Part shown: one piece after another, positions 1 through 64,000 of the stretch
How positions within the stretch are numbered: the stretch's first letter is position 1
Layout of the letters: each line of letters opens with the position of its first letter
Origin: an uncultured delta proteobacterium
GTDB taxonomy: Bacteria; Myxococcota_A; Polyangia; Palsa-1104
Assembly (NCBI GenBank): GCA_963785725.1
Contig: CAWAWS010000003.1
Span: 448,001-512,000 of the forward strand
Direction of reading: 5' to 3'
DNA: 64,000 nucleotides
Notes under the pieces: generated by a model
The model's database searches: none
What the model saw: only the letters and a program-made list of their open reading frames with translations
Told to the model about the DNA's origin: nothing
Translations under genes and position numbers: made by a program

Positions 1-67
1 TTCCCGAGCTGGAGTGGCACCCAACGACCGAGAGCAATAGAACCAGCAGCAAATTCTTCGACGGCAT
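1..67 (-). CDS. Lipoprotein, N-terminal part only (continues beyond the left edge of the window)
   Basis: Reverse complement from the ATG at 67 reads MPSKNLLLVLLLSVVGCHSSSG, a hydrophobic signal plus lipobox-like VVGC. Confidence 0.6.
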   Translation of the reverse strand, partial: MPSKNLLLVLLLSVVGCHSSSG

Positions 68-536
68 GGCTGCACTCTAACCCACGTCGCTGGTCGGCGA
101 CTCATCCTCGCGATCAACATTTCTTGGACCGATAGGGAATTCACGCGCGGAATCACGCTCCCGCGCGGCGTCGTACGCTCTCGAACGAACGCTCGCGCTC
201 GTGGACTCATCGCAACCTAGTCAGCGCGATATCCGTCTCCGACGAGGGACTGGCGGTTTGCGCAGACAGGCGCACGTACAACGACACCGGCGACAAGACC
301 TACACGAAGTCCGCACGCTTCGACACGAAGAGACCTCTCTTTCATTCAGGTCGAAGTGTTCAGGTTCAAATCGGACATTCCGCCATTTGGCGCGTGCGCT
401 TCTTCATTACGAGCCGCTCGCCTACTCGGACACGCAGCGTCATCTCGACGCCAACATGTATCGTCGTGCCACGCTCCGGCTGGGATGTGAGGCGCGGCCT
501 ATCATCGACACTGTCTACTGAACGCGTATGGGCGCG

Positions 537-1331
537 CTACTGAGGCGCGGCGGGCGGCGCGAGCTGGTAGCGCTGGGACCAGGCCTGCGCGCCGTCGAGC
601 CCGAGGCGCTCCAGGCGCGGCAGCACCGCGCGCTCGATCGTGCGATAGAAGACCTCGACGCGCAGCTCGGGCGCGAGCATGCCGAGCTCGGACAGGGCCG
701 GCGCGAATGGCTCTCCGGCCTCCAACCGCCGCAGCGCGGGCGCGGCGACCGACTGCTCCAGGTCGGCCAGCCCGCGGCGCAGCTCGCCGCCGAGCCACTC
801 GCGCTCGCCGGCGAACGCCGGGAGCACGCGCGCCAGCGCCGACCAGCCGAAGCGAGCGTGGCCTACCTCGTCACGCAGGATGTTGCCGAGCACGGTGCGC
901 GTCAGCGGCTCGCGCGCGCCGCGCCGTCCGGTCGCGAACAGCGCCGCCGATACCGTCTCGCCGATGGCGACTTCGATCAACAGCAGCGCGAGGAGGCGGC
1001 GGCGCGGCTCCGGCAGCCCGGCGAGGCGGCGCGCGACCGGCGCGCGATCGTGGGTGACGACCGCAGCGCCCAGCGCCACGCCTGCGTCGCGGCACAGCCG
1101 GGCATGGCGCAGCTCCTCGCGCGCGATCCGCGCGGCGTCGGCCGCGAGCGGCGCGAAGGCTGCGCCCAGCCGCCGCGCGGCGTCGCGCAGCGCCCGAAAG
1201 ACGAGCGCCGAGCGCAGCTCCTGCGCGCACTTCATCGGCCACGCGCGCGCGGCGAGCTGCGCCAGGCGCGGCTCGTAGCCGCCCAGCGCCGGCCGTGGCA
1301 ACGCGATCGACTCCGGTCGCGGCGCGCGCAT
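537..1331 (-). CDS. Ferritin-like (diiron carboxylate) domain protein
   Basis: Motifs ELRSA, EELRHARLC, IGETVSA and DEVGHARFGW (two ExxH); start placed at the ATG at 1331, 1 nt after the upstream stop. Confidence 0.8.
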   Translation of the reverse strand: MRAPRPESIALPRPALGGYEPRLAQLAARAWPMKCAQELRSALVFRALRDAARRLGAAFAPLAADAARIAREELRHARLCRDAGVALGAAVVTHDRAPVARRLAGLPEPRRRLLALLLIEVAIGETVSAALFATGRRGAREPLTRTVLGNILRDEVGHARFGWSALARVLPAFAGEREWLGGELRRGLADLEQSVAAPALRRLEAGEPFAPALSELGMLAPELRVEVFYRTIERAVLPRLERLGLDGAQAWSQRYQLAPPAAPQ

Positions 1332-1332
1332 G

Positions 1333-1626
1333 CTAGTCTTGCGTCGCGCCGTCCGTGACGGCACCGTCGCCGGCATCGGACGCGGCGTCGGCCGCGTCGG
1401 GCGGGCCCTGATCGAGCGGCACGCAGTACCCGGGCGCGTCGTCGCTGGGAGGCCCGCTGTAGGTCCAGCGTTCGCCGTTGGCCTCGCACTGGCTGACCTT
1501 GCACCGCTCGCCCTCGGGCGCGAGACAGCAGGGGTCGGGGTTGGCGTTGCAGCAGTTCTGGCAGTTGGCGAGCGCGACCGTGCCGCCGGCCAGGACGAGC
1601 TGCTGCAGGCGCTGCTTCCATCCCAT
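1333..1626 (-). CDS. Small Cys-rich secreted protein or peptide (97 aa), possible precursor or lipoprotein
   Basis: MGWKQRLQQLVLAGGTVALANCQNCCNANPDPCC... with a D/A/G-rich tail; abuts the ferritin-like gene. Confidence 0.65.
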   Translation of the reverse strand: MGWKQRLQQLVLAGGTVALANCQNCCNANPDPCCLAPEGERCKVSQCEANGERWTYSGPPSDDAPGYCVPLDQGPPDAADAASDAGDGAVTDGATQD

Positions 1627-1910
1627 CCCGCCAACGTATCCGACCTGCGGCCTCGGCGCAGTGTCGCTGCTCACAGGCGGCCGATCACCGGGACCTGTTG
1701 GCAGCAGCCACGCGCGCGATACAGATCCGGCATCCGCCATCAAGAAAGGCATCGAGCCCACAAGTGAACGAATACGCCGTCTAGGTTTACTTTTTTCGTG
1801 CCCACGCGGTCTCGCCTATCGGGAAGTCATTGCGGACCCGCGCTTCGTGCGATCCGACAGGATGACGGCGACCCATTCCCAAAGAAGAGGCTAAGTGAAG
1901 GAGTCCGAGA

Positions 1911-2918
1911 ATGTGTCACTTGAGCTCATGCAAGGACAAGGACGAGAAATGCACCAAGAAACATTCGGCATGTTTCGCCTGCTACACTGTTTGCATCGGG
2001 CCGGCAAAGGAACCGGGTCCTCACGAGTTCAGCCCGGAGGTCAAAGAATTCTTCGAGAAGAATAGACCGGGTTGGGTCCAGCCGGCGGGGGGATGGGCTC
2101 CATCGGAATCGGGTTGGGTCCAAGCGGGCTGGGTCCGATCGGATGGTCCCACGTCAATGGCCAGCCAATGGGTTGACGATGACACTATCAAGCAACCTCT
2201 TTCAAACTTGGAGAAGAGGTTGGTGTTGATGCTCAAAAATGGGGCTCTCCTTGCGGCCGACCTACCGAAAGACACCCCGGCCATGAAGATCGCCCTCGAG
2301 CGCACAGGAAAAGCTCCGGTGGTAGGGTTGGCTCCGACGCCCGTACCCAACATGCCCGGCGTCCGAGTTTGGGTAAGCAACGCGACTGAGATTCTCCCGG
2401 CTACCGGCATGGCGTCCGAGCCGCACCCGGACGATCCCAATCGGGTGAATGACTATCACTGGAGCTCGACGACCGTGTACATCCGGTTTCGAACCGAAGG
2501 GAAACTGTCGAATGCCGGTGCGGGATACTGGCTGGCGCCGTCCCTGAGTCATCTCGTCACGTCAGTTTACGTGGGGCTTGCGTTCTCCGATCTGACACAG
2601 GATGACTCCGTCGACATCGGTCTCATCAAGGGAGAACGCACGTGTATTACGATGCCTTGTTGCTACAGCGCCAATGTCGCTCCGAACGTCAAGACTTGGT
2701 CTTGCAAGAAAGGGAACATCGACTACTGGTCCGTTCCCAAGCTGTCCTTTCGTCTCGGCGACGTCGGCGTCGGGCACCCGGAGTGGGTAAAAGCCACGAA
2801 GAACGGCGTCGGAATGAACTCGCTGTCCCAGGGTGCGGGCGTGGGCCACAATCGACTCTTGGTCATCATGACGGAGCTCTTGACCACACAAATCCTGCGA
2901 CTGATTAACCAGCTCTAG
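1911..2918 (+). CDS. Hypothetical protein with Cys-rich N-terminus and GWVQ repeats; lower GC than its surroundings
   Basis: 335-aa ORF with AAGGAG Shine-Dalgarno 7 nt upstream; atypical codon usage. Confidence 0.6.
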   Translation: MCHLSSCKDKDEKCTKKHSACFACYTVCIGPAKEPGPHEFSPEVKEFFEKNRPGWVQPAGGWAPSESGWVQAGWVRSDGPTSMASQWVDDDTIKQPLSNLEKRLVLMLKNGALLAADLPKDTPAMKIALERTGKAPVVGLAPTPVPNMPGVRVWVSNATEILPATGMASEPHPDDPNRVNDYHWSSTTVYIRFRTEGKLSNAGAGYWLAPSLSHLVTSVYVGLAFSDLTQDDSVDIGLIKGERTCITMPCCYSANVAPNVKTWSCKKGNIDYWSVPKLSFRLGDVGVGHPEWVKATKNGVGMNSLSQGAGVGHNRLLVIMTELLTTQILRLINQL

Positions 2919-3319
2919 TCGCTGAAGATACATTCAAGATACGGGGCGACCGTATATCCCGAGCTCCACTCGCGACCTAAAGCACTCGACATGAATCGCA
3001 GAGTATTGATTAGCGGGGACACCGGTCGCGCAGCCCACCGATATCGACTAAATCCAAGCTGACATGCAGTCGATCTGTCGTTAGTCGGCGGGTTGCACGA
3101 GAGACCACGATCCCGCTCGGCCGATGAGGGGGGCACCGGCCGAGCGGGCGAGGTCTCGTCCGCTGAGGGGCATCAGCAGACACTTCAGCCGGTGAGGAGC
3201 ATCACCGTCCGAAGGGCGAGCTCTTGCTACTTCCAAAGCAAACGTTGCGACGACATCCGCGGATAACCAGCTCGTGAAACTGTCCGACCAACAATGAGAC
3301 GTTACGAGCTACGTCTCGT

Positions 3320-6300
3320 TTAGAACGACAGACGAACACCGAATCGCAGCGACAGCGGCGCCTGGTACGACGTCGCGCGACCATAGTTCGGGTTGAGCGT
3401 CACGTTGCCGCCGGTGGTCGTCTTCAGGTTCACGAGGTCGGCAACCGTACCGCCGACGATCGGACGAACCGCCGACGTCGTGTACTGCTCGTCGACCGTC
3501 GCGATCGCCTGCTGGTCGAACAAGTTGAAGATGTCGCCGTACGCCTCGAACGTGAAGATCTTCGAAATCTGGCGGCGATACTGCATGTGCAGGTCGAACT
3601 GCGTGGTGAAGGGCGTACGACCGCCCGAGCCACGCGGCAGGATGTAGCTCTCGTCCGGGCCGTAGGAGGCGTGGCTGCCGAGGACTTCGATCGGGCTCCC
3701 CGACAAGCCGTTGAACGCGAGACCGAGGACGACCGTGTTGTCGCCGAACGGCAAGAAGTACGAGCCGAGCAGCTTGATGTTGTGCGGATGGTCGTTCGGC
3801 AGCGGGCCGTTACGATTGATGAGCAGCTCGCGCAAGTCGTACTGCGTCGAGATGTTCGGGTCGAGCTGGCCGTTCGACGCCTGGAAGAGGCCGGGGTAAT
3901 TGCCGACCGTGCGCGAGTACGTGTACGACGCCAGCACCGTGAAGTTGTGTGACAGGCGCTTCTGGGCCGTGAGGACCATGGCGTCGTAGTTACGCGTCGG
4001 CTTCGGGAAGCCCGAGCCGACGTTCTTGTACTCGGCGAGCTGCTGCTGGAGGTTGGCGCGCGGGCAGCCGGGCCCACCGAGGCTGCTGCAGGTCGACGGA
4101 TCGGGCGCCGTGGCGCTGATCTTGTTCTCGAGCTTCTTGACTTCGCCCTCGTCGACGCCGCTGCCGGGGTTGGCAACGAGGTAGGTGTTGCCGCCGTCCG
4201 GCGAGACGTCCTCGATGATGCGGCCGAGGTCGCGGTGGATGTACGTCGCGCCGAGGACCATGTCGAGACCCACGTCGTACTGCACGCCGGCGACGACTTC
4301 TTCCGAGAACTGGCCCTTCAAGTCCGGCGCCACGATGCCGTTGGTGCCGCCCGAGATGCGATTGTTGCCGACGGTCGGCTGCGCGCAGCTCGCCGGGTTC
4401 AGCCGGGGATTCGCCGGGTAACCCGCGCACTGAACCGAATACTGAGTGATGACGCCTTCGCCGCCGAACTCGCGGTCATTGATGTCGAGCGGGATCGACT
4501 CGTAGAAGCGGCCGTAGCTGGCGAAGATCTTCGAGCGGCCCTTACGCGTCCAGTCGTAGATGGCGCCGACGCGCGGCGCCCAGTTATCCCAGATGCCGAT
4601 GAACGTCTTGCCCGTCGAGTCCTGCGCCTGCTGACCTTCCCAGCGAACGCCGGCGTTGACGGTCAAGCCGGGGACGAAGCCGACGTTATACGAGTCGCGC
4701 AGATAGGCGCCGTAGTTGAGCGTCTTCGTCGTCGGCGCGAGGCCGCCCGGCAACAGCATACCGGCGCCGTCGCCGCCGTTGGCCGCGATCTTGCGCGCGT
4801 ACTCGCGGAAGATCTCAGGGTTCGAATCGTCGGGCGTGATGGTGTAGAAGGCGCCGCCCGTGTAGTCGCGAGCGTCCTTGTAGATGTTGTCTTCGAAGTC
4901 GGCGCCGAGCTTCACCGCGTGCGTGCCGCCGAGGCGCGCAAAGTACGTCGCCGAGGCCGCCGCCGAGATGCGCTGATTGGTCGTGTGCGCGATGAAGCCG
5001 AGGCCGCCGTCCTGATAATTGAGGACCGGGCAGGGATTGAAGCTCGCCGTCGCGTTGCAAGGCGTAACGGTCGGCTCGAAGAACGACAACGACTCCGCCT
5101 GCTGATACAGAACGCCCGACTGCTGGCCGGCGGCCGGCGTCGTCGTGCGCGCGTCTTCGTAGTGGTAACCGACGAGCACATCGACCTGCAGGCGGCGATC
5201 GAGCAGCTTCGACACGAAGTGCAGCTGCGCGTCGTGCGTATTGTCGAACACTTTTTCGAGGAGCGCGCCGACCGAGCCGTTGAGCGTGCCGAGCGCGCCT
5301 TCGTTCGTCGACGGGCTGCCGATGTACTGGATGCTCAAGCTGTTGTTGGCGTTGAGCTGGAAGTTGAACTTCGCGATCCAGTTGTAGAGGCGCTTGTCGG
5401 TCTCGTAGCTGTGGCTGTATTGGCTGCCGAGGTTCTGCTCGACGTAGCCGGGCGACGTGCACAGACGCTTATCGAGGTACGCCGGGCAGGAGATGTTCGG
5501 GTCGAGATCGCCGGCATACTGGCCGGCGAAGCCCGCCGGAACGTCATTGTCCGTGCGGACCCGCAGCGCGCGCGTCGTCTCGAAGCTGGTGAACGTCGGC
5601 GCGAAGCCCACGTAGAACCAGACCTTGTCCTTGACGAGAGGACCGCCCAAGTCGAAGCCGAAGTCGAGGCCGTACTTCTCCTTCGTGCGGCTGACGATCG
5701 CCTCTCCCGAGCGCCCGACAGTGTTCGCCTGCAGCTGCAGCGGCGTCGCGTAGAGCCACAGACCGCCGTGGAACTGGTTCGAGCCCGACTTGGTGATGAC
5801 GTTGACGACGCCGCCCGTGGCGCGGCCGTACTCGGCGTTGTAACCGCCGGTGATGAGCTCGGTCTCGCCGACGAACTCGAGGGTCAGCTGCGTACCGACG
5901 AGGCCGAAGGCCGGGTTGGTCGAGTTGACGCCGTCGATGAGGTAGTTGTTCTCGGGACCGGTCGCGCCCGAGAAGCTGATGCTGGCGCCTTTGCCGATGC
6001 CGGCTTCGCCGGTACCCTGAGCGGCGCCCGGCGCCAACGCCATGATCGCGTCGTACGTACGACCCTGAACCGGCGTGTTGCGCAAGAGCTCGCTCGTAAC
6101 CGTGGTCTGCTGCTGCGTGTTACCAACGTCGACGATCGGCGCCGTCTCGACGACGACGTAGGTCTTCATCGCCGCGTTCTGCGTCGGGAACGTGATGTTG
6201 ACCGGCAGCGTCTTATCGGACTGCAGGAAGATGCCGGGGCGCTCGACGTGGATGTCCGAGAAATAGAAGCGAACGAGGTACTCGCCGGGCGGCAGCTGCG

Positions 6301-6541
6301 TGATGATGTAGTGGCCGCCCTCGTCGGTGAACTCGGTCTGCTCACCTTGCAAGGCCGGCGAGGTCACGGTGACGGTGACGCCGGCGAGCTTCTTGCCGGT
6401 CGCTTGATCGGTGACGACGCCCTCGATGTTGCCGGTCACGTCTGCGTGCGCCGTCGCGGGGACGAGCAAGAACCCCAAAAGCGCAGGCAACGCCCACGCG
6501 AGCAGGCGGGTCTTCTTGATGGACGAGGCGTTCATTTGCAC
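3320..6541 (-). CDS. Oar-like TonB-dependent receptor with N-terminal carboxypeptidase regulatory-like domain
   Basis: Signal peptide (AHA|D), GNIEGVVTD domain, plug motif ENNYLIDG...TGGYNAEYGRATGGVVNVITKSGSN, C-terminal RFGVRLSF. Confidence 0.92.
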   Translation of the reverse strand: MQMNASSIKKTRLLAWALPALLGFLLVPATAHADVTGNIEGVVTDQATGKKLAGVTVTVTSPALQGEQTEFTDEGGHYIITQLPPGEYLVRFYFSDIHVERPGIFLQSDKTLPVNITFPTQNAAMKTYVVVETAPIVDVGNTQQQTTVTSELLRNTPVQGRTYDAIMALAPGAAQGTGEAGIGKGASISFSGATGPENNYLIDGVNSTNPAFGLVGTQLTLEFVGETELITGGYNAEYGRATGGVVNVITKSGSNQFHGGLWLYATPLQLQANTVGRSGEAIVSRTKEKYGLDFGFDLGGPLVKDKVWFYVGFAPTFTSFETTRALRVRTDNDVPAGFAGQYAGDLDPNISCPAYLDKRLCTSPGYVEQNLGSQYSHSYETDKRLYNWIAKFNFQLNANNSLSIQYIGSPSTNEGALGTLNGSVGALLEKVFDNTHDAQLHFVSKLLDRRLQVDVLVGYHYEDARTTTPAAGQQSGVLYQQAESLSFFEPTVTPCNATASFNPCPVLNYQDGGLGFIAHTTNQRISAAASATYFARLGGTHAVKLGADFEDNIYKDARDYTGGAFYTITPDDSNPEIFREYARKIAANGGDGAGMLLPGGLAPTTKTLNYGAYLRDSYNVGFVPGLTVNAGVRWEGQQAQDSTGKTFIGIWDNWAPRVGAIYDWTRKGRSKIFASYGRFYESIPLDINDREFGGEGVITQYSVQCAGYPANPRLNPASCAQPTVGNNRISGGTNGIVAPDLKGQFSEEVVAGVQYDVGLDMVLGATYIHRDLGRIIEDVSPDGGNTYLVANPGSGVDEGEVKKLENKISATAPDPSTCSSLGGPGCPRANLQQQLAEYKNVGSGFPKPTRNYDAMVLTAQKRLSHNFTVLASYTYSRTVGNYPGLFQASNGQLDPNISTQYDLRELLINRNGPLPNDHPHNIKLLGSYFLPFGDNTVVLGLAFNGLSGSPIEVLGSHASYGPDESYILPRGSGGRTPFTTQFDLHMQYRRQISKIFTFEAYGDIFNLFDQQAIATVDEQYTTSAVRPIVGGTVADLVNLKTTTGGNVTLNPNYGRATSYQAPLSLRFGVRLSF

Positions 6542-7770
6542 TGCTCCGGGGTGACGTGGTTCGCGACCGCAATCGGGTCCATCGTCGGGTCGGTCGTGTC
6601 AGGCGAGGTAACGGTGAAGATGATCGGGTCCGACGGCGGAGCCGAGACGCCGCCGCCGAGGCCCTTGGCGGTCGAGATCACGAGCGAGTAGCTCCCAGCC
6701 GGCCAATCGGCAGGAACGCGCGCCGCGCCGGTGCCGCTCGTGTAAACGAGGTCGAGGACGGTCGCGTTCAGTGCGGCCGAGCAGTCCGCGGCCACCGGCG
6801 ACGCGCCGCGATCGGCGTACGCTTCGAGGCTGGCGACGTTGAAGCCGGCCGGGCCCTTCGACGCCGTCGGGTCGAAGACGACCGTCGTCTCGTCGACGTT
6901 CTCCCAGTATGCGTACTGCACGACGTCGTTCGGCGCGATCGTCGTCGGCGACGCAGCGGCCGAGGTGAAGGTGACGCAGCTGCCGCCCGGGCCCGTGCAC
7001 GCTCCGACTGCGACGTTGAAGCCTTCGTTCGCCGTCAGATCTTCGGTGGTGAACTTGAAGTCGGTCGGATCGGCGAGCGGCACGCCGGCCGTGTCCGTCG
7101 CCGCCAGCCCCTGCTCGCTCTTCAACAGCGCCGGGTGGATGCGAATCGTATAGGTCGTGCTCGGGTTGAGGAGGAGCCCACCGGTCACGATCGCCGGACC
7201 GAACGGAACCCAAATGACGTCCGACGTAAACGTCGTCGCGCCACTGTTGTCCCAGAACGCCGTGATCGGGAAGTCGGTGCCATCCGGCTTGAGGAGCTCG
7301 AGAATCCCCGAGTGCAAAGCGTTGGTCTGGTTCGGCAGCTGCGCGCCATTGGCGTCGACATTCGTCGTCTCGATACTCGGATCGAGCTGCTTGTTGAAGA
7401 CGACGCGAATCGCGGTGTTGCCGCCGCTAAGGGGTACGCCGGCGCTCGTGACCTTGAGCGGATCGACGCAGAAGCCGTCAGAATGGCAGGTCAGATCGGG
7501 GATGGTCTGCGCGATCAAGAACTCGGTGACGCAGGGATTGTTGACCGCGCACGCGACGGGCGGCGTGTTGTCGAGCAGGTCGACGATGGCGGCCCGCTGT
7601 GGCCCATATCCCTGGAAGTAGTCGAGATCCTGGATGGTCAGACGCGTGAGCTGCGGTGCGCCCGCTGGCGCTTTGGATTGGCCGTACGACAGGTCGGAGC
7701 AGCCCGACCCTGCCGTCAGCGACGCGGTCATTAACGTTAATAGTGAGATAGTTCCGAACTGCATGCGCAT
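6532..7770 (-). CDS. Lipoprotein with Ig-like (Big_5-like) domain, co-transcribed with the TBDR
   Basis: Lipobox-like GSGC; IRVVFNKQLDP...YTIRI...FKFTT Ig-like signature; overlaps the TBDR start. Confidence 0.75.
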   Translation of the reverse strand: MRMQFGTISLLTLMTASLTAGSGCSDLSYGQSKAPAGAPQLTRLTIQDLDYFQGYGPQRAAIVDLLDNTPPVACAVNNPCVTEFLIAQTIPDLTCHSDGFCVDPLKVTSAGVPLSGGNTAIRVVFNKQLDPSIETTNVDANGAQLPNQTNALHSGILELLKPDGTDFPITAFWDNSGATTFTSDVIWVPFGPAIVTGGLLLNPSTTYTIRIHPALLKSEQGLAATDTAGVPLADPTDFKFTTEDLTANEGFNVAVGACTGPGGSCVTFTSAAASPTTIAPNDVVQYAYWENVDETTVVFDPTASKGPAGFNVASLEAYADRGASPVAADCSAALNATVLDLVYTSGTGAARVPADWPAGSYSLVISTAKGLGGGVSAPPSDPIIFTVTSPDTTDPTMDPIAVANHVTPEQCK

Positions 7771-8967
7771 GCTAGCTCCTTAGTCCTTGGGCAATCGAAT
7801 CCCGTCGCCGTGGCCGCCTGCCACGGACGCGCGTGGCGCCCGCTCTCCGATCACGTCTCGACCGGCTGCGTATTCGCCACTCGAACGCATCGACGGCTTG
7901 CCCGCTGGCTGCCACTCGCTGCGTTCTCTTTTCGATCAGTCTCTTTATAAGAGACCGATCAGGTTCATCTTCGGCACACCCTGGGTATGCGCCCGCTCAT
8001 GCCACTGGTGATGCGCCAGTCTTCAACGACAGCTCACCAATGACCCTCGTTGGAGAAGCCCCCAAAGCTCGCACAGGCCTAAGCCGGCAACGCTTGTTGC
8101 GTCACCGCGTCGCCGCGCGGATTGAGCGTCGTTCGCGCGCTCAAAGGCGGCTTCACGGCGAGCGCTATCGTCGCTATAGGGAAACATCAACTCGGCGAAG
8201 TAGCGGTTGCCATCAAAGTGGCCGGCCGGACGCCGAGAACGCGAGAATGGTTCAACGCGTAACGCGCCGACAGAATCGAACGTATTGGGCGACGCGGCGC
8301 CGACCAGATCAGCCACTGAACGAGTCGTCGGCGCCGCAGTAGCGCATTGAGGTCGCGCATCAAAGTCTCAGATCCTTGTCGAGGTCGCCGCGCCGACTTG
8401 CAAAGCTGCTCGCACTGTCGCGATCGCTCTGCCGGACACGACGATGCGGACCGGCGCCGTCGGTGTCGAATAGGCGGCTTCAGGTTGCAGCGTTACATCC
8501 GCCGGCTGAGAGAAGAGCTGCGTCATCGTTGCCCGGTTGACTAGACACCCTGTCGCGCAAAAGGCGGCAAACGTTCTCATGCGCGAGGTCGCGCGCCTTC
8601 TCTGCGCGGACAGTCACCGTCACCGCGTGTCCCGTCGCTACGTCAGACGCGGGCTCTTCGGGCGGCCCCGATCTATCCAGGATCGCGATCGGTGAGCGGC
8701 TGTCGAAACAAGCGGCAGAGCGCGATGAGGAGCCGTCGCTCCGTGCCCACTACGACGCGCATCCCGACGGACGCGAACGAGCTGCTGCGTAGGTCGCGCC
8801 TGCCGACGTATCTCGACGGACGTAGCGGGGGCACGTGACTCCGTAGATGACGTCGCCGGCCAGTATGTGGACTTGGTGGCTACACTGGCGCGGCTAACGC
8901 CGCTCTCCATGCGGTTCCTGCGTGGAATGGAACTTGCGATCTGCCACACACGAAGGAGCAACTCCTC

Positions 8968-10305
8968 GTGTCCAAAAGCCACCCGCTATCGAAGCTGTCC
9001 TCGCGTCTTTTCTGGCCCGCTGCCCTGGCACTGACGCTGGCCGCCTGTCCCGCGCCAAAGTCGGTGCCGGCACTGCCGGCACATCTCGTTGTCGACGACG
9101 CCGTGTACCTGTTCGACACGGTGATGGGCCCTCCCGCGCAGCATCAATTCAAGCTCACCAACGACGGCGGCAGTACATCCGCGACGCTCACGACCTCATT
9201 GACGGGTGCCGTGACCAACTTTGCCGTCGTCGCGGATAACTGTCAGGGAACGAGGCTGGGAGCGACCGGGAGCTGCCTGGTCACGGTCGCGCTCAGCTCG
9301 CCCACGAGCGGCTCGTTCATGGGTGAGCTCCACGTCTCCGATGGCAACAGTACGGCCGACGCGCTCATGTCCGGTACGGTCGCGCCGGCGTCGCTGGTCG
9401 TGACAAGCAGCAGCGCGGGCAGCGTCCCCGCCGGCTCGACGACGCCGGCCGCCGTCTACACCGTGCGCAACGCGGGCGGCGCGACTTCGGGCGCGCTCTC
9501 CGTGTCGGTCTCGCCGGGCCAGATGACCCTCGACAACTGCTCCGGCACCGAGCTGGCCGGCGGCGCCACGTGCACCTTTAGTGCTGATGCCAGCACCGCA
9601 ATCAACGACAGCGGCTCCGTGACGATAACCGGCTCGGCCACCGGTTCACCCGGCGGCGCGGCTTCCGCTGAAGTTACCTTCGCGATTGTTCCCGCGGCTA
9701 CGTTGCAAGTCACCAGCGTCGACTTTGGCAGCGCCGATCCCTCGTTTGCATACGCAGGTGTCACGGTCACCAATCCCGGAACCGCTCCCACCGGCCCGCT
9801 CAGTGTCGCCGTCGCGGGTTCCGGTACGCCGGCCACGAACGGCGCTGCGTTCATCAACTACACCGCCAATGGCAGTGATATGTGCAGTGGCGTCTCACTG
9901 GATGCAGGCCAGAGCTGCAAAATTCTGATCGAACCGGCCAGGGATGTCGCCGAGAGCGGCGGCGTGTACAGTGGAACGGTCAGCGTCAGCAGCCCTGCGA
10001 CCCATCCCGGCTCGGGAACGATCACGCTGACGACGATTCTCAATCACATCGACATTGGCCTGAGCTTCGCTGGAGCTGGCAACGGCAGCATTCAGGCACT
10101 GGGCAGCACGTTCTGCTCGACTAGCCAGGGTACTCCCACTTGCGGCACGAGCATGGAGAACGGAACTAGCCTCGCTTTCACTGCGGTACCCGCAGCCGGC
10201 TCGGTCTTCGGTGGCTGGACTGGCGCCTGCACCGGAACGTCGCCGTCGTGCACCATCACTGCTGCCAACAACGTCAACGTCACCCTCCAAGCGACGTTCA
10301 ACTAA
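8968..10305 (+). CDS. Lipoprotein with choice-of-anchor-D/Ig-like repeats and a C-terminal divergent InlB B-repeat-like domain
   Basis: LAAC lipobox; repeated F..TN.G...DNC.G..L..G.SC units; C-terminal FGGWTGACTG...C. Confidence 0.75.
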   Translation: MSKSHPLSKLSSRLFWPAALALTLAACPAPKSVPALPAHLVVDDAVYLFDTVMGPPAQHQFKLTNDGGSTSATLTTSLTGAVTNFAVVADNCQGTRLGATGSCLVTVALSSPTSGSFMGELHVSDGNSTADALMSGTVAPASLVVTSSSAGSVPAGSTTPAAVYTVRNAGGATSGALSVSVSPGQMTLDNCSGTELAGGATCTFSADASTAINDSGSVTITGSATGSPGGAASAEVTFAIVPAATLQVTSVDFGSADPSFAYAGVTVTNPGTAPTGPLSVAVAGSGTPATNGAAFINYTANGSDMCSGVSLDAGQSCKILIEPARDVAESGGVYSGTVSVSSPATHPGSGTITLTTILNHIDIGLSFAGAGNGSIQALGSTFCSTSQGTPTCGTSMENGTSLAFTAVPAAGSVFGGWTGACTGTSPSCTITAANNVNVTLQATFN

Positions 10306-10815
10306 GCCAGCACCTCGCCGCCTTTGCCGATAATGCTTGTAGGGGCTGCGGGTTCGCGACAGCTCTCGTACGCCCACTAATCGAATCCGTCTTATTAAGA
10401 TGCGTCTCGTCGAATGGCTTCCGCCATCGCTCCGCACACCACGAGCGACTTGACCACCATCAGCCCGTCGCAGCCTTGGCTCGCCGTCTTTTGTCTCATT
10501 GCCGAGACAGTCCACGCCGGCCACTTGCTGCCGACGCCTGTTCTATGAGCTACGCGTGAGCACTGATTCGAATCGCTTCAAATCGCTGTGAATAGAGACG
10601 ACCTCTCAATCGTATAAGACACGCGACAGCGGAGTGCGCTCTCCATGATATCGCGTGTGGCCTATCTAGCTACTTTGGAATGGCGAAGAGGCTCCGCTGT
10701 TACGGCGACGGAGGGCAGCGATTGCCGGGCACGTCATGACCATCGCCGGCTCAGTCCCCACGGCGCGCGCGACGTCGCCTTGCGCGCGCCCTCGTGATCC
10801 CAATAGCGACGGAAT

Positions 10816-12006
10816 ATGCCCGCGCTTAGCCGCGACGATGGCGATCTCGCCTATGCGGTCGTGCTGGCGCTATTCCTTCACCTCGCGCTCATCGCCACTC
10901 TGCAGTGGAACCGAATACGCCCGCAGCGTACCGCCACTACAGTCGGCGAGGCCAGGTCGCTCGCCATCGAGATCGACTTCGCGCACGGTCGTTCAGCGTC
11001 TTCGCAAACGCAACCTGCCCTAGGCGCCTCTGTGCGTCCGCCGCTCGCGCGGCACCGGCGGGAGCCACCGTCGACCCCTGTGTCGGCGGAAGCGGTGCCG
11101 TCGCGGCTCGCGCGCTCGATTCCCCCACGCGTATCGTCGGAGGCTGAGGAATCGCGCGCGATCGTGTCGCCGCGAGAGCCGGCCGGCGGAGCCCTCTGCA
11201 TGCGCGATTGCAAACCTACGCCGGAACCCAGTGACCCGACACCAGCTGCCACGACGGCCCCAGCGGTGGCGATCGCTGAGAGCATCCAGGCGCGCACCCT
11301 GACCGCGCCCGGCGGCGGCAGGATAGTTCTTTATGGCGACGGGGGCCGGCTTCTTTCAGGCGACAATGGCGCGCAACCGAGCGAGCAGGTCTGGAGGCTG
11401 GCGTTGTCGGAGCTGGCGAATGGCAAGGTGGGATCCCGATCGGCTCGGGAGGTTTGCGCCGGCAGCGGAGACTCGCCTACGAAGGAGCGAACGCTGGTCG
11501 TCCTCCTCGATACGTCGGCGTCGATGCGCGGGCTCGGGACGACGTGCGCGGCCGCCGCTGCGCTTTCGGCGCTCGAAAGAGGGGTCGCGGTGGAGGTTTT
11601 GAACTTTTCGACGCGACTGATTCATCAACCGCCCACGCACCTCGCCAAGGATATCTACGACGCCGTTACGACCGTACAGAACGGCCACACCAAGTTATTG
11701 GCCGCGGATTGGTTGGTCAGTCAGCGCGCGCTACCTCGCAACTTCGTCATCGTCAGCGACAGTCGAATCTCCAATCTCGGAGACACTATCCCGTCGTATG
11801 AGCGGGCGATTTCTAGCAATCCCGAGAATCGCGCCGTCTTCTACCTCGTCGGCCCCGGAAGCACACAGTGCCTGGACCAATGCATCAACCCACACACCGA
11901 CGGGGACGACGGTTTCTGCGAGAGCTGTGGAACGGGCCGCGAGCTCGATCAGGTCCGCGCGATCCAGTCGGCTGGATTCCAGGTCGTGAGGATCACCGAT
12001 AAATGA
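10816..12006 (+). CDS. Membrane-anchored von Willebrand factor A domain protein
   Basis: N-terminal TM segment, Pro-rich linker, MIDAS motif LLDTSASM, IVSD. Confidence 0.7.
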   Translation: MPALSRDDGDLAYAVVLALFLHLALIATLQWNRIRPQRTATTVGEARSLAIEIDFAHGRSASSQTQPALGASVRPPLARHRREPPSTPVSAEAVPSRLARSIPPRVSSEAEESRAIVSPREPAGGALCMRDCKPTPEPSDPTPAATTAPAVAIAESIQARTLTAPGGGRIVLYGDGGRLLSGDNGAQPSEQVWRLALSELANGKVGSRSAREVCAGSGDSPTKERTLVVLLDTSASMRGLGTTCAAAAALSALERGVAVEVLNFSTRLIHQPPTHLAKDIYDAVTTVQNGHTKLLAADWLVSQRALPRNFVIVSDSRISNLGDTIPSYERAISSNPENRAVFYLVGPGSTQCLDQCINPHTDGDDGFCESCGTGRELDQVRAIQSAGFQVVRITDK

Positions 12007-12136
12007 ATCGAGACGCGATCAGAGGATAGCCCGACGAAGCCCGGCTGACGCCGCACGCCGGCGAAACGCCGGCGATGGCGAATCGCCGCAGCCGCGGCGT
12101 CAGCCGGGCATAGATAGATATCAACGGACGGCCGGA

Positions 12137-13129
12137 TCACCTCGAGATGACCGGCCCGTTCAAGGGGAGGTCGATGCGGCGGCTAGGTATCAGCAGCAGC
12201 TTCCCACTCGCCTTGCCGCTCATGCTGATCTCCATCGCCTCGCGCCACTGCTCGAGCGGGAAGGTGCGGGCGATGGGAATGCTGAACCTCCCGGCCGCTG
12301 CAGCCTGCGCCGCCTCTGCGAACGTCTCGTAGCGCAGCGGAAGCCCCGAGTCGTAGTTACCACGCACGCCGAGCTGCGGGGCCGAGCGATCGGCGATGGA
12401 GAGCACTCGCTTCGGATTGCCGTCCACGATGCGGATGAGCTCGGGCAGCGCGCCGCCGACGGTGTCGAGCACGAGGTCGACGGGGCCGAGCGCGTTCACC
12501 CGTTCGACCATCCCGTCGCCGTACGCGGTCGCCGTCGCGCCGAATTCGCGCAGCTTGTCCGCGTAGGTGGAGCCAGCGGTGGTGAAGACCTTGATGCCGC
12601 GCGCAAGGGCGATCTGCACCGCGCCGAAGCCCATCATCGAGCCGCCGCCGTGGATCAAGAGCGTCTGCCCGCTCTTCACGCCGAGGGCGTCGAGCGCATG
12701 ATGACCGATGATCGCGGCCATGGGCAACGCCGCCGCGAGATTCATGTCGAGACCGGCGGGCACCTTCGCCCAGTGGTCGAGCACGGCGACGTCGGATGCG
12801 CCGGCGCTCGGGTAGCTGGCGAAATCGGCGAAGCCGAGCACCTTGTCGCCGACGACGACGTCAGTGACGCCCGCGCCGACGGCGTCGACGATGCCGGACA
12901 CGTCGATGCCGATCCCGTGCGGCAGCTCCATGTCGTACAGCTTGCGGCACAGCGCCCAGTCCGCCGGGTTCAACCCGCAGGCGTGGACGACGACCCGGAC
13001 GCGGTTCGCGCCCGGAGTGGGGACGGGCGCTTCGTCGAGCTGGAGCACCTCGGCGGGCTCTCCGTAACCATGGAAGCGGACGGTGCGGATGGTCGAACGA
13101 GCGGCAGTGGGGGTGGTCCTGTCAGTCAC
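12137..13129 (-). CDS. NADP-dependent oxidoreductase (Qor/zinc-independent MDR family)
   Basis: GLNPADW, GIDVSGIVDAVGAGV, LIHGGGSMMG, GKLLL motifs. Confidence 0.9.
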   Translation of the reverse strand: MTDRTTPTAARSTIRTVRFHGYGEPAEVLQLDEAPVPTPGANRVRVVVHACGLNPADWALCRKLYDMELPHGIGIDVSGIVDAVGAGVTDVVVGDKVLGFADFASYPSAGASDVAVLDHWAKVPAGLDMNLAAALPMAAIIGHHALDALGVKSGQTLLIHGGGSMMGFGAVQIALARGIKVFTTAGSTYADKLREFGATATAYGDGMVERVNALGPVDLVLDTVGGALPELIRIVDGNPKRVLSIADRSAPQLGVRGNYDSGLPLRYETFAEAAQAAAAGRFSIPIARTFPLEQWREAMEISMSGKASGKLLLIPSRRIDLPLNGPVISR

Positions 13130-13269
13130 TGAGCACCTCGCGCTGGCGTCGACAGCGCCGAAAGATTGTCGAAGGTGGTGGCGTCGGGTGAAGCCAGCCG
13201 ACCCGCTTGCAATCCATAGCCGGCTACCGAGATTAAATGCCGGCTACCGAATGTCAAGCCGTGTTGATC

Positions 13270-13713
13270 TCAGCCGCGGAGGTTCGCGTCGAGCCGCTCG
13301 AGCAATTCAAAGAGTTGGGTTCGCTCTGCGTTCGAAAATTCTGCGAGCGCCTTCTCTTCCACCTGCCGCAGTCCCCGAGGGAGGTGGGTACGAAGCCGTG
13401 CACCGGCCGGTGTCAGGTGGATCGTGGTCTGGCGTCCGTCGGTCGGATGTCTCTTGCGGACCACGATCCCGGCCGCCGCCATTCGCTGGAGCGAGCGGAC
13501 GACCGTCGGGCCCTCTACGCCGATCGCCTCCGCAATTTCCCCCGGCGTCTGACCGTCTTGCTCCCAGAGTCGTTCAAGGATGAAGTTTTGGCCCGCGTGA
13601 ACGCCATGGCGCTCGAGCGCCACCTGTATCGACGCATTGAGCGCGCGAGCGACACGGGCCATCACGTGAAGAAGGGAAGGAACGGCCTCCTGTTTCTGCC
13701 GGCGGGTGCTCAT
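13270..13713 (-). CDS. MarR family transcriptional regulator
   Basis: wHTH with EGPTVVRSLQRM...DGRQTTIHLTPAG. Confidence 0.9.
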   Translation of the reverse strand: MSTRRQKQEAVPSLLHVMARVARALNASIQVALERHGVHAGQNFILERLWEQDGQTPGEIAEAIGVEGPTVVRSLQRMAAAGIVVRKRHPTDGRQTTIHLTPAGARLRTHLPRGLRQVEEKALAEFSNAERTQLFELLERLDANLRG

Positions 13714-13822
13714 CGGAGAAGTGTTACAGCGGCTGGGCCTATCTCATAACCACTTTCGTTCGCGCGTCGTATCGGGACGGCTCAGGAGTAGTCCGCGACG
13801 ATTCACCACTCGAGACGGAATG

Positions 13823-14350
13823 TCATTCGTAGCGCAGTGCATCGACCGGATCGAGCCGCGCGGCGCTCCGCGCCGGCATGACACCGGCGATCACGCCGAC
13901 GATTGCGGCGAAGCCGAGGGTCGTCGCCACGATCCAGGGCGAGAGCTGCACGGGAAGCGCCGGCACGGCGAGGCGCAAGAGCGCGATGATACCGGCGCCG
14001 ATCGCCAGCCCGATGATGCCGCCGAGCGACGCGATCACCACGGCCTCGACCAAGAATTGCATAAGGATGGTCGTCCGCGTCGCGCCGACCGCACGCCGCA
14101 CGCCAATCTCGCGGGTCCGCTCGCGCACCGATACCAGCATGATGTTGGCGATTCCGATACCGCCGACGACGAGCGCAATCGACGCGATGGCCAGTAGCGC
14201 GACGGACATCATCGCCATGATCGAGTTGACCGTCGCGAGCAGGTCGTCTTGCGAGACCGCAGTAAAATCGACGGTGTTGTTGTGACGCCGCTTGAGCACC
14301 TCGCTCACGTCCGCGATCGCCGCCTGCGTGCAGGACTCGTTGACCAACAT
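13823..14350 (-). pseudogene. 3' fragment of a MacB/FtsX-type ABC transporter permease (5' part missing)
   Basis: GGIGIANIMLVSVRERTREIGVRRAVGA...PARSAARLDPVDALRYE; the sequence upstream of about 14350 is unrelated. Confidence 0.8.
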
Positions 14351-14735
14351 GCTCGCCGGCGACATCGTGCCGCTCATCAGCCCGGTGCAAAGCCCGCAGA
14401 TCGGCGGCGCCAGCCTGTTCACGACGCAGACGCTCGCCTCGAGCACGCCGACGGTGAGCTGGACGGCGCCGACGCTGGGCACGCCGCTGCAGTACTCGGT
14501 GGTCTTCATCCCCGTTTATTACGACTCCAACGCCAACAACACCTACGGCGGCGCGCGCATCAGCTTCTTCACGGCGACGACGTCGGTGACGGTGCCGCCG
14601 GGCGTGCTCGCCGCGGCGCAGCCCTACGTCGTCGAGATCATGGCCAACCGCAACCCCAACTTGACGGCGCCCAACCGCGACGTCGAGACCAACAGCACGG
14701 CGGTCGTCATCTCGGCGCTGCTGACGACGCCGTAG
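14350..14735 (+). pseudogene. 3' fragment of a fibronectin-III-like surface protein (5' part missing)
   Basis: TPTVSWTAP...YSV...TTSVTVPPGVL...YVVEI; strong GC3 bias; no signal peptide or credible start. Confidence 0.6.
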
Positions 14736-14807
14736 CCGTCAGTCGTCGCTGCGAAGTCACCGCGAGGTGCTCCGGTCGCTCCATCCGGCCGGCTTCGAGC
14801 TCGCGGG

Positions 14808-14868
14808 AAAAGAAAGGAGCCCGCCTAATCTGGTCCATTCATGGGATGGCCGAGCTAAGCGGGCCTCC
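14808..14868 (-). terminator. Long hairpin followed by a U-tract (intrinsic terminator-like)
   Basis: Minus strand GGAGGCCCGCTTAG...TTAGGCGGGCTCC followed by TTTCTTTT; the G-U pairs form only on the minus strand. Confidence 0.5.
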
Positions 14869-15126
14869 CCGCTGGACTTGAGATTTCGTCGTGAGAGAGG
14901 TGCGGACGGTCCAGGCCGTCCGCACACGTCAGGACGAACGAGCGCGATTCTGGTTGTCCGGTCGGTATCAGGCGGACCGCAGACATCGAGCGAACGCCGT
15001 TCCCCGTGATTGTCCCGCCGGTGTCCCCCGGTGCGACTGAAGCCGCGGAGCATGTTTTCGCGTGCGACATGATGACGCACCTAATCACGCGATGAGCCCT
15101 GGCGCCCGAGACCATACGATGACGAG

Positions 15127-15885
15127 ATGGGAAGCGTGGCTTGGTTCATGGTATCCGGGACGGCCGTCATCGTGCTTGCGAACGGCGACGGCGTCCAGAT
15201 GACGATCGATCAGCGCGTCATGGAAAACCAGGTCAAGCGCGCCCCGAACGCCATCAAGTACGAGATCATCGACAACCGTTTGGTCGTTGGCGGACTCGGC
15301 CCAGGAACTCTAACTGCCATCGATAGCCGAACGAAGAAGCCGGCGCTGGACGCAAACGGACAGATCCTGTTCGACTATGACTTCCATCGTTTTCTAAAGA
15401 GTGTCGCCTCGTCGATGAAAAAGAGTTTCTCTGGGGACGCGTTCGCCCATTCCCTTTCGAGCGCTGCGCAAAAAACGTTCGCCCCAGCGGCGGGCATCCT
15501 CAGGGACAGGAATGCCGTCCAGTACGTGGTGATCGGCGTAGAAGCTGGAAGGCCGCGTGGATGGCTGACTAGCATTGATGGCGGCTCCCATTTTGCGATG
15601 AGACTTGAACCGATCCCAATGCCTGTTCTCGACCCGAAGACGGGCCGGTGGAGTGACACTGCATTGCTGGCGGGAATGGAGGGCAATCAACCAGCGATGA
15701 TCGCTCGCGTCAATGTGGAGCAGCCCGCGCTGTTTGAGTCGCCAACCTTCGCGAACATAGCCAAAGCGGCTGGCTACGTCATGTCCTATGAAGCCGCGGC
15801 GAACCCGAACGTCGGAGAGCCGTTCGACCAATTTCTGATTGGGACGGATGGCGTGATTCACCATCAAATCTGGAGCGCGCTGTAA
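15127..15885 (+). CDS. Hypothetical protein resembling the proteasome-beta/Ntn-hydrolase fold
   Basis: G-T-AVIVLANGDGVQMTIDQR resembles TT.v.....DGVV.aaD.R; VVIGVEAGRP; C-terminal NVGEPFDQFLIGTDG. Confidence 0.55.
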   Translation: MGSVAWFMVSGTAVIVLANGDGVQMTIDQRVMENQVKRAPNAIKYEIIDNRLVVGGLGPGTLTAIDSRTKKPALDANGQILFDYDFHRFLKSVASSMKKSFSGDAFAHSLSSAAQKTFAPAAGILRDRNAVQYVVIGVEAGRPRGWLTSIDGGSHFAMRLEPIPMPVLDPKTGRWSDTALLAGMEGNQPAMIARVNVEQPALFESPTFANIAKAAGYVMSYEAAANPNVGEPFDQFLIGTDGVIHHQIWSAL

Positions 15886-15961
15886 TCGAAGGAGTGGAAG
15901 GGTCGCGGCGGACGCCGCTGAGGAATGCTGCGTGCGAACGCGCGCGGGGAGGAGTACGGCA

Positions 15962-16900
15962 ATGCCAGATTTCATGACGTTCAATCGTGCCTGGACCGAA
16001 ACATCCCTCGGAGCCCGCTTGAAGATCGAGGTCGCTGACATCCTCCGTGAGTGGGAAGCACAGCATCAGGCGGCGAGGCTGGAACTCTACCACTACACGA
16101 CTGCCGACGGCCTTCTCGGAGTGTTGACCAAGCGTCATCTATGGGCCACCGACGCGTCGTACCTGAATGACCGCACTGAAGGGAAACACGCCCACGCCTT
16201 GATGCAATTGGCTTACGATGCTAAGCGCAAGCACGCGTCTCCAATCGTCCAAGCGCTGACCACTCGCAGTATCGGACCATCGCTGGACGGGTTCATCACC
16301 CATTACGTTACATGCTTCTGCGAACACGGCGACTTGCTAAGTCAGTGGAGAGGATACGGCGCGCGCGGCGGCGGGTACGCCGTCCGCTTCAAATTTCCTC
16401 CGATCGGACCACCGCTCGCCAATATCCGATTTCGGAAAGTAATCTATAAGGCGGATACACAACGGCACTTCATAGAATCGATCTTAGGAATAGCAAGTAC
16501 AGCTTTAGAGGCTGAGACAACGGGACAGACACTTGAACAGGCGCGGGGCGTCATTGCCGCTGCCAGTGCATTCGTCGCAGACTTCATGACGGAGTTCGAG
16601 ATCTCCTTCAAAGATCCGAGCTTCGCAGAAGAACACGAGTGGAGAGCAATCCAAACCGTTTACGGCCCCGCGGTCGATGACCACTTGAAGTTCCGAGTTG
16701 GCAACGGACAGATAGTTCCTTATCGCGAGTTAGATCTGACGGATAAGGCCGGCGTTTTGACTGGGCAATTGCCGATCCACCAGATCATGATAGGTCCAAC
16801 GCTCGACCAAGGGCTTACCCACAAAGCCATTCGGAATCTGTGTTATCAGCAAAAACTCTCGTTCTGCGAGATCAAGAGCTCCGGTGTACCGCTGAGATAG
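15962..16900 (+). CDS. DUF2971 domain protein
   Basis: LYHYTT, YLNDRTE, CFCEHGDLLSQWRGYG, KDPSFAEEHEWR, IMIGP; GGAGGAG Shine-Dalgarno. Confidence 0.85.
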   Translation: MPDFMTFNRAWTETSLGARLKIEVADILREWEAQHQAARLELYHYTTADGLLGVLTKRHLWATDASYLNDRTEGKHAHALMQLAYDAKRKHASPIVQALTTRSIGPSLDGFITHYVTCFCEHGDLLSQWRGYGARGGGYAVRFKFPPIGPPLANIRFRKVIYKADTQRHFIESILGIASTALEAETTGQTLEQARGVIAAASAFVADFMTEFEISFKDPSFAEEHEWRAIQTVYGPAVDDHLKFRVGNGQIVPYRELDLTDKAGVLTGQLPIHQIMIGPTLDQGLTHKAIRNLCYQQKLSFCEIKSSGVPLR

Positions 16901-17155
16901 CAATAACCGATGCAACATCTGAAACGCGACTAACCAGCCTCGCCGAGGCCGATATCCAAGCGCAGACTCTTGGCGTCGACCTCGACGGCGATTCGATTTC
17001 GGTCATGACCTATCCTCCCTCATAGCTGCATTCAAACCATCTGAAGTAGCCGACCTCTCCAGCCGATCTTCCGGCCGGTCGAGGACTGGCTGACATTGCT
17101 ACCCCTCCGATATCGAAGATACACGCCGCCGTCGACCGCGACGAAATGCGCGCGT

Positions 17156-17914
17156 TCAGGGCAGCTCGACGCGCCAGACCTGCTCCTTCGGATCGATCGG
17201 CGACGCGACATAGTGGACCTTCCACTTGTCGTGCTCGGTCGGTCCGACGGTGTCGCCTTCGGGCAGCGGGCTGCCTCGATCCATCACGTAGCCCAAGAGG
17301 TCGAACAGCGTCGCCAGCGCCTCACCCGACTTGGCGCGCGGCACCGTCAGCAGCAGATTGGGCAGGCCGAGCTGCTTCATGCCGAGGCTGAGCAGGCTCA
17401 CACGCGCCGTGCCTTCGTTCGCCAAGCTCACGCCATTCCACAGCACGAGGCGCGCGAACACGGCCGGATTGGCCGCAACCTCGACGACAAACTTGGGATC
17501 GTGGGTGGCCTGCGCCTCGCCCCAGTAAACGCCGACCGCCGGCGATACCTGCGTCACCGCCGCCAGGAGCGACGTGAACCGCTGCAGCGTCTCGACCGGC
17601 TTATCGCCCGCCCCAAACTTTAAAGTGACGACGAGATGCGCCTGATGCGGCGGCAGCTTCCAGCCCGTCCCCAGCGACGACAAGCTGAAGCGCGCCGCAG
17701 CATCGGCCTCGCCCTTGGGCACTGGCGCTTGCATCAGCGCCACGAACGCCGTCCCGTGCGTGCCGAGGTCGAACATCGCCACCGGCGTCGTGCCGTCGCT
17801 CTTGGTGCCCTCTACGCGCAGCGATTCGCCTTCGGCGAAGTGCGCGTAAGCGCGCGCCACCTCGACCTCCTTGGGCATGACCGGCTTCGACAGCAATACG
17901 AAGGCGAGGTTCAT
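17156..17914 (-). CDS. DUF4261 domain protein
   Basis: HQAHLVV, GVYWG, SLGMKQLGLPNL, EGDTVG pattern. Confidence 0.7.
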   Translation of the reverse strand: MNLAFVLLSKPVMPKEVEVARAYAHFAEGESLRVEGTKSDGTTPVAMFDLGTHGTAFVALMQAPVPKGEADAAARFSLSSLGTGWKLPPHQAHLVVTLKFGAGDKPVETLQRFTSLLAAVTQVSPAVGVYWGEAQATHDPKFVVEVAANPAVFARLVLWNGVSLANEGTARVSLLSLGMKQLGLPNLLLTVPRAKSGEALATLFDLLGYVMDRGSPLPEGDTVGPTEHDKWKVHYVASPIDPKEQVWRVELP

Positions 17915-18756
17915 CGACGACGTCCCTTTGTTTTCGGCGTGGCATGCACGACGCCGCCGAGCAGCGCCAGGCATACGACCCATCGCCCCGTGGTGAAGAT
18001 GGCGATTCCCCTTTGCGAACGAGCGCAGCCACTATAGCCAATCGAGACTGGCAGCGGTGTGATCGTCGTCAGCGCTGCACGCGAAACCCGGCGAGCTCGT
18101 GGGAGACGTGGCGGGCGGTGTCGTCTTCGGATTCGAGGTGAACGCAGTGCGACGACGCAGCACCGTTACGGCCCGCTAGTGAGGACGCGTGGCGATCGGC
18201 GACGAATCGAAAGTCGGGTGACTGCTATCACCGACATCGTCCAACCCAACGCGGTTTACCGGAGCATAGATCTTTCGTTGGTCACGGCCTCCGCGCTTCG
18301 CGAAACACCGGCACGATCACCATCACAGAGTGAAACCCGCCGCCTCTCCTCACCTAGATTGGTATCGATTTTAGTCGGCCTATGGATGGCGACAAGCATC
18401 CTGGTCGGATTAGCCGTCGCCGCGCGATTAGACAGGCTCGAGCGCGAGAACGAGGAGATCCGTCGAGCTGCGATCCACTACCGCCGCGTCGCGATTGACG
18501 CGAGCGAGCAGTTAGGCGTTTGCAGAGGACTCGTCGACAACCTGTCGAGATGAGCTAACGATACACTGCCCGGCGTTTCGCGCGCGACTCGTCGCCTCCT
18601 ACGCAGGCGGTCTGCTCGAGAGCTTTTGGGGCCACGTCTACGACGGCGACAGCTAGCCGCGAGGCGTCGGCGGCGGCCGCCACTTGCCAGTCGATCGACG
18701 ATCTAAGGGCAAGACCGGCGGCGGATCGAAGAAGCCGAGATAGACAAACGGGCCGC

Positions 18757-19950
18757 TTATTTACTGTCGCCATAGCCGATGCGGAACAGGCGATCGCAGC
18801 CGGCGTGGGAGACGAGGTCGGCGGCGTCGCGACCGCTGGCGGCGATGGCGCGCTGCAATCCCACGTCGCAGGTGGCAAGCGCCGCTTCCGCGGCGTCGAG
18901 CGGGCGCAGCTCGCGCGCGGCGATGAACACGTTGGCCAGGTACGCCAATTCGCCCATGCGCGCGGCGACGACGTCGGCCGGCAAGGTCGCCAGCGTGCGT
19001 CGCAACAGCGACGCCGGCGCGGCCACGTCGCCTTCCAGCCGCGGCGTGGCCGCGCCGGCCGTCGCCGGCTCGTCGAGCCATGTGGCCAGGCGCGCACCGT
19101 CGTCGTCGACGGCCGCTGCGCTCGCGGCGCTGGCGCGGATGGCGGCGTCGGCGTCGTACTCGCGGAAGTAGGCGGCGGTGAGCGGATCGCGCGGCGCAGC
19201 CAAGGCGGCCGCAATGGCGGCGTCGTCGATGCGCGGCAGCGCCAGAAAGCCGCGCGCGGCGGCGGGCGCGACGTGGCCGGCGCGGGCGCGGCGGTCTTCG
19301 CGCGCGGCGGCGGCGTCTTCGGCCAGCATGTCGGCGGCGCTCAAGACGTCGATGAGGCTGCCGTTGTCCTTGATCCACTCGCTGTCGGCGCGAAACAGGC
19401 GCTCGCACAAGCGGCGCACGAGGTCGGGGTGGCGCTCATCGAGCGCGGCGAGCGCGCCGCTGAGGGCGTCCCAGCCGTCGCTGCTGCGGGCCAGCAGCCG
19501 ATAGTTGTCGAGCTCGAGACTGGGGCCATCTTCGAGCAGCCGCTCCAACTCGGCGTCGATGGCGCTGAGCGCCACTTCGTCGAGGTCGACGACCACCAGC
19601 AGCTCGTGGAGCGCCAGCGCCAGTAGGTCTTCCGACAGCTCGGCGAGCGTGTCGACGGTGAAGCGCTCGCCCGCTTCCAGCATCACCTCCAGCCACAGGC
19701 CGAAGCGCTCGGGGTCGAAGTGCGGCGACTGGCCGGGACGCGCGCTGTGCCACAGGTCCTCGTCGAAGATGCGCTCCAGCTGCGGCACGGTAGCCAGCGC
19801 CACCAGCTCGCCGGCGTCGGCCAGGCCGACGTGGTCGATGAGGGCCAGCAAGCGCGCCGGCGGCAGCGCTTGCACGCGCGCGACCAGGTGGGGCTGCTCG
19901 AGGATGCGCGCCAGCAAGGTGCGCGCAGGGACGGCCAGTGAGTCGCTCAT
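18757..19950 (-). CDS. Conserved hypothetical protein (DUF6178-like, tentative)
   Basis: 397-aa ORF with strong codon bias; GLADAGELV, DEDLW, RRARAGHV, ELAYLANV. Confidence 0.6.
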   Translation of the reverse strand: MSDSLAVPARTLLARILEQPHLVARVQALPPARLLALIDHVGLADAGELVALATVPQLERIFDEDLWHSARPGQSPHFDPERFGLWLEVMLEAGERFTVDTLAELSEDLLALALHELLVVVDLDEVALSAIDAELERLLEDGPSLELDNYRLLARSSDGWDALSGALAALDERHPDLVRRLCERLFRADSEWIKDNGSLIDVLSAADMLAEDAAAAREDRRARAGHVAPAAARGFLALPRIDDAAIAAALAAPRDPLTAAYFREYDADAAIRASAASAAAVDDDGARLATWLDEPATAGAATPRLEGDVAAPASLLRRTLATLPADVVAARMGELAYLANVFIAARELRPLDAAEAALATCDVGLQRAIAASGRDAADLVSHAGCDRLFRIGYGDSK

Positions 19951-20385
19951 GGTCGCACCCTACGACCGCGGCGTCGTCGGAAAATAGCGCGAAAATGACA
20001 GACGGCGCGCGCGCGATCTGGCAGAATGAGGGCAGAAGTCGAGGTTGCCGCGCGAGAATCTTCGCGGCCGCGAGTTTCACTTCGGCTGCGTCCATCGTCG
20101 CCCCGGTCAGCGACGGGACTATCCACCGAGGCGGGTTTTACGCCGGTCCATCAGTGCTTCGTCGCCCGCACTCGCTGACCGCGAGAGGCCAGCGAGTCTG
20201 CCGCGGCAGCGCCGCCGGACCCGCATCGAGCGCGCGTAGACGCGCGAGCGCCTGCTGATAGATCGGCAGGCCGAGCGGATCGAGCAGCACGAGGCGCTCC
20301 GACGCACGACGCGCACTGCCGCAATCGCCGATGCATGCACCACCTTGGGTCCGTGCGAGGAGGAGTTGAGCCGCGCAGCGAGCGT

Positions 20386-22074
20386 TCAGCCGATCGCGCT
20401 CTTCAGATCCTTGATCAACGCGATGAGCGCCGCAGGTTCGAACGGTTTGGTCATATGCGCCTGGAAGCCGGCGGCAGCTGCCTGCTCGCGGTCGTCGACG
20501 CTGCCGTAGCCGGAGACGGCGATGGCGATCGCGGCGCCGCGTCCGCTGTGCGATTCGAAGGCTCGCGCTCGGCGGATGAGCGAGAGGCCGTCCTCGCGCG
20601 GCATCCCCAGATCGCTGATGAGCACGTCGAACGGGGTCGCAGCGAACACCGTCAGCGCGTCACCGGCCGACGCGGCCGCGGTCACATCGGCGCCGGCCGA
20701 GACGAGAACTGCGGCCAGGAGCTCGCGCGCATCCTCCTCGTCGTCGACGAGCAGCACGCGCAGCCCCCGCAGCGGGTCGCCGTCGGTTTGCGGCGCGCTC
20801 GCCGACAGGCGCTCGGCGTGGGGGACGCTCGCGTGAGCTTGGCGCGTGGCTGGCGCTTGCAACGCGGCTGCGACCTCCTCGTGCCGAGTCGGCAGCCTGA
20901 CGACGAAGGTCGCTCCCTTGTCGGGCCCCGCGCTAAAAGCTTCGAGCGTGCCTCCGTGCTGCTCGACCAGCCCGCGCGCCAGCGCCAGCCCGATCCCCAT
21001 CCCGCCGTATTGCCGAGTCCGGCTGCCGTCGCCTTGGCGAAATCGATCGAACACGAACGGCAGTAGGTCGCCGGCAATGCCGACGCCGCTATCCTTGACC
21101 GTCAACTGGAGCTGATCGCGGCGCTCGAGATCGATCTGCACCCCCTCGCCGTCGCGGGAGAACTTGATGGCGTTGGAGATGATGTTGAGCAGCACCTGCT
21201 CGATCCGGATGGCGTCGCAGATGGTCACGTGGTTCTGCGCATCGAAGTTGAAGTCGAGCCGGATCGATCGCTGCATGGCCAGCGGCTGCAGTGTCGCGAT
21301 CGCCGATTGAGCCACCGACCGCAGATCGTTCACGCCGGTGGAGATCTTCAGCTGGTTGGCCGCGATGGCCGACAAATCGAGCAGGTCGTCGATGATCCGG
21401 CTCTGGACGCGAGCGTTGCGCGCGATGGTCTGCGCGACTCTGGAGAGGCGCGGCTCGAGCTGCTGTTCTTGCTCCAGCAGTGCCGCCCAGCCCAGGATGG
21501 CATTGAGCGGCGTGCGCAGCTCGTGCGACATCATGGCCAAGAACTCGTCCTTGGCGCGGCTGGCATCTTCGGCCGCTTGGCGCGCGGCGTGCGCGCGGTC
21601 GGCCTCGAGTTGCTTTTGCCGCAGGGCCTCCGCTTGGCGCGCGATCGTGTCCGAGCGACGATAGCTCGCCACCAGCGCCGCGACCTTGGCCCTGAGCGCG
21701 GTCTCGTCCAGCGGCTTGGTCAAGTAGTCGAGCGCGCCCAGCGAGTAGGCGCGCGTTGCCGACTCGCGATCGGTGAAAATGGCCGTGACGAAGATGATGG
21801 GCGTCTCGCGCGTCCGATCGCGTTTGCGGATCAGCTCTGTGGTCATGAAGCCGTCTAGCTCCGGCATCTGCACGTCCATCAGCACCACCGCGAAGTCGCG
21901 CGCGAGCAGGTGCGCAAGCGCCTCGGTGCCCGAGCTGGCCGTGGTCAGCTCGACGTCGGCCAGGTCGAGGAGCGCCTTGAGCGCGAGCAGGTTCGCCGGA
22001 TTATCGTCGACGAGCAGAACGGCCGGTCGGCGCCCCACGACGCCGGCTGCAGCGAGAGCAGCGTGATCAGTCAT
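20386..22074 (-). CDS. Hybrid sensor histidine kinase/response regulator (REC-HisKA-HATPase-REC)
   Basis: LLVDD...DVQMP; SHELRTPLN; NAIKF; DSGVG; GMGIGL; C-terminal REC domain. Confidence 0.92.
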   Translation of the reverse strand: MTDHAALAAAGVVGRRPAVLLVDDNPANLLALKALLDLADVELTTASSGTEALAHLLARDFAVVLMDVQMPELDGFMTTELIRKRDRTRETPIIFVTAIFTDRESATRAYSLGALDYLTKPLDETALRAKVAALVASYRRSDTIARQAEALRQKQLEADRAHAARQAAEDASRAKDEFLAMMSHELRTPLNAILGWAALLEQEQQLEPRLSRVAQTIARNARVQSRIIDDLLDLSAIAANQLKISTGVNDLRSVAQSAIATLQPLAMQRSIRLDFNFDAQNHVTICDAIRIEQVLLNIISNAIKFSRDGEGVQIDLERRDQLQLTVKDSGVGIAGDLLPFVFDRFRQGDGSRTRQYGGMGIGLALARGLVEQHGGTLEAFSAGPDKGATFVVRLPTRHEEVAAALQAPATRQAHASVPHAERLSASAPQTDGDPLRGLRVLLVDDEEDARELLAAVLVSAGADVTAAASAGDALTVFAATPFDVLISDLGMPREDGLSLIRRARAFESHSGRGAAIAIAVSGYGSVDDREQAAAAGFQAHMTKPFEPAALIALIKDLKSAIG

Positions 22075-22447
22075 CGGCACTTCACACACTCCGAGCTGTA
22101 TCGAGCCTCGACCCGATCCGGAGGTTCTCGCGTCGACGGCGGGAAGCGTGCACGACCCAGCCGCGTCCCACGACGACGGTTCTACGCTGGATGCTGTAGC
22201 ATGCAACCTTTGCATGGCCGGCCAACGCCTGAGGCCGCCGACGGATTCGCGCAACTCCATCCGGCGACAGGCCGATCGCGCGCGAGTCGTGTGCGCGATG
22301 CTCGACGATTGATTCTGCGCGTAGGCCAACGCCTACAGCCTTCATCAGTCTTTTTATCAACTTATTACTATTAGCCATCGCGAAGCGGTCGAATGAACAG
22401 ATGTGGTCTCTATAGAAAGAGTGGCGGGAACGGTCGTTGCCGGGCCA

Positions 22448-25400
22448 ATGGGCTGGTCTGTGCGTCGTATCGTCCTGACGCTGCTCGCTGGATGGGCGCT
22501 GGCAGCATGCAACGTGCCGGTGCCCCCCGATGTCACGACCACCTACGGCGCGACCGTCGGAAGCTCGTGCACGACCGCGTCCGATTGCACGGGCGGCAAT
22601 CAAGTCTGCACCGCCGGCGCCTGCGTGTGCGCCGATGGCTTCTTCGGCAACAGCGGCAACTCCAGCTGCACGCCGTGTGATGGCAGCTGCGTCACCTGCA
22701 GCGGCCCCACGGCCGACGACTGCACCAGCTGCAATCCCAACAGCGTTCTGGCGGTCGACGTCGGCGCCGCCTGTGGCACGGACGCCGACTGCCGCTACCT
22801 CTTCGTCAACAACGCCGCCAGCGGCGTCTGCAGCGGCGGCGCCTGCGCACTGAGCGCGTGCGCCGCCGGCTACTTCAAGAATGGCAACAGCTGCACCGCC
22901 TGCACCGCCGTCGCCGGCTGCACGAGCGGCGTCACCTGCACCGGCGCCAGCGACTCGCAGTGCGGAAGCTGCAGCGCCGGCAGCTTCCTCGTCGGCGGCA
23001 CTCCGAGCAGCTGCACCACGTGCTCGACCTGCGCCGCGGGGCAATACGCCTCGGGTGGCTGCTCGGGCACGAGCGACACGACCTGCTCCAGCTGCACGGC
23101 CGTCGACAACTGCGCGAGCGGCTTGACCTGCACCACGGCCAGCGACCAGACCTGCGGAAGCTGCGCCAGCGGCTACTACGGCGACGGCACCGCCAGCTGC
23201 ACCGCTTGCACCGCGGTCGCCGGCTGCGTGTCGGCTGTCACCTGCACCAGCGCCGCCGACTCGCAGTGCACCGCCTGCACCGGCGGCAGCTTCCTCGTCG
23301 ACGGCACCACCGATAGCTGCGTCGCCTGCTCGGGCTGCGCCAGCGGGCAATACGTGGCCGGCGGCTGCTCCGGCACCAGCGACACCGCCTGCGCGAGCTG
23401 CACGTCGATCGCCAATTGCGCCTCCGGCGATACCTGCACCACCGGCAGCGATCAGACCTGCGCCACCTGCGCCGGCGGCTACTACGGCAGCGGCACCGCC
23501 AGCTGCACCACCTGCGCGCCCGTCGTCGGCTGCGCCGCCGGCCTCAGCTGCACCGGCACCAGCGACTCGCAGTGCGCGAGCTGCGCCGCCGGCCGCTACA
23601 TGGTCAACGGCGTGTTCGACACGTGTCCCACGTGCTCGACTTGCGCCGCGGGGCAATACGCGACCGGCGGCTGCTCCGGCACTACCGACACCACCTGCTC
23701 CAGCTGCGCCGCCGTCGCCAACTGCGCCAGCGGGCAAGCCAGCTGCACCAGCGCCAGCGACGCCGTCTGCACGCAGTGCAACAGCGGCTTCTACTTGTCC
23801 AACGGCGCTTGCGTCGCCTGCACCGCCGTCGCCGGCTGCACCTCGGCCCTGACTTGCACCAGCGCCGGCGACTCGCAGTGCGCCACCTGCGGCAGCAGCA
23901 AGTACCTCGTCAACGGCACCGTCGACAGCTGCGCCACCTGCTCCACTTGCACGGCGGGCCAATACGCGTCGGGCGGCTGCTCCGGCACCACCGATACCAC
24001 CTGCTCGACCTGCGCCACCGTCGCCAACTGCGCCAGCGGCATCACCTGCTCGACCGCCAGCGATCAAGCGTGCGGCACCTGCGCCGGCGGCTACTACGGC
24101 AATGGCACCGCCAGCTGCACCACCTGCGCAGCGATCGCCAACTGCGCCTCCGGCGTCAGCTGCGACAGCACCAGCGACTCGCAGTGCGCGAGCTGCGCCA
24201 GCGGCCACCGGCTCGTCAACGGCACCGTCGACAGCTGCCCGGCGTGCTCGACCTGCAGCGCCGGCCAGTTCGCCTCCGGCGGCTGCTCCGGCACCACCGA
24301 CACCACCTGCTCGAGCTGCACGCCCATCGCCAACTGCGCGTCGGGCGAGACCTGCAGCACCACCAGCGATCAGACCTGCGCCACCTGCGCCGGCGGCTAC
24401 TACGGCAACGGCACCGCCAGCTGCACCACCTGCGCGCCCGTCGTCGGCTGCGCCGCCGGCCTCAGCTGCACCGGCACCAGCGACTCGCAGTGCGGAAGCT
24501 GCGCCGCCGGCCGCCACCTCGTCAACGGCCCGTTCGACACGTGCCCCACGTGCTCGACTTGCGCCGCGGGGCAATACGCCTCGGGCGGCTGCACCGGCAC
24601 CGCCGACACCACCTGCTCGACCTGCGCCGCCGTCGCCAACTGCGCCAGCGGTCAGACCACCTGCACCAGCGCCAGCGACGCCGTCTGCACGCAGTGCAAC
24701 AGCGGCTTCTACTTGTCCAACGGCGCTTGCGTCGCCTGCACCGCCGTCGCCGGCTGCACCTCGGCTCTGACTTGCACCAGCGCCGGCGACTCGCAGTGCA
24801 CGACTTGCGGCAGCAGCAAATACCTCGTCAACGGCACCGTCGACAGCTGCGCCACGTGCGCCAGCTGCGCGGCGGGCCAATACGCCTCCGGCGGCTGCTC
24901 CGGCACCACCGACACCACCTGCTCGACTTGCACCGCCGTCTCCAACTGCGCCGCCGGCACCACCTGCTCGACCGCGAGCAACTCGACGTGCGCCACCTGC
25001 GGCGCCGGCTTCTACGGCAACGGCACCGCCAGCTGCTCCGTGTGCGCGCCGATCGCCAGCTGCGCCACGGGGCTGAGCTGCGACAGCGGCAGCGACTCGC
25101 AGTGCGCGACCTGCGCCGCCGGCCACCACCTCGTCAACGGCGCCGTCGACAGCTGCCCCGCGTGCGCGACTTGCGCCGCCGGCCAGTACGCCACGGGCGG
25201 CTGCACGGGCACCGCCGACACCACCTGCGCGACTTGCGCCGCCGTCGCCAACTGCGCCAGCGGTCAGACCACCTGCACCAGCGCCAGCGACGCCGCCTGC
25301 ACCCAATGCAACAGCGGCTTCTACCTGTCCAACGGCGCTTGCGTCGCCTGCACCGCCGTCGCCGGCTGCACCTCGGCGCTGACTTGCACCAGCGCCGGCG

Positions 25401-28400
25401 ACTCGCAGTGCACGAGCTGCGGCAGCAGCAAGTACCTCGTCAACGGCGTCGTCGACACCTGCGCCAGCTGCTCGTCGTGCGCGAGCGGCCAGTATGCCGG
25501 CGGCGGCTGCAGCGGCACCACCGACACGACCTGCTCGAGCTGCCCGGCCGTCTCCGGCTGCCCGAGCAACCAAGTGACCTGCAGCAACGCCAGCGACGCC
25601 GTCTGCAACCAGTGCAGTGTCGGCAATTATCTCTCGAACGGCACCTGCGTGGCCTGCCCGGCCGTCGCCAGCTGCAGCTCGGCGGTCAGCTGCGACAGCG
25701 CCAGCGACTCGCAGTGCGCGAGCTGCGCCAGCGGCCACCGGCTCGTCAACGGCACCGTCGACAGCTGCCCCGCCTGCTCGACCTGCAGCGCCGGCCAGTT
25801 CGCCTCGGGCGGCTGCTCCGGCACCACCGACACCACCTGCTCGAGCTGCACGCCCATCGCCAACTGCGCCTCGGGCGAGACCTGCAGCACCACCAGCGAT
25901 CAGACCTGCGCCACCTGCGCCGGCGGCTACTACGGCAACGGCACCGCCAGCTGCACCACTTGCGCGCCCGTCGTCGGCTGCGCCGCCGGCCTCAGCTGCA
26001 CCGGCACCAGCGACTCGCAGTGCGGAAGCTGCGCCGCCGGCCGCCACCTCGTCAACGGCCCGTTCGACACGTGCCCGACCTGCACGAGCTGCCCGACCGG
26101 CCAATACGCGAGCGGCGGCTGCTCCGGCACCGCCGACACCACCTGCTCCAGCTGCGCCGCCGTCGCCAACTGCGCCAGCGGGCAAACCACCTGCACCAGC
26201 GCCAGCGACGCCGTCTGCACCCAGTGCAACAGCGGCTTCTACTTGTCCAACGGCGCTTGCGTCGCCTGCACCGCCGTCGCCGGCTGCACCTCCGCTCTCA
26301 CTTGCACCAGCGCCGGCGACTCGCAGTGCACGACTTGCGGCAGCAGCAAATACCTCGTCAACGGCACCGTCGACAGCTGCGCCACCTGCTCCAGCTGCGC
26401 GGCCGGTCAATATTCCTCCGGCGGCTGCTCCGGCACCGCCGACACCACCTGCTCGACTTGCACCGCCGTCTCCAACTGCGCCGCCGGCACCACCTGCTCG
26501 ACCGCGAGCAACCAGACGTGCGGCAGCTGCGCCAGCGGCTTTTACGGCAACGGCACCGCCAGCTGCTCCGCCTGCGCGCCCATCGCCGGCTGCACCTCGC
26601 CGTCGACCTGCACCGGCGCCAACGACTCGCAGTGCACGAGCTGCGGCAGCGGCAAGTACCTCGTCAACGGCGTCGTCGACAGCTGCGCCACCTGCTCGAC
26701 TTGCAGCGCCGGCCAGTACGCCTCGGGCGGCTGCTCCGGCGCCACCGACACCAGCTGCTCGAGCTGCACGCCGATCGCCAACTGCACGTCCGGCGAGACC
26801 TGCACCACGGTCAGCGACCAGACTTGCGGCACCTGCGCCAGCGGCTACTACGGCAACGGCACCGCCAGCTGCACCGCCTGCGCGCCCGTCGCCGGCTGCA
26901 CCTCGGCGCTGACCTGCACCGGCGTCAACGACTCGCAGTGCGGAAGCTGCGGCAGCGGCAAGTACCTCGTCAACGGCACCGTCGACAGCTGCGCCAACTG
27001 CTCGAGCTGCCCGAGCGGCCAGTACGCCGGCGGCGGCTGCAGCGGCTCGAGCGACACCAGCTGCACCGCCTGCCCGGCCGTCGCCGGCTGCCCGAGCAAC
27101 CAGGTCACCTGCACCAGCGCCGGCGACGCCGTCTGCAACCAGTGCAGCGCCGGCACCTACCTGTCGAACGGCAGCTGCGTCGCCTGCACGGCCGTCGCCG
27201 GCTGCAGCTCGGCGGTCAGCTGCACCAGCGCCAACGACTCGCAGTGCACCGCCTGCACGAGCGGCGACTATCTGGTCAACGGCAGCGTCGACAGCTGCGC
27301 CACTTGCTCGAGCTGCGCGGCCGGCCAGTACGCCTCGGCCGGCTGCAGCGGCGCCACCGACACCAGCTGCTCGAGCTGCACGCCGGTCGCCAACTGCATG
27401 AGCGGCCATGCGACCTGCACCAGCGCCAACGATGCCACCTGCGACCAATGCAGCGCGGGCTTCTACCTCTCGAACGGCACCTGCGTCGCCTGCGCCGCCG
27501 TCGCCGGCTGCACCTCGACGGTGACCTGCACCGGCACCGGCGACTCGCAGTGCACGAGCTGCGCGCAGGGCCGCTATCTGCAAGGCGGCGCCGTCGACAG
27601 CTGCCCGCTGTGCACGCCGGTCGCGCATTGCGCCTCGGGCGTGACCTGCACCGACCCGAGCGACTCGGTCTGCGCCGACTGCGCGTCGGGCTACTTCTTG
27701 AGCAACGGCGCCTGCGTCGCCTGCGCCACCTGCGCCACCGGCCAGTACCAGAGCGCTGCCTGCACCGGCACCACCGACACGCAATGCGCGAGCTGCGTCG
27801 CCGTCGACGGCTGCGCCGCGGCCGTCAGCTGCACCAGCGCCAACGACTCGCAGTGCGCCAGCTGCAACAGCGGCCGCTACCTCGCCAACGGCACCCAAGA
27901 CAGCTGCCCAACATGCACGCCGGTGTCCGGCTGCACGTCGCCGGTCACCTGCACCACCGGCAGCGATCAGCAGTGCAACGCCTGCGGCGCCGGCAGCTAC
28001 TTGAACAACGGCGCCTGCAGCACCTGCTCGAGCGGCTGCCCGACGGGACAGTACGAAGCCGCCGCGTGCACCGCCAACGCCGATCGCGTCTGCGCCGCCT
28101 GCGACGCGAGCTGCGCCAGCTGCAGCGGCACGGCCACGCAGTGCACCAGCTGCCCGGCCGCGTCGTACCTGAGCAACGGCCAGTGCCTCAGCTGCAGCCA
28201 TTGCGCCGCCGGCACGCGACTGACGACGGCATGCAGCGCCGGCGCCGACACCGTCTGCACCGACTGCGTCGCCGGCACCTTCTCGAGCACGCCCGACGCC
28301 GCGGCCTGCTCGCAGTGCACCGCCGGCAGCTACGCCGGCGCCGCCGCGACCTCGTGCACCACCTGCGCGCCCGGCAGCATCTCGAGCGCGGGCGCCGCCA

Positions 28401-29065
28401 GCTGCTCGACCTGCGTGGCGGGCACTGCGGCCGGTGACGGCGGCGCGGCCTGCAGCAGCTGCCCGGCCGGCAGCTTCTCCGCGGACGGCTCGACGCAGTG
28501 CACGTCGTGCCCGGCCGGCACCGCATCGGCCGCGGGCCAAGCGACCTGCTCGGCGTGCGCGCCCGGCGGCTACACCAGCGCGCCCGGCGCCACGACGTGC
28601 GACGTCTGCCCGGCCGGCAGCTTCTCGGGCTCGAGCGGCGCGACGTCGTGCATGCCGTGCGCGGCCGGCACCTTCGCGCAGCCGGGCTCCGGCAGCTGCA
28701 CCGCCTGCCCGAGCGGCACCTGGTCGCTCGGCGGCGCCGACAGCTGCGTGGCTTGCAACTGCGACGACGGCAACAGCTGCACCAACGACAGCTGCAATCC
28801 GACGTCGGGCTGCCAGCACGTCAACAGCTGCGGCGCCGATCTCGGCGGCGGCCCCGTCGATGCCGGCACCGGCGCGGTCGACGCCGGCGCCGACGCCGGC
28901 GGCAACCCGCCGCCGCCCGACCTCGGCCACCGCCCCGCGCCCCTGGCGAGCGGCTGCTCGATGAGCCAAAGCAGCCGCGGCGACGGCGCCGGCTACCTGC
29001 TCTTGGCGCTCGGCTTGGCTCTCTTCATGGGCTGGAAGCGCCGCCGACAGACCGACAAAGGCTGA
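22448..29065 (+). CDS. Giant Cys-rich repeat surface protein (TNFR-like, furin-like, GCC2/GCC3-like and Dictyostelium-type repeats) with MYXO-CTERM-like anchor
   Basis: LAAC signal; about 16 units of 102 aa; CPAGTxS repeats; CDDGNSCTNDSC; C-terminal GCS...LLLALGLALFMGWKRRR. Confidence 0.9.
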   Translation: MGWSVRRIVLTLLAGWALAACNVPVPPDVTTTYGATVGSSCTTASDCTGGNQVCTAGACVCADGFFGNSGNSSCTPCDGSCVTCSGPTADDCTSCNPNSVLAVDVGAACGTDADCRYLFVNNAASGVCSGGACALSACAAGYFKNGNSCTACTAVAGCTSGVTCTGASDSQCGSCSAGSFLVGGTPSSCTTCSTCAAGQYASGGCSGTSDTTCSSCTAVDNCASGLTCTTASDQTCGSCASGYYGDGTASCTACTAVAGCVSAVTCTSAADSQCTACTGGSFLVDGTTDSCVACSGCASGQYVAGGCSGTSDTACASCTSIANCASGDTCTTGSDQTCATCAGGYYGSGTASCTTCAPVVGCAAGLSCTGTSDSQCASCAAGRYMVNGVFDTCPTCSTCAAGQYATGGCSGTTDTTCSSCAAVANCASGQASCTSASDAVCTQCNSGFYLSNGACVACTAVAGCTSALTCTSAGDSQCATCGSSKYLVNGTVDSCATCSTCTAGQYASGGCSGTTDTTCSTCATVANCASGITCSTASDQACGTCAGGYYGNGTASCTTCAAIANCASGVSCDSTSDSQCASCASGHRLVNGTVDSCPACSTCSAGQFASGGCSGTTDTTCSSCTPIANCASGETCSTTSDQTCATCAGGYYGNGTASCTTCAPVVGCAAGLSCTGTSDSQCGSCAAGRHLVNGPFDTCPTCSTCAAGQYASGGCTGTADTTCSTCAAVANCASGQTTCTSASDAVCTQCNSGFYLSNGACVACTAVAGCTSALTCTSAGDSQCTTCGSSKYLVNGTVDSCATCASCAAGQYASGGCSGTTDTTCSTCTAVSNCAAGTTCSTASNSTCATCGAGFYGNGTASCSVCAPIASCATGLSCDSGSDSQCATCAAGHHLVNGAVDSCPACATCAAGQYATGGCTGTADTTCATCAAVANCASGQTTCTSASDAACTQCNSGFYLSNGACVACTAVAGCTSALTCTSAGDSQCTSCGSSKYLVNGVVDTCASCSSCASGQYAGGGCSGTTDTTCSSCPAVSGCPSNQVTCSNASDAVCNQCSVGNYLSNGTCVACPAVASCSSAVSCDSASDSQCASCASGHRLVNGTVDSCPACSTCSAGQFASGGCSGTTDTTCSSCTPIANCASGETCSTTSDQTCATCAGGYYGNGTASCTTCAPVVGCAAGLSCTGTSDSQCGSCAAGRHLVNGPFDTCPTCTSCPTGQYASGGCSGTADTTCSSCAAVANCASGQTTCTSASDAVCTQCNSGFYLSNGACVACTAVAGCTSALTCTSAGDSQCTTCGSSKYLVNGTVDSCATCSSCAAGQYSSGGCSGTADTTCSTCTAVSNCAAGTTCSTASNQTCGSCASGFYGNGTASCSACAPIAGCTSPSTCTGANDSQCTSCGSGKYLVNGVVDSCATCSTCSAGQYASGGCSGATDTSCSSCTPIANCTSGETCTTVSDQTCGTCASGYYGNGTASCTACAPVAGCTSALTCTGVNDSQCGSCGSGKYLVNGTVDSCANCSSCPSGQYAGGGCSGSSDTSCTACPAVAGCPSNQVTCTSAGDAVCNQCSAGTYLSNGSCVACTAVAGCSSAVSCTSANDSQCTACTSGDYLVNGSVDSCATCSSCAAGQYASAGCSGATDTSCSSCTPVANCMSGHATCTSANDATCDQCSAGFYLSNGTCVACAAVAGCTSTVTCTGTGDSQCTSCAQGRYLQGGAVDSCPLCTPVAHCASGVTCTDPSDSVCADCASGYFLSNGACVACATCATGQYQSAACTGTTDTQCASCVAVDGCAAAVSCTSANDSQCASCNSGRYLANGTQDSCPTCTPVSGCTSPVTCTTGSDQQCNACGAGSYLNNGACSTCSSGCPTGQYEAAACTANADRVCAACDASCASCSGTATQCTSCPAASYLSNGQCLSCSHCAAGTRLTTACSAGADTVCTDCVAGTFSSTPDAAACSQCTAGSYAGAAATSCTTCAPGSISSAGAASCSTCVAGTAAGDGGAACSSCPAGSFSADGSTQCTSCPAGTASAAGQATCSACAPGGYTSAPGATTCDVCPAGSFSGSSGATSCMPCAAGTFAQPGSGSCTACPSGTWSLGGADSCVACNCDDGNSCTNDSCNPTSGCQHVNSCGADLGGGPVDAGTGAVDAGADAGGNPPPPDLGHRPAPLASGCSMSQSSRGDGAGYLLLALGLALFMGWKRRRQTDKG
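22890..27790 (+). repeat. Intragenic tandem repeat with a 306-nt period
   Basis: Near-identical segments recur at offsets of 612, 918 and 1530 nt (23761/24679/25291/26209 and 24181/25711). Confidence 0.85.
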
Positions 29066-29184
29066 CCGACCTCGTCATCGCCGCGTCGCGCGCGCCGCGA
29101 CTTGACCGCCCAGCCGAGTGAGCCTAGTCTCGCCAAGCCGATGGCCCATGATCTCATCGCCGTCGCTGCTGGCCGGTGACCCAC

Positions 29185-30052
29185 ATGCCTCCGCGCGAGA
29201 CGAGCTGCAGGACGGCGATTTTGGTGCTCGGTTGCCGGCAGCCGATTCTATCAGCGCTGCATCCAGACCATCCGCGCCACCTGGGGCGCGACCGCGTCGA
29301 ATCAGACCGACATTTATTATGTGTATGGCGCCAAGAGCTCGGCCGGCGAAGCGCTGATCGACCTCTCGCAGCTCCTGGCGCTCCACGCGGCCGAGCCGCC
29401 ACGCCACGCGCTCACCGACGGCGACGTCTGGGTCTCGGGTGACGTCATCTTGTGCGGCGCGGCCGACGTGCTCCACGACCAACCTGACTGCATCCTGCGC
29501 AAGCGGCTGCTCGCGTTCGATTACTTGGCCAACGAGCGCGGCTACGACTTCGTCTACAACGTGTGCGCGTCGAGCTACGTCGATGTCGCCGCGCTCGAGC
29601 GATACGTCGCCGGCGTGCCGCGCTCCGGCGTCTACCACGGCGCGGCGGTCGTGCACGGCGCCAGCGGCTTTCCGTTCGTGTCCGGCGCCTCGTTCTTGCT
29701 CTCGCGCGACGTCGCCGCCGACCTGGCCAACAGCGCCGAGCGCATCCTCGCCACCTATCCCGAGACGATGCCCGACGATGTCGTGCTCGGACACTTCATC
29801 GCCGGCAAGTACGGCGGCGCTCCGGTCGCGGACATCGCGCGCCGCATCGCGACAGCCCAAAGAGCGACCGCCAACCAGACGTTCGTGGTGCCTCACGGCG
29901 GCGGCAGCATGGACTTCGTAACGAAGCCGGAGTTCCGACAGATTCCCGAGGAGCCCAACTTTCATTTTCATTTCCATTCGGGTCGCATGTGGGAGATGGA
30001 GAATTTCCACCGTCGCTTCTTCGCGGCCGATCCGAGCGACGGAACCGCATGA
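29185..30052 (+). pseudogene. GT-A-fold glycosyltransferase-like protein with an apparent frameshift near 29247
   Basis: TAILVLGCRQPI in one frame continues as YQRCIQTIRATWG...SSYVD...FVSGASFLLSRD...PDDV in another; may be a sequencing error. Confidence 0.6.
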
Positions 30053-31033
30053 AACGCGCGCTGGTGCTCGGCGGCGGCGGCTTCATCGGCGACCACCTGG
30101 TGCGCCGGCTTGCGCGCGAGCAGCGCTGGGTGCGCGCCGTCGACTTGCAGCGCCCGCGCCACGGCGCGACCTGCGCACGACGACTTCGTCGTCGGCGACC
30201 TGCGCGATCCGACCGTGTGCCGCGCCGCGCTCGGCGGCGGCTTCGACGAGGTCTATCAGCTCGCCGCCGACATGGGCGGTGCCGGCTTCATCTCGAGCGG
30301 CGACAACGACGCGGACATCATGCACAACTCCGCGCTCGTCAACCTCAACGTGCTCGACGCGTGCACGCGCGCTGCGGTCGGGCGCCTCTTCTACTCGTCG
30401 ACCGCCTGCGTCTATCCCGAGCGCAACCAGCTCGATCCCGACCATCCGAACTGCAGCGAAGACAGCGTCTATCCGGCCGCGCCCGATAGCGAGTACGGCT
30501 GGGAGAAGCTCTTCAGCGAGCGGCTCTACCTCGCTTACGCGCGCAACCACGGCCTGACCGTCCGCATCGCGCGCTTCCACAACATCTTCGGGCCCGACGG
30601 ATCGTGGAACGACGGCCGCGAAAAGGCGCCGGCCGCGCTCTGCCGCAAGGTCGCGCTCGCTGCCGACGGCGAGGCCATCGAGATCTGGGGCGATGGCCGG
30701 CAAACACGCTCGTTCCTCTATGTCGACGAGTGCCTCGAAGGCGTCTTGCGCCTGATGCGCTCCGACTGCTCGGAGCCGCTCAACATCGGCTCCGAGCAGA
30801 TGCTGACGATCGAGGAGCTGGCCCGCCTCATCATGGACATCGCCGGCAAGCAGCTGACGATCCGCTATATCCCCGGGCCGCTGGGCGTACGCGGCCGCAC
30901 GTCCGACAACCGCCTCATTCGCGCGCGACTCGGCTGGGCGCCGAGCGGCAACCTGCGCGACGGCTTACGCGCGACCTACGAATGGATCGCGGCGCAGATC
31001 GACGCGGCCAAGCAGGCGCCGCTCACGCGCTGA
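30049..31033 (+). pseudogene. GDP-mannose 3',5'-epimerase-like NAD-dependent epimerase with an apparent frameshift near 30172
   Basis: MKRALVLGGGGFIG is in a different frame from AADMGGAGFI, YGWEK and GREKAPAALCRK; ATGA overlap with the upstream gene. Confidence 0.8.
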
Positions 31034-31940
31034 GATCGAGACCGGCGAATTTGCCCCATTCCGCCACGGTGCGCGCCGTGCCGAGGCCGTAGCGACCGAG
31101 GCTGGCGACGTCGCCCTTGCCGAACACGATCGTCTGCAAGCGCTCGATCATGCGATCGGTGCGCTCCCTCTGCCAGCGGCCGGTCTTGGTCTCCCAGACC
31201 TTGTGCCGATAGCCGCCCGGATAGTTCGAGTAGTCGAGGTGCCACACTTGGATCTCGTCGGGCAAGAACATGTCCCAGCCGTGGGTGAACGTGCGAATCG
31301 AGAGCGGCCCTTCGTGACCCGCGTTGATCATCGCCGGATCCTCGGGCACCTCGTCGATCCAAGCGCCGTACGTAAAGACGAAGTTGCAACAGGTGAAGGG
31401 CGTCATTTGGTGCGGCTCGGATTTGCGCGCGCGCGACATCTGGATATCGAGCCAACCTTCGGGCCGCACGATCTCGCAGCTGATGAGCGGCACGCCATCT
31501 TCCGGCATCCCCGCCCACGGGAATACGACGTTGCGCGCCTCGTCGAAGGTGAACGGCGGTGAGCTGGTGGTGAGCAGCGGCTTCTTGCTCGGCTTACGCT
31601 CGAGCTGCGCGATCAGGTTTTCGTCCCAGCCCGGCGCGAACGCCGTGTGCGAGTCGATGAGCAGATGATAGCGCTCGCCGTTGTAGAGCTTCTGCACCTC
31701 GGCACGCGCCCATCCGTAGCCGAGGCTCGCTTGGAAGGGATATTTGCGAATGCGAAACTGCGGGTGATGGCGGTAGCGATCGAGCTGCTCGTGCTCATCC
31801 GCTTGCCAGCACAGGCCGAACGTCAAGCGATCGGGATGGGTGGCGCCGGCGAGCGCCGACTCGATGGTGAACGGCAGGTACAAGTCGCGATAGGCGGCAA
31901 TCGAGACGAAGATCTGCCGCTCTTTCGTCGCGTCCATCAC
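31023..31940 (-). CDS. GT60 Skp1-hydroxyproline-type alpha-GlcNAc transferase
   Basis: IFVSIAAYRD, GLCWQ, WAR, LIDSH...WDE, EVPEDP, IRTFTHGWD, WH. Confidence 0.85.
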   Translation of the reverse strand: MMDATKERQIFVSIAAYRDLYLPFTIESALAGATHPDRLTFGLCWQADEHEQLDRYRHHPQFRIRKYPFQASLGYGWARAEVQKLYNGERYHLLIDSHTAFAPGWDENLIAQLERKPSKKPLLTTSSPPFTFDEARNVVFPWAGMPEDGVPLISCEIVRPEGWLDIQMSRARKSEPHQMTPFTCCNFVFTYGAWIDEVPEDPAMINAGHEGPLSIRTFTHGWDMFLPDEIQVWHLDYSNYPGGYRHKVWETKTGRWQRERTDRMIERLQTIVFGKGDVASLGRYGLGTARTVAEWGKFAGLDLSA

Positions 31941-32920
31941 AGCGACCTCGCGAATCGGAGCGCGCCGATGCGCTCCAGGCCTCGAATGACCCGCTCGACG
32001 TCGGTTTGCAGCGTCCCCGTTGGCATCTCGTAACGTGCTTCGAGGGTGTGGCGAATCTCGGCAATGGTGCGCGAGCCGTCACAGATGTGCCAGATCGCCG
32101 CGCCCGAAGCGTTGAGCGAGATCGCGTCCGCGCGCCCGGGAATCTCCAGGAACAGCGAGCCCAAGAGCTGGCCCTCCCGCACGTCCGCTCGTTTGCATGG
32201 TCGGAGAGACGCCAGCTCATCGCCTTCGTCATCGGCTGGCGCGGCACCGTCGGCGGCATCGCGGCTCGTCGCGAGGTCCGCCACCGCGTGAGGGACACGC
32301 GCCTCGGCCGCGGCGATCACATAGGCGACCTCGTCCGCGTCGCCGCGCGCGCCGTCGCAGCGCGCCGTTTCCGCGCGAATGAGGCTCATCAGCTCGAGCC
32401 AGCGCGCGACGATCTTGCGCAGATCGGTCGAGTGGATGAGGACCGGCAGCCGAACCGCCGCCAGCTCGAGCTGGCGATCGACACAGAAACGGTCGAGGAA
32501 CGAAAATGCCGCGCCCAAACCGAACGGGCCCGCGCCCGCCGGACGGTCGAGCCAAGCGCCGGCCTTGGCCTGACCGGGCCGTATCTCATCCGCCATGGCG
32601 GCGCGGAAGTCGAAGGTCGGCTCGACGAGCAGGATGGTGCCCTGCACGTCCTCGGTGAAGAGCCATTCGAGCAGCCCTGCCGCTCTTTGATACGGCGGAT
32701 AGACGTCGTCCGTGTAGGGATGCGGTGACCAGGACATCGTCGTGACGACGCGCGCGTGCGGAGACGACGGCAGCGGCCGCGACGGGTCTTGCGCGACGAG
32801 CCGAACGAGCTCGCCCGGCTGCCGCACCCGATGCCAGGAGCGCGCGAGGCGCCCAACCTGTCCGTCGACGTCGCCGGCGGCGTCGTCATGGGACGACGTG
32901 CAGAAAACGGTGTAAATCAC
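31937..32920 (-). CDS. HPAT/SGT1-like glycosyltransferase domain fused to a C-terminal PqqD/RRE domain (copy A)
   Basis: YTVFC...QPGELVRLV...SPHPYTDDVYPPYQRAAGLLEWL; C-terminal LNASGAAIWHICDGSRTIAEI...DV...L...G. Confidence 0.75.
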   Translation of the reverse strand: MIYTVFCTSSHDDAAGDVDGQVGRLARSWHRVRQPGELVRLVAQDPSRPLPSSPHARVVTTMSWSPHPYTDDVYPPYQRAAGLLEWLFTEDVQGTILLVEPTFDFRAAMADEIRPGQAKAGAWLDRPAGAGPFGLGAAFSFLDRFCVDRQLELAAVRLPVLIHSTDLRKIVARWLELMSLIRAETARCDGARGDADEVAYVIAAAEARVPHAVADLATSRDAADGAAPADDEGDELASLRPCKRADVREGQLLGSLFLEIPGRADAISLNASGAAIWHICDGSRTIAEIRHTLEARYEMPTGTLQTDVERVIRGLERIGALRFARSL

Positions 32921-33945
32921 GCCTTCGCCTCTCCCTCGACGCGGCGCCGTCGTGCCGTCGCGCCGCCCGAAAAGTGGCCCCAGCCGAAGGTCGCGCGCGG
33001 GTCGACCTCGGTGCCGCGATGGAACCACATGGTGACGGCGAAGCGGCTGTCGGCGAACGCGCCCGATGGACAGCGCACCGGCAGCGCTTCGTGCAGCTCG
33101 TCGCTCGGGAACACGACCAGGCGATTGGCCAGCGGCGCGATGGCCGTGAAGGTCTCGGCCGCAGTCCGCGCGCCCGCGGCCTCGACGCGGTCATAGAGAC
33201 GCAGCTCGCCGCCGGCGAATCCGCGCGGCTGGCGATGCAAATAGTAAATACAGGTGAGCAGGCGCGGGATATCCGCAGCCTCGTCGGTGTGCGTCTTGAA
33301 ATAGTAGCCGTCCTTGGCCGCCGTCAGCTGCGACTCGAAGGCGGCGAGCGGGAAGATGGGCGTGCCCAAAATCTTGCCGAGCAGCGGAAGCCAAATCAGC
33401 AGCCGATTCTCGAGCAGCCGACTGTGCACCGACTCTTGGAAGTTCAAGATCGCCTGATTTTGTCGTACGCCGGGCTCGTAGGCGCTCACCGTTCCCGCTT
33501 GGAAGTGCGCTTCGGAGAAGAGCGCATAAGCGAGCAGCTCGTCATGCTCCGGCACGCTCAGGAAATCGTCGACGACGAAGAAGCGCGGACGGCACAGGCG
33601 CAGGGTCGGGCCGCTCTCGACTCCATCGTCGCGCCACCGCTCGTCTCGCGCGTCCATTGCCTGGCTCGGTGGCCGGAGAAGCTCGCCCTTCCTTGCGCCG
33701 CCAGGCCTGGGCGGCTCGAGGACGACGGGCGGATGGCTCTCGATGGAGACGAGGTTGGCCGTCTGAAAAGACCAGGCGACGCGGCCACCCGCGAGCGGAA
33801 GCTGGACGAGCTGGTTCTCGGCGTTGCGATTGGCGAGCGCGCCGAAGAGGACGGCCAGCTCCGGCGCGCCTTCTTGCAGGCTCACTTGGCGCGTGTCGCC
33901 GCCGGCCAAGCGAATCGTGAGCGTGATTTCGCGGGGCGCCGCCAT
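32917..33945 (-). CDS. Fe(II)/2OG oxygenase, prolyl-hydroxylase-like, with extra N-terminal domain (copy A)
   Basis: KTHTD, TCIYY, FAGGELRLYD, LHEALPV, SRFAVT. Confidence 0.85.
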   Translation of the reverse strand: MAAPREITLTIRLAGGDTRQVSLQEGAPELAVLFGALANRNAENQLVQLPLAGGRVAWSFQTANLVSIESHPPVVLEPPRPGGARKGELLRPPSQAMDARDERWRDDGVESGPTLRLCRPRFFVVDDFLSVPEHDELLAYALFSEAHFQAGTVSAYEPGVRQNQAILNFQESVHSRLLENRLLIWLPLLGKILGTPIFPLAAFESQLTAAKDGYYFKTHTDEAADIPRLLTCIYYLHRQPRGFAGGELRLYDRVEAAGARTAAETFTAIAPLANRLVVFPSDELHEALPVRCPSGAFADSRFAVTMWFHRGTEVDPRATFGWGHFSGGATARRRRVEGEAKA

Positions 33946-35942
33946 CACGCCGCGGCCTCCCAACCCGCCTCGCTGAAGCGCGCGACGATTCGCGCCGCTT
34001 CGTCCGGCTGGCTGAAGCGCAGCTGCGCCGCGGGCCGCTGTTCGACGAGCCGGCAGAGGTGGTTGACGGCGCGATCGCGGTCGATGCGAAAGTCGATCGA
34101 GGCGCCGATCAGCGCGGCGACCGCCTCCGCCGGCGACATGGGCGCGATGCGACTGTCGCGCGTATACAGCGGCGTTCTCTTGGCGATCACCAGTCGCTCG
34201 AGCGGAGCGGCAAAGCGGCCGGGCCCGGCTGCGCCTTCGGGCTGCGAGCGCGCGCACAGCGGCACGGCCACCAGGTCGGCCGCGCGGATGGCGATGACGC
34301 TGCGATCGATCAGCCGAAAGCCTTGCGCCTCGATGGCGCGCACCAACGCGTGGGTGGGATCGGCGATCTCACCCGCGATCACGAGGCCGCGCCCGCCTTT
34401 GACGAACGCCGCCGCCGAAAGCCACGTGTAGTTGTGGCGCGCGCGGGCGTAGATGCGGGCGATGTACCGCTTGAGCACGAGCGGCAGCTCCTTCGCGCCG
34501 CAGGCTATCTTCTGATCGCTGCCACGCTGCGCGATGCTGTAGGTCGTGTCGTGGCCGACGTCGAGGTTGGCGATCACGTTGCGCGCCTGCGTGGTCGCGT
34601 CCGCGCCCAGCTGCACGGAGAGCTGCTTGAGCAAGGCGGCGTCTTTGCACCACACGGCCACCTGCAGATCCTCGAAGCCGACATACACGACCGCTTCGTC
34701 TTTGGGCGCGAGCGCGGGCGCGCTCGGGCGCGCACCCAAAGACGCCGGCTTTGCCTCCGCGACCTTGACGAGCGCGCCCGTCTCGAGGACCTCGGGCAAG
34801 AGGAAGCTCTCGGGCCACTCGCGCATCCAGGCCGGGTTGAGCTGCTGGCTGACGCGATTCCACGAATAGGGCCCGGCGAAATCCTCGACCATCTCGCCGC
34901 GCTCGAGCAGGATGCACTCGCTGACGGCGTGGCGGCCGCGCTCGAGCTCCGCCTCCGCGTCCGGCAGCTCGTTCCACAAGTAGCGAAAGGCCTCGGGCTT
35001 GCCGCGATTGCCGCGATAGCGCTGGATCAGCCCGGTGAACGTGCTCGTCATCGTGCCCATGAACTCTTTCGCTTCCGCCGCCACGAGCTGCGACAGATAG
35101 GCGAGGCTCAAGCTGTCGCTGCGCGGCAGCTTGAGCAGCTCGCGGCCGTAGTGATCGAGGATGTGCCAATCGATGAAGTAGTGATGCGGATAGGCCTGCT
35201 TGATCGCCGTGAAGAAGGGATCGTCGCGCTCGTCGGTGAGGATGACCAACGGCTCCCTGCGGCTGAACAGCGGCTCCATCGCCTCGAGGGCTTCGGCCGG
35301 CTTGCGGTCGAGCGTCGTCACGCCGTAGGTGACCTTGAAGTCGCCGCGGCGGAAATGCACCGCGTTGAAGGCGCCGAGGTCGCGCGCCACGCGCTGGGCG
35401 AGCTCGGCGAACGGGCGCTTCGCCTGCATGTTCCGCAAGAGCCGGTACACCGATCGCCGCGTCTCGTGATCGAAATAGAATTGATAGCTGTAATAGCCGA
35501 GATTGGAGCGCTTATTCGCCTGCTCGGACAGCGCCAGCACGGGGATTTGCTCGTGCTCGCCCGTCACCGTCACCCAGTGGCGCCGACTGCGTGCGAAGGC
35601 GCGCGCATCGGACGAGGACACGTCGAGCGTCTTCGGAAAGTAGAGCGCGCAGTCCCACAGCGAGTGCTCGGTGAGCTCGCGGCGCGCCAGCCCAGCGAGG
35701 TCGACGGCGTCCGGCTCGACCCACGCCACCGGCATCTCGATGAGGTCGGTGACCCGGCTCGGAACGGCGTTGTCGACGCGACCGTCATAGCTGACGAGGT
35801 TGGCGGGTGGCGGAATATTGCCGTCGAGCACCAAGAGGCGATTGGTCAGATGCGCCAGGATCACGCCGATTTCGATCGACATGATGCCGTTGGACAGCCC
35901 CGAATTTCCCGACTGATAATTGGTGTACAGGAGATAGCGCAT
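33945..35942 (-). CDS. O-fucosyltransferase-like protein with a C-terminal degenerate HPr-kinase-like domain
   Basis: SGLSNG, AVHFRRGDF, ILTDE, SQLVAAEAKEFMGTMTSTFT; C-terminal AAAFVKGGRGLVIAG. Confidence 0.75.
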   Translation of the reverse strand: MRYLLYTNYQSGNSGLSNGIMSIEIGVILAHLTNRLLVLDGNIPPPANLVSYDGRVDNAVPSRVTDLIEMPVAWVEPDAVDLAGLARRELTEHSLWDCALYFPKTLDVSSSDARAFARSRRHWVTVTGEHEQIPVLALSEQANKRSNLGYYSYQFYFDHETRRSVYRLLRNMQAKRPFAELAQRVARDLGAFNAVHFRRGDFKVTYGVTTLDRKPAEALEAMEPLFSRREPLVILTDERDDPFFTAIKQAYPHHYFIDWHILDHYGRELLKLPRSDSLSLAYLSQLVAAEAKEFMGTMTSTFTGLIQRYRGNRGKPEAFRYLWNELPDAEAELERGRHAVSECILLERGEMVEDFAGPYSWNRVSQQLNPAWMREWPESFLLPEVLETGALVKVAEAKPASLGARPSAPALAPKDEAVVYVGFEDLQVAVWCKDAALLKQLSVQLGADATTQARNVIANLDVGHDTTYSIAQRGSDQKIACGAKELPLVLKRYIARIYARARHNYTWLSAAAFVKGGRGLVIAGEIADPTHALVRAIEAQGFRLIDRSVIAIRAADLVAVPLCARSQPEGAAGPGRFAAPLERLVIAKRTPLYTRDSRIAPMSPAEAVAALIGASIDFRIDRDRAVNHLCRLVEQRPAAQLRFSQPDEAARIVARFSEAGWEAAA

Positions 35943-36590
35943 CTATTCCCTCGTCGCCGTGCCTGCAGCAGTCGCGGGATGGTAGTGAACGAAGATTCCC
36001 GCGTAGAAATCGCCGTCGAGCGGATAGGGGCGACCATGCGCCAGACGCACGCCTTCATAGAGGACGTATTCGCCCGGCTCCATGTCGACTTGGTGCACTC
36101 GACCGTCGAGGCCCTCGATGTGCAGCGGCCAGCGCGACTCGAGCGCGTGATCGATGCAGATCGTCGAGCTGACGAAGTGCGGCTGGCGATCGACATGGTT
36201 GTACAGGAAGGTTCCGCGTTGATAGCAGCGAATGCCGTAACAGGCCGAGAGCTCGAGCAGCCTACCCGCCCACGCTTCGTGCAGCGGCTTGAGCTCGTCG
36301 GCGAGCTGCGCGTTGAACGCGTCCTCTTGGAATAGGAGCGCCGGAATCACGTCTTGGCGAGCGCTGCGAATTTCGTCGGAGGCGCGCTCGGGACGAAACT
36401 GCGCCAGGTTGTCGCGCAACTGCGTCACCAGTCGTGCGTGGATGGCCGGCGCCAGTCGCCCCTTTTGGAAGCCGAGCCCGAGACTGGGCGCCGCGGCCTG
36501 CATCTCTTCGCACTTCTTGCGTAGATACGGCGGCGCCGTCAGCTCCGTCAGCAGCGGCTGCCCCGGCTCGGCTTCGCGCGCGCGACTCAT
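35943..36590 (-). CDS. Fe(II)/2OG oxygenase, prolyl-4-hydroxylase-like
   Basis: YGIRCY, HVDR, WPLHIE, PGEYVLYEG, HGRP, FVHY. Confidence 0.8.
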   Translation of the reverse strand: MSRAREAEPGQPLLTELTAPPYLRKKCEEMQAAAPSLGLGFQKGRLAPAIHARLVTQLRDNLAQFRPERASDEIRSARQDVIPALLFQEDAFNAQLADELKPLHEAWAGRLLELSACYGIRCYQRGTFLYNHVDRQPHFVSSTICIDHALESRWPLHIEGLDGRVHQVDMEPGEYVLYEGVRLAHGRPYPLDGDFYAGIFVHYHPATAAGTATRE

Positions 36591-37915
36591 GCGTGCTCCT
36601 TCTGAAGGCGCCTCCGCGCGGCGAGGCCGAGGTCGAAAAATCGGCGCTCGAGGTCGGTCTTGGCCGAGGCGCGAAAGCTGGCCAGGTTCTCGGCGAGGAA
36701 GTCGCGATCGGCGAACAGCTGCTTGTTCCACGCCGAGCCCAAGAAGGGGCCGCCGCAGCCGTCGTTGACGTCGGCGTAATAGTGGAAGAACGAGCCGGCG
36801 GCGACCGACTCCTGCTGCGGCACCGGTGTCATGAACTGCGGCGCTTGCAAGAGCTCGTAGTCGACACGATTGGCCGTCAGCGCCATGGCAAAGCAGGCCA
36901 TCTCCGCCATCCACACGCGGCTATCGGGAAGGCCGCCGGTCTTGCCGAGCAAGTAGATGATCTGCGCGAAGCGGAAGCAGTCTTTGATGACCTTGTCGTG
37001 CTTCAAGGTCGCGCCGGTCATGAAGACGGTGACGGCGCCGCGTTTGAGCTCGGTTCGACAGCCGAGCGCACCGAGCAGCTGTTGCAGGTCGATGCCGCTG
37101 TCGTCGTCGCCGCGGCTGAGAAAGCGCGGGTCGCGCATGATCGCGTCCGCGGCCAAGGCATTTCCGACCGGGAACACCTCGCGGTTCAGGTCACCGTACA
37201 AGAAGACGTCGCTGTCCATGAGGCAGACGAGATCAGCGGCAGCGACCCGCGGCGCCATCGCGTTGAGGGCCTCGACGCGGTTGAGCGCCACGTAGCCGCC
37301 ATCATGCGACGAGAAGTCGATCTTGTGGCTGTGCGCGTGGTTTCGTCCCGTGAGCACGCCGACCCCGTAGAGCGAGACGAGACGCGTCAGCGCCGGCGAA
37401 AGCGCCGCATGATCGTTGCACACGACGAGCGTGATGTCCCAGCCGGGCGCGAGCTGACCGACGAGCGACTCGAGCAGAATGCCGAGCTGCCAATGAAAAT
37501 ACGGTTTGTCCTCGACTCCGAAGACGAAGCGCACGCGCGGCCGGAGCGCGACTCCCGTTACCGTGTCGTCCGCGAAGGCCACCTCGTCGGCGAGCGCGCG
37601 CTCGGATGAAGGCAGCGCCAAATCGATCATGCCGAGCTGCGCAAAGTGGAACAGCGCCTCGGTGATATCGGCCAGGATGCGAACGTTTCTTCCGTCGTAG
37701 CGCGTGCGCAGCGCGTCGAGCATGTCGAGCGCCGTGTGCGCACCGTCGCAGAGCTGCCAGACCGCGGCCGCCGACTCGTTCAGCGCCAGCGCGACCTCAC
37801 CATCGGGCGACAAGACCACGAGCTCGTTGGCGACGGGAAACAACGAAAAGCCCAGCTTCGCTTGCGGTCGCGCGCTCGAACGGCCGCGAGCACGCGCGCC
37901 CATGTCGTTCATCAA
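36587..37915 (-). CDS. N-terminal PqqD/RRE domain fused to an HPAT/SGT1-like glycosyltransferase
   Basis: LNESAAAVWQLCDG; YFHWQ, YVALNR, MDSD (DxD), WMAEM, FHYY, WNKQ. Confidence 0.8.
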   Translation of the reverse strand: MMNDMGARARGRSSARPQAKLGFSLFPVANELVVLSPDGEVALALNESAAAVWQLCDGAHTALDMLDALRTRYDGRNVRILADITEALFHFAQLGMIDLALPSSERALADEVAFADDTVTGVALRPRVRFVFGVEDKPYFHWQLGILLESLVGQLAPGWDITLVVCNDHAALSPALTRLVSLYGVGVLTGRNHAHSHKIDFSSHDGGYVALNRVEALNAMAPRVAAADLVCLMDSDVFLYGDLNREVFPVGNALAADAIMRDPRFLSRGDDDSGIDLQQLLGALGCRTELKRGAVTVFMTGATLKHDKVIKDCFRFAQIIYLLGKTGGLPDSRVWMAEMACFAMALTANRVDYELLQAPQFMTPVPQQESVAAGSFFHYYADVNDGCGGPFLGSAWNKQLFADRDFLAENLASFRASAKTDLERRFFDLGLAARRRLQKEHA

Positions 37916-37991
37916 TGACGTCTCTCCCGCGCAAGCTTCGGGTTTCGGGCCGCGACGATGCTACCGCGATTTCACGAGCCACGAGCGCAAA

Positions 37992-39005
37992 TTAAAGTAT
38001 CCAGCCGCGCGCCTGCGCCTCTTCGAACGTCACCGCGAGCGCCCAATCGGCCTCCGAGTGAATGGTCACGGGATCGGGATTCTTGCCGGTGAAGACATCG
38101 GGGTGCGCGCGTTTCCGCTGAAAATCGAAGCCGGAGTACAGCTCGTATTGGCGCAGCGTGCGCGCGCGTCCGAGGCTGTAGGGCCCGAGCGTGTGCCCCT
38201 CGTTCGCGTAAACCAGGCGGCGCAGTCGCTCCAGCGCCGTGGCGTTGCGCCGGCGAACGACCTCGTCGCCATGCTCCCAATGACGACGCGGCGGCGCGCC
38301 CCGGTGCAACATGTGCCAAGCCAGCACCTCGGTCGGCAGGAAGAAGTCGTATCCCCAGGTATAGCTGCGAACCGAGACGCTCAGCTCTTCGCCCCAATAA
38401 TAGTGGTCGGGATCCTGCGGCACCTCGACGTTCCATTGACCGCGCGTAAAGACGAAGCCGCCGTTGACGACGCGGGTTCTGCCCGGCTTTTGCTGGTTGG
38501 GCTCGCCGAAGCCGAACCACGGCGCCCAGCCGCCTTGCTCGGACCAGTCGCTGACGCGCGTCGTCGGCACGCCCATGTCCAAGCGGCGCTGCAGCGAGCC
38601 GTCGTCATCGTAGTAAAAGAGCGGCGAATTCATGGTCAGGATCGGCTTTTCGGCCGGGAGCGACTCGAGCATCTGGACCAAGCGCGCATCCCAGCCGGGC
38701 TCGAGCTTCATATGCGAATCGATCTGCAGCGTATAGGGCTCGCCGCGCCACTGCGACTGGGCCAGATTGCGCGCCCACGGTCCGCCTTGGCTCTCTTGGA
38801 CGGTGCGATCGATGAAGCGAAAACGCACATCGCGACGGAACCGCGACAGATCGAGCGGCGCGGCCGGATCGGCCTGCCAGCAGATGCCGAAGCGGAGCGC
38901 GGCCGGATGGCGCGCCATCGCCAGGCAGTCGTCGAGCGTGCGCGGCAGCTCCGGGTCGGCGTAGGCGGCAATGGCGACGAAGATCCGCTGGTCCGTCTTC
39001 ATCAC
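37992..39005 (-). CDS. GT60 Skp1-hydroxyproline-type alpha-GlcNAc transferase (second copy)
   Basis: IFVAIAAYAD, GICWQ, GPWARN, LQIDSH, EVPQDP, GEELSVSVRSYTWGYD. Confidence 0.85.
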   Translation of the reverse strand: MMKTDQRIFVAIAAYADPELPRTLDDCLAMARHPAALRFGICWQADPAAPLDLSRFRRDVRFRFIDRTVQESQGGPWARNLAQSQWRGEPYTLQIDSHMKLEPGWDARLVQMLESLPAEKPILTMNSPLFYYDDDGSLQRRLDMGVPTTRVSDWSEQGGWAPWFGFGEPNQQKPGRTRVVNGGFVFTRGQWNVEVPQDPDHYYWGEELSVSVRSYTWGYDFFLPTEVLAWHMLHRGAPPRRHWEHGDEVVRRRNATALERLRRLVYANEGHTLGPYSLGRARTLRQYELYSGFDFQRKRAHPDVFTGKNPDPVTIHSEADWALAVTFEEAQARGWIL

Positions 39006-39084
39006 GCGCGCTCGAGCTTACACCACCGAGCGGCATGATAGGCTGCAGCGTCTACCGCTCGCCAAGCGACGAGGACGACCTTCG

Positions 39085-41169
39085 ATGATGGACATCGTCG
39101 CGCGCGAGCCCGCGCAGCGCGCCACTTACAAGATCTATTTCCCGCTGTTCGATGACGTCGAGTCACTCAGCAACGAAGTGCGGCTCACCCATCAAGGGCT
39201 GCGCCAGCACCCGCACGTGCAGCTGGTCGACCGGCCGGAGCTGGCGGACTATCTCGTCCTCTGCCAGAACCACCTCGTCGCTCACAATCCGCATCACGCG
39301 CGCTTCGTCGCGATCAAGGACCAATACAAAGACAAGACGATCATGCTCGACTACGGCGACGATCCCCATGAGCTATGGGATCGGCACGACTTCCGCTGGC
39401 GGCTGTACTTCAAGCGCAGCGTGGTCGATCGGCGGCAAGGGCGCGTGCTCGGCTATGCCGGTCTGCCGGTCTGGCCGACGGCGTACGCGGTGGTCGACGA
39501 CATGTGCGAGCCGCCGCTGCCTCTCGACAGAGAACACCGTCACGCGCGCCCGCTCGACCTGTCCTGCCTGTTCGACGATAGCGTCCTCGAGAGTCCGTAT
39601 TTTCGGCTGGCCCGCGGGCGGCTGCTCAAGTTTGCCAAGCGTCTCGTGGCGACGCACGGTCTGAACGCGCAGCTCGGGACCGTCTCCGAATGCGGACCGG
39701 TCGGCCGGTCGGCCATCGATCCCAAATACAAAGAATGCCTGTGGGCCAGCAAGATCGTGTTGCACGCCAACCCGGATCGGTGGGAAGGCGATGCGCGGCT
39801 CTGGGAGGCGCTGGCTGCCGGCGCGCTGGTATTCGTCGAACGGTTGCATGCGCCCATCGCGCACCCGCTCGTCGATGGCGAGCATCTCGTCTTCTACGAT
39901 TTCACCGACGCGGGCATGGCGATCCTCGAGCGGCAGATCCTGCATTACCTGGCGAGCGACACAGAGCGCGAGCGCATCGCGGTGCAAGGAAGGCGGTTCG
40001 TGCTCGCGCATCATCGTTCGATTCACCGGGCCAACGAGATCATCAGTCGACTCGAGCAGCCGAGCGCCACCAAGGTCACGGCGAGCGCCAAGCCCGACAT
40101 CATCGTGGCCATGGCCAGCGGCTGCGCGCGCCTCGGCGACTACCGGACCTTCGTCGCGACCTTGCGCCGCAGCGGCGCCACCTGTCCCGTCTTTCTCGGC
40201 ATCGACGCCGGCTCCGCGTCCGCGCCGATCAAAAAGTACCTGCTCGAGCACGCCGTCAATTACTTCATGGTCGAGCCCATGACGGGTGGCGACCGCTTCG
40301 GCGAATACGCCAAGTGGCTACGCGACGTCGATTTTCGCTACGCGCTGCTGCTCGACTTCGGCGCCACCTACTTTCAACGCGATCCGTTCCTCGACGTCGA
40401 CGGCTACATGGCTGGTTGCGACCTTCTCGTCATGTCGGAGCTGGTCTTGGGGCGCAAGGCGGCGCTGCTGCGATTACTCGACGCGCTCGCCGCGCTCGAC
40501 CCGTCGCAGCGCGTCCAGCCGGACGTGCTGAGTCAGCTCGCACGGACAGGCCATCTCGACCATTGCGGTCGGATCCAGATCGAGCGCGCCGGCCAGAGCC
40601 TCGTCCATCAGCGTGAAGGACGAGTCGAGCCGTTGCGCGATCACGACGGCTGGCTGCTCGATGACGACGGCAACGTCTCCTCCGTCGTGCAGTGCGACAC
40701 GCGACTCCCCGACCTCGCGCCGTTCGTGTCGCGGTTGAGCGATTACGAGCAGCCGGACGAGCTGTTCGTGGCGAGCGGCAGCCGGCCCTATCGCGGGCAG
40801 AAATTCACGCTGTCGTCGCGCGCCGGGCTCAGGCCCGACGCAGTCTCGCGCCTGATCGCGCTGGCCAAGAGCATCTCCGTCGACAAAAAGCCGCTCTTCG
40901 TGCTCGACCGTCGTTTCCGGCGCGGCTTCGTCTTTGCTTACGGCGTGCTGAGCATCGATCTATTGGCGGAACCCGAGCCGCTGCGGCGCCGCTTCTTCCA
41001 CCCTTCGGACGACCGCAAGAAGTGCGCGCAATTCTGCGAGAAGCACGGTTACGCCGTCTTCCGCGTCGACGAGCACGCGCTCTTCGCGAGCGTCGGAGCG
41101 ACCGCGGATCGCGTGCTCACCGCGGACAGCTTTGCCGAAGCGCGCGCGCTCGCCGAGCGTTGGATCTGA
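39085..41169 (+). CDS. Multidomain glycosyltransferase (CgeB/Glyco_trans_1_2-like plus a second GT-like domain)
   Basis: YFKRS; ASKIVLH...RLWEALAAGAL...ERIAVQG; second domain FVATLRRSG...YFQRDPF. Confidence 0.65.
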   Translation: MMDIVAREPAQRATYKIYFPLFDDVESLSNEVRLTHQGLRQHPHVQLVDRPELADYLVLCQNHLVAHNPHHARFVAIKDQYKDKTIMLDYGDDPHELWDRHDFRWRLYFKRSVVDRRQGRVLGYAGLPVWPTAYAVVDDMCEPPLPLDREHRHARPLDLSCLFDDSVLESPYFRLARGRLLKFAKRLVATHGLNAQLGTVSECGPVGRSAIDPKYKECLWASKIVLHANPDRWEGDARLWEALAAGALVFVERLHAPIAHPLVDGEHLVFYDFTDAGMAILERQILHYLASDTERERIAVQGRRFVLAHHRSIHRANEIISRLEQPSATKVTASAKPDIIVAMASGCARLGDYRTFVATLRRSGATCPVFLGIDAGSASAPIKKYLLEHAVNYFMVEPMTGGDRFGEYAKWLRDVDFRYALLLDFGATYFQRDPFLDVDGYMAGCDLLVMSELVLGRKAALLRLLDALAALDPSQRVQPDVLSQLARTGHLDHCGRIQIERAGQSLVHQREGRVEPLRDHDGWLLDDDGNVSSVVQCDTRLPDLAPFVSRLSDYEQPDELFVASGSRPYRGQKFTLSSRAGLRPDAVSRLIALAKSISVDKKPLFVLDRRFRRGFVFAYGVLSIDLLAEPEPLRRRFFHPSDDRKKCAQFCEKHGYAVFRVDEHALFASVGATADRVLTADSFAEARALAERWI

Positions 41170-41182
41170 GTCGCTGCTGGCT

Positions 41183-42154
41183 CTATTGGGACGTCGCTCG
41201 ACGTCTTCGGCCGCGGCGCTCGTTGCGTTCGCTGCCCTCGCTGAACCAGGCCACCGTTTGGGCGAGCCCGCGCTCATACGAGACCGTGGGCTCCCAGCCG
41301 AGCAGTCGGCCCGCGCGGCTGATGTCGGGGCAGCGCTGCCGCGGATCGTCTTGCGGCAGCGGATGAAACTCGAGCCGCACGTCGCTGCCGACGGCGCGGC
41401 GCACGTCTTCGGCGACCGACAAGATGGTGCGTTCGTCCGGGTTGCCGAGATTGACGATGGGAACGACCTCGGCGCTCGACTTGGAAAACTCCATGAGCGC
41501 GCCTAAGCCGGCGACGAGATCATCGACGTAACAGAAGCTGCGCGTCTGGCTGCCGTCGCCATAAATGGTGAGCGGATCGCCGCGCAGCGCCTGCGTGATG
41601 AAGTTCGGGATGAGCCGTCCGTCGCCGCTGGCCATGCGCGGTCCGTAGGTGTTGAAGATGCGCGCGATGCGCACCTCGGTGCCGTATTGCGCGGCCCACG
41701 ACGTGGCCATCGCTTCGCCGCAGCGCTTGCCCTCGTCGTAGCAGCTGCGCACGCCGACGGGATTGACGCGGCCGTGATATTCCTCGCGCTGCGGGCTCAC
41801 GTCGGGATCGCCATAGACCTCACTCGTCGACGCGATGAGGAGGCGAGCACCGACCTCGCGCGCGCATTCGAGCGCGTGCATCGTGCCCATCACCGCCGTC
41901 TTGATGGTGCGAACGGCGTTGCGTTGGTAATGCACGGGCGACGCGGGGCAGGCGAGGTGCCAGATACGGTCGACCTCGAAGTGGAACGGCTCGCAGACGT
42001 CACCGCGAACGAATTCCACCGCGTCGGTGTCGAGGTTCGCACGGCTGCCGGTGAACAAGTTGTCGAAGCAGATGACCTCCTCATGCGCGCGCACCAACGC
42101 GTCGCACAGGTGCGACCCGATGAACCCAGCGCCGCCGAGGACGAGATGCCGCAT
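41183..42154 (-). CDS. uxs: UDP-glucuronate decarboxylase (UDP-xylose synthase)
   Basis: GGAGFIGSHL, HLACPASPVHYQ, ASTSEVYGDP, RSCYDEGKR, RIFNTYGPRM, DDPRQRCPDI. Confidence 0.92.
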   Translation of the reverse strand: MRHLVLGGAGFIGSHLCDALVRAHEEVICFDNLFTGSRANLDTDAVEFVRGDVCEPFHFEVDRIWHLACPASPVHYQRNAVRTIKTAVMGTMHALECAREVGARLLIASTSEVYGDPDVSPQREEYHGRVNPVGVRSCYDEGKRCGEAMATSWAAQYGTEVRIARIFNTYGPRMASGDGRLIPNFITQALRGDPLTIYGDGSQTRSFCYVDDLVAGLGALMEFSKSSAEVVPIVNLGNPDERTILSVAEDVRRAVGSDVRLEFHPLPQDDPRQRCPDISRAGRLLGWEPTVSYERGLAQTVAWFSEGSERNERRGRRRRATSQ

Positions 42155-43272
42155 CAGAGCCGCTCGAACCTGAGCGCGCCGATCTGCTCGAGGCGCCGCA
42201 AGACGGCCTCGGTATCGGGCTGCAGGCTGCCTTGCGGGAGCTCGAAGCGCGATTCGAGCGTTCGGTGGATGTCGGCGATCGTGTGCGTGCCGTCGCAGGC
42301 TTCCCAGATCGCGGCGCCGGAAGAGTCGAGCGCCAACGTGTCCGCGCGGCCGGGAATCTCGAGGAAGATCGAGCCGTAGATCTTGCCCGTGCGCACGCCG
42401 TCGCCGCGCAGCGGCCGCATGAACGTGAGCTCGTGTCGATGCGCGCGCCGTTCGCGCAGCTCGGCCAACAGCGTCAAGAGCTCGCGGCCCGTGCCCGCCT
42501 TTGCCGACAGCGGATCGACCGGATGATCCAAGCTGCCATCGCCGCTCGCATCCCACACGATCGCGCCGCTCGCCGACTCGACGGCGCGCTGGCAGTCGAT
42601 GATCGGCGCCGCGCTCTCGATGGCATGCGTGTCCGTCGCGAGCTCGGCCGCTGCGTGCGGAATGCGCGCCTCGGCGGCGGCGATCAGATAAGCCACGTCG
42701 TCGGCCGCGCGCAGCGGACCGTCTTCGGTGAGCGCGGTCTCGGCGCGAATCAGGCTCATCAGCTCCAGCCAGCGGGCCGCGATCTTGCGCAGATCGCTCG
42801 AGTGGATGATGAGCGGCAGCTTCACCGCGTCCAGCTCGAGCGCGCGATCGACGCAAAACTGGTCGAGGAACCCAAAGTCTCGGCCGAGGTCGAACGGACC
42901 GTCGCCGCGCGGGCGCTCCGGCCACGCCATGGCTTTGGCTTGGCCCGCTCGCGCTTCCTCGGTCACCGCCGCGCGAAAGACGCAGCGCGGCTCGACGAGG
43001 AGGATGGTCCCATCGACTTGCTCGCCGAACAGCCATTCGAGAATCGCGGCCGCTTTGTGGTACGGCGGATAGACGTCGCCCGTGTACGGATGCGGCGACC
43101 ACGCCGTCGTCGCCACGACGCGCGCGTGCCGATGCGTCGGCGCCGGCGGCGCTGGAGGGCGCGCGACCAGGCGCACCAGCTCGCCCGGTTGCCGCACGCG
43201 CGCCCACGAGAGCTCGAGCAGCTCGCACTGCCACTCGGGCTCACCGAAGCTGCAAACGACCGTGTGGATCAC
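42154..43272 (-). CDS. HPAT/SGT1-like glycosyltransferase domain fused to a C-terminal PqqD/RRE domain (copy B)
   Basis: HTVVCS...EWQ...QPGELVRLV...HPYTGDVYPPYHKAAAILEWL; C-terminal AIWEACDGTHTIADI. Confidence 0.78.
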   Translation of the reverse strand: MIHTVVCSFGEPEWQCELLELSWARVRQPGELVRLVARPPAPPAPTHRHARVVATTAWSPHPYTGDVYPPYHKAAAILEWLFGEQVDGTILLVEPRCVFRAAVTEEARAGQAKAMAWPERPRGDGPFDLGRDFGFLDQFCVDRALELDAVKLPLIIHSSDLRKIAARWLELMSLIRAETALTEDGPLRAADDVAYLIAAAEARIPHAAAELATDTHAIESAAPIIDCQRAVESASGAIVWDASGDGSLDHPVDPLSAKAGTGRELLTLLAELRERRAHRHELTFMRPLRGDGVRTGKIYGSIFLEIPGRADTLALDSSGAAIWEACDGTHTIADIHRTLESRFELPQGSLQPDTEAVLRRLEQIGALRFERL

Positions 43273-44255
43273 GAGCCCACGCTGCGCAGCTGCGGCGCGA
43301 CCACGCCGCAAAAGAAGTGGCCCCAGCCGAAGCGTGCCTGCGGATCGACCTTGTCGCTGGCGTGCAGCCAGACGGTGATGGCAAAGCGGCTGTCGGCGAA
43401 TTCGCCCGATGGACAGCGCACGGGCAGCGCTTCGTGGAGCTCATGGCTGGCGAACACGACCAGCCGATTGGCCACCGCCTGCACCGGCACGAACGACTCG
43501 GCGGCCCTGACCTCGGCGCCGCCTTCGACGGAGACGGCGTCGTAGAGCCGCAGCTCGCCGCCGCTGAAACCGCGCGGCTCGCGGTGCAAATAGTAGATAC
43601 AGGTCAGCGCCCGCGGCGTCGTCGGCGATTGGTCGGCGTGCGTCTTGAAATAGTGGCCGTCGCGCGCCGCGGTCAGCTGCGACTCGAGCTGCGCCAGCGG
43701 AAACACCGGCAGCCCCAAGCGCTTGGCGATGAGCGGGAACCAAATGAGCAGCCGATTTTCGAGCAGCCGACTGTGCACCGACGCGCCGAAATCGAGGATG
43801 ACCTGATTCTGCCGCACCTCGGGCGTGTAGGACTCGGTCACGGTGCCAGCCTCGAACTGCGCCTCGGAGGCGAGCGCATAGGCGAGCAGCTCGTCGTGCT
43901 CTTGTGGGCTCAGGAAATCGTCGATGATCACGCAGCGAGGACGACGCACGCTCAGCGACGAAGCGGAACGCGTGGCCTCGGGCTGAGCCGCCGCGTTTGG
44001 CTGCGCTGGGCTCAGCCGTTCGGGAGCGAGCACCACCGGCGGCTCACTCGTCACGGAGACGATCTTCGCCGTTTGAAACGACCAGGCGCGGCGGCCGCCG
44101 TCGAGCGGCAGCTGCAGGAACCGGTTCTCAGCCCACGGCGAGGCGAGCGCGGCGAACAGCGCCAGCAGCTCGGGCGCATCTTCGCGCAGCCGCACTTCAC
44201 GTGCTTCGCCGCTGACCAGGTTGATCGTGAGCGTGATGTCGCGCAGTGTCCCCAT
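43269..44255 (-). CDS. Fe(II)/2OG oxygenase, prolyl-hydroxylase-like (copy B)
   Basis: KTHAD, FSGGELRLYD, LHEALPV, SRFAIT; paralog of 32917-33945. Confidence 0.85.
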   Translation of the reverse strand: MGTLRDITLTINLVSGEAREVRLREDAPELLALFAALASPWAENRFLQLPLDGGRRAWSFQTAKIVSVTSEPPVVLAPERLSPAQPNAAAQPEATRSASSLSVRRPRCVIIDDFLSPQEHDELLAYALASEAQFEAGTVTESYTPEVRQNQVILDFGASVHSRLLENRLLIWFPLIAKRLGLPVFPLAQLESQLTAARDGHYFKTHADQSPTTPRALTCIYYLHREPRGFSGGELRLYDAVSVEGGAEVRAAESFVPVQAVANRLVVFASHELHEALPVRCPSGEFADSRFAITVWLHASDKVDPQARFGWGHFFCGVVAPQLRSVGS

Positions 44256-44351
44256 CAGTCGGTGGCCTTCGTGTCCGCATGGGCGAGGCGCGAACGGAGC
44301 CACGTCCTCTTAACCGTGCGGCGGCAATGAGTCGTGCGCATCCGAACGACG

Positions 44352-44954
44352 TTACGAAGTGGTCGCGCGCAGTCGAACGCGCGCAGTCGCGCGCGCCGCG
44401 CCGAGCGCGATGAAGCCGACCGAGCTCGACCCGCAGTCGGGCGCGCTCGCCATTCCCAACACCGGTGACACCGTTGGCGCCAGGGTCGGCGCGGGGACGC
44501 AGTGGCCGGCCATGGTCGGATGCGCGGTCGGCGCTCGCGTCGGCGGCGCGGTCGGCGCTCGCGTCGGTGGCGCAGTCGGCGCTGGCGTCGGCGGCGCCGC
44601 TGTCGGCGGCGCGGTGGGCGCCCGCGTCGGCGCCAGGGTCGGCAAATTGATCACGGAATGGTCGTCGCCGGCGCCACCGTAGTAAGCCAGCGCCGTGCCG
44701 GGCTTCAAGATCGTGCCCAGCCCCGCCGCCAGCTGCGCCATCGGCAGCGATAGGACCACCGGCGCCACCCACATCTTCTTCAGCGCGTCGCGGCGCGATG
44801 GATCGGCCGCCGGCTCGTCCGGCTTGGCGTCGGCCGCCTGCGCGTGCGCCGGCTCGGACGACTCCGCCGCGTCGTGCTGCTCCAGCTTCCTCTTGAGCTC
44901 CTCGAGCTCGGCGAGCAGCTGCTCTTTGGTCTTCTTGTCGCTACCGTCGCTCAA
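44352..44954 (-). CDS. Putative substrate/precursor: twin-arginine-like leader followed by Pro/Thr (PT) repeats
   Basis: TTG start with GAGGT Shine-Dalgarno; SRRDALKKMWVAPVVLSLP; TALA|YY; 13 PT dipeptides. Confidence 0.8.
   Translation of the reverse strand: MSDGSDKKTKEQLLAELEELKRKLEQHDAAESSEPAHAQAADAKPDEPAADPSRRDALKKMWVAPVVLSLPMAQLAAGLGTILKPGTALAYYGGAGDDHSVINLPTLAPTRAPTAPPTAAPPTPAPTAPPTRAPTAPPTRAPTAHPTMAGHCVPAPTLAPTVSPVLGMASAPDCGSSSVGFIALGAARATARVRLRATTS
44524..44595 (-). repeat. 24-nt tandem repeat, 3 copies, encoding APPT(R/P)APT
   Basis: gcggtcggcgctcgcgtcggcggc repeated with few mismatches. Confidence 0.8.
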
Positions 44955-44972
44955 GAGGTTGTACCTCGGCCA

Positions 44973-45248
44973 TCACGGAGTGATTTCGACGAGCGCGTGC
45001 AAGCTCAGATAGCGCAGAAACGTAACCACATCGCGCTCGAGCACCGAACGATCCGGCGCGACGTAGTCACTTTCCAGCTGCTCGCACAAGGCGGCAATCG
45101 TCGACGCTTGCTCGAGGTGTTGCCAAATGGTCTTACCAGCTTCGTCGAGGCCGACATAGAGGCCGCGCTCGACGCTCATGAGAATGTGCCGGCCTCCGAC
45201 GTCGGCCGAAAGGAAGGGCTTGCGCGCGACTCGCGACGCCAAGCTCAC
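44973..45248 (-). CDS. Stand-alone PqqD/RRE peptide-binding protein
   Basis: ILMSVERGLYVGLDEAGKTIWQHLEQ...LCEQL...LERDVVTFLRYL; directly upstream of the putative substrate. Confidence 0.88.
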   Translation of the reverse strand: MSLASRVARKPFLSADVGGRHILMSVERGLYVGLDEAGKTIWQHLEQASTIAALCEQLESDYVAPDRSVLERDVVTFLRYLSLHALVEITP

Positions 45249-45356
45249 CCCCCCGCTGCCAGCGCCCGACCAGAGCATCCTGCTAGTGAAGGTACGCCAT
45301 GTCCTTGTGGTCAACAAGCGCGAACTGGCCTAGCATCGCGGGCACTGACTCGAATC

Positions 45357-46478
45357 ATGCTGCGTTCGCTCGATGATGTCCTCTCGCCGCTCACCGTCGG
45401 AGAATTCGCGGCGGCGGTCGACGGCAGGAAGCGCTTCCACGTGCAGACGACCGATCCGCGGCGCGCGGAGTCGCTGCTGCCGTGGCCCGAGATCGAGGCG
45501 ATGATCTCGATGCGTCGCTTCGAGAACATGAAGGTGATGCACAACGGCATGGTGGTGCCGCCGCAGCTGTACAACGCGGACGTGAGCGCGCTGCACGACG
45601 TGCTCTTGCAAGGCGCCAGCATCGTCGCCACGCGCGTCGACGCGGATGTGCCGCAGATCCAGTGGCTGGCGACCGCGATCGAACGGCAGCTCGGGCGCGA
45701 GGTCGGCGTCAATGCGTATCTGAGCTTCTCGGAGGGCGGCGCGTTCAAGCCACACTGGGATCGGCACGATGTGCTGGTCTTGCAAGTCCACGGCGCGAAA
45801 ACGTGGAGCATCTGGAACGCGACGCTCGACAATCCCGTCGAGATGTCGCGCTTCGCCAAGCACGACATCACGGACGCGCCCTGTCAGTCGCTCGAGCTGG
45901 CGGCCGGCGACGTCCTTTACATCCCGCGCGGAGAGCCGCACGCCGCGTCGGTGTCGAGCGGCGCCTCGGTGCATCTGACGTTCGGGATCGAGCGCATCAC
46001 CGGCGTCGACGCGTTACAGCGGCTGCAACAGGCGGCCGGCGAAGATGCCTTCTTGCGCGCGGATGTGCCCACCAAAGAGCGGCCCGCGCAGCTGCACGCG
46101 TTCGAAGCCGAGTGGAAGGCGCGCTTGCACCGCCTGGTCGACGCGACTGACCTAGCGCAGGTTTTGCACGACAGCGACCTGCAGCGACCGCCGGTTCGGC
46201 AGGCCTCCTTGTCGACGTTCGCGGAGCCGAGCGATCTCGTACGGCTCACGTTGCGGCGGCGCGTTCCGCTCGATGGCGGCACGGTGACCATTGGCGGCGT
46301 CGCGCACCCGCTCTCGGCCGCGGCCATCGACCTCTTGCGCCGCTTGTTCGAGCGCGACTGGCAGACGCGCGCTGCGCTGACGCAGGCGCTGGCGCCGCGT
46401 CACGAGCCCTCAGCGGTCGAGCGCGCGCTCCGCGAGCTCGCGCGGCTCGGCTTCATCGCCACGCATCGTCCGATATAG
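45357..46478 (+). CDS. JmjC/cupin-4 (RoxA/YcfD-like) 2OG oxygenase
   Basis: NAYLS, PHWDRHDVLVLQVHGAKTW, GDVLYIPRGEPH, C-terminal winged helix. Confidence 0.88.
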   Translation: MLRSLDDVLSPLTVGEFAAAVDGRKRFHVQTTDPRRAESLLPWPEIEAMISMRRFENMKVMHNGMVVPPQLYNADVSALHDVLLQGASIVATRVDADVPQIQWLATAIERQLGREVGVNAYLSFSEGGAFKPHWDRHDVLVLQVHGAKTWSIWNATLDNPVEMSRFAKHDITDAPCQSLELAAGDVLYIPRGEPHAASVSSGASVHLTFGIERITGVDALQRLQQAAGEDAFLRADVPTKERPAQLHAFEAEWKARLHRLVDATDLAQVLHDSDLQRPPVRQASLSTFAEPSDLVRLTLRRRVPLDGGTVTIGGVAHPLSAAAIDLLRRLFERDWQTRAALTQALAPRHEPSAVERALRELARLGFIATHRPI

Positions 46479-47378
46479 CGGCGCGATGCGTTCGGCGACG
46501 AGCTGTCGCTCCGCTTCGGACAGCGGCGCGTGCGCGCGGGCGCGGAACGGCTGCTCGCTCTGCGCCTTGGAGTCGAAGCGCGCTCGCTCGCGCATGCGTT
46601 CGATGGCCGACGGCGCGAAGGTCAGCTGCGCATGGGGCGCGACCTCATCCCAGACGGCATCGGGCAGCCGCGCGTAATCGACCGTGCGCAAGGAAAGCTT
46701 GGCGGCGTGCGCGGCCGAGAACAGCGCTTCGATGGCGTGCAGCCGAAAGCGCGCCGCCGACATCGCCCGCGCCTCGTCGACCGTGAGGCCGAACAGCGCC
46801 AGCGCCGGATCGCCCGTCTCGCGCCAGCTCAGCCATGCCGCCGGCTGTGCGGCGTGCGAGGCCAGCACCCGCAACGGATCGCGCTGCAGCCAGATCATCG
46901 GCGTCGCCGGAAACGCGCGCTGAATCAGGTTCACCGCCAGCACGTTCCAGCTCGTGAGCTTGAGGACGAGGTGGCGTGCGCCGGCGCGGTTGCGGCCGAG
47001 CGCGCGCACGACCAAGCGAAACAGCTCCACCTTATCGTGCTGATCGAGGCGCGCCGCGACGATGTTGTTGACGACGTTGACTTCCGAGAGCACGACATAA
47101 TCGGGCAGCGCCGCCAACATCTGCGCCAGCAAGGTCGACCCGCAGCGCGACACTTGAAAGATGAACAGCGACGGCTCGAGCGTCGGCCGCTCGTCGAGCG
47201 CGCGCAGCACGTCGACTCCGGTCAGCGCCTTGAGCTTGTCATTGGGCAGTCGCGCCAGCGTGTCGCGAAAGAACGGCTCGACGAAGCGCACGTCGCGCAG
47301 ATCGGCCCAGGTGAACAGCGGCTCGGGCAGGAATCGCACCGCGATGGGCGTGCAGTGCGCAGCGTCGTGCACGGTCAC
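46410..47378 (-). CDS. Sulfotransferase-like protein
   Basis: EPFF, FIFQVSRCGSTLL, LSE, KLTSW, RDP..VLASH. Confidence 0.75.
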   Translation of the reverse strand: MTVHDAAHCTPIAVRFLPEPLFTWADLRDVRFVEPFFRDTLARLPNDKLKALTGVDVLRALDERPTLEPSLFIFQVSRCGSTLLAQMLAALPDYVVLSEVNVVNNIVAARLDQHDKVELFRLVVRALGRNRAGARHLVLKLTSWNVLAVNLIQRAFPATPMIWLQRDPLRVLASHAAQPAAWLSWRETGDPALALFGLTVDEARAMSAARFRLHAIEALFSAAHAAKLSLRTVDYARLPDAVWDEVAPHAQLTFAPSAIERMRERARFDSKAQSEQPFRARAHAPLSEAERQLVAERIAPLYRTMRGDEAEPRELAERALDR

Positions 47379-47396
47379 GAGGTCAGCCGCCCGGCC

Positions 47397-47807
47397 TCAA
47401 ATCATCATGCCCGGCCGGATCAGGCGCGCGAGCTGCAGCTCGGCGAAGCGCAGTCGCTGACGCGGCTCGAGCATGCGACAGATGTCGAGCGTGCGCTCGA
47501 AGCCGATCTCGTTCAACGTCTGACGCTGCTCGCGAATCCTCTCGCTGGTGGCGCGTATCTCCGCCTCGTTCAGCGCGACCAAGTTCAGCTTCTGTTGCGC
47601 CACCAGCCGCTCCAGCTCCTCGCGCGCATGGCCGTAGCGCTCGAGGTCGCGGTCGAAGATGGCTTGCAGCTGCGCGCTCTGCGCCGGGGCGAGATCGAGC
47701 TGGTCGAGGATGGAGCGCCCCTTCTTCTTCGGTTCGCGCCGCGGCTGTGGTGCCGTTGGGACGATCTCACCCATCAGCCGAGCCAAGAACTTACGCCTCT
47801 CCATCAC
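47397..47807 (-). CDS. Spy/CpxP/heavy-metal-sensor-like helical protein
   Basis: QLDLAPAQ and LEPRQR (LTxxQ-like) motifs; N-terminal RRKFL. Confidence 0.55.
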   Translation of the reverse strand: MMERRKFLARLMGEIVPTAPQPRREPKKKGRSILDQLDLAPAQSAQLQAIFDRDLERYGHAREELERLVAQQKLNLVALNEAEIRATSERIREQRQTLNEIGFERTLDICRMLEPRQRLRFAELQLARLIRPGMMI

Positions 47808-48369
47808 CCGATTTTCTCACGGCGGGCGCCCAATCGCAAATGAGGTGCACGCGCGGCGCGACGCCGTCGTTGCTCGCCGAGTGCTGGCGCCGGTTGTTGA
47901 TCTCGACGACGTCGCCCGGCTTCAAGTGGCGCAGCTCGCCGCCGACGCGGAACAGCGCCTGCGCGTTGGTGACGACCGCGACGTGCAGCCGATGGCTGTT
48001 GGCCAGCGAGAAGCCGGCATCGACGTGCGGCGGGATCGAGCCGCCCGGCCGCAAGCGCACCAGCAGCGAGCGAACGATCCAGCCCGCATCGCCGAAGCAG
48101 CCGGCGATCACGCCGTGGATCGGCTCGATGACGTGCGCAAAACGCGCGTAGCTCTCGCGCCGCGTCGGCTCGGCATGGCGAAAGTCGGCGTCGAAGAGCA
48201 GCGGAATGGTCTGCGTGTCACGATGCGTCGGGAAGGTCTCCTGGCGAAAGCGATCCGCCAGCCAATCCTCATCGGACAATCTCGACAGCTCGGCACAGAG
48301 CGCCGCGATGTCGACGGTGCCGCGCTGGAAGTAGTTCCCTGCGAAGTCCACGACGGCTGCTACAATCAT
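47791..48369 (-). CDS. Aspartyl/asparaginyl beta-hydroxylase family protein
   Basis: RLRPGGSIPPHVD, HRLHV, EINNRRQHSA.N...RVHLI.D; exact start uncertain. Confidence 0.85.
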   Translation of the reverse strand: MIVAAVVDFAGNYFQRGTVDIAALCAELSRLSDEDWLADRFRQETFPTHRDTQTIPLLFDADFRHAEPTRRESYARFAHVIEPIHGVIAGCFGDAGWIVRSLLVRLRPGGSIPPHVDAGFSLANSHRLHVAVVTNAQALFRVGGELRHLKPGDVVEINNRRQHSASNDGVAPRVHLICDWAPAVRKSGDGEA

Positions 48370-48380
48370 GTCTCGTTCGC

Positions 48381-49100
48381 GTGTTCATTACAAAGTCATT
48401 CGTCTTCATCCATCTGCACAAGTCGGGCGGGACGTTCGTAAACCGCTTTCTGCAGCGCTTCTTTTCCGACGGACAGCGGCTGAATTGGCATCTGCCGCGC
48501 GCTTTTCTACCGCGCGACTTCCGCGCCCTGCCCGTCTTGGGCGTCGTGCGCAATCCGTGGGACTACTACGTCTCGTGGTTCACGTTTCAGTCGTCGATGC
48601 GCCCGCAGCAGCAGAACGCGCTGTACCGCGCGGTCTCGGACGACGGCACGCTCGCTTTTTCACCCGCGATCGCCAACCTCGTGAAGCTGTGCGACGACCG
48701 CGAGCGCTGGCAGGCCCTCCGCGCGCAGCTGCCGGACGCGTTCGTCGACCACGGCATCAACCTCACCAAGCGCTGCATCGATCCGCTGCTCGGCTCGGGA
48801 CGCGGCTTTTATTCGTTCCTGTTTCAGCGCATGTTCGCGCCGCCGGAAGGTGGCGATGGAGGCGGCGTGACGTTCGCGCGCATGGAGTCGCTGCGCGGCG
48901 ATCTGCTGCAGTTCCTCGGCGACGTCGGCGTCGAAGTTACCGACGAGATGCGCGACTTCCTGTTGCGCTCGGAGAGAGTGAACGTCACCGAGCACGCGCC
49001 GTTTGCCACCTATTACGACCCGGCCTTGCGCGACGAGGTCGGCGCGCGCGACCGCGAGGTCATCGAACGCTTCGGCTACCGGTTCAAAAGCGATAGTTGA
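48381..49100 (+). CDS. Sulfotransferase family 2-like protein
   Basis: FIHLHKSGGT, VRNPWDYYVS, RMESL, YY...FGY.F. Confidence 0.8.
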   Translation: MFITKSFVFIHLHKSGGTFVNRFLQRFFSDGQRLNWHLPRAFLPRDFRALPVLGVVRNPWDYYVSWFTFQSSMRPQQQNALYRAVSDDGTLAFSPAIANLVKLCDDRERWQALRAQLPDAFVDHGINLTKRCIDPLLGSGRGFYSFLFQRMFAPPEGGDGGGVTFARMESLRGDLLQFLGDVGVEVTDEMRDFLLRSERVNVTEHAPFATYYDPALRDEVGARDREVIERFGYRFKSDS

Positions 49101-49746
49101 AGCGCTCCACGTCTTCGGCGTAGCGACGGGCGACGAGCGCGCGCGCGCGCGGCCCGTAATATTGCGTGTAGTGACCGTGCTTGGTGCGGTTGAGGAACGG
49201 CAGCTCGATGGCGGGAAAGCCGGCGCGTTGGCAGATGTGCTGCCAGTCTTCGCTGACGCGCTCGATGCGTCCCAAGAAGTCGGGCAGCCAGCGGCCGGCA
49301 TCGTCGCGAAAGAAGCTGCACTGCGAGCGCAAGTGAACATCCAACAGCGCGTCTTCGCTGTGCGCGACCACTTCGACGAAGTCGTCGAACGTCATCTCGA
49401 GGCGAAAACGGCCGTCCTGCTGGAACCAGGGCGGCAGCGCGACCAGCCCTTTTTCACGATTGTCCGTGAAGGTGAACGCGTACGCCGACAAGAGCCGCGC
49501 CCACGGATTGCGCACGAAGCCGAAGCGAAAATGATCGGTGAGCGCATGGACGGCCATCTTGTCGAAGCCGGGAATCTCGGTCTTGAAGCGGTGCCGCGCC
49601 GGCCCGTCGCCGCGTTCGCTGATCGGGTGGCCGGCGAGCTTGGCCGCGACATAGGCGAGCGAGGTCGACGCCACCTTGGTCTGCGCGAGCAGCAGCGCGC
49701 GATACGGCGGAATGATCACGATGCCGTTGTAGGGCTGCATGCTCAT
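49084..49746 (-). CDS. Sulfotransferase family 2 protein
   Basis: TKVASTS, FVRNPWARLLSAY, HLRSQ, DFLGRIE, YAEDVERFNY. Confidence 0.85.
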   Translation of the reverse strand: MSMQPYNGIVIIPPYRALLLAQTKVASTSLAYVAAKLAGHPISERGDGPARHRFKTEIPGFDKMAVHALTDHFRFGFVRNPWARLLSAYAFTFTDNREKGLVALPPWFQQDGRFRLEMTFDDFVEVVAHSEDALLDVHLRSQCSFFRDDAGRWLPDFLGRIERVSEDWQHICQRAGFPAIELPFLNRTKHGHYTQYYGPRARALVARRYAEDVERFNYRF

Positions 49747-49910
49747 GGTCGCGCCCACGATTTCACGAAGACAACGCCCTCGCAAGCCGCGCCTCCGCTG
49801 ACGGCGCCCGCTCGGGCACGACACTTTTGCCGGCGTTGCCGAGTCGGTGTCGCATCGAACCGCTCAAGTCGTCACGGCTGGGGCCGATGGACTAGAAGAG
49901 GGGGCATATC

Positions 49911-51008
49911 GTGGCGGTCGTGTACGTCGTGGCTGACGAGCCCACAAACCGTGAGCTCGTCGGGGCGTGCCTGACTGGAGACGGCCATACGCTGGTCGAG
50001 TTTGCGCGGGGAGACGATGCCGTAGCGGCGTGCGACTCGCAGCCTCCCGATCTGGTGCTGCTGGACCTCGTGATGCCCGGCCTAGAGGGCATTGGGACGG
50101 TCGAGCGGCTCAAGCGGCGGCACGGCCCCTTCCTTCCCGTCATCGTGGTGTCGGCGCTCAACGACACCGAATCGCGACGACAGTCACTTCTGGCCGGCGC
50201 CGACGACTTTCTCCTCCAGCCGTTCGACGCGCCAGAGCTCATCATTCGCGTGCGCAATCAGCTGGCGCGGCGGCAGAGCTCGATCGAGCAGCTGGCGCTC
50301 AAAGCCGAGCTGCTCGAGCTGCGGCGCTTCCGCACCGCGATGGCGCAGACGATCGTGCACGATCTGAGGAATCCGTCCTGCGCCGTCTTGGCCAGCATCG
50401 ACTACGTCCTCGAGGAGTGGAGCACGCTCCCGGGAGAAGTCGTCGAGGCGCTGCAAGACGCACAGAAGGCCTCGCATCGCGTCGGCGAGCTCTTGAGCAA
50501 CTTGGCAGACATGACGCGCATCGAAGAGGGGCAGCTCCAGCTCGTGCGCAAGCAGGTGGCCTCCGACGATCTGCTGCGCGAGCTGGCGGCGCCGCGGGAG
50601 TGCGAGGCGCGCCGGCGAAAGATCGAAATTACGTATGGCGTCGCGTCCGGCGCCGAGCAGCTCGACATCGACCGCAGCCTGTTCATGCGCATGATCGAGA
50701 ACCTGCTCGACAACGCCATTCGCTACACGCCGCCCAAAGGCCGCATCTCGGTCAGCATCCGGCGCGCCGATTCGGGCATGCGAATCGAAGTGGGCAACAG
50801 CGGTGCGCCGGCGCCCGATTGCGTTCGCACCGTCGTGTTCGACAAGCTCGGCCAGACAGACGGCGACTCGGGACGCATGAACCTCGGGCTCGGACTCCAC
50901 TTTTCCCGGCGCGCCGTCGAAGCGCACGGCGGCCGCATCTGGGTCGAGGAGCGCCCCGAGCTCTCCACGGTCTTCTGCATCGACCTCCCCGACACCGCAC
51001 ATGCGTGA
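49911..51008 (+). CDS. Response regulator-histidine kinase hybrid
   Basis: REC (LLDLVMP), HDLRNP, NAIRY, GLGL. Confidence 0.88.
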   Translation: MAVVYVVADEPTNRELVGACLTGDGHTLVEFARGDDAVAACDSQPPDLVLLDLVMPGLEGIGTVERLKRRHGPFLPVIVVSALNDTESRRQSLLAGADDFLLQPFDAPELIIRVRNQLARRQSSIEQLALKAELLELRRFRTAMAQTIVHDLRNPSCAVLASIDYVLEEWSTLPGEVVEALQDAQKASHRVGELLSNLADMTRIEEGQLQLVRKQVASDDLLRELAAPRECEARRRKIEITYGVASGAEQLDIDRSLFMRMIENLLDNAIRYTPPKGRISVSIRRADSGMRIEVGNSGAPAPDCVRTVVFDKLGQTDGDSGRMNLGLGLHFSRRAVEAHGGRIWVEERPELSTVFCIDLPDTAHA

Positions 51009-52434
51009 GCCCACGCGGCGCGTGCTCATCGTCGACGACAATCGGGCCATCCACGCAGACTTCCGCGAGATGCTCGCCAGCTTCGAGACGCCGAACGCGC
51101 TCGACGAGCCGGAGAGGCCGAGGTCCGCGCCGGCAGGCGGCGACGTGACGGCGGATCCCTACGAGATCGACTCGGCCTTCCAAGGCGAAGAGGCGCTGGC
51201 GATGGTCCGTGCAGCCCTGGCCGCCGGTCGCCCCTATGCGGTCGCGTTCGTGGACATGAGCCTGCCGGCCGGTTGGGACGGCTTCGAGACCATCCGTCAC
51301 ATTCGCAGCGTCGACGCGTCGCTGCAGCTGGTTCTCTGCTCGGGTTTCTCCGGTCATTCATGGAGTGAGATCGCGCAGAGGCTCGATCGCTCGGACGGCC
51401 TCTTGATCCTCAAGAAGCCGTTCGACTACATCGAAGCGGTGCAGCTCGCCAGCACGCTGACGCGCAAGTGGACCTTGCACCGCGAGCTGCAGCAGCGAAT
51501 GGAATATCTCGAGGCGACGGTGCAGGGCCGCACGGCCGAGCTCGAGCGGTCCAATCGGGCGCTGCTTCAGACGATCTACGAACGGCAGCGCATCGAGGGC
51601 GAGCTGCGCCTGGCGCAAAAGCTGGAAGCGGTCGGCCGCCTCGCCTCGGGCATCGCTCACGAGATCAACTCGCCGGTGCAGTTCGCCAGCGACAGCATCG
51701 CCTTCGTCCGCGACGTCCTCGGCAACCTCTGGGGCCTGCACGATCGCTACCGCAAGCTGGTCCCCTTCTTGGCGACGCACACCGAGCTGCAGCCGCTGCT
51801 GGCGGAGCTGCTCGAAGCCGAGGAGCGCGCCGACGTCGACTACGCGAGTGAACAGGTGCCCAAGGCGATCGACCGCGCGCTGCTCGGCCTCGATCGTATC
51901 GCCACGCTGGTGCGGTCGCTCAAGCGCTTTGCCGAGCCCGACACGGGCGCGAAGGCGCCGGCCGATCTGAACGAGGCGATCGCCAGCACGCTGATCATCG
52001 CCCACAACGAATACAAATATGTCGCCGACCTCGACACCGACTACGGAGTGCTGCCGCCGGTCTCGTGCCACATTGGCGAGATCAATCAGGTGGTGTTGAG
52101 CGTCCTCATCAATGCCGCCCACGCGGTCGCCGACGTCGTCGACGGCAGCGACAGTCGCGGCCGCATCTCGTTGTCGACGCGCGCCGGCGCCGAGGACGTC
52201 GTCATCGCCGTCTCCGACACGGGCGCCGGTATCGCTCCTGCCATTCGCGACAAGATCTTCGATCCCTTCTTCAGCACCAAAGACGTGGGCCGGGGCAGCG
52301 GGCAGAGCCTGGCCATGGCGCGCGCGGTGGTCGTCGAGAAGCACGGCGGCAGCATCAGCTTCGAGACCGCGGAAGGGCGAGGCACCACGTTCTTCATCCG
52401 CCTGCCCATCCGTACCGCCACAGGCTCGGAATGA
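51001..52434 (+). CDS. Response regulator-histidine kinase hybrid (NtrB-like)
   Basis: REC, AHEINSP, DTGAG, PFFSTK, GSGQSL. Confidence 0.9.
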   Translation: MREPTRRVLIVDDNRAIHADFREMLASFETPNALDEPERPRSAPAGGDVTADPYEIDSAFQGEEALAMVRAALAAGRPYAVAFVDMSLPAGWDGFETIRHIRSVDASLQLVLCSGFSGHSWSEIAQRLDRSDGLLILKKPFDYIEAVQLASTLTRKWTLHRELQQRMEYLEATVQGRTAELERSNRALLQTIYERQRIEGELRLAQKLEAVGRLASGIAHEINSPVQFASDSIAFVRDVLGNLWGLHDRYRKLVPFLATHTELQPLLAELLEAEERADVDYASEQVPKAIDRALLGLDRIATLVRSLKRFAEPDTGAKAPADLNEAIASTLIIAHNEYKYVADLDTDYGVLPPVSCHIGEINQVVLSVLINAAHAVADVVDGSDSRGRISLSTRAGAEDVVIAVSDTGAGIAPAIRDKIFDPFFSTKDVGRGSGQSLAMARAVVVEKHGGSISFETAEGRGTTFFIRLPIRTATGSE

Positions 52435-53555
52435 AGCACATCCTCTTCGTCGACGACGATGAAAACGTGTTGGCCGGCCTGCGCAATCGGCTGCGTCCAC
52501 AGCGGGCGCGTTGGGAGCTGAAGTTCGTGCAGAGCGGCTACGAAGCGCTGGAGGAGCTCGAGCTGACGCCCTTCGACGTCGTCATCTCCGACATGCGCAT
52601 GCCGGGCATGGGCGGCCCCGAGCTACTGGCGCGGGTCAAGGAGCGCTATCCGGACGTCGCCCGCATCGTCTTGTCCGGCGAGGCCGATCGCGAGGCGGTC
52701 CTGCGCGCGCGGCCCATTGCACATCAGTTCCTGACCAAGCCTTGCGACGGCAACGTGCTGCGCTTGGTCATCGAGCGCGCGTGCGCGCTGCGCGCGATCC
52801 TGTGTGACGATGGGCTGCGTGGCCTCATCGGCCGGCTCGATCCGCTGCCGTCACCGCCGCCGCTGTATCGGGAGCTGGCGCAAGCGGCGCGGGCAGCGCA
52901 CGCCGACGGCGCCGAGCTGTGGCGCATGCTCGAGGCCGATGCCGGCCTGAGCGCGGCGGTGACCCGGCTGGCGAGCGATGCCGGGTTGGACAGCCCGCCG
53001 GCGCTCACGCCCGAGCTCCTGCAGTGCTTGACGCTGGCGGCGGCGCTGTTCGCGCTCACCGCAGGCAATCCGTCGCTGGTCGAGCTGCCCGCGCGTGCCG
53101 TTCGGGCGGCGCGGATCGCCCGCCGCCTGGTCGCCGATCGGCGCCAGGCCGACGGCGCCTTTGCGGCGGCGCTGTTGCGCGAGCTCGGCCAGATCATCCT
53201 GAGCCAGGCGCTGCCCGAGCGCGCCCGCCTGGTCGACCCGTTGTCCGTCGCGAGCGACGACGGCTCGCAGCAGCGCCAGCGCACGCAGTTGGACACGACC
53301 GTGACCGATCTGAGCGCGTACTGCGCGAGCCAGTGGAGCATCTCGCCGGCGGTGGTCGAGGCCGTGGCCTTCCTTCATCGTGCGGACCTGAGCGCGATCG
53401 CGGGCTCGGAGCTGCTGACCGCGGTGCAGGTGGCCGACGCGCTGGTGGCGACCTCCGATCCGGCGGCGCGCGACGCCATCCTGAGCGCACGTGCGGGAGA
53501 CGCCCTGTCACGCTGGAGCGAGATCGTGGCCGAGGAGCTGGGAACCAAGTCGTGA
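52431..53555 (+). CDS. Response regulator with HDOD domain
   Basis: MKHILFVDD...SDMRMP; LPSPP; AALLRELG; ATGA overlap with the upstream gene. Confidence 0.85.
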   Translation: MKHILFVDDDENVLAGLRNRLRPQRARWELKFVQSGYEALEELELTPFDVVISDMRMPGMGGPELLARVKERYPDVARIVLSGEADREAVLRARPIAHQFLTKPCDGNVLRLVIERACALRAILCDDGLRGLIGRLDPLPSPPPLYRELAQAARAAHADGAELWRMLEADAGLSAAVTRLASDAGLDSPPALTPELLQCLTLAAALFALTAGNPSLVELPARAVRAARIARRLVADRRQADGAFAAALLRELGQIILSQALPERARLVDPLSVASDDGSQQRQRTQLDTTVTDLSAYCASQWSISPAVVEAVAFLHRADLSAIAGSELLTAVQVADALVATSDPAARDAILSARAGDALSRWSEIVAEELGTKS

Positions 53556-54709
53556 GCCCGTCAGCGAGCCACAAACCGGCGCAGATCCTCTGCGTCGACG
53601 ACGATCGCAACGTCCTCGAAGGGCTGGCGCTGCACTTGCGCCGCCACTACGACCTCTTGACGGCGGAGAGCGGCGCCGCGGGTCTCGAGCTGTTGCGCAC
53701 GAACCCGTCGTGCGCCGTCGTCATTTCCGACATGCGCATGCCCAAGATGGACGGCGCCGCGTTCTTGGCGCGCGCCCACACCGTCGCGCCGGACGCGGTG
53801 CGCATGCTCTTGACCGGCCAGGCGGACCTCAATGCCGCCATCTCCGCCATCAACGAGGGGCGCATCTTCCGCCTGCTCACCAAGCCCAGCCCGCCGGAGC
53901 TCGTCCGCTCGGCCATCGAGGCGGCGATCGAGCAGCACCGGCTCATCACCGATCAAAAGGTGCTGCTGCAGCGCACGCTGCACGGCAGCATCGAGGCGCT
54001 GGCCAACGTCCTCGCCCTGACGAATCCGGTCTCATTCGGCCGCGCGACGCGGATCCGCCGGCTCGTGAGCGCGCTCGCCGAGAAAGTCGGGCTGGCGGAG
54101 CGCTGGGCGGTCGAGGTCGCCGCCACGCTGTCGCAGCTCGGCTATCTCACGCTGCCGATCGAGACCGCCGAGAACGTGCAGCGCGGGCGGGCGCTGTCGG
54201 AGCGCGAGCGCGCGATGGTCGAGGGTGTTCCCGACGTCACCGAGCAGCTGCTGGCGCATATCCCGCGACTGGAGATCGTGCGCAGCATCCTGGCGCTGGC
54301 CGGCAAGCCGCAGCGCTGGGGCCAAGCCGGCGACAGCAGCGAGCGCCAGATGATCGAGCGCAGCGCCCAGCTCTTGCGCATCGCCATCGAGTTCGACGTG
54401 CTCGAGACCAGCGGCGAGCCGCCGGCGACGGCGCTGGACGTGCTGCGTGGCCGCGGCACCCCCTACGATCCGGCGACGATCGCCGCGCTGGTGGCGCTGC
54501 ACGGCGCCGACGCGCCGCCGCACGAGCTGCGCGAGCTGCAAGTGGCGTCGCTGCGCATCGGCATGGTGCTGGCGGCCGACCTCTACTTCACCAACGGGCT
54601 GTTGCTGGTGGCGCGCGGCTACGAGGTCACGGCCGGCTTTCTCGCGCGCGTGGGCAACTATCCGTCCAAGACGGTCCGCGAGCCGGTACGCGTCGTCGTC
54701 TCGCGGTAG
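53552..54709 (+). CDS. Response regulator with a degenerate HD-GYP-like domain
   Basis: CVDD...SDMRMP; LSQLG in place of HDIG; YDP. Confidence 0.82.
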   Translation: MSPSASHKPAQILCVDDDRNVLEGLALHLRRHYDLLTAESGAAGLELLRTNPSCAVVISDMRMPKMDGAAFLARAHTVAPDAVRMLLTGQADLNAAISAINEGRIFRLLTKPSPPELVRSAIEAAIEQHRLITDQKVLLQRTLHGSIEALANVLALTNPVSFGRATRIRRLVSALAEKVGLAERWAVEVAATLSQLGYLTLPIETAENVQRGRALSERERAMVEGVPDVTEQLLAHIPRLEIVRSILALAGKPQRWGQAGDSSERQMIERSAQLLRIAIEFDVLETSGEPPATALDVLRGRGTPYDPATIAALVALHGADAPPHELRELQVASLRIGMVLAADLYFTNGLLLVARGYEVTAGFLARVGNYPSKTVREPVRVVVSR

Positions 54710-54789
54710 CCGCGCGACGAGCTGGAATCGATGTTGCCGTCGACACGATTGTCCCTCACGCCGGCGGCTCCGACGTCGATGGTACTAGC

Positions 54790-55206
54790 ATGAGAAGAGC
54801 CCGAGTCTTGATCGTCGACGACGAGCCGGTCGTATGCAACGGCATCGCGCGGCTGCTGCGCAGCCAGTTCGAGGTGGTCGTGGCCAACAGCGGCGAAGAG
54901 GCGCTCTTGCTCATCGAGGAAAAAGAGAGCTTCCACGTCATCATCTGCGACGTTCAGATGGCGCGCATCGACGGGCCGAGCTTTCGCGACTCGGTACGGC
55001 GCGTGGCGCCGCATCTGGCGGACCGCATCATCTTCTTGACCGGCTGCGAAGACGCGAAGCTGCGCGGGCGGATCGAGGATCACTTGGTGCTGTCGAAGCC
55101 CTTCGATTCGGGCGATCTCAAAGAGCTGGTCAATCGTGTGGCCACGGCGGCGAAAAAGGGCTATTTCCCACGTCGAAGCCGCACGCCGCCAACGAGCGTG
55201 CGGTAG
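54790..55206 (+). CDS. Single-domain response regulator
   Basis: LIVDDE, CDVQM, FLTG, KPF. Confidence 0.85.
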   Translation: MRRARVLIVDDEPVVCNGIARLLRSQFEVVVANSGEEALLLIEEKESFHVIICDVQMARIDGPSFRDSVRRVAPHLADRIIFLTGCEDAKLRGRIEDHLVLSKPFDSGDLKELVNRVATAAKKGYFPRRSRTPPTSVR

Positions 55207-55301
55207 CGCGGCTCGCGCCGGCAATCCTCAGGCTCGACGCCTGCCCGCCGCTCGACGGAGGCACGCGAAGCCACCCCGAGGCACGACCCCGAGCGCGGCC
55301 A

Positions 55302-57341
55302 TCATAGATAACGCTGTACGATGGCGCGCAGGTTGACCGAGTCGAACGGCTTCTCGATGTGCTCGAGCGCCGTCTGCGACAGGAACGCGCGCGCCGCCGC
55401 CGTGAAGGCGCCTCCGGTCAAGAAGATGGTCCGCGTCGCCTGCTCTGGAGCCACGCGCACGAGCTCGCGGTGAAAGTCCATCCCCGTCATCTCCGGCATC
55501 ATCAGGTCGCACAGAATGAGATCGAATCGCTCGCCGCCGGCGCAGCGCGCCAACGCCTCGCTCGCGACGACGGTCGCCACGACCTCGTGATCGCGGGCCA
55601 GGATGCGCGTCACACTGCGCAGCACCACCTCTTCATCGTCGACGATCAGAATACGCCCGCGACGGCCGGCGATCTCGGTCGGCTTGACCGGCGCCGCGTC
55701 GCTGTGGCACGTGCCCGCCACCGCGAGTGAAACCAAGAATGACGTGCCCTTGCCCTGCTCGCTCTGGACCGTCAGCTCGCCGCCGAGGTCGGTCACGATT
55801 CTCTGGCAAATGGCGAGGCCGAGCCCGGTGCCTTGCCCCACCGCCTTGGTGGTGAAGAACGGATCGAAGATCCGGCCGATGATCGCCGGTGAAATCCCCG
55901 GGCCGTTGTCGTTCACCTCGATGACGACGCGCTCGCCCTCGAGCCTGGTGATCACACGAATCTCGTTGTGCTCGGCCCGCCCCTCTTGCATCGCCTGGGC
56001 GGCGTTGACGACCAGGTTGAGGAACACCTGCCCCAGTCGGGCCTCGTTGGCAGCGACTGCGGGCACGCGGCCGTAGAGCTTGACCAGCCGCGCGCGATGA
56101 CGAATCTCATTCCAGGCCATGCGCAGCGACGACTCCATGATCGCCTGCACGTCGACCGGAGCCTTGATCTCTTCGGCTTCCGAGCGCGAAAAGATCTTCA
56201 AATCGCGGACGATGAAGCGCACTCGCGTGGCCGCCTCGCGGGCGTCATCGAGCGGCCCCTTGACCTCTTCGGCGAGCCAGGCCTCGTTGCGCCCCCGTCC
56301 ACTCCACGCCCCGTCGCCGCTGATCACGCGTGCCAGGCTCTCGGCGATGTAGTCGAGGTTGGCGATCACCGCGGCCAACGGATTGTTGATCTCGTGCGCG
56401 ACACCCGCGGCCAGCGTCCCAACCGAGGCCATGCGATCGCTGACCATCAGCTGCGCGTGCAGCTTCTTGCGCTCGGTGACGTCGCGGACCACACCGAGAT
56501 GCCCCGGCGGCCCACCGGCGCCGTCGAGCAGCTCGGTGCCGGCAATATTGACCGAGATCTCGGTCCCATTCTTGTGACGCAGCGACGCATCGATGGTGGC
56601 GAACGACGACTTGAGCTGTTGCTTCGCGTTGCCAATCGTCTCCGGGCTCATGAATCCAATGAGCCCCTGCGCAATCAGCTCCTCGGACGTATAACCCAGC
56701 ATCTCGCTCAGGCGCCGGTTGACGAAGACGATGTGGCCGGCGTCGTCGAGCTTGAAGATGCCGTCGCTGGTGGCCTCGACGATCTGCCGATACTGATCCT
56801 CGCTCTTGCGCAGCGCAACCTCGGCATCACGGGTGCCGCTCTTGTCGGTCAGCATGCCGAGCACGCCGGTGACCTTCCCATCGCCGTCGAGGATGGGGGT
56901 GGTCCTCACCAAGCCCCACAATATGGAGCCGTCGCCGCGCCGGATCTCGACCTCGCTCTCGTCCGAAAGTCCCTGACGCGCGCGCTCGATTCGCAGCTCC
57001 GATTTCGGCCTCGCCGATTCGGGCAGGAACTCGAACAGCCTGCGGCCGAGCATCTGCTGTCCCGAATAGCCCAACATCTCGGTCAGCCGGCGATTGACGA
57101 AGGTGAGCCGAGCATCGATATCGACGGTCCAGATTCCTTCGTTCGAGGTCTCGACGATGCCGCGATAGCGCGCCTCGCTCGCGCGCAGCGCGTCTTGGGC
57201 CTTGGCGACGAGGAGCGGCGTCTGGCTCTTGACGTCGAACACGGCGTCGACCTGTCCCGCCAGCAGCGCCTCGATGATGGCTTTGGCATCGGCGAGCTGC
57301 TGCTCCAAGTCGCGCTCGGCGGCGGGGATGGTCGCGCTCAC
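55302..57341 (-). CDS. PAS-PAS hybrid histidine kinase, downstream of kaiB
   Basis: Two PAS domains, AHEINNPL, PFFTTK..GQGTGLGL, C-terminal REC. Confidence 0.92.
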   Translation of the reverse strand: MSATIPAAERDLEQQLADAKAIIEALLAGQVDAVFDVKSQTPLLVAKAQDALRASEARYRGIVETSNEGIWTVDIDARLTFVNRRLTEMLGYSGQQMLGRRLFEFLPESARPKSELRIERARQGLSDESEVEIRRGDGSILWGLVRTTPILDGDGKVTGVLGMLTDKSGTRDAEVALRKSEDQYRQIVEATSDGIFKLDDAGHIVFVNRRLSEMLGYTSEELIAQGLIGFMSPETIGNAKQQLKSSFATIDASLRHKNGTEISVNIAGTELLDGAGGPPGHLGVVRDVTERKKLHAQLMVSDRMASVGTLAAGVAHEINNPLAAVIANLDYIAESLARVISGDGAWSGRGRNEAWLAEEVKGPLDDAREAATRVRFIVRDLKIFSRSEAEEIKAPVDVQAIMESSLRMAWNEIRHRARLVKLYGRVPAVAANEARLGQVFLNLVVNAAQAMQEGRAEHNEIRVITRLEGERVVIEVNDNGPGISPAIIGRIFDPFFTTKAVGQGTGLGLAICQRIVTDLGGELTVQSEQGKGTSFLVSLAVAGTCHSDAAPVKPTEIAGRRGRILIVDDEEVVLRSVTRILARDHEVVATVVASEALARCAGGERFDLILCDLMMPEMTGMDFHRELVRVAPEQATRTIFLTGGAFTAAARAFLSQTALEHIEKPFDSVNLRAIVQRYL

Positions 57342-57628
57342 TGAGCGACCAGCGTCATGAGCACCTGCTTGGCGTCGCTCAGGTTGCCGATGATCCGCTG
57401 CACCGGCAACGGGTTCAGTCTGATCAGCGTGGGAGTCACGACGATTCCGTCAGAGAGCGCACGGAGCGGCTGGTCCAGCAGATCGACCAGCTCGAGATCG
57501 TAGGCGGAGGCGAAGTGCTGCTCGCAGATCGCCCTCGCGTTCGCGACCGCGTGCAAGGAGTTCGGCGCATTGCCGGCGATGTAAAGGCGCAACGCCAGCC
57601 GCGCGCTCGGCGTGCTCACCGCTGCCAT
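57338..57628 (-). CDS. kaiB: Circadian clock KaiB family protein
   Basis: LRLYIAG..PNS..A..N...IC; VTPTLIRLNPLP..RIIGNLS. Confidence 0.9.
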   Translation of the reverse strand: MAAVSTPSARLALRLYIAGNAPNSLHAVANARAICEQHFASAYDLELVDLLDQPLRALSDGIVVTPTLIRLNPLPVQRIIGNLSDAKQVLMTLVAQ

Positions 57629-57629
57629 C

Positions 57630-59384
57630 TCAGAGGCCCCCGCGACGACCGTTGTCGACGGCGGCTCCGGTGCGCGTGCCCTTGTCCAGGTCATCCTCGT
57701 CGTCGGCGCGGCGCATCTGGCGCAGCACGGCGCGGTCGTTGCTGAGCAGCGTCGACGCCGAGCCGGTGGCGTCGGCCAAGAGCGCGATCTCGGCGCTGCG
57801 CGCCTCCATCTCCGTCTTTACGACCTGCAGGCGCGCCGCCGCTTCGGCCTGCGCCAACTCCAGCTGCAGCCGCTTGAGCTCGTTGGCCACCTCGATCTGC
57901 TTCTTCGAGGCCAGCTCGTCCTGTTCCCACTCCCAGCGCGCCACGCCCATGAGCACCTTGCCCTGCGCCACGAAGACGTCGGTGAGGTTGACGCCGTCAT
58001 CGGTGAGCTTGAGCTCGCGGACCTGGTTCGAGTGTCCCGTGCCGCGTGATTTGACGATCGTCAGGGCACGGTTGCGCTCGCCGTCCTGGACCAAGTAGGA
58101 GAGATGAATCCAGGTATCGGCAATGGTCGAGATGCCCGTCGCCGTCGCCTCGTCGGTGCGGAGCCCGTCCATCAAGGACGTGTTGACCACCGTGATTCCT
58201 TCACTCTTGAGATGGTCCAGAAACTGTTGCGCGGCATCGGCCGAGGCCAGGTGGCCCTTCTTCGTCGAGAGCGCCGAGAGCGGGTCGATCACCAGGCAGC
58301 GCGGGCTGAACTGCCGCACCTTCGTGCGCAGATCGCCGAACTGGTCCTCGATGTTGGGTCCGCGCGTGCGTGTCGAGAACATCTTGAGCATGCCGGACTT
58401 CAAATGCGGAGCGAGAAAGACGCCGACCGACTGAAGGTTTCGCACGATCTGATCGGCGCCCTCGTCGAAGCTGACGTACAGCGTGCGCTCGCCCCGAGCG
58501 CAGGCGGCGGCGGCAAAGAGGCCGGACAGCGTCGACTTGGCGGTGCCGGGCGCGCCCGAGATGAGGACGTTGCTGCCGCGGTGGAAGCCGCCGCAGAGCA
58601 TGTTGTCCAGCCGCGGGACGCCCGACGAAATCCGCTCGTCGGTGACGTTGTACTTGAGCTCGCTCGGGCCGCGATTGTTGAGCTGCAGCCCCGCGTTGGT
58701 GAGCGCGATCGGGAACTCGTCGCCGGCAAAGCCCGAGCCGCGATATTTCATCACGCGCAGATTCCGGAAGCTGGACCCGTCGATGACCTCGTGGTGCAGC
58801 ACCACGACGCAGTCGACCATGAATTGCAAGAAGCTGTAGCGTTGGTCCGCTTCGACGCGGCCGACCTTCTGCGTGATGATTCCCGTCAGCCCAGTTTCCG
58901 CCAGCCAGTCGCGGATGCGATAGACCTCACGCCGCTCGGCGACGGGATCGTCGAGTAGGCCGAGCAGGACGTCGAGTCCGTCGAAGACGATCCGCGTGGC
59001 CTTCATCTCGTCCGCCTTGGCCCGCAGCATCCCCAGCATTCCAATCAGGTCGAACTCTCCAGCCTTCACCACTTCGGGCGAGAGGCGTGCGTCCAAGAAG
59101 AAGAGCTTCCTGTCGGTGAGCGCCGGCAGATCCCAACCGAACGTGGCTGCGTTGGCGGCGATCTGCGCCGTGCTCTCCTCGAATGCGACGAAGAGGCTGG
59201 CGTCGTTCCCCAAATGCGCCCCATTGACGAGCGACTGCAGCGCAAACACCGTCTTGCCGCAGCCCGGTCCGCCCATGATGAGCGTCGTTCGCCTGCGGGG
59301 CAGCCCACCATCGGTGATTTCATCGAATCCGGTGATGCCGGTGAGCATCTTGGTGATGGCTGCATGAGCGGGCTGGCTGTCCAT
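57630..59384 (-). CDS. kaiC: Circadian clock protein KaiC (double RecA-like domain)
   Basis: TGITGFDEITDGGLP, GGPGCGKT, FEES, KYRGS, GAPGTAKS, ISTIADT, KSRGTGHSNQ. Confidence 0.93.
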   Translation of the reverse strand: MDSQPAHAAITKMLTGITGFDEITDGGLPRRRTTLIMGGPGCGKTVFALQSLVNGAHLGNDASLFVAFEESTAQIAANAATFGWDLPALTDRKLFFLDARLSPEVVKAGEFDLIGMLGMLRAKADEMKATRIVFDGLDVLLGLLDDPVAERREVYRIRDWLAETGLTGIITQKVGRVEADQRYSFLQFMVDCVVVLHHEVIDGSSFRNLRVMKYRGSGFAGDEFPIALTNAGLQLNNRGPSELKYNVTDERISSGVPRLDNMLCGGFHRGSNVLISGAPGTAKSTLSGLFAAAACARGERTLYVSFDEGADQIVRNLQSVGVFLAPHLKSGMLKMFSTRTRGPNIEDQFGDLRTKVRQFSPRCLVIDPLSALSTKKGHLASADAAQQFLDHLKSEGITVVNTSLMDGLRTDEATATGISTIADTWIHLSYLVQDGERNRALTIVKSRGTGHSNQVRELKLTDDGVNLTDVFVAQGKVLMGVARWEWEQDELASKKQIEVANELKRLQLELAQAEAAARLQVVKTEMEARSAEIALLADATGSASTLLSNDRAVLRQMRRADDEDDLDKGTRTGAAVDNGRRGGL

Positions 59385-59858
59385 GAGGTCCTTTGGAATA
59401 GAGAGCGCGCGGCGAGCCCGCTCGCACGGAGCGCGCCATACTAACTGTTGGTAAACGATCGATGCAGAAGCGGGCGAAGATGGATTGCCGCGAGAGGGCA
59501 CGCTCGCGCGAGCGCGCCCATTCATGAGTGTGCCCGGAATGGCATCTTTGTCCATTCTTATCCGGTGCGACATACGCGCGAGCGCAGGCTACGTTGGGTT
59601 CGCGCCTGCTTGCAGCCACTTCTACGATCTTTGAAGGTGCGACAAAATGCCGCACCTACTCGTGTAGACAGGTCTGCACGATCATGTCTGAAGCGGACGA
59701 TCGTCACGATTGGGCGCTCGCGAGAAAGAAAGAGGCAGGCGGCGCCGCGGTCCAATAGTCGTAGCCCGTCTCCGCTCGACCAGGCTTATCGCTGCGTACT
59801 CCGAGAATCTGACAGGTCGGACGCTCGCGTGACCAATCACGTTCAAGGCCGTTCCAAC

Positions 59859-61013
59859 TCAGGGCAGGTTGATGGTGTCCGACTTCAACGTGATCTGTCC
59901 GGTCGTGCACAGCAGTCGGCCGTTGACCGTCGTGCCCAGCTCGACCGAGTTCGAGGACTGAGCCAGGACGGTGCCGTTGAAGCTCACGTTGGCGCTCATG
60001 CTCGACGCCGAGCCGACGGCCCAAAAAACGTTGGCCGCCTGCGCCTGGTTGACGAGGACGACGCTGGCGCCGGTGTTGACCGTCAAGGTCGAGCCGATCT
60101 GAAAGATCCAGACCGCGTTGGGATCGCCTTGGCCGTCGAGCGTGAGCGTGCCACCGACGGCGATGTCCATCGACGAGGCCGGCTGCGACGTGTAGACGCC
60201 GGGCGCGAGGTGCTGGCCGGCCAAGTTCGCGGTGACGATGATGCCGGGCGGACGCCCAGTCGCGTCGGCGTACGCCGAGACGAGGTCGGCCTTGGCGGCG
60301 GCGGCCTTGCCCGCCGGATCGTCGGCGTACAGCGTTCCGTTGATCGTCGGATCGATGGCCGAGCAAGGCATTCCGTCCCCGAGGCAGGTGGCGGTCGGGC
60401 TGAGCCCCACGTCGCCGTTGAGCACCGTGATGCCGCCCGAATTGGTGTTGGTGAGCCCGGCGCCGGACACGGCCACGAAGGTGGCGAGCGAGCGCAGGTT
60501 CACCGGCTGCATGCAAGGGATCGCGCTCGTCGTGAAGCTCCAGACTTTGTCGGCGGCCAGCGCCACGCCGGCGAGGTCCTGGACGCCGGTCGTGAGGGTG
60601 GCGGTGTAGGTCTTGCCGCCCAGCAGGCTGCTCGACGGCAAGAAGGACGCTCGCTTGGTCGCGGCGTCATAGTCGACCGCGCCTGTGACCGGCGTCGGGC
60701 CCGGCGCCGCCAGCAAGAAGGTGCCGGTATCGATGGTCAGCGCGGCCATCGCCCGGTCGAACGTCGCGTCGATCGCGAACGGGACGCAGATGCTGGTCGC
60801 GTCACCGGCCGGATTGGTCGCCACCACCTGCGGCGCCGTCGGCTGACCGCCGTCATCGCCGCCGCTCATCGCCAGATCGCCCGCGGCCAGATCTTCCGTT
60901 GGCGCCGCCAAATCGTTGGTCGCGGAGAGATCGAGGAACTGGACCAGCGGCTGTCCGCAGCCGGCCACTGTCGAGATCAACAGCAGCGCAATGCCACTCT
61001 TCGAGATGTTCAA
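59859..61013 (-). CDS. Ice-binding family (DUF3494) lipoprotein with Ig-like domain
   Basis: VAGC lipobox; Big_5-like domain; GDVGLSP, LAPGVY, LDGQGDPNAVWIFQIGS, NVFWAVGS. Confidence 0.9.
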   Translation of the reverse strand: MNISKSGIALLLISTVAGCGQPLVQFLDLSATNDLAAPTEDLAAGDLAMSGGDDGGQPTAPQVVATNPAGDATSICVPFAIDATFDRAMAALTIDTGTFLLAAPGPTPVTGAVDYDAATKRASFLPSSSLLGGKTYTATLTTGVQDLAGVALAADKVWSFTTSAIPCMQPVNLRSLATFVAVSGAGLTNTNSGGITVLNGDVGLSPTATCLGDGMPCSAIDPTINGTLYADDPAGKAAAAKADLVSAYADATGRPPGIIVTANLAGQHLAPGVYTSQPASSMDIAVGGTLTLDGQGDPNAVWIFQIGSTLTVNTGASVVLVNQAQAANVFWAVGSASSMSANVSFNGTVLAQSSNSVELGTTVNGRLLCTTGQITLKSDTINLP

Positions 61014-62209
61014 TTGGAGCTCCCATCATTGACGCGGACGAGGTCGACCAGGAACTCGACTCGTCGATTGGCCTCGCGGCCGGCTTCGGTGTCATTGCGA
61101 TCGAGCGGCTGCGACGAGCTGAAGCCCTTGAACGCCAAACGATCGGCGGCGATACCGTGCGTCGCCAGATAGTCGAGGACCGCGCGCGCTCGCTCCTCGG
61201 ACAGGCTCTGATTGTGCGTCTCGGTTCCCGAAGAATCGGTGTGTCCCTCGATGCGCACCCGAAAAGACTTGTTGTCTTTGAGCGCCTGCACGACCTCGTC
61301 GAGCAGCGGGTACGATTGCGGCTCGATGGCCGCTCGGTCCCAGGAAAAGAGGATCTTCTCTTTGAGCTCGAGCTTATCCGGCTTCACCACCACCTTTCGG
61401 TAGACGGGGCAGCCGCGATTCTCGACCGGACCGGCCACGTCGGGGCAGACGTCGGCGACATCGGCCAGACCGTCGCCGTCGCCGTCGGGACAACCCCAGG
61501 TCGCCCGCGGGCCGGGCTGATCGGGACACTTGTCGACACCATCGACGACGCCGTCGCCGTCGCGATCGGTCACCGCCGCCGCGGCGCACAGGCTGCATTC
61601 CGCCGGCTTGGCGAGCGCGCGGCGATGCGGCGAGCCGACCTCGAGCGAGGCGCCGACGATGAAGAGGCTCGCGTCCCGGTTGTCGGCGCCGACGCGCTCG
61701 CCCTGCACGATCTGGACGTAGCGCACGAACGGTCCGAGCCACAGGCGTCGATCGTCGTCGAGCGCCGACGAGAGGCCGGCGCCGACCGAGAAGCCGAAGC
61801 GGTCGAGATCGCCCGTGCGCACGTACATCGCGTCGCCGTCCAGCCACGGCGAGTAGCCGCGCGCCAGATCGTGCGGCCGCTTGAGCCGCAATCCGGCGCC
61901 CAATCCCCACGCCGCGCCGGTATCGGTCGACGGCGCTCCGGCGCGCGCCGGCAGGCCGATATAGGTGAGGCCCGCCTGGGCGTCGAGATAGCGCCCGATT
62001 CCGATCATGCCCTTGAACGACCCGCCAAAGCCGGGCCCGAAGAGCCGCGCTTGCGGATCGCCGGCCGGCGCCGCCATGCCCGGCTCCAATTTCAGGCCCC
62101 AATCGACGGCCAGCGCTTGCGCCGGATAGGCCAGCAACGCGAGTGCGAAGAGAGACGGGCCGAAGGGCTCGCGCTTGAACGACTTGATCGCGTTGGTCAT
62201 GGGCTCCAT
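61010..62209 (-). CDS. OmpA family protein with beta-barrel and TSP3-like repeats
   Basis: DRDGDGVVDGVDKCP; IEGHTD, NQSLSEERA, NRRVEF. Confidence 0.92.
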   Translation of the reverse strand: MEPMTNAIKSFKREPFGPSLFALALLAYPAQALAVDWGLKLEPGMAAPAGDPQARLFGPGFGGSFKGMIGIGRYLDAQAGLTYIGLPARAGAPSTDTGAAWGLGAGLRLKRPHDLARGYSPWLDGDAMYVRTGDLDRFGFSVGAGLSSALDDDRRLWLGPFVRYVQIVQGERVGADNRDASLFIVGASLEVGSPHRRALAKPAECSLCAAAAVTDRDGDGVVDGVDKCPDQPGPRATWGCPDGDGDGLADVADVCPDVAGPVENRGCPVYRKVVVKPDKLELKEKILFSWDRAAIEPQSYPLLDEVVQALKDNKSFRVRIEGHTDSSGTETHNQSLSEERARAVLDYLATHGIAADRLAFKGFSSSQPLDRNDTEAGREANRRVEFLVDLVRVNDGSSN

Positions 62210-62262
62210 TCGGACATCGAGAGCTGCCGCGTGTGTCGAGCTAGGTTTCGCGGCGCGCCTGG

Positions 62263-62532
62263 TTATTGATCATTGGCCGGCTTGTCGCCCGGCTTGGTCT
62301 GCGGCGGCAGCGGCTTGCCTTCGTCGATCGCCTTGACGGTGGCTTTGTGGTGCGCGTCTTCCGCTTTGCGCTCCTCGCTGCCGGCAATTCCGTACTGACC
62401 ATTGGAAGCCGCCGTATCCGAGTTCTGCTGATGAGCGAGCGCGCGCTGCTGCTCCTGCCGCGAGGTCGCACAGCCCGCCGCGCAGGCGCCGGCAAGCAAG
62501 GCCAAAGCGAATGCGCAGATCGTCTTGTTCAT
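62263..62532 (-). CDS. Small lipoprotein
   Basis: MNKTICAFALALLAGACAAGC; GGAGG Shine-Dalgarno. Confidence 0.65.
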   Translation of the reverse strand: MNKTICAFALALLAGACAAGCATSRQEQQRALAHQQNSDTAASNGQYGIAGSEERKAEDAHHKATVKAIDEGKPLPPQTKPGDKPANDQ

Positions 62533-62702
62533 GAGGTCCTCCGCGCCGCCCACTTTGCACGCGTCGAGCCAGTGCTCGACCCGGTCGCGGCGCCAGCCCG
62601 GGTCGACGAATGTGGGGCGAATAGGGGCACCGTGGCGTTATGCCCGTGGGGCCGCGCGCTTTCGCCGGTCAATGGGTGACGGTTGCGCGACCGCGCCGTC
62701 TC

Positions 62703-63521
62703 TTAGTGCGTCGTGAAGGCGACCATTGCGGGCGCGGCGCCGCTGACGAGACTGTCGTCGTCGTTGTGCAGCTCCAGCGTCACCGTATGGTCGCCGGCGG
62801 CCGTCGGACAGAGGCCGAAGAGCGCGTTGATCGGGCTCGCCGATCCGGTCGCGTTGTAGTCGCTGCCCGTCGCGTTGCAGGCCGTGCCGTCGATGAGCAG
62901 GTTCACGTGGCCGCAGCCGCTGCCGCAGCCCGCGGTGCCGGGCGCCGCGAGCGTGAAGTTCTCGGTCGCAAACTCGACGGCGACGCTCTTGTTGACGTCG
63001 ACGCCCAGCGCCTCGTCGGCGCCCGCCGACGGCGACGTGATGGAGATCGAAGCGGCGCCGTCGTTTCCGGTGACGGTCTTGATCGTGACCGACGCGGCGA
63101 CGGTCTTGCCGGCCGCATTGAGCAGCGGCGAGTGATCGTTGTTGTGCAGCTCGACGGTCAGCACGTGACTTCCGGTGGCCGTGGCACAGGACGAGAAGAG
63201 CGCGTTGATCGGGCTGGCGGCGCCTTCGTTGTTATAGGCGAACGGCAGGCTGTTGCAGGCGGTTCCGTCGATCAACAGCTCGACGTGGCCGCAGCCGACG
63301 CCGCAGCCGAGCGACTCCGCCGGCATGAGCAGGAAGTTCGTGGTGGTGAAGGTGACGGGGAGCTTGAGCTGATCGTCGGTCCCCAGCGTCGACGTGCCGC
63401 TACTGGACGGCGTGACGATGGCGATCGCAGGCGCCACGCTCTTGGCGCTCGAGCCGCCGCAGCCAATGGTCATGAAGACGCAGCTCGAAATCGTAAGCAG
63501 ACCGATTGTCCTAAGCTTCAT
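62703..63521 (-). CDS. Lipoprotein with two tandem Ig-like domains, each carrying CGxGCGH and ELHN
   Basis: IGC lipobox; duplicated CG(V/S)GCGHV.LLIDGTACN...SPINALF..C...G.H..T.ELHN.D. Confidence 0.75.
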   Translation of the reverse strand: MKLRTIGLLTISSCVFMTIGCGGSSAKSVAPAIAIVTPSSSGTSTLGTDDQLKLPVTFTTTNFLLMPAESLGCGVGCGHVELLIDGTACNSLPFAYNNEGAASPINALFSSCATATGSHVLTVELHNNDHSPLLNAAGKTVAASVTIKTVTGNDGAASISITSPSAGADEALGVDVNKSVAVEFATENFTLAAPGTAGCGSGCGHVNLLIDGTACNATGSDYNATGSASPINALFGLCPTAAGDHTVTLELHNDDDSLVSGAAPAMVAFTTH

Positions 63522-63624
63522 TCGGTGTTCCTCGTGGCGCTCTCGAGTCGAGACGCCGGTTGCAGCCGTTAAGTGAAGGTCCTATGCGTAGCCGTAATCT
63601 TCGGATCGCTTGGTGCCGTGGTCG

Positions 63625-64000
63625 CTACTTGCCGGCCGGCTGAACGATGATCTCGACGCGGCGATTGTTGGCGCGACCATCGGCGCTGTCGTTCGAAGTG
63701 ATGGGGCGCGCCTTGCCTATGCCGTGCGCCGCAATCCGATCGGGCTCGTAGCCGCGGGTGACGAGATAGCTGCGCACCGAATCGGCGCGGCGCTGCGACA
63801 GGTCGAGGTTGTGGCTCTCGGAGCCGCGCGAGTCGGTGTGTCCCTCGACGACGATGTTGCGCTCCTTGGTCGCCAAGAGCGCGTCGGCCACCTGGCCGAG
63901 CCGCGTCTGGGCCTCGGGCAGCAGCATCGACTGATCCGACGGGAACAAGACGCTGCCGCTCAGCGTGATGACCATGCCGCGATCTTCCTCTTTGACGGCC
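63625..64000 (-). CDS. OmpA/MotB family protein, C-terminal part (5' end lies beyond the window)
   Basis: VEGHTD, NLDLSQRRA, GRANNRRVEI. Confidence 0.88.
   Translation of the reverse strand, partial: AVKEEDRGMVITLSGSVLFPSDQSMLLPEAQTRLGQVADALLATKERNIVVEGHTDSRGSESHNLDLSQRRADSVRSYLVTRGYEPDRIAAHGIGKARPITSNDSADGRANNRRVEIIVQPAGK

Follow-up and report, generated by a model that had tools for sequence, protein, structure and literature searches.

Gene content of the locus

The stretch of DNA analyzed here (the window; 64,000 nucleotides) comes from a soil bacterium, an uncultured delta proteobacterium of Palsa-1104. Gene calling by third-position GC, combined with Pfam, gave 21 genes within 29321–49824 (Table 1), in agreement with the roughly 20 contiguous genes of a first-pass annotation, whose start (29185) lay 136 nt ahead of the first gene and whose end (49746) fell inside the last (49084–49824). 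All genes but g02 had open frames with coding-type GC3. Pfam and NCBIfam scans of the cluster ORFs detected no lasso cyclase, protease, rSAM, YcaO, or Wzx/Wzy families, as the annotation had claimed.

Table 1. Features of the cluster, with positions in the window
Feature	Description	Position	Strand	Basis
g01	Possible Fringe/GT31-like glycosyltransferase, accessory, 243 aa	29321..30052	+	Atlas feature clusters, lead only
g02	GDP-mannose 3,5-epimerase family, frameshifted near 30150-30180	30049..31033	+	homology
g03	GT60 glycosyltransferase (copy a)	31023..31940	-	PF11397 1.4e-42
g04	HPAT-like GT domain + C-terminal PqqD/RRE (copy b)	31937..32920 (PqqD ORF 31937-33028)	-	PqqD 1.9e-12
g05	P4H-type 2OG oxygenase + N-terminal extra domain (copy b)	32917..33948	-	PF13640 1.4e-18
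g06	Fucosyltransferase-superfamily GT (N-terminal) + HprK/PEPCK-fold domain (about 395-665)	33945..35942	-	PF10250 3.8e-4
g07	Small 2OG-Fe(II) oxygenase	35943..36620	-	invariant HxD...H
g08	N-terminal PqqD/RRE + GT-A glycosyltransferase domain with DxD	36587..37915	-	PqqD 2.4e-11
g09	GT60 glycosyltransferase (copy b)	37992..39005	-	PF11397 5.5e-44
g10	Glyco_trans_1_2 domain, accessory, 732 aa	38971..41169	+	PF13524 1.3e-14
g11	UDP-glucuronate decarboxylase (UDP-xylose synthase)	41183..42160	-	human UXS1 (4gll) 4e-103
g12	HPAT-like GT domain + C-terminal PqqD/RRE (copy a)	42154..43272 (PqqD ORF 42154-43311)	-	PqqD 3.2e-10
g13	P4H-type 2OG oxygenase + N-terminal extra domain (copy a)	43269..44258	-	PF13640 8e-17
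g14	PT-repeat substrate protein (putative), 200 aa	44352..44954	-	translation; 13 PT dipeptides
g14, residues 173-200	C-terminal Cys/Ser stretch, hydrophobic segment, Arg-rich tail	44355..44438	-	translation, alignment A4
g14, residues 105-164	PT-repeat region	44463..44642	-	translation
g14, residues 53-71	RR...WxAPV[IV]LS motif	44742..44798	-	Tat-like n/h-region, candidate recognition site
g14, residues 8-26	N-terminal amphipathic helix	44877..44933	-	conserved in A4; L13, E16 invariant
Free PqqD	PqqD/RRE protein, directly upstream of g14	44973..45317	-	PF05402 2e-13, 53.8 bits, G000:C3:493003-493188
g15	JmjC_2 oxygenase, lineage-specific accessory	45354..46478	+	PF08007 1.4e-22
g16	Sulfotransfer_3-like, membership uncertain	46410..47378	-	PF13469 4.3e-11
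g17	LTXXQ-family, probably outside system	47397..47807	-	PF07813 1.4e-5
g18	Asp/Asn beta-hydroxylase-like cupin, membership uncertain	47791..48369	-	PF05118 (Asp_Arg_Hydrox) 1.7e-12
g19	Weak Sulfotransfer_1-like, membership uncertain	48381..49100	+	PF00685 5.3e-4, under cut-off
g20	Sulfotransfer_2 (carbohydrate-sulfotransferase family), recurrent accessory	49084..49824	-	PF03567 3.4e-17

The one free and three fused PqqD/RRE domains of the annotation were all recovered by Pfam, and these make up four of the seven PqqD matches of the whole genome. Two of the fused domains are carried by g04 and g12, which were 65% identical over residues 13–239. In the alignment of the g12/g04 family (A1; 25 members, g04 being row 2), 19 members matched the HPAT family PF23452, and a profile of the HPAT-like domain (A7) retrieved 1117 representatives at E ≤ 1e-3, canonical HPAT proteins among them; 18 of the 20 matches scanned carried PF23452, in several cases with E ≤ 1e-30, and one was labeled peptidyl serine alpha-galactosyltransferase by its source. 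Neither g12 nor g04 itself reached Pfam HPAT, even with the threshold relaxed to E ≤ 10, so both are assigned through family profiles, by which the HPAT relationship is real at the family level. In this family, the acidic motif that should mark the GT-A metal site was not invariant. Of the three HPAT/SGT1-like domains proposed, these two are the ones shown to belong to the HPAT family; the third, in g08, has a GT-A fold closest to GT6, its best PDB matches being GT6 enzymes (5bxc, 6.9e-7, TMt about 0.5). An hhalign comparison of g08 with g12 aligned the PqqD parts alone. In the g08 model (pLDDT 86), residues 24–93 formed three strands followed by three helices, and D234 and D236 were invariant in the family.

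Both GT60s were found as annotated; no solved GT60 chain matched them in a structure-chain search. The O-FucT-like character of g06 was borne out by its homologue in locus L047 (9.6e-29, 101 bits) and the g06 match itself was under the Pfam cut-off; the motif HxRRGDFK was invariant in the family. The C-terminal domain of g06 (model pLDDT 88.6) gave PEPCK and HPr kinase as Foldseek matches and NCBIfam HprK_rel_A at 5.8e-5. With regard to the two further glycosyltransferases of the annotation, g10 stood, with homologues in four loci only, whereas g01, with homologues in nine related loci, had no Pfam match and is a Fringe/GT31-like lead, its nearest Atlas feature clusters carrying Fringe (43%) or Galactosyl_T (14–15%).

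All five Fe/2OG oxygenases were confirmed (g05, g07, g13, g15, and g18). The solved chain nearest to g13 was 6t8m, "Prolyl 4-hydroxylase subunit alpha" (8.1e-9), and g05 had homologues in 41 loci. The most widely conserved oxygenase of the system was g07 (51 loci), in which H142, D144, H195, and R197 were invariant (alignment A3); 7 of 28 members of its family matched PF13640. Homologues of g15 occurred only in two close relatives, L008 and L015.

The UDP-xylose synthase was upheld, and g11 co-occurred with g02 in 28 ORF matches across loci. The GDP-mannose epimerase-like gene was right as to family, the intact g02 homologue of L009 matching plant GME (2c59) at 7.6e-98, but it is frameshifted in the window, with a Rossmann N-terminus in one frame and the remainder in another. 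A related soil contig covering 29553–30253 with a single gap had its one listed indel there at 29604, so the break near 30150–30180 appears, from this comparison, to be shared with the related strain, and this organism may thus have lost a working GDP-L-sugar branch.

Three sulfotransferase-like proteins were present as described, g19 with just a 5e-4 match. The PF13469-type g16 had a counterpart in one other locus, L008, and g17, g18, and g19 had counterparts in no other related locus. A PF03567-related domain in a giant protein of L020 occurred in 15 loci and matched g20, and L047 had two copies of the g20-type enzyme. Conservation across loci does not extend to most of the sulfotransferases or to three of the five oxygenases; the sulfation proposed by the annotation is not a core function, and the PF03567-type enzyme alone recurs.

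The putative substrate protein and its conserved operon

The annotated PT-repeat ORF with a leader corresponds to g14, the sole copy in the genome, and a leader HMM found its homologues in 34 loci. The N-terminus was conserved in the family alignment (A4; 19 rows), with R54, R55, W62, P65, and L68 invariant in 19 of 19 rows; hydropathy of g14 peaked (1.59) at residue 65, and in the family AxA-like sites came after the RR...WxAPV[IV]LS motif. Across 35 family members, Thr followed 370 of 660 Pro residues (56%) and made up 17% of the mature region; Pro was the commonest and most regularly spaced residue. Members were about 100–340 aa long with a highly variable repeat number, and ended either in a hydrophobic helix plus a basic/acidic tail or in a short PVE[LI]xxF; C-terminal anchors were common.

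We found 64 related loci. The cluster is common to a few dozen bacteria of distant groups, the operon occurring in Polyangia, Nitrotoga, Binatia, Alpha- and Gammaproteobacteria, and Acidobacteriota in the conserved order PT-repeat protein, RRE-GT, small oxygenase, FucT-like, P4H, HPAT-like-RRE, and GT60. A Pro-rich ORF recognized by the leader HMM was present, as the first gene of the operon, in 30 of the 33 loci with a full g08 homologue, lying ≤261 nt upstream of it in 29 loci, and homologous clusters thus do not lack such an ORF. Two of the exceptions (L037 and L040) are contig ends, and the third (L036) encodes a PT protein to which PqqD is fused in cis. A PT-rich ORF was also kept in 14 of 20 loci whose HPAT-like gene is without PqqD. 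Among the related loci, only L008 and L015 had a homologue of the free PqqD protein, located upstream of the precursor gene; both share the JmjC / free PqqD / substrate arrangement of the window.

In 13 loci, HPAT, GT60, and a P4H-type oxygenase (g07-type) were joined in one ORF, as in L047 (Pfam HPAT 5.6e-13, GlcNAc 1.4e-48, 2OG-FeII_Oxy_3 2.1e-19). Further fusions were HPAT+O-FucT+GT60, O-FucT+HPAT, and GT6+PLOD-GT+PqqD, and by this domain architecture the enzymes of the system are tied together. GT77 genes were found in 13 relatives and GT47/RXYLT1-like genes in three.

Proposed maturation pathway and its alternatives

Judging by which genes and families are present, how they are ordered and fused, and how the substrate is built, we consider it moderately probable that the cluster hydroxylates prolines and attaches O-glycans, in the cytoplasm and with RRE docking, on a mucin/extensin-like surface protein that is then exported. 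The chemical steps, docking contacts, export route, and order of events that we infer would be as follows. One dedicated substrate, g14, would be matured in the cytoplasm ahead of export. The PqqD/RRE domains (the free protein, those of both HPAT-like enzymes, and that of g08), perhaps aided by the HprK-fold domain of g06, would recruit the enzymes to the conserved N-terminal region of g14, at the helix and/or the RR...WxAPV[IV]LS segment. The P4H-type oxygenases (g07, g13/g05) would then hydroxylate Pro of the xPT repeats, the HPAT-like enzymes and GT60s would attach the first sugars to Hyp and/or Thr, and g06, g08, and accessory glycosyltransferases would lengthen the glycan from UDP-Xyl (g11), a GDP-L-sugar (g02 family), and UDP-GlcNAc; the PF03567 sulfotransferase may sulfate it. 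Finally, the same N-terminal segment would serve as a Tat-like signal peptide and be cut off at the AxA site, which would explain the absence of an encoded protease or transporter, leaving a cell-surface glycoprotein held by its C-terminal anchor.

The leader-directed pathway of the first-pass annotation was supported in part by the conserved PT-first operon, the HPAT family, the P4H/HPAT/GT60/O-FucT fusions, and the enzymes themselves, which had no membrane-like segment (maximum KD19 < 1.6) and should therefore act in the cytoplasm. All families involved act on proteins in eukaryotes, and TatC is encoded in the genome. Several alphaproteobacterial substrates have KR in place of RR, a point against the Tat reading. 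The N-terminal helix was absent from substrates of some RRE-bearing loci (L029, L032, and L038) and therefore cannot be the sole docking site. The WxxPV motif was kept in substrates where the HPAT-like gene has no RRE, and its role may thus lie in export and not in docking.

A mucin-type arrangement, in which Thr (and Ser) residues in the PT repeats, rather than hydroxyproline, carry the sugars, seems rather unlikely. The oxygenases would then hydroxylate another residue or a sugar, or be oxygen-dependent regulators. The frequency of Thr, overall and after Pro, would suit it, as would the variable acidic motif of the HPAT-like domain; GT60 also includes polypeptide Thr alpha-GlcNAc transferases of protists, and Ser/Thr are the acceptors of O-FucT family enzymes. 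However, 13 loci encode a P4H-type oxygenase fused to HPAT and GT60, Hyp (and Ser) acceptors define the HPAT family, the nearest match of g13 is a prolyl 4-hydroxylase, and it is Pro that is commonest and most regularly spaced.

The gene order in the window departs from the canonical operon: g14 accompanies the second P4H/HPAT-RRE pair, and the usual place of the substrate is taken by GT60b. Together with the frameshift in g02 and the indel at 29604 in related soil contigs, this would fit a system that is real in other bacteria and decaying or rearranged here, as a canonical operon minus its own substrate gene, with a broken epimerase and a duplicated module. We regard this as very doubtful, because the other 20 genes are open with coding-type GC3, L008 and L015 share the arrangement around the substrate, and the paralogue pairs, being 59–65% identical, are by this measure old and maintained.

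The locus would be a classical RiPP cluster if all or part of the PT region were excised to give a small, diffusible glycopeptide, such as a signal or an antibiotic. Four RRE domains and the leader-like N-terminus of g14 point that way, and published work has singled out RRE-GT fusions as possible new RiPP clusters (PMC7470986; PMC12710340). Nevertheless, such a product is highly improbable: the Pfam/NCBIfam scans found neither protease nor exporter in the window cluster, the substrates are long with variable repeats, and many have a C-terminal hydrophobic anchor and charged tail suiting a retained surface protein. The RiPP label of the annotation fits in its logic but not in its product, which is no small peptide but a protein of 100–340 aa with export and anchor signals. 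Polysaccharide or glycolipid biosynthesis, with the PT protein and PqqD domains as bystanders, is suggested by the nucleotide-sugar enzymes and many glycosyltransferases lying together as in EPS/LPS loci but is extremely improbable, since the PT ORF is syntenic across phyla, the GT families are protein-directed, some GTs are fused to PqqD domains, and Wzx/Wzy, a polyprenyl-phosphate GT, and an ABC exporter were not found in the Pfam/NCBIfam scans.

Relation to known systems

Arabinosylation of Hyp in plant extensins and small peptides involves P4H, HPAT (GT95), RRA/XEG113 (GT77), and ExAD (GT47), with SGT1 (GT96) acting on Ser. The present loci likewise have adjoining P4H-type oxygenases and HPAT family enzymes, relatives with GT77 and GT47/RXYLT1-like genes, and a Pro-rich, repetitive, probably exported substrate. 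Plant enzymes, however, are Golgi type-II membrane proteins of the secretory lumen, whereas those here are soluble, predicted to be cytoplasmic, and RRE-bearing; the repeats are xPT rather than Ser-Pro3-5, GT60 and O-FucT-like enzymes are additional, and no UDP-arabinopyranose mutase was seen. The Skp1 pathway of Dictyostelium and Toxoplasma (PhyA, Gnt1 of GT60, PgtA, and AgtA of GT77) resembles the system at the family level in its cytoplasmic P4H followed by GT60 and soluble glycosyltransferases (GT77 in relatives), its one dedicated protein substrate, and its multi-domain GT fusions. Skp1 is nevertheless a folded protein modified at a single Pro, without leader, RRE, export, or HPAT, whereas the substrate here is a repeat polymer that bears a signal sequence.

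Serine-rich-repeat adhesins of Gram-positive bacteria, made by GtfA/GtfB and an accessory Sec system, are likewise low-complexity repeat surface proteins glycosylated in the cytoplasm before export by a dedicated cluster, and they too combine an unusually long signal region at the N-terminus with a C-terminal anchor; they differ in GT families (GT4 and others), Ser-rich repeats, a dedicated SecA2/SecY2 exporter, restriction to Gram-positive hosts, and the lack of oxygenases and RREs. Tat proofreading chaperones of the TorD/DmsD/NapD type also bind a twin-arginine signal peptide in the cytoplasm and hold the substrate until it is matured, but their fold is unrelated to PqqD and they serve cofactor insertion, not glycosylation; the Tat route here is putative. 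With RRE-dependent RiPP pathways (lasso peptides and PQQ) and glycocins, the system shares PqqD-type RREs both free and fused to tailoring enzymes, a substrate gene first in the operon, a conserved N-terminal region ahead of the modified region, and an aromatic-x-x-Pro-x-hydrophobic motif resembling the lasso leader motif YxxPxL. It differs in its substrate, which reaches about 340 aa and carries an export signal and an anchor, in having no leader protease, cyclase, or exporter in the cluster, and in the fusion of PqqD to the substrate itself in some lineages.

The annotation knew of no characterized bacterial pathway of this design, and our literature searches likewise found no description of such a bacterial system. 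Relative to RRE-dependent RiPP pathways, the class-defining chemistry would be new, and the cluster has the appearance of a machinery for hydroxylating and glycosylating a Pro/Thr-repeat surface protein, using kinds of enzymes that are known elsewhere for their work on proteins of the plant cell wall.

Gene content and setting of the cluster

The window, about 67% G+C, lies in a genome of 8.9 Mb that is 88% complete. Because long shadow ORFs were numerous, G+C by codon position was used to call the genes, and the calls were checked against Pfam and NCBIfam. This placed 21 genes (g01–g20 and a free PqqD gene) between two flanking features. Every item in the gene list of the first-pass annotation was located among the ORF calls and the Pfam/NCBIfam matches, with corrections. 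The free PqqD gene was present, and it lay directly upstream of the PT-repeat gene g14, 19 nt away; ORF 29176-29442, a candidate for it, gave no domain match. Three HPAT-like domains had been claimed, and the third, in g08, had a GT-A fold nearest GT6 enzymes, and its HPAT kinship was not borne out. The GDP-mannose epimerase-like gene (g02) was correct as to family, with a broken reading frame, and g01, listed as a glycosyltransferase, gave only a Fringe/GT31-like lead. Four of the seven PqqD matches of the whole genome fell within the 20 kb of the cluster. There was an internal duplication, the P4H-type g13 and HPAT-RRE g12 against the P4H-type g05 and HPAT-RRE g04, with the paralogue pairs 59–65% identical, and the GT60 gene was present in two copies.

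Coordinates of features in the window and in related loci
Feature	Sequence	Position	Strand
Cys-rich repeat surface protein, 2220 aa (left flank)	window	22403-29065	+
Cluster of 21 genes	window	29321-49824	
g01	window	29321-30052	
g14, PT-repeat substrate	window	44352-44954	-
Free PqqD	window	44973-45317	-
g17, LTXXQ (Spy/CpxP-like)	window	47397-47807	-
Two-component gene block (right flank)	window	begins 49911	
PAS histidine kinase-receiver	window	55302-57341	
KaiC and KaiB	window	57338-59573	-
Big_5 and Ice_binding-like protein	window	59859-61013	-
PqqD-PT fusion	L036	15196-16011	-
PqqD-PT fusion	L059	1856-2665	
PqqD-PT fusion	L061	5954-6769	
PqqD-PT fusion	L064	5898-6698	
PT protein beginning with repeats	L048	4244-4732	-
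PT protein beginning with repeats	L051	13607-14125	-
PT protein beginning with repeats	L058	8752-9240	-
PLOD-GT, GT6 and PqqD protein	L047	4847-7612	+
Peptidase_C25 protein	L020	17468-19732	-
fn3 protein with IPTL-CTERM	L009	13675-16551	+

The reading frame of g02 was split at about 30150-30180. A related soil-metagenome contig had a single gap over 29553-30253, and since the sole indel listed there (29604) fell outside the split, the frame break appears to be shared with a related strain rather than to be an assembly slip. The soil contigs matched to the window were 90–99% alike and came from relatives of other strains; they served for remarks on indels only. Among the sequencing runs listed there was no RNA run, and only small shares (0.06–0.10) turned up, in soil metagenome runs of two studies. 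In contigs of three soil runs an extra G followed position 29604, within g01, which is a possible indel difference.

The left-flanking protein, directly beside the cluster, was predicted to be secreted, with TNFR_c6-like repeats (8.4e-19), a signal-like N-terminus and a C-terminal tail of Cys, hydrophobic and Arg/Lys residues; similar proteins were encoded in loci L015 and L016, and the antisense ORFs of 2295 and 1673 aa were shadows. Its tail and that of g14 are putatively MYXO-CTERM-like. The NCBIfam scan recognized neither of these -CTERM-like tails, and it had no model for the substrate. Within the cluster, g17 lay among sulfotransferase-like genes, and its product had an N-terminal RRKFL with no hydrophobic stretch. 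To the right of the cluster, KaiC (PF06745, 1.8e-84) and KaiB (4.9e-22) adjoined the PAS kinase-receiver, forming a circadian-clock-like module in a non-cyanobacterial genome, and the gene of an Ice_binding-like protein (PF11999, 1.9e-50) adjoined two OmpA-family genes.

Related loci and the PT-repeat protein family

Among 8000 candidates scored from a collection of 5.8 billion proteins, the HPAT-like-PqqD protein had 114 relatives at E ≤ 1e-3, and a scan with one genome per species gave 64 loci. The carriers belonged to Polyangia/Myxococcales, Ca. Nitrotoga, Ca. Binatia, Alpha- and Gammaproteobacteria, Acidobacteriota, Thermodesulfobacteriota, Actinomycetota (Acidimicrobiia) and Bacteroidota, and two of them are cultured, Elongatibacter sediminis CH-27 (L020) and Tepidamorphus sp. 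3E244 (L019). The system is rare: of 400 further genomes sampled from this phylum, not one had a g08 homologue at E ≤ 1e-20. Its patchy occurrence among phyla suggests that it has spread horizontally.

Synteny was determined by BLAST of the window proteins against all ORFs of the 64 loci; all-versus-all clustering of the locus ORFs was blurred by stop-to-stop ORFs and antisense shadows, and did not enter the counts. The canonical co-linear order, as in L005, was PT-repeat protein, g08 (RRE-GT-A), g07 (small oxygenase), g06 (FucT-like), g13 (P4H), g12 (HPAT-RRE) and GT60, with genes for the GDP-mannose 3,5-epimerase and UDP-xylose synthase frequently close by. The version in the window was split and partly duplicated, with the substrate beside the second P4H/HPAT-RRE pair.

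A substrate HMM built on the N-terminal region of 17 BLAST matches and g14 found 35 ORFs in 34 loci. A substrate ORF was present in 30 of the 33 loci with a full g08 homologue, and in 29 of those 30 it had the same orientation as g08 and ended upstream of it, at most 261 nt away; the association expected between homologous clusters and a Pro-rich ORF thus held. The three loci with no such ORF were L037 and L040, where the contig stops at this position (a PT tail remains at 1-129 of L037), and L036, in which a PT protein was encoded elsewhere in the locus with PqqD fused at its own N-terminus. The genome that holds the window carried g14 as its only substrate gene. The substrate N-terminus consisted of Met-Ser-Asp, an amphipathic helix with invariant L13 and E16, and an acidic linker, followed by an invariant RR (19/19 rows of the alignment), W62, P65 and L68 in a moderately hydrophobic stretch (KD 1.59), which ended in AxA-like sites such as AHA|Q. 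Next came a variable number of xPT repeats, and the C-terminus was commonly either a hydrophobic helix that runs into a charged tail or the short ending PVE[LI]xxF. In the 35 members, Pro made up 19.9% of the region after the motif, Thr 17.1% and Ala 16.8%, and 370 of the 660 prolines of this region preceded Thr.

The HPAT-like ORF continued into PqqD in 41 of the 64 loci and lacked PqqD in 20; it was cut or ambiguous in 3. The 20 loci with no HPAT-fused PqqD also lacked g08, and their g06 was short, with no C-terminal domain. In 14 of them PT-rich ORFs adjoined the enzymes, and three forms could be told apart: that of Gammaproteobacteria combined RRK..RR with a Gly-rich hydrophobic stretch and W.KPVV.SV.LPAHAQ; that of Arenicella and Polaribacter had the PT repeats at its very start and a beta-rich domain of about 100 aa at its end; and that of Acidimicrobiia had PqqD fused in cis ahead of the RR segment. 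Such cis fusions, with PqqD just before the RR/hydrophobic segment, were observed in one Acidobacteriota locus and in Acidimicrobiia loci. The proteins with repeats right after Met, and neither signal nor leader (L048, L051, L052, L055 and L058, from Arenicella, Parasphingorhabdus and Polaribacter), had a terminal Cys in the conserved beta-rich domain, and they may represent a substrate form that is not exported or is exported differently.

Of the 20 loci, 13 had the HPAT-like, GT60 and small oxygenase segments together in one uninterrupted ORF, about 1200 aa long. The 1185-aa protein of L047 (43% G+C, complete chromosome) matched HPAT at 5.6e-13, GlcNAc/GT60 at 1.4e-48 and 2OG-FeII_Oxy_3 at 2.1e-19 in Pfam, and the same locus encoded a PLOD-GT, GT6 and PqqD protein, an O-FucT (9.6e-29), a GT77, two PF03567 sulfotransferases and tandem PT genes. 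Matches to the profile of the bacterial HPAT-like domain also included HPAT+GT60+P4H, HPAT+O-FucT+GT60, O-FucT+HPAT and O-FucT+GT60+PLOD-GT fusions. Of the in-silico arguments that the hydroxylase and the glycosyltransferases would act in one pathway and on one substrate, these fusions are the strongest. The L047 protein with the PLOD (collagen lysyl-hydroxylase-type) GT was 921 aa in length and resembled g08 with the domain order reversed. Near the system, a Peptidase_C25 (gingipain-family) protein was encoded in Elongatibacter, and an fn3 protein with an IPTL-CTERM sorting signal in Nitrotoga.

Predicted activities of the enzymes

PF13640 matched g13 at 8e-17 and g05 at 1.4e-18, the solved chain 6t8m matched g13 at 8.1e-9, and the iron triad of g07 (H142, D144 and H195) was invariant. 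By sequence, g05, g13 and g07 have the double-stranded beta-helix of P4H-type enzymes and its HxD...H iron triad, and the Pro-rich substrate and the HPAT fusion suggest peptidyl proline as their likely target. The two GT60 proteins scored 146.9 and 151.5 bits on PF11397, against a cut-off of 21.

HPAT transfers L-arabinofuranose onto peptidyl hydroxyproline, and SGT1 transfers Gal onto Ser. PF23452 (HPAT; CAZy GT95/96) gave no match to g12 or g04 of the window even at E ≤ 10; it matched 19 of 25 homologues at E ≤ 0.05, and P0007, a homologue with 61% identity, scored 25.4 against a cut-off of 23.9. The profile of the bacterial HPAT-like domain matched 1117 cluster representatives at E ≤ 1e-3, 469 at ≤ 1e-10 and 92 at ≤ 1e-30. 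When 20 of the matches were scanned with Pfam, 18 were PF23452, seven of them at 103–115 bits, and one match carried the source name "peptidyl serine alpha-galactosyltransferase". HPAT kinship is thus shown at the level of the family, the window proteins being divergent. There was no UDP-Ara mutase among the Pfam/NCBIfam matches in the window.

Four PF05402 matches were above the cut-off, and the model of g08 had strands at 24–28, 31–35 and 42–45 followed by helices at 47–54, 62–69 and 77–93, the three-strand, three-helix order of a PqqD-like RRE. An alignment of the g08 profile with that of g12/g04 by hhalign covered the PqqD domains alone, and the Atlas neighbour of g08, with HPAT in 16% of its members, is a lead only. 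PDB sequence searches with g07, g08, the g12/g04 family and GT60 matched PqqD alone. No cluster enzyme reached a hydropathy of 1.6 in any 19-residue window, as a membrane-like segment would.

On PF10250 (O-FucT), g06 scored 20.6 bits against a cut-off of 31.5, and its L047 homologue 101.4 bits. HxRRGDFK was invariant in the g06 family (25/25 rows), and HxRRxD is the conserved nucleotide-sugar motif of the fucosyltransferase superfamily. The C-terminal 270 residues of g06 were modelled as an HprK/PEPCK-like fold (pLDDT 88.6; NCBIfam HprK_rel_A, 5.8e-5). The P-loop of HprK-type proteins is GxxGxGK[ST]; the consensus of the g06 C-domain had GDxGxG only, with no Lys-Ser/Thr, and an intact P-loop was absent from the window sequence. 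The fold matches but these residues are missing, and the domain probably serves in binding rather than catalysis; because it is confined to loci with RRE-type enzymes, it may be a further substrate-docking module.

For the sugar donors, g11 was a UDP-xylose synthase and the g02 family a GDP-mannose 3,5-epimerase, whose product, GDP-L-galactose, is the 6-hydroxy analogue of GDP-fucose and would fit the fucosyltransferase-like g06 as a partner. Accessory additions in the relatives were GT77 (13 loci), a GT47/RXYLT1-like enzyme (3 loci) and a giant PF03567 sulfotransferase/methyltransferase (15 loci) that matches g20 of the window. JmjC and free PqqD genes were found only in the nearest relatives, L008 and L015; g16 matched in L008 alone, and g17, g18 and g19 in no other of the 64 loci. 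Sulfation and several of the oxygenases are lineage-specific extras rather than core.

Proposed pathway and its relation to known systems

The original observation was confirmed and much strengthened by comparative genomics, which bore out both the association of substrate and enzymes and the eukaryote-like set of families; these two points are solid, and the interpretation given in the first-pass annotation is supported in part. For the chemistry, docking and export, we infer the following course. The RRE domains, perhaps with the g06 C-domain and the P4H N-domain, would dock on the N-terminal region of the substrate, and the P4H-type enzymes would convert the Pro of xPT to Hyp. The HPAT-like and GT60 enzymes would place the first sugars on Hyp and/or Thr, and g06, g08 and the accessory glycosyltransferases would lengthen the glycan with Xyl, an L-Gal/Fuc-type sugar and GlcNAc, sulfation being optional. 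The RR...WxAPV segment would act as a Tat-like signal and be cut by signal peptidase, so that the signal peptide would also be the leader, and a dedicated protease and exporter would be unneeded. No protease or exporter family was found in the window cluster with Pfam/NCBIfam.

PqqD-type RREs bind YxxPxL of lasso leaders, and the aromatic-x-x-Pro-x-hydrophobic pattern of the substrate recalls this motif. In a predicted complex, the RRE of g12 (residues 270–372 of the family alignment) with the substrate N-terminus (1–82) scored 0.26 and 0.16, below the mark of 0.32, in a run without controls, and this speaks neither for nor against binding. As to export, the substrate has an RR, a hydrophobic region and AxA-like sites that may form a Tat-like signal, and the genome encodes TatC; the start of this signal about 50 residues from the N-terminus counts against the Tat reading. 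Several points stand against the proposed course as a whole: the N-terminal helix is missing in some RRE-bearing loci, the W..P motif is kept where HPAT has no RRE, RR is replaced by KR in several alphaproteobacterial substrates, the HPAT-like proteins of the window are under the Pfam threshold, and the epimerase is broken.

Plants use such enzyme families for extensins, and protists for Skp1. Compared with the plant extensin pathway, the protist Skp1 pathway, the cytoplasmic glycosylation of serine-rich-repeat adhesins before export and RRE-guided RiPP tailoring, the system works like a hybrid of the four and is a member of none. In its logic the system is like a RiPP pathway, but in its product it is not: RiPP pathways have a short precursor, a dedicated leader protease and a released product, whereas the precursors here are about 100–340 aa with C-terminal anchors. 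Nor did it resemble a Wzx/Wzy or ABC assembly cluster, with no flippase, polymerase or polyprenyl-phosphate glycosyltransferase among the Pfam/NCBIfam matches of the 21 genes. We rate the system as a joining of two kinds already known, leader/RRE-guided modification and the dedicated cytoplasmic glycosylation of a repeat surface protein. To our knowledge, hydroxyproline O-glycosylation is regarded as a eukaryotic trait of plant cell walls, peptide hormones and protist oxygen sensing, and we know of no instance of the predicted chemistry in bacteria. The full-text literature searched, outside which most subscription journals lie, held no description of a bacterial P4H/HPAT/GT60 system or of RRE-guided Hyp glycosylation. 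Passages of two papers (PMC7470986 and PMC12710340) refer to RRE-glycosyltransferase fusions in a general way only.

It is possible, and we put it forward tentatively as a doubtful rather than a probable reading, that bacteria have their own hydroxyproline-rich glycoprotein pathway (P4H, GT95/96, GT60, GT77, GT31 and GT47) with RiPP logic, in which the export signal peptide is a leader held by RREs until glycosylation is done, and that this system, rare and scattered by horizontal transfer, with HPAT, GT60 and P4H joined in single fusion proteins, could be a prokaryotic reservoir of the eukaryotic Hyp-glycosylation enzymes. If the reading of a bacterial Hyp pathway is right, the conserved operon, with enzyme families shared with eukaryotes and a dedicated repeat substrate, would provide the first prokaryotic model of Hyp O-glycosylation and would add a class to the known kinds of protein glycosylation in bacteria. 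RREs would have a new use, in which they dock glycosyltransferases and hydroxylases on a secreted protein of full length, and glyco-engineering would gain soluble, leader-guided Hyp/Thr glycosyltransferases. The cultured carriers CH-27 and 3E244 allow a direct test of the system, and the origin of GT95, GT60 and GT77 becomes directly testable as well.

Follow-up and report, generated by a model that had tools for sequence, protein, structure and literature searches.

A putative RRE-directed operon for cytoplasmic hydroxyproline/threonine O-glycosylation in an uncultured delta proteobacterium

In the glycosylation of serine-rich repeat proteins (SRRPs) of Gram-positive bacteria (GtfA/GtfB, accessory Sec), a surface protein with repeats and a long leader is O-glycosylated in the cytoplasm. 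The system employs a non-catalytic GT partner, and the protein is exported after modification and held by a C-terminal anchor. The locus described here would work alike; it differs in its unrelated enzymes (GT-A and GT60), RRE targeting, prolyl hydroxylase and Tat-like signal. In the Skp1 pathway (PhyA plus Gnt1), Gnt1 is the GT60 partner of DdPhyA and acts on Hyp (PMC6939170). Here too, a PhyA-like cytoplasmic P4H adjoins, or is fused with, a PF11397 GT60. However, the Skp1 pathway modifies one proline of folded Skp1, whereas the proposed substrate here is a many-site exported repeat protein, unrelated to Skp1 on inspection, and its targeting is proposed to occur through an RRE and a leader.

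RRE-dependent RiPPs, such as those of the lasso B1 proteins (YxxP) and StsC (WxxP), offer another comparison, and WxxP has been validated as a motif that RREs recognize (PMC12710340). Our locus has the same PqqD-family RREs, a WxxP leader and an adjacent precursor gene. Unlike in RiPPs, its leader would double as a twin-arginine signal, its product looks like a protein of repeats that ends in sorting tails, and its modifying enzymes are eukaryote-type Hyp/O-glycosylation enzymes. PMC7470986 speaks of RRE–glycosyltransferase fusions in a general way, and PMC12710340 mentions them as PF00535; our literature search returned no description of this gene cluster.

The plant and algal SGT1 (GT96) and the Hyp O-arabinosyltransferases HPAT1-3 (GT95), grouped in PF23452, share with the bacterial proteins a homologous GT-A domain and the motifs WQ, N-K, DxD, WxxEM and HY, and their substrates are likewise rich in Pro/Thr/Ala/Ser. 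SGT1 is a peptidyl-serine alpha-galactosyltransferase. In PMC4738400 and PMC8476585, GT95/GT96 and Hyp O-glycosylation are described as plant-specific, and GT96 is a predicted new fold. Unlike SGT1 and HPAT, the bacterial proteins appear cytoplasmic and are fused to RREs, GT-RRE is without catalytic motifs, and RRE-GT is a distant outgroup.

A recurring operon around three RRE fusions

We analysed a window of 64,000 nucleotides of DNA from this bacterium (positions are counted from its first letter). The three open reading frames in which a GT had been predicted to be fused to an RRE are real and all lie on the minus strand: GT-RRE_a (31937-32920, 327 aa), RRE-GT (36587-37912 or 37915, 441 aa) and GT-RRE_b (42154-43272, 372 aa).

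Both GT-RRE genes lie next to a P4H gene, P4H_a (32917..33945, minus strand; PF13640 E 1.4e-18) and P4H_b (43269..44255, minus strand; PF13640 E 8e-17), the latter, like GT-RRE_b, a duplicated copy. These proteins, a PhyA-type prolyl-hydroxylase-like oxygenase and a PhyA/PHD-type 2OG-Fe(II) oxygenase, respectively, are 59% identical, and each bears an unannotated X domain, N-terminal and of ~75 aa in P4H_b, for which an Atlas search gave a lead (best score 0.84). The best P4H match among PDB sequences was Dictyostelium PhyA (6T8M), with a modest E of 7.3e-9. Other substrates exist for bacterial PHD-like enzymes, e.g. EF-Tu. Two GlcNAc transferase genes were found on the minus strand, GT60_a (31023..31940; PF11397 E 1.4e-42), before which GT-RRE_a has a conserved place, and GT60_b of the Gnt1/TcOGNT family (37992..39005; PF11397 E 5.5e-44), for which a PDB sequence search gave nothing useful. 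An O-FucT-like GT with a degenerate HprK-related C-terminal domain (33945..35942, minus strand) matched PF10250 (E 3.8e-4) and TIGR04352 (E 5.8e-5), both below cut-off. The small 2OG-Fe(II) oxygenase-like protein (35943..36590, minus strand) had no Pfam match and nothing useful in the PDB sequence search; HxD...H was recognized by eye, and an Atlas lead pointed to the 2OG clan (0.89-0.91). Farther along lie an accessory glycosyltransferase-like protein (38971..41169, plus strand; PF13524) with homologues at several loci, and a UDP-glucuronate decarboxylase-like enzyme (41183..42154, minus strand; PDB 4GLL, E 4.7e-103) that would supply UDP-xylose.

On the plus strand, a GDP-mannose 3,5-epimerase-like gene (30049..31033; PDB E 1e-86) has a frame shift near 30170, either a break or an assembly error. 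Beside it, a 243-aa unannotated protein (29321..30052, plus strand), with no Pfam or NCBIfam match, recurs next to the cluster at L001, L010, L011, L013, L024 and other loci. An accessory block (44973..49824) holds a stand-alone lasso-type PqqD, a JmjC oxygenase, three sulfotransferase-like genes, an Asp/Asn beta-hydroxylase-like gene and a CpxP-like gene; at L004 and L010, too, the precursor has PqqD and JmjC as neighbours.

The order precursor / RRE-GT / small 2OG / O-FucT / P4H / GT-RRE / GT60 recurs and is shared by Myxococcota, Binatia, Acidobacteriota, and Alpha-, Beta- and Gammaproteobacteria. Among 36 RRE-GT loci, the small 2OG gene was present at 35, O-FucT and GT60 at 33 each, P4H at 29 and GT-RRE at 28. 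The loci with missing genes mostly lie near contig ends. RRE-GT was not found in the 60 related genomes searched, which speaks for a patchy island and against vertical conservation. Single polypeptides also occur: P0239 joins an SGT1-like domain, GT60 and P4H (its locus is one short contig, on which no precursor was seen), and other proteins join the SGT1-like domain to O-FucT or to both an RRE and P4H. GT77/GT92/GT47-like accessories are present at some loci.

We consider it moderately probable that this operon, through its RREs, steers the O-glycosylation of hydroxyproline/Thr in the cytoplasm, on an AGP/mucin-like surface protein that is exported by Tat. The same operon and leader logic could instead place sugars on Thr/Ser only, as in mucins or SRRPs, with the oxygenases acting elsewhere or Hyp left unglycosylated. 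Thr is as abundant as Pro in the precursor repeats, and the nearest eukaryotic relatives are of the SGT1 type, whose namesake modifies serine. The GT60 family also includes a Trypanosoma polypeptide GlcNAc-transferase (PMC6939170), and therefore a Hyp-linked sugar is not required. On the other hand, the frequency of PhyA-like P4H among the loci, and its fusion to GT60 in P0239, mirror the enzyme pair at work in the Skp1 Hyp-GlcNAc pathway, and we regard the Thr/Ser-only reading as rather unlikely.

The precursor, its leader and its tails

The precursor gene (44352..44954, minus strand, 200 aa) is the sole copy in the genome. It starts with an amphipathic helix, followed by the leader SRR..WVAPVVLSLP, which combines a twin-arginine with a WxxP motif. 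Downstream are a putative signal-peptidase site (ALA-Y), PT/AP repeats and a two-Cys Myxococcota-type tail of weak hydrophobicity. Across loci, the precursors combine an RR…WxxP leader with an AxA site and Pro/Thr repeats, and their C-terminal tags are interchangeable. RR is present in 31 of 33 precursors, KR in the other 2 and an AxA-type site in 27. TatC is encoded in the genome. Against the proposed export and surface placement, no NCBIfam Tat-signal HMM matched any of 15 precursors, IPTL-CTERM matched 1 of 15, below cut-off, and no exosortase was found in the genome, which is 88% complete.

The original prediction of leader-directed glycosylation is plausible. A WxxP-leader precursor was found at 32 of the 36 loci, a count that is partly circular, because 16 of these precursors went into building the leader profile. 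A complex model of the leader with the RRE of RRE-GT, the only RRE modelled in this way, scored 0.47 compared with 0.01 for the best control; at least 95% of contacts agreed between runs, and partner pLDDT was at least 59. Among solved pairs, 116 of 157 reach the mark used for such models, but only 18 of the 157 do so at scores of 0.60 or less; among mismatched pairs, 2 of 215 reach it, both with scores in that low range. The model thus weakly suggests leader binding by the RRE, and its score may reflect likeness to solved lasso RRE–leader structures.

The precursors might also be those of a classical RiPP, whose cleavage frees a small, diffusible glyco/sulfo-peptide in place of a surface protein. 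The modelled RRE folds match lasso B1 proteins, and some short precursors (L012, L013, L015 and L047) have no recognizable tail. However, the cores span about 40 to 250 residues without a conserved core motif, and many precursors end in a hydrophobic helix or a tag common to secreted proteins. The scripted 'hydrophobic tail' class contained 8 members, of which 2 were false (L013 and L047, where the leader was scored), and L042 was missed at the threshold. The tail PVE[LI]xxFx[IV], present in 10 precursors, also forms the C-terminus of other proteins, with 15 and 5 matches in two genomes and 0 in the reversed control; of these proteins, 8 of 18 have signal-peptide-like N-termini by eye. Furthermore, neither a peptidase nor an ABC exporter was seen among the scanned window genes and 29 of 114 candidate neighbour ORFs. 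We therefore find the release of a small peptide improbable.

Two kinds of fusion protein

The PqqD domain (PF05402) exceeded the Pfam cut-off at the C-termini of GT-RRE_a and GT-RRE_b (E 1.9e-12 and 3.2e-10) and at the N-terminus of RRE-GT (E 2.4e-11). In both AlphaFold models, the GT domain was predicted to be GT-A (glycogenin, Z 14.8, rmsd 3.6-3.8, 225-231 residues aligned) and the RRE resembled that of lasso B1 6JX3 (Z 12.3-12.7, rmsd about 2, 85 aligned). The listed Foldseek matches were GT6 structures and the like only. No signal or TM segment was seen by eye in the three proteins.

The proposed homology to the GT95/GT96 superfamily held for all three. A Pfam scan gave no direct PF23452 match in the window's fusion proteins; among aligned GT-RRE relatives, 32 of 38 matched it at E<=0.5, the best with E 9.7e-8. 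Of the RRE-GTs, just 2 of 42 matched PF23452, both at E>=0.11. On a custom profile of 77 RRE-less superfamily domains, RRE-GT scored 42.3 bits (P 3e-15), and all 121 members of its family scored 34.8-59.5 bits, with reversed copies at -1.0 or less. The GT-RRE profile matched a plant protein of the SGT1 type whose domain is repeated (E 4.9e-38) and a protein from Coleochaete (E 1.8e-36), and GT-RRE is closer than RRE-GT to SGT1-type proteins; P0270 is presumably SGT1.

In the tree, which included no true HPAT, GT-RRE grouped with bacterial proteins in a clade (98/91) outside that of the green-lineage SGT1-type proteins, RRE-GT formed a long outgroup, and neither was sister to the plant clade. 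Bacterial and green-lineage proteins occupied separate starred clades, which places the bacterial proteins outside GT96 (SGT1) proper. No high-scoring HPAT appeared among 70 of the 150 listed matches, the best of which to PF23452 (E 2.7e-40) was SGT1-type. By this phylogeny, the bacterial proteins are best described as cousins of plant SGT1, not ancestors, and the fusions bear only indirectly on the origin of plant GT95/GT96.

The motif list initially attributed to the fusions proved to be a composite: QPG..RL and HPYT.D.YP occur only in GT-RRE, and W..EM and DxD only in RRE-GT. RRE-GT has intact WQ, DSD (DxD), WMAEM (WxxEM) and HYY, DxD and WxxEM are kept in 120 of 121 relatives, and it is a probable active transferase with an SGT1/HPAT-superfamily GT-A, though a divergent one. 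Among 99 GT-RRE relatives, DxD was found in 2 and WxxEM in none. GT-RRE_a and GT-RRE_b have EPT and EPR at the DxD site and GDADE and RAADD at the WxxEM site; GT-RRE_a is also without WQ and HY and has a deletion of about 45 aa, a loss of ~45 residues seen in about 9 of the 99. Because DxD and WxxEM are lost, GT-RRE is probably a pseudo-enzyme, and therefore only one of the three fusions is likely to be an active transferase. The motif-less GT-RRE is accompanied by GT60_a at 23 of 23 loci, and 6 of 6 intact homologues, of which the L045 and L051 copies carry only a putative RRE, are without it. This pattern probably stems from a single loss event; the co-occurrence makes GT60_a a candidate partner of the pseudo-GT-RRE.

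Whole-protein hhalign of GT-RRE against RRE-GT matched the RREs alone (98.7%), and the GT domains alone aligned weakly (probability 1.4%, E 0.037). The two GT-RRE copies reflect a local duplication (1741 bp, 71% identity). GT and RRE became fused on at least two occasions. The original inference of repeated selection, read as domain shuffling, is not supported, given the weak GT alignment, the fixed operon genes and the local duplication; RRE-GT and GT-RRE are two distantly related fixed genes of a single conserved operon. We judge it very improbable that all three fusions are active HPAT/SGT1-like enzymes, assembled by repeatedly shuffling a single GT with a single RRE close to the root of plant GT95/GT96. 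Common superfamily membership, the plural fusion events with similar RREs, and the DPD and WESDM retained in GT-RRE of Alphaproteobacteria speak for it; the motif losses and the further deletion in GT-RRE, the great distance between the GT types and the separation of both from the green SGT1-type clade speak against it.

Proposed pathway and its meaning

A polysaccharide or small-molecule glycosylation island with the PT-rich gene as passenger or scaffold would suit the many accessory sugar-nucleotide, sulfo- and methyltransferase genes, but is hardly credible given two RRE fusions and the regular presence of the WxxP precursor.

In the pathway that we propose instead, the operon, spread horizontally, would yield a bacterial hydroxyproline/threonine-rich glycoprotein. 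The RRE domains would bind the WxxP leader in the cytoplasm, and the PhyA-like oxygenase, judging by homology, would hydroxylate prolines of the PT/AP repeats. The GT60 enzymes would then place GlcNAc on Hyp and/or Thr and RRE-GT would add a further sugar; the glycans would afterwards be decorated by the O-FucT-like protein, together with a varying set of accessory GTs and of sulfo- and methyltransferases. GT-RRE, whose motif loss was observed, may in this lineage act as an adaptor that binds the leader, with the neighbouring GT60_a as its most likely client. Finally, the twin-arginine signal would lead to Tat export and signal peptidase would cut at AxA; a lineage-specific C-terminal tag would place the product, an AGP/mucin-like coat protein, at the surface. 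A fuller version, which we hold tentatively, is that bacteria own a hydroxyproline-rich pathway, in which the twin-arginine signal is itself the RRE leader, eukaryote-type enzymes (PhyA, GT60, SGT1/HPAT-like and, at some loci, GT77/GT92/GT47-like) build Hyp-linked glycans on an AGP-like surface protein before export, the pseudo-GT-RRE is an adaptor and the X domain docks further enzymes.

The operon is carried by Luminiphilus syltensis, Elongatibacter sediminis and Tepidamorphus sp., all with NZ_ records, and therefore the pathway is directly testable in named strains. PDB sequence searches with an SGT1-type protein and the GT-RRE profile gave nothing useful. Because no solved structure was matched by sequence, the soluble bacterial homologues, with their confidently modelled GT-A, are tractable structural stand-ins for GT95/GT96. 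If the pathway is true, a leader-addressed cytoplasmic Hyp/Thr kit could permit extensin- or mucin-type glycosylation in bacteria, and the RRE logic would be extended from small peptides to surface glycoproteins.

Three GT/RRE fusions and their superfamily

All three fusion ORFs of glycosyltransferase (GT) and RRE domains that had been claimed were present on the minus strand, at 31937-32920 (GT-RRE_a), 42154-43272 (GT-RRE_b) and 36587-37915 (RRE-GT), each with a PqqD/RRE peptide-docking domain. GT-RRE_a and GT-RRE_b are 63% identical and are held in a duplicated segment (1741 bp at 71% identity) that comprises P4H, a PhyA-like prolyl-hydroxylase-type oxygenase, and GT-RRE. In the AlphaFold models of RRE-GT (pLDDT 85.7) and GT-RRE_b (pLDDT 90.6), the GT domain was GT-A, closest to GT8-type structures (glycogenin, Z 14.8), and the RRE was closest to lasso B1-leader complexes (Z 12.3-12.7).

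PF23452, the HPAT/SGT1 superfamily, was pre-annotated on 15 of the 99 GT-RRE relatives, and a rescan matched 32 of the 38 aligned family members. A profile of the GT domain alone retrieved 643 representatives at E<=1e-3, and domain content was read from 70 of the 150 matches listed. Among those scanned were green-lineage SGT1-type proteins (P0276 from Coleochaete, P0350 from Raphidocelis, and P0331, whose cluster holds a Micromonas protein) and many RRE-less, apparently prokaryotic proteins, one from a planctomycete; the RRE-less matches include fusions with GT60, O-FucT and P4H. P0270 is presumably another green-lineage SGT1-type protein. We then used a 77-domain RRE-less profile (94 near-full domains minus 17 RRE-fused or related rows), on which RRE-GT scored 42.3 bits and its family 34.8-59.5 bits (121/121); reversed copies scored at most -1.0 for the 111 reported. 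GT-RRE scores on this profile were left out of use as circular. Because of the PF23452 rescan for GT-RRE and the profile scores for RRE-GT, both fusion types are placed in the superfamily, as the original prediction had it; judged by sequence, they are members of the same superfamily yet far apart from each other.

Trees were computed with FastTree (116 rows) and IQ-TREE (LG+G4; 51 rows picked from those 116), HPAT proper being absent from both. GT-RRE fell in one clade (98/91) with RRE-less fusions to GT60 or O-FucT; proteins of the green SGT1 type formed a separate clade, with three membrane-anchored proteins as its sister (100/99), and RRE-GT was a long branch taken as the outgroup. The sister proteins (P0322, P0326 and P0330) are compositionally odd and have an N-terminal membrane segment. 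A bacterial source of the plant enzymes is possible, given how many prokaryote-like sequences the family contains; the tree argues that the GT-RRE and RRE-GT fusions are not the donors.

Catalytic motifs and putative docking modules

In GT-A enzymes, DxD binds the metal-nucleotide sugar. The RRE-GT family has DxD in 120/121 and Wxx[ED]M in 120/121 members, and the RRE-less domains picked for the profile have them in 76/77 and 70/77. In the GT-RRE family, DxD occurs in only 2/99 and Wxx[ED]M in 0/99. The first reading is right in part: the fusions are real and belong to the HPAT/SGT1 superfamily; GT-RRE has lost its catalytic motifs, and any bearing on plant origins is indirect. About 45 residues are missing from GT-RRE_a, and likewise in ~9/99 GT-RREs, while the RRE is conserved (0.65) on par with the GT core (0.65-0.69). 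Alphaproteobacterial GT-RREs retain DPD and WESDM. A second GT60 stands alongside the motif-degenerate GT-RRE at 23/23 loci and alongside the intact form at 0/6, the loci being non-independent; L037 is truncated, and L044 retains DSD alone. We infer that GT-RRE was turned into a putative leader-binding adaptor for GT60_a, the PF11397 gene adjoining GT-RRE_a.

A third fusion type has the RRE amid two GT-like domains (L008:6289-8400 and L009:12314-14140), and P0228 is a GT-RRE-GT77 protein. Both P4H proteins start with an unannotated X domain of ~75 aa (33720-33945 and 44020-44255, minus strand), which may be a second docking module, its partner perhaps being the N-terminal helix of the precursor. 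Elsewhere the X domain is carried by accessory proteins of GT77-like and sulfotransferase/methyltransferase type (L032:6294-7874, L032:19199-21235, L038, L044, L049) and by the RRE-less fusion P0239.

The operon and its precursor

Two overlapping scans (16 and 33 loci) gave 36 distinct loci with RRE-GT. A small 2OG oxygenase-like gene was found at 35 of them, O-FucT and GT60 at 33 each, P4H at 29 and GT-RRE at 28, and most missing genes fall near contig ends. The cluster is present once in the host genome and was not found in the 60 related genomes searched. The best PDB match of P4H_b is Dictyostelium PhyA. GT60 includes Gnt1, which requires Hyp, and a trypanosome polypeptide GlcNAc-transferase (PMC6939170). 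One sugar-supply gene at the cluster is similar to GDP-mannose 3,5-epimerase (30049-31033, plus strand; frame shift near 30170), and another to UDP-xylose synthase. Extra genes elsewhere are GT77-, GT92-, GT47- and GT8-like, sulfo- and methyltransferase (29 of the 114 candidate ORFs scanned).

The Pro/Thr-rich precursor (44352-44954, minus strand) has counterparts at 32 loci, 31 recovered by profile and one (L051) by eye. Among the four loci without one, upstream DNA is shorter than 300 bp in three, and the fourth is a contig of 5.6 kb. Of the 33 precursors, counting that of the window, 31 have RR, two KR and 27 an AxA-type site. WxxP is in all 33, but it is the motif by which they were found; PMC12710340 gives it as a tested RRE recognition sequence. 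The P/A/S/T share after the leader is 45-91% (14 precursors computed). For one pair, with the RRE of RRE-GT, the RRE-leader complex model weakly supported binding: it scored 0.47 versus 0.01 for the control (contact agreement ≥95%, partner pLDDT ≥59), a mark reached by 116/157 solved and 2/215 mismatched pairs, and at <=0.60 by 18 and 2; this modelled score may stem from likeness to lasso complexes. TatC is encoded in the host genome. Tat-signal HMMs gave no match in 15 precursors, and a search of the host genome found no exosortase.

The tails are PVE[LI]xxFx[IV]-stop in 10, Myxococcota-type in seven (including that of the window), a hydrophobic helix in ~7 and FxFDD in two, the rest having none. 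In two genomes the first of these tails terminates 15 and 5 proteins, respectively; in three others the precursor is its sole bearer. Of the 18 non-precursor proteins with this tail, 8 have signal-peptide-like N-termini by eye. As a C-terminal tag, PVE[LI]xxFx[IV]x-stop turns up repeatedly on proteins that look secreted (L053-L075, G061-G065), 15 of them in one Acidobacteriota genome. L059, L071 and L074 are more Thr/Pro-rich proteins with this tag, L071 also with a twin-arginine motif. L009 has two precursors with tails unlike each other, and in the L008 genome another precursor lies at L050.

Flanking genes and the proposed pathway

Adjoining the cluster is a Cys-rich repeat protein of 2220 aa (22403-29065, plus strand) whose C-terminal tail is hydrophobic and basic, and antisense shadows of similar repeats flank the L010 and L011 clusters. 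On the other side (44973-49824) lie stand-alone lasso-type PqqD, JmjC, Asp-hydroxylase-like and three sulfotransferase-like genes, whose substrate could be the precursor or some other protein.

A full-text literature search, with most subscription papers outside its reach, found no description of the system; the RRE-glycosyltransferase cluster of PMC7470986 could overlap with this operon. The component families are known, and the whole system matches no described family. SRRP glycosylation (GtfAB) serves as the comparison system for the proposed pathway. We regard as the best, and somewhat probable, explanation that the cluster would carry out RRE-directed cytoplasmic Hyp/Thr O-glycosylation of a Tat-exported AGP/mucin-like surface protein.

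Follow-up and report, generated by a model that had tools for sequence, protein, structure and literature searches.

The window analyzed here, a stretch of 64,000 nucleotides from an uncultured delta proteobacterium, contains a minus-strand gene (44352..44954) that is real and conserved beyond chance; it encodes a 200 aa protein which we propose is the precursor of a surface glycoprotein. According to the reading that we hold with slightly better than even confidence, the repeat core of this protein would be glycosylated in the cytoplasm on hydroxyproline (Hyp), and probably on Thr, by enzymes docked through RRE domains, and would then be exported by the Tat pathway as an extensin/mucin-like glycoprotein. 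A wider formulation, to which we give somewhat less than even confidence, is that at least three phyla share a RiPP-style line making an extensin-like surface glycoprotein, in which RREs read a WxxP motif inside a Tat signal, Hyp-linked glycans are assembled in the cytoplasm by prolyl hydroxylases and HPAT/GT60-related enzymes, helper enzymes carry an arginine-less leader and a host sortase-like system takes the product. The parts of the precursor are as follows.

44352..44954, minus strand: whole precursor of 200 aa (coiled coil, twin-arginine/WxxP leader, Pro-Thr core and degenerate tail), from the ORF and family alignments
44874..44933, minus strand: N-terminal coiled coil, residues 8-27, also present at the start of PAS kinases
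44790..44795, minus strand: twin arginine R54-R55, invariant in the alignment (21/21), RR in 86/91 cluster representatives
44754..44771, minus strand: WVAPVV, residues 62-67, predicted RRE site within the hydrophobic region of the signal; W62, P65 and V66 invariant (21/21)
44685..44693, minus strand: Ala-Leu-Ala, residues 88-90, predicted signal peptidase site; A88 invariant in alignments, AxA/G in 21/23
44658..44684, minus strand: start of the mature protein, containing Tyr-Tyr and Asp-Asp; the latter motif goes with the PqqD/JmjC/sulfotransferase module
44472..44645, minus strand: Pro-Thr repeat core with 13 Thr and 13 PT, counted on the translation
44355..44471, minus strand: C-terminal tail of type A, without a full TM helix, conserved in a Polyangia-like group

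The ORF (minus strand, 44954-44352) begins with TTG, has GAGG 9 nt upstream and a GC3 of 0.88. Its start lies 18 nt past the PqqD stop, exactly as the first-pass annotation had reported, and all the motifs quoted there, including the 13 PT, were found again in this frame on the minus strand. The range proposed in that annotation, 44352..45248, does contain the precursor, but it was given without a strand and spans two genes, because PqqD occupies 45248-44973 and the precursor 44954-44352. Its description of the C-terminal anchor as "weak" was accurate, since the tail lacks a full transmembrane stretch, while the coiled coil that it listed is indeed present but is not specific to the precursor, being common to PAS kinases. 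Two overlapping ORFs (44197-44772, minus strand, and 44359-44682, plus strand) were set aside on codon pattern and because the conserved motifs sit in the chosen frame. Moreover, a relative's contig covers the precursor, PqqD and JmjC genes, and there the repeat length is altered in frame (61 nt in place of 19). Between 44150 and 45500 we saw neither a promoter-like nor a terminator-like site, the GC content around the cluster gave no island edge, no paralog of the leader was found elsewhere in the source genome, and no curated family in Pfam or NCBIfam names the precursor.

A single-sequence search returned 23 matches, 12 of which were true relatives by inspection. A profile of the leader recovered 28 GTDB loci, namely 22 precursors and 6 PAS/GGDEF signalling proteins having the coiled coil alone in common, and also gave 100 cluster representatives, reduced to 97 after removal of 3 repeat-noise rows. 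The motif was present in 91/97 representatives; among these 91, the arginine pair reads RR in 86 and KR in 5, the Trp of W-x-x-P is kept in 89, and 66 have three or more PT. Seven residues (R54, R55, W62, P65, V66, L68 and P71) are invariant throughout the 21-row alignment. Thus the possibility raised in the first-pass annotation, that the motif might not be conserved in homologous clusters, was checked and RR and WxxP proved nearly invariant there. The predicted precursor family, without a name so far, spans Myxococcota, Binatota and Pseudomonadota; among the hosts given in the records are Polyangia, Binatia, Nitrotoga, Halieaceae and Elongatibacter, and the operon is present in two strains in culture, Luminiphilus syltensis NOR5-1B and Elongatibacter sediminis CH-27. 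A single precursor was found per genome in 21/22 cases.

The genes accompanying the precursor in the window, other than those of the PqqD module treated below, are these.

43269..44255, minus strand: prolyl 4-hydroxylase (P4H)-like oxygenase, copy a, with an 80-aa N-terminal domain lacking a name; best PDB match 6t8m_A (E 7e-9), then EGLN1
42154..43272, minus strand: HPAT-like domain (no DxD) plus C-terminal RRE, copy a; PF23452 matches relatives, not this copy; ESM atlas 0.96
41183..42154, minus strand: NAD-dependent nucleotide-sugar epimerase/decarboxylase (PF01370, PF16363), probably UDP-xylose synthase-like to judge from its motifs
38971..41169, plus strand: multi-domain glycosyltransferase (PF13524)
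37992..39005, minus strand: GT60-type GlcNAc transferase a (PF11397)
36587..37915, minus strand: RRE-GT, an N-terminal RRE plus a GT-A domain whose DxD is intact; in most relatives it comes immediately after the precursor
35943..36587, minus strand: second 2OG-Fe(II) oxygenase (start approximate), no Pfam match, fold closest to P. putida P4H
33945..35942, minus strand: O-fucosyltransferase-like protein with an HprK-like domain, the latter without the Walker A Lys
32917..33945, minus strand: P4H-like oxygenase, copy b, from the domain scan and the conserved triad
31937..32920, minus strand: HPAT-like-RRE fusion, copy b, from the domain scan
31023..31940, minus strand: GT60-type GlcNAc transferase b (PF11397)
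30110..31033, plus strand: nucleotide-sugar epimerase, from domain scans
29321..30052, plus strand: protein without a name, with homologs beside related clusters, two of which have weak Fringe-like matches

In relatives the genes run GT60a, precursor, RRE-GT, second oxygenase, O-FucT/HprK-like, P4H, HPAT-like-RRE and GT60b; the window departs from this order and has two copies of the P4H/HPAT-RRE pair, duplicated as a unit. The RRE-GT gene stands directly after the precursor in 19/20 GTDB loci reaching that far, the second oxygenase follows RRE-GT in 20/20, and P4H, HPAT-RRE and GT60b are present in all 18 GTDB loci of sufficient length, the P4H-like gene immediately preceding the HPAT-like-RRE gene in each (18/18); GT60a occurs in 19/22 loci and GT60b in 18/22. 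The genomes behind all these co-occurrence counts are related to one another. In the reverse test, starting from RRE-GT, 49 metagenome loci were collected, 24 of them with at least 590 nt upstream, and a precursor lay directly upstream in 23 of the 24, although 6 of these 23 duplicate GTDB loci; the sole exception (L077) has no precursor upstream and is missing the RRE too. As the linkage to the enzymes holds in both directions, the precursor is likely the dedicated substrate of the operon. The clusters showed no second gene resembling a precursor.

A search of 60 relatives did not turn up RRE-GT, nor did one of viral contigs, and the cluster is therefore patchy and accessory. Its neighbours vary: a scan of 61 proteins, 49 of them picked from 97 unassigned ORFs as nearest to the clusters, showed GT77, GT47-like, GT11, NodZ-like, sulfo- and methyltransferases and UDP-galactopyranose mutase. 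The HprK-like domain was considered as an active kinase, which is doubtful, the Walker A Lys being absent in 7/7 copies viewed.

The P4H-like family has an invariant HxD..H..R (iron triad plus the Arg for 2OG), its nearest solved relatives are prolyl hydroxylases (6t8m and EGLN1), and its features are those of the PHD/P4H type; 6t8m is the Dictyostelium Skp1 prolyl hydroxylase PhyA. In the case of the second oxygenase, the model (pLDDT 89) has as its best fold match the P. putida P4H at a TM of 0.57, a modest score narrowly followed by those of other 2OG enzymes.

The HPAT-like-RRE proteins form a family of at least 125 members. PF23452 matches 25 of the 34 aligned members at E<=0.1 (best 6.6e-8), the two copies of the window falling below threshold, and the ESM atlas returned HPAT as first match of the HPAT-like-RRE protein (0.96); a PF23452 search of the source genome gave no match, and the controls were silent too. 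A DxD-type metal motif is expected in GT-A enzymes, and in these proteins the DxD column varies freely among the 34 members. RRE-GT carries D-[TS]-D and WxxEM in 20/20 and has a GT-A fold (Foldseek E 1e-7 to GT6 enzymes and WbbM). Its relation to HPAT is fainter: no member matched PF23452 at E<=1 (0/20), its second atlas match is a cluster with 16% PF23452, and hhalign gave a weak match to the HPAT-like domain (E 0.057). The GT60-type proteins of the window had no PDB match; the GT60 family includes both Hyp-directed and Thr/Ser-directed, mucin-type enzymes (PMC8724618, PMC3188802).

This last point bears on a purely mucin-type alternative, in which RRE-tethered enzymes and the GT60s would glycosylate the repeat Thr, with Pro left unmodified or hydroxylated without receiving sugar. 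Family-wide, 204 of 311 core Thr are preceded by Pro against 67 expected, GT60 counts mucin-type polypeptide GlcNAc transferases among its members (PMC8724618, PMC3188802), and the one clearly HPAT-like protein has no DxD, all of which would fit. We nevertheless judge this alternative unlikely, given that a P4H-like gene directly precedes HPAT-like-RRE in every one of the 18 loci, that this pair was co-duplicated in the window, and that the second oxygenase so regularly accompanies RRE-GT (20/20). Hydroxyproline-linked glycosylation, probably with glycosylation of Thr as well, is thus the reading that we retain.

The next question is how the enzymes would find the precursor. A conserved leader and a variable core beside RRE-bearing enzymes correspond to the general layout of RRE-dependent RiPPs, and WVAPVV fits the RRE leader consensus [Y/W]xxPx[L/V/I/A/F/Y] (PMC13381572; PMC12710340). 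In RREs a conserved Asn and Asp contact the leader, and in LppB N33 contacts the Pro and D70 the aromatic residue (PMC13381572). At the positions mapped to LppB N33/D70 the fused RREs retain Asn in 19/20 and 33/34 and Asp in 19/20 and 27/34, the mapping being made via alignments to 9x90_B and TbiB1 with the 9x90_B numbering taken as that of PbaB1, inferred from matching residues. The fused RREs have Ala, Val or Thr where lasso RREs hold the pocket-dividing Phe. In the source genome, 4/6 PqqD matches above the cut-off fall in this cluster.

The absence of the pocket Phe could also be read in another way, namely that the glycoprotein is exported but WxxP is kept for export or membrane reasons, the RREs binding something else or merely joining enzymes. 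The motif does lie within the hydrophobic region, and in bufferins the signal peptide is dispensable for modification (PMC11626156). We consider this very unlikely. A crude scan of the source genome found 78 Tat-like N-termini including the precursor, and only 2 of the 77 others contain [WY]xxPx[LVIAFY]; the Asn/Asp contact positions of the RREs are conserved, and the clusters showed no other precursor-like gene. We thus keep WxxP as the predicted docking site.

The first-pass annotation had assigned the reading of the leader to the adjacent PqqD, which together with two neighbours makes up a module:

44973..45248, minus strand: stand-alone PqqD/RRE of lasso-B1 type (PF05402, E 2.5e-14); best PDB matches 9x90_B (E 3e-9) and TbiB1
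45357..46478, plus strand: JmjC hydroxylase, NO66/YcfD-like, travelling with the stand-alone PqqD
46410..47378, minus strand: sulfotransferase PF13469 of the same module, from the domain scan

In favour of that assignment, this is the most lasso-like RRE of the cluster, it keeps the pocket Phe and it lies 18 nt upstream. Nevertheless, among 37 loci, counted without duplicates and having 400 nt or more upstream, a stand-alone PqqD stands beside the precursor in only 7; it is absent from the other 30, where WxxP is equally conserved. Since it occurs in 7/37 loci only, the RREs fused to glycosyltransferases are the more likely family-wide readers of WxxP, a prediction from sequence. In the fetched stretches of the 7 PqqD loci, JmjC was seen in 6 and the sulfotransferase in 5; L031, a duplicate of L001, shows it as well. 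Moreover, D-D or D-G-D follows the predicted cleavage site in 7/7 loci with a stand-alone PqqD and in 0/30 without, a pattern that was chosen after the sequences had been viewed, four of the seven loci being close kin. The nearest relative of the window on the RRE-GT tree (L004; 100/100) has neither the module nor the Asp motif. Through the Asp motif, which tracks the module, the sequence of the core is linked to enzyme content. Sulfation of the Tyr-Tyr start was set aside, Tyr occurring in 2/7 module-bearing precursors and the Asp motif in all. The stand-alone PqqD is a lineage add-on that probably reads the same WxxP motif for its own module only. That it should instead be the main reader of WVAPVV, delivering the precursor to all the enzymes, we regard as highly improbable; its resemblance to lasso B1 proteins (best matches 9x90_B and TbiB1), its pocket Phe and its position speak for such a role, while its absence next to the precursor in 30/37 loci and its company with JmjC, the sulfotransferase and the Asp motif speak for the add-on.

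Evidence on export comes from both ends of the protein. S/T-RR was found in 21/23 precursors and AxA/G also in 21/23, and an uncharged stretch of 13-30 aa follows the arginines in all of them. Tat signals are expected to have a Phe two residues past RR and a short n-region; the consensus Phe is present in 0/23 precursors, and 35-55 residues separate RR from the start. The predicted Tat motif of the precursor is weak. A TatC gene was found in the source genome and in 21/22 others, as well as in 11/14 controls, and being near-universal says little on export.

WxxPV without RR occurs on four ORFs for a DUF4422-like enzyme, three of them also with a coiled coil; these ORFs are one family and could be relics of fusions. 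The occurrence of WxxPV on enzymes in the absence of RR is what one would predict for a docking tag that can be separated from export. An alternative takes this further: the leader would be a docking and scaffolding tag only, and the protein would prime or organise a sulfated/fucosylated polysaccharide, with no Tat export at all. The weakness of the Tat motif and its long n-region are compatible with such a role, as are the leaders borne by enzymes, the numerous variable glycosyltransferases and sulfotransferases nearby, and some 9 family members in which the leader is present and the PT core absent. Against it, RR is kept in 86/91 precursors and lost from all four enzyme-borne copies, AxA/G follows downstream in 21/23, and the sorting-type C-terminal tails match the host machinery, so that we find this alternative quite unlikely and continue with an exported precursor.

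The tails differ by lineage and are swapped between lineages. Those of type B (VP-TM) consist of a motif, a hydrophobic stretch and a basic cluster, and an exosortase-family match was found in 6/7 type B genomes, against 2/6 of type A and 3/9 of type C, where L009 (cut tail) was typed via its relative L039 and L023 via its duplicate L076; genomes with the type C (PVEL) tail have a full C25 peptidase in 9/9 cases, against 0/13 of the others. Such counts of tails and machinery overstate independence, because the tail groups are kin. PorU is sortase-like. In the enzyme tree the type A tail of the window nests among type-B lineages; it is a degenerate form of a predicted anchor which relatives have in intact form. 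The source genome (88% complete) yielded no exosortase, and a PEP-CTERM-type anchor was rejected for the window protein on this ground and for lack of a full TM stretch. IPTL-CTERM gave weak matches only, in 2/21 relatives. The MYXO-CTERM motif includes a Cys, and a tail of this class was rejected as the tail Cys is not conserved. Motif, hydrophobic helix (about 14 residues) and basic cluster are also the layout of PEP-CTERM (PMC1569441).

Putting these elements together, the pathway may be envisaged as follows. The RREs of the GT-A enzyme and of the HPAT-like protein would bind WVAPVV in the cytoplasm, where the two P4H-like oxygenases would turn repeat prolines into hydroxyproline; RRE-GT, with its intact DxD, and the GT60s would attach the first sugars to Hyp and probably to Thr, the DxD-less HPAT-like protein serving as an adaptor. 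Variable glycosyltransferases, sulfotransferases and methyltransferases might extend the glycans and, in the lineage of the window only, the stand-alone PqqD, the JmjC enzyme and a sulfotransferase would modify the Asp-containing mature N-terminus. Export by Tat, cleavage after Ala90 and sorting by the host-specific tail would complete the process; as the tail is degenerate here, the product might be set free or retained loosely.

No description of the cluster was found in the literature searched, mostly without subscription papers, and the cluster is apparently undescribed, with RiPP-type logic seemingly aimed at a surface glycoprotein. If our reading is true, this would be bacterial hydroxyproline-linked protein glycosylation, which the literature searched describes in plants, algae and protists only, together with an example in which an RRE recognises a Tat signal peptide; the fusions of RREs to glycosyltransferases, for which no substrates have been listed to date, would gain a concrete candidate. 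It would also offer soluble cytoplasmic relatives of plant HPAT/SGT1 and of the protist Skp1 enzymes, and the leader would be a portable tag that could direct glycosylation.

In outcome the proposal resembles the serine-rich repeat adhesins, which combine an accessory Sec system, cytoplasmic O-glycosylation by a dedicated cluster, a long signal peptide, a pair of catalytic and non-catalytic glycosyltransferases and a C-terminal anchor. Unlike in those systems, neither SecA2/SecY2 nor GtfA/B was seen in the clusters, which have instead Pro-Thr repeats, RREs and hydroxylases. PEP-CTERM/IPTL-CTERM exosortase substrates (PMC1569441) share with the type-B relatives the motif, hydrophobic stretch and basic cluster and a Thr-rich body, but a full TM stretch is lacking in the window protein, and an exosortase was not found in its genome.

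Lasso peptides, paeninodin, LPP and PQQ (PMC13381572, PMC12710340) likewise have a W-x-x-P-x-hydrophobic leader, PqqD-family RREs, an HprK-like domain and a precursor beside its enzymes. Unlike these RRE-dependent [Y/W]xxP RiPPs, here the leader overlaps a twin-arginine signal, the substrate is a 120-330-aa repeat protein with a sorting tail, and the enzymes are of P4H, GT-A and GT60 type. A lasso peptide was rejected, as the 24 window and 61 neighbour proteins gave no Pfam/NCBIfam match to a cyclase or B2 peptidase and the core exceeds 100 aa. The nearest exported RiPPs are the bufferins (PMC11626156), which resemble the present proposal in cytoplasmic modification, export by a general pathway and an RRE-like partner, but use Sec rather than Tat, carry Cys heterocycles and can be modified without their signal peptide; the consulted portion of PMC12452194 does not mention Tat. 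Fusions of RREs to glycosyltransferases were listed by RRE-Finder (PMC7470986), and PF00535 fusions appear in PMC12710340; those of RRE-Finder join the same two kinds of domain as here and are listed without a substrate in the portion consulted, whereas in the present clusters the glycosyltransferases are HPAT-like or belong to a GT-A family lacking a name, and have a matched precursor.

Finally, the enzyme types recall two eukaryotic pathways. The protist Skp1 pathway (PMC8724618) also uses a cytoplasmic P4H and a GT60 GlcNAc transferase; unlike Skp1, the target here is a predicted exported repeat protein, with RRE guidance and a bacterial operon. The plant extensin pathway (PMC8012813) employs P4H, HPAT (GT95)/SGT1 (GT96), GT77 and GT47, and shares with the present clusters a Pro-rich repeat substrate, a PF23452-like domain, GT77 (3 loci) and, in some clusters, GT47-like genes. 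It differs in that modification here is predicted to be cytoplasmic and not in the Golgi, the repeats are x-Pro-Thr and not Ser-Pro4, and the HPAT-like copy is without DxD.

The two copies of the prolyl 4-hydroxylase-like oxygenase of the cluster (P4H) carry an unnamed N-terminal domain of ~75 residues, which five related loci also have as a fusion with methyltransferase/sulfotransferase proteins (E-values from 3e-9 to 2e-4); it is possible that this domain acts as a second adaptor.

Window 44027-44255 and 33715-33945, minus strand: N-terminal domain of P4H
L011:16651, L016:17158, L019:17509, L020:12628 and L041:18586: the same domain on methyltransferase/sulfotransferase proteins

In the related locus L041 (16902-18716) an RRE, a domain of the PqqD family, is flanked by two further glycosyltransferase-like domains, a third kind of RRE fusion. 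The WxxPV motif of the Pro-Thr-repeat precursor, lacking the RR, is present on DUF4422-like enzymes, three of which also have the coiled coil; 15 further DUF4422-like homologs begin at the catalytic domain.

L103:4769-6643 (minus strand) and proteins P0232, P0237 and P0239: DUF4422-like enzymes with WxxPV

In several loci the gene immediately upstream of the precursor is small, encodes a Cys cluster (CxxCxxCC-like) and gave no Pfam match. In the window other genes adjoin or flank the gene cluster. The Cys-rich protein listed below ends in a GC-motif/TM/RRR tail, and a neighbour in L003 seems to be similar to it.

L009:4874-5812, L014:9152-9910, L039:8253-9083 and L002:9431-9919: Cys-cluster gene
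Window 22403-29065, plus strand: Cys-rich protein of 2220 aa with TNFR-like repeats, adjoining the cluster
Window 47791-49824: genes flanking the cluster, one of them Asp/Asn beta-hydroxylase-like and two for further sulfotransferases

Short members of the precursor family consist of the coiled coil and RR/LAP leader with a basic helix at the end, without the Pro-Thr core. Two short tail-less precursors lie in tandem next to the gene of GT60-type GlcNAc transferase a (GT60a) in L078/L100 (genome and contig G068:C184), this genome also having a full precursor on a separate contig. P0168 is a full precursor with a sulfotransferase fused in frame, which may be a read-through artefact.

P0209, P0211, P0214, P0216, P0219, P0220, P0222, P0223 and P0236: short members without the core

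A fourth kind of tail element, IF-x-DGFE-type, occurs in some precursors (P0178, P0226, L035, L072), either alone or preceding a TM tail. Regarding the PVEL-x-x-F-type tail, a full C25 (gingipain-family) peptidase was found in all nine genomes whose precursor ends in it, most of these genomes being related; in seven, both genes are on one contig, ~15 kb apart or less, and a small stand-alone Ig-like gene usually adjoins the peptidase.

L012:17413-19805; L011, L016, L018, L020 and L104-L106: PVEL-x-x-F tail paired with C25 peptidase

Tail and peptidase possibly constitute an undescribed sortase-like system outside Bacteroidota.
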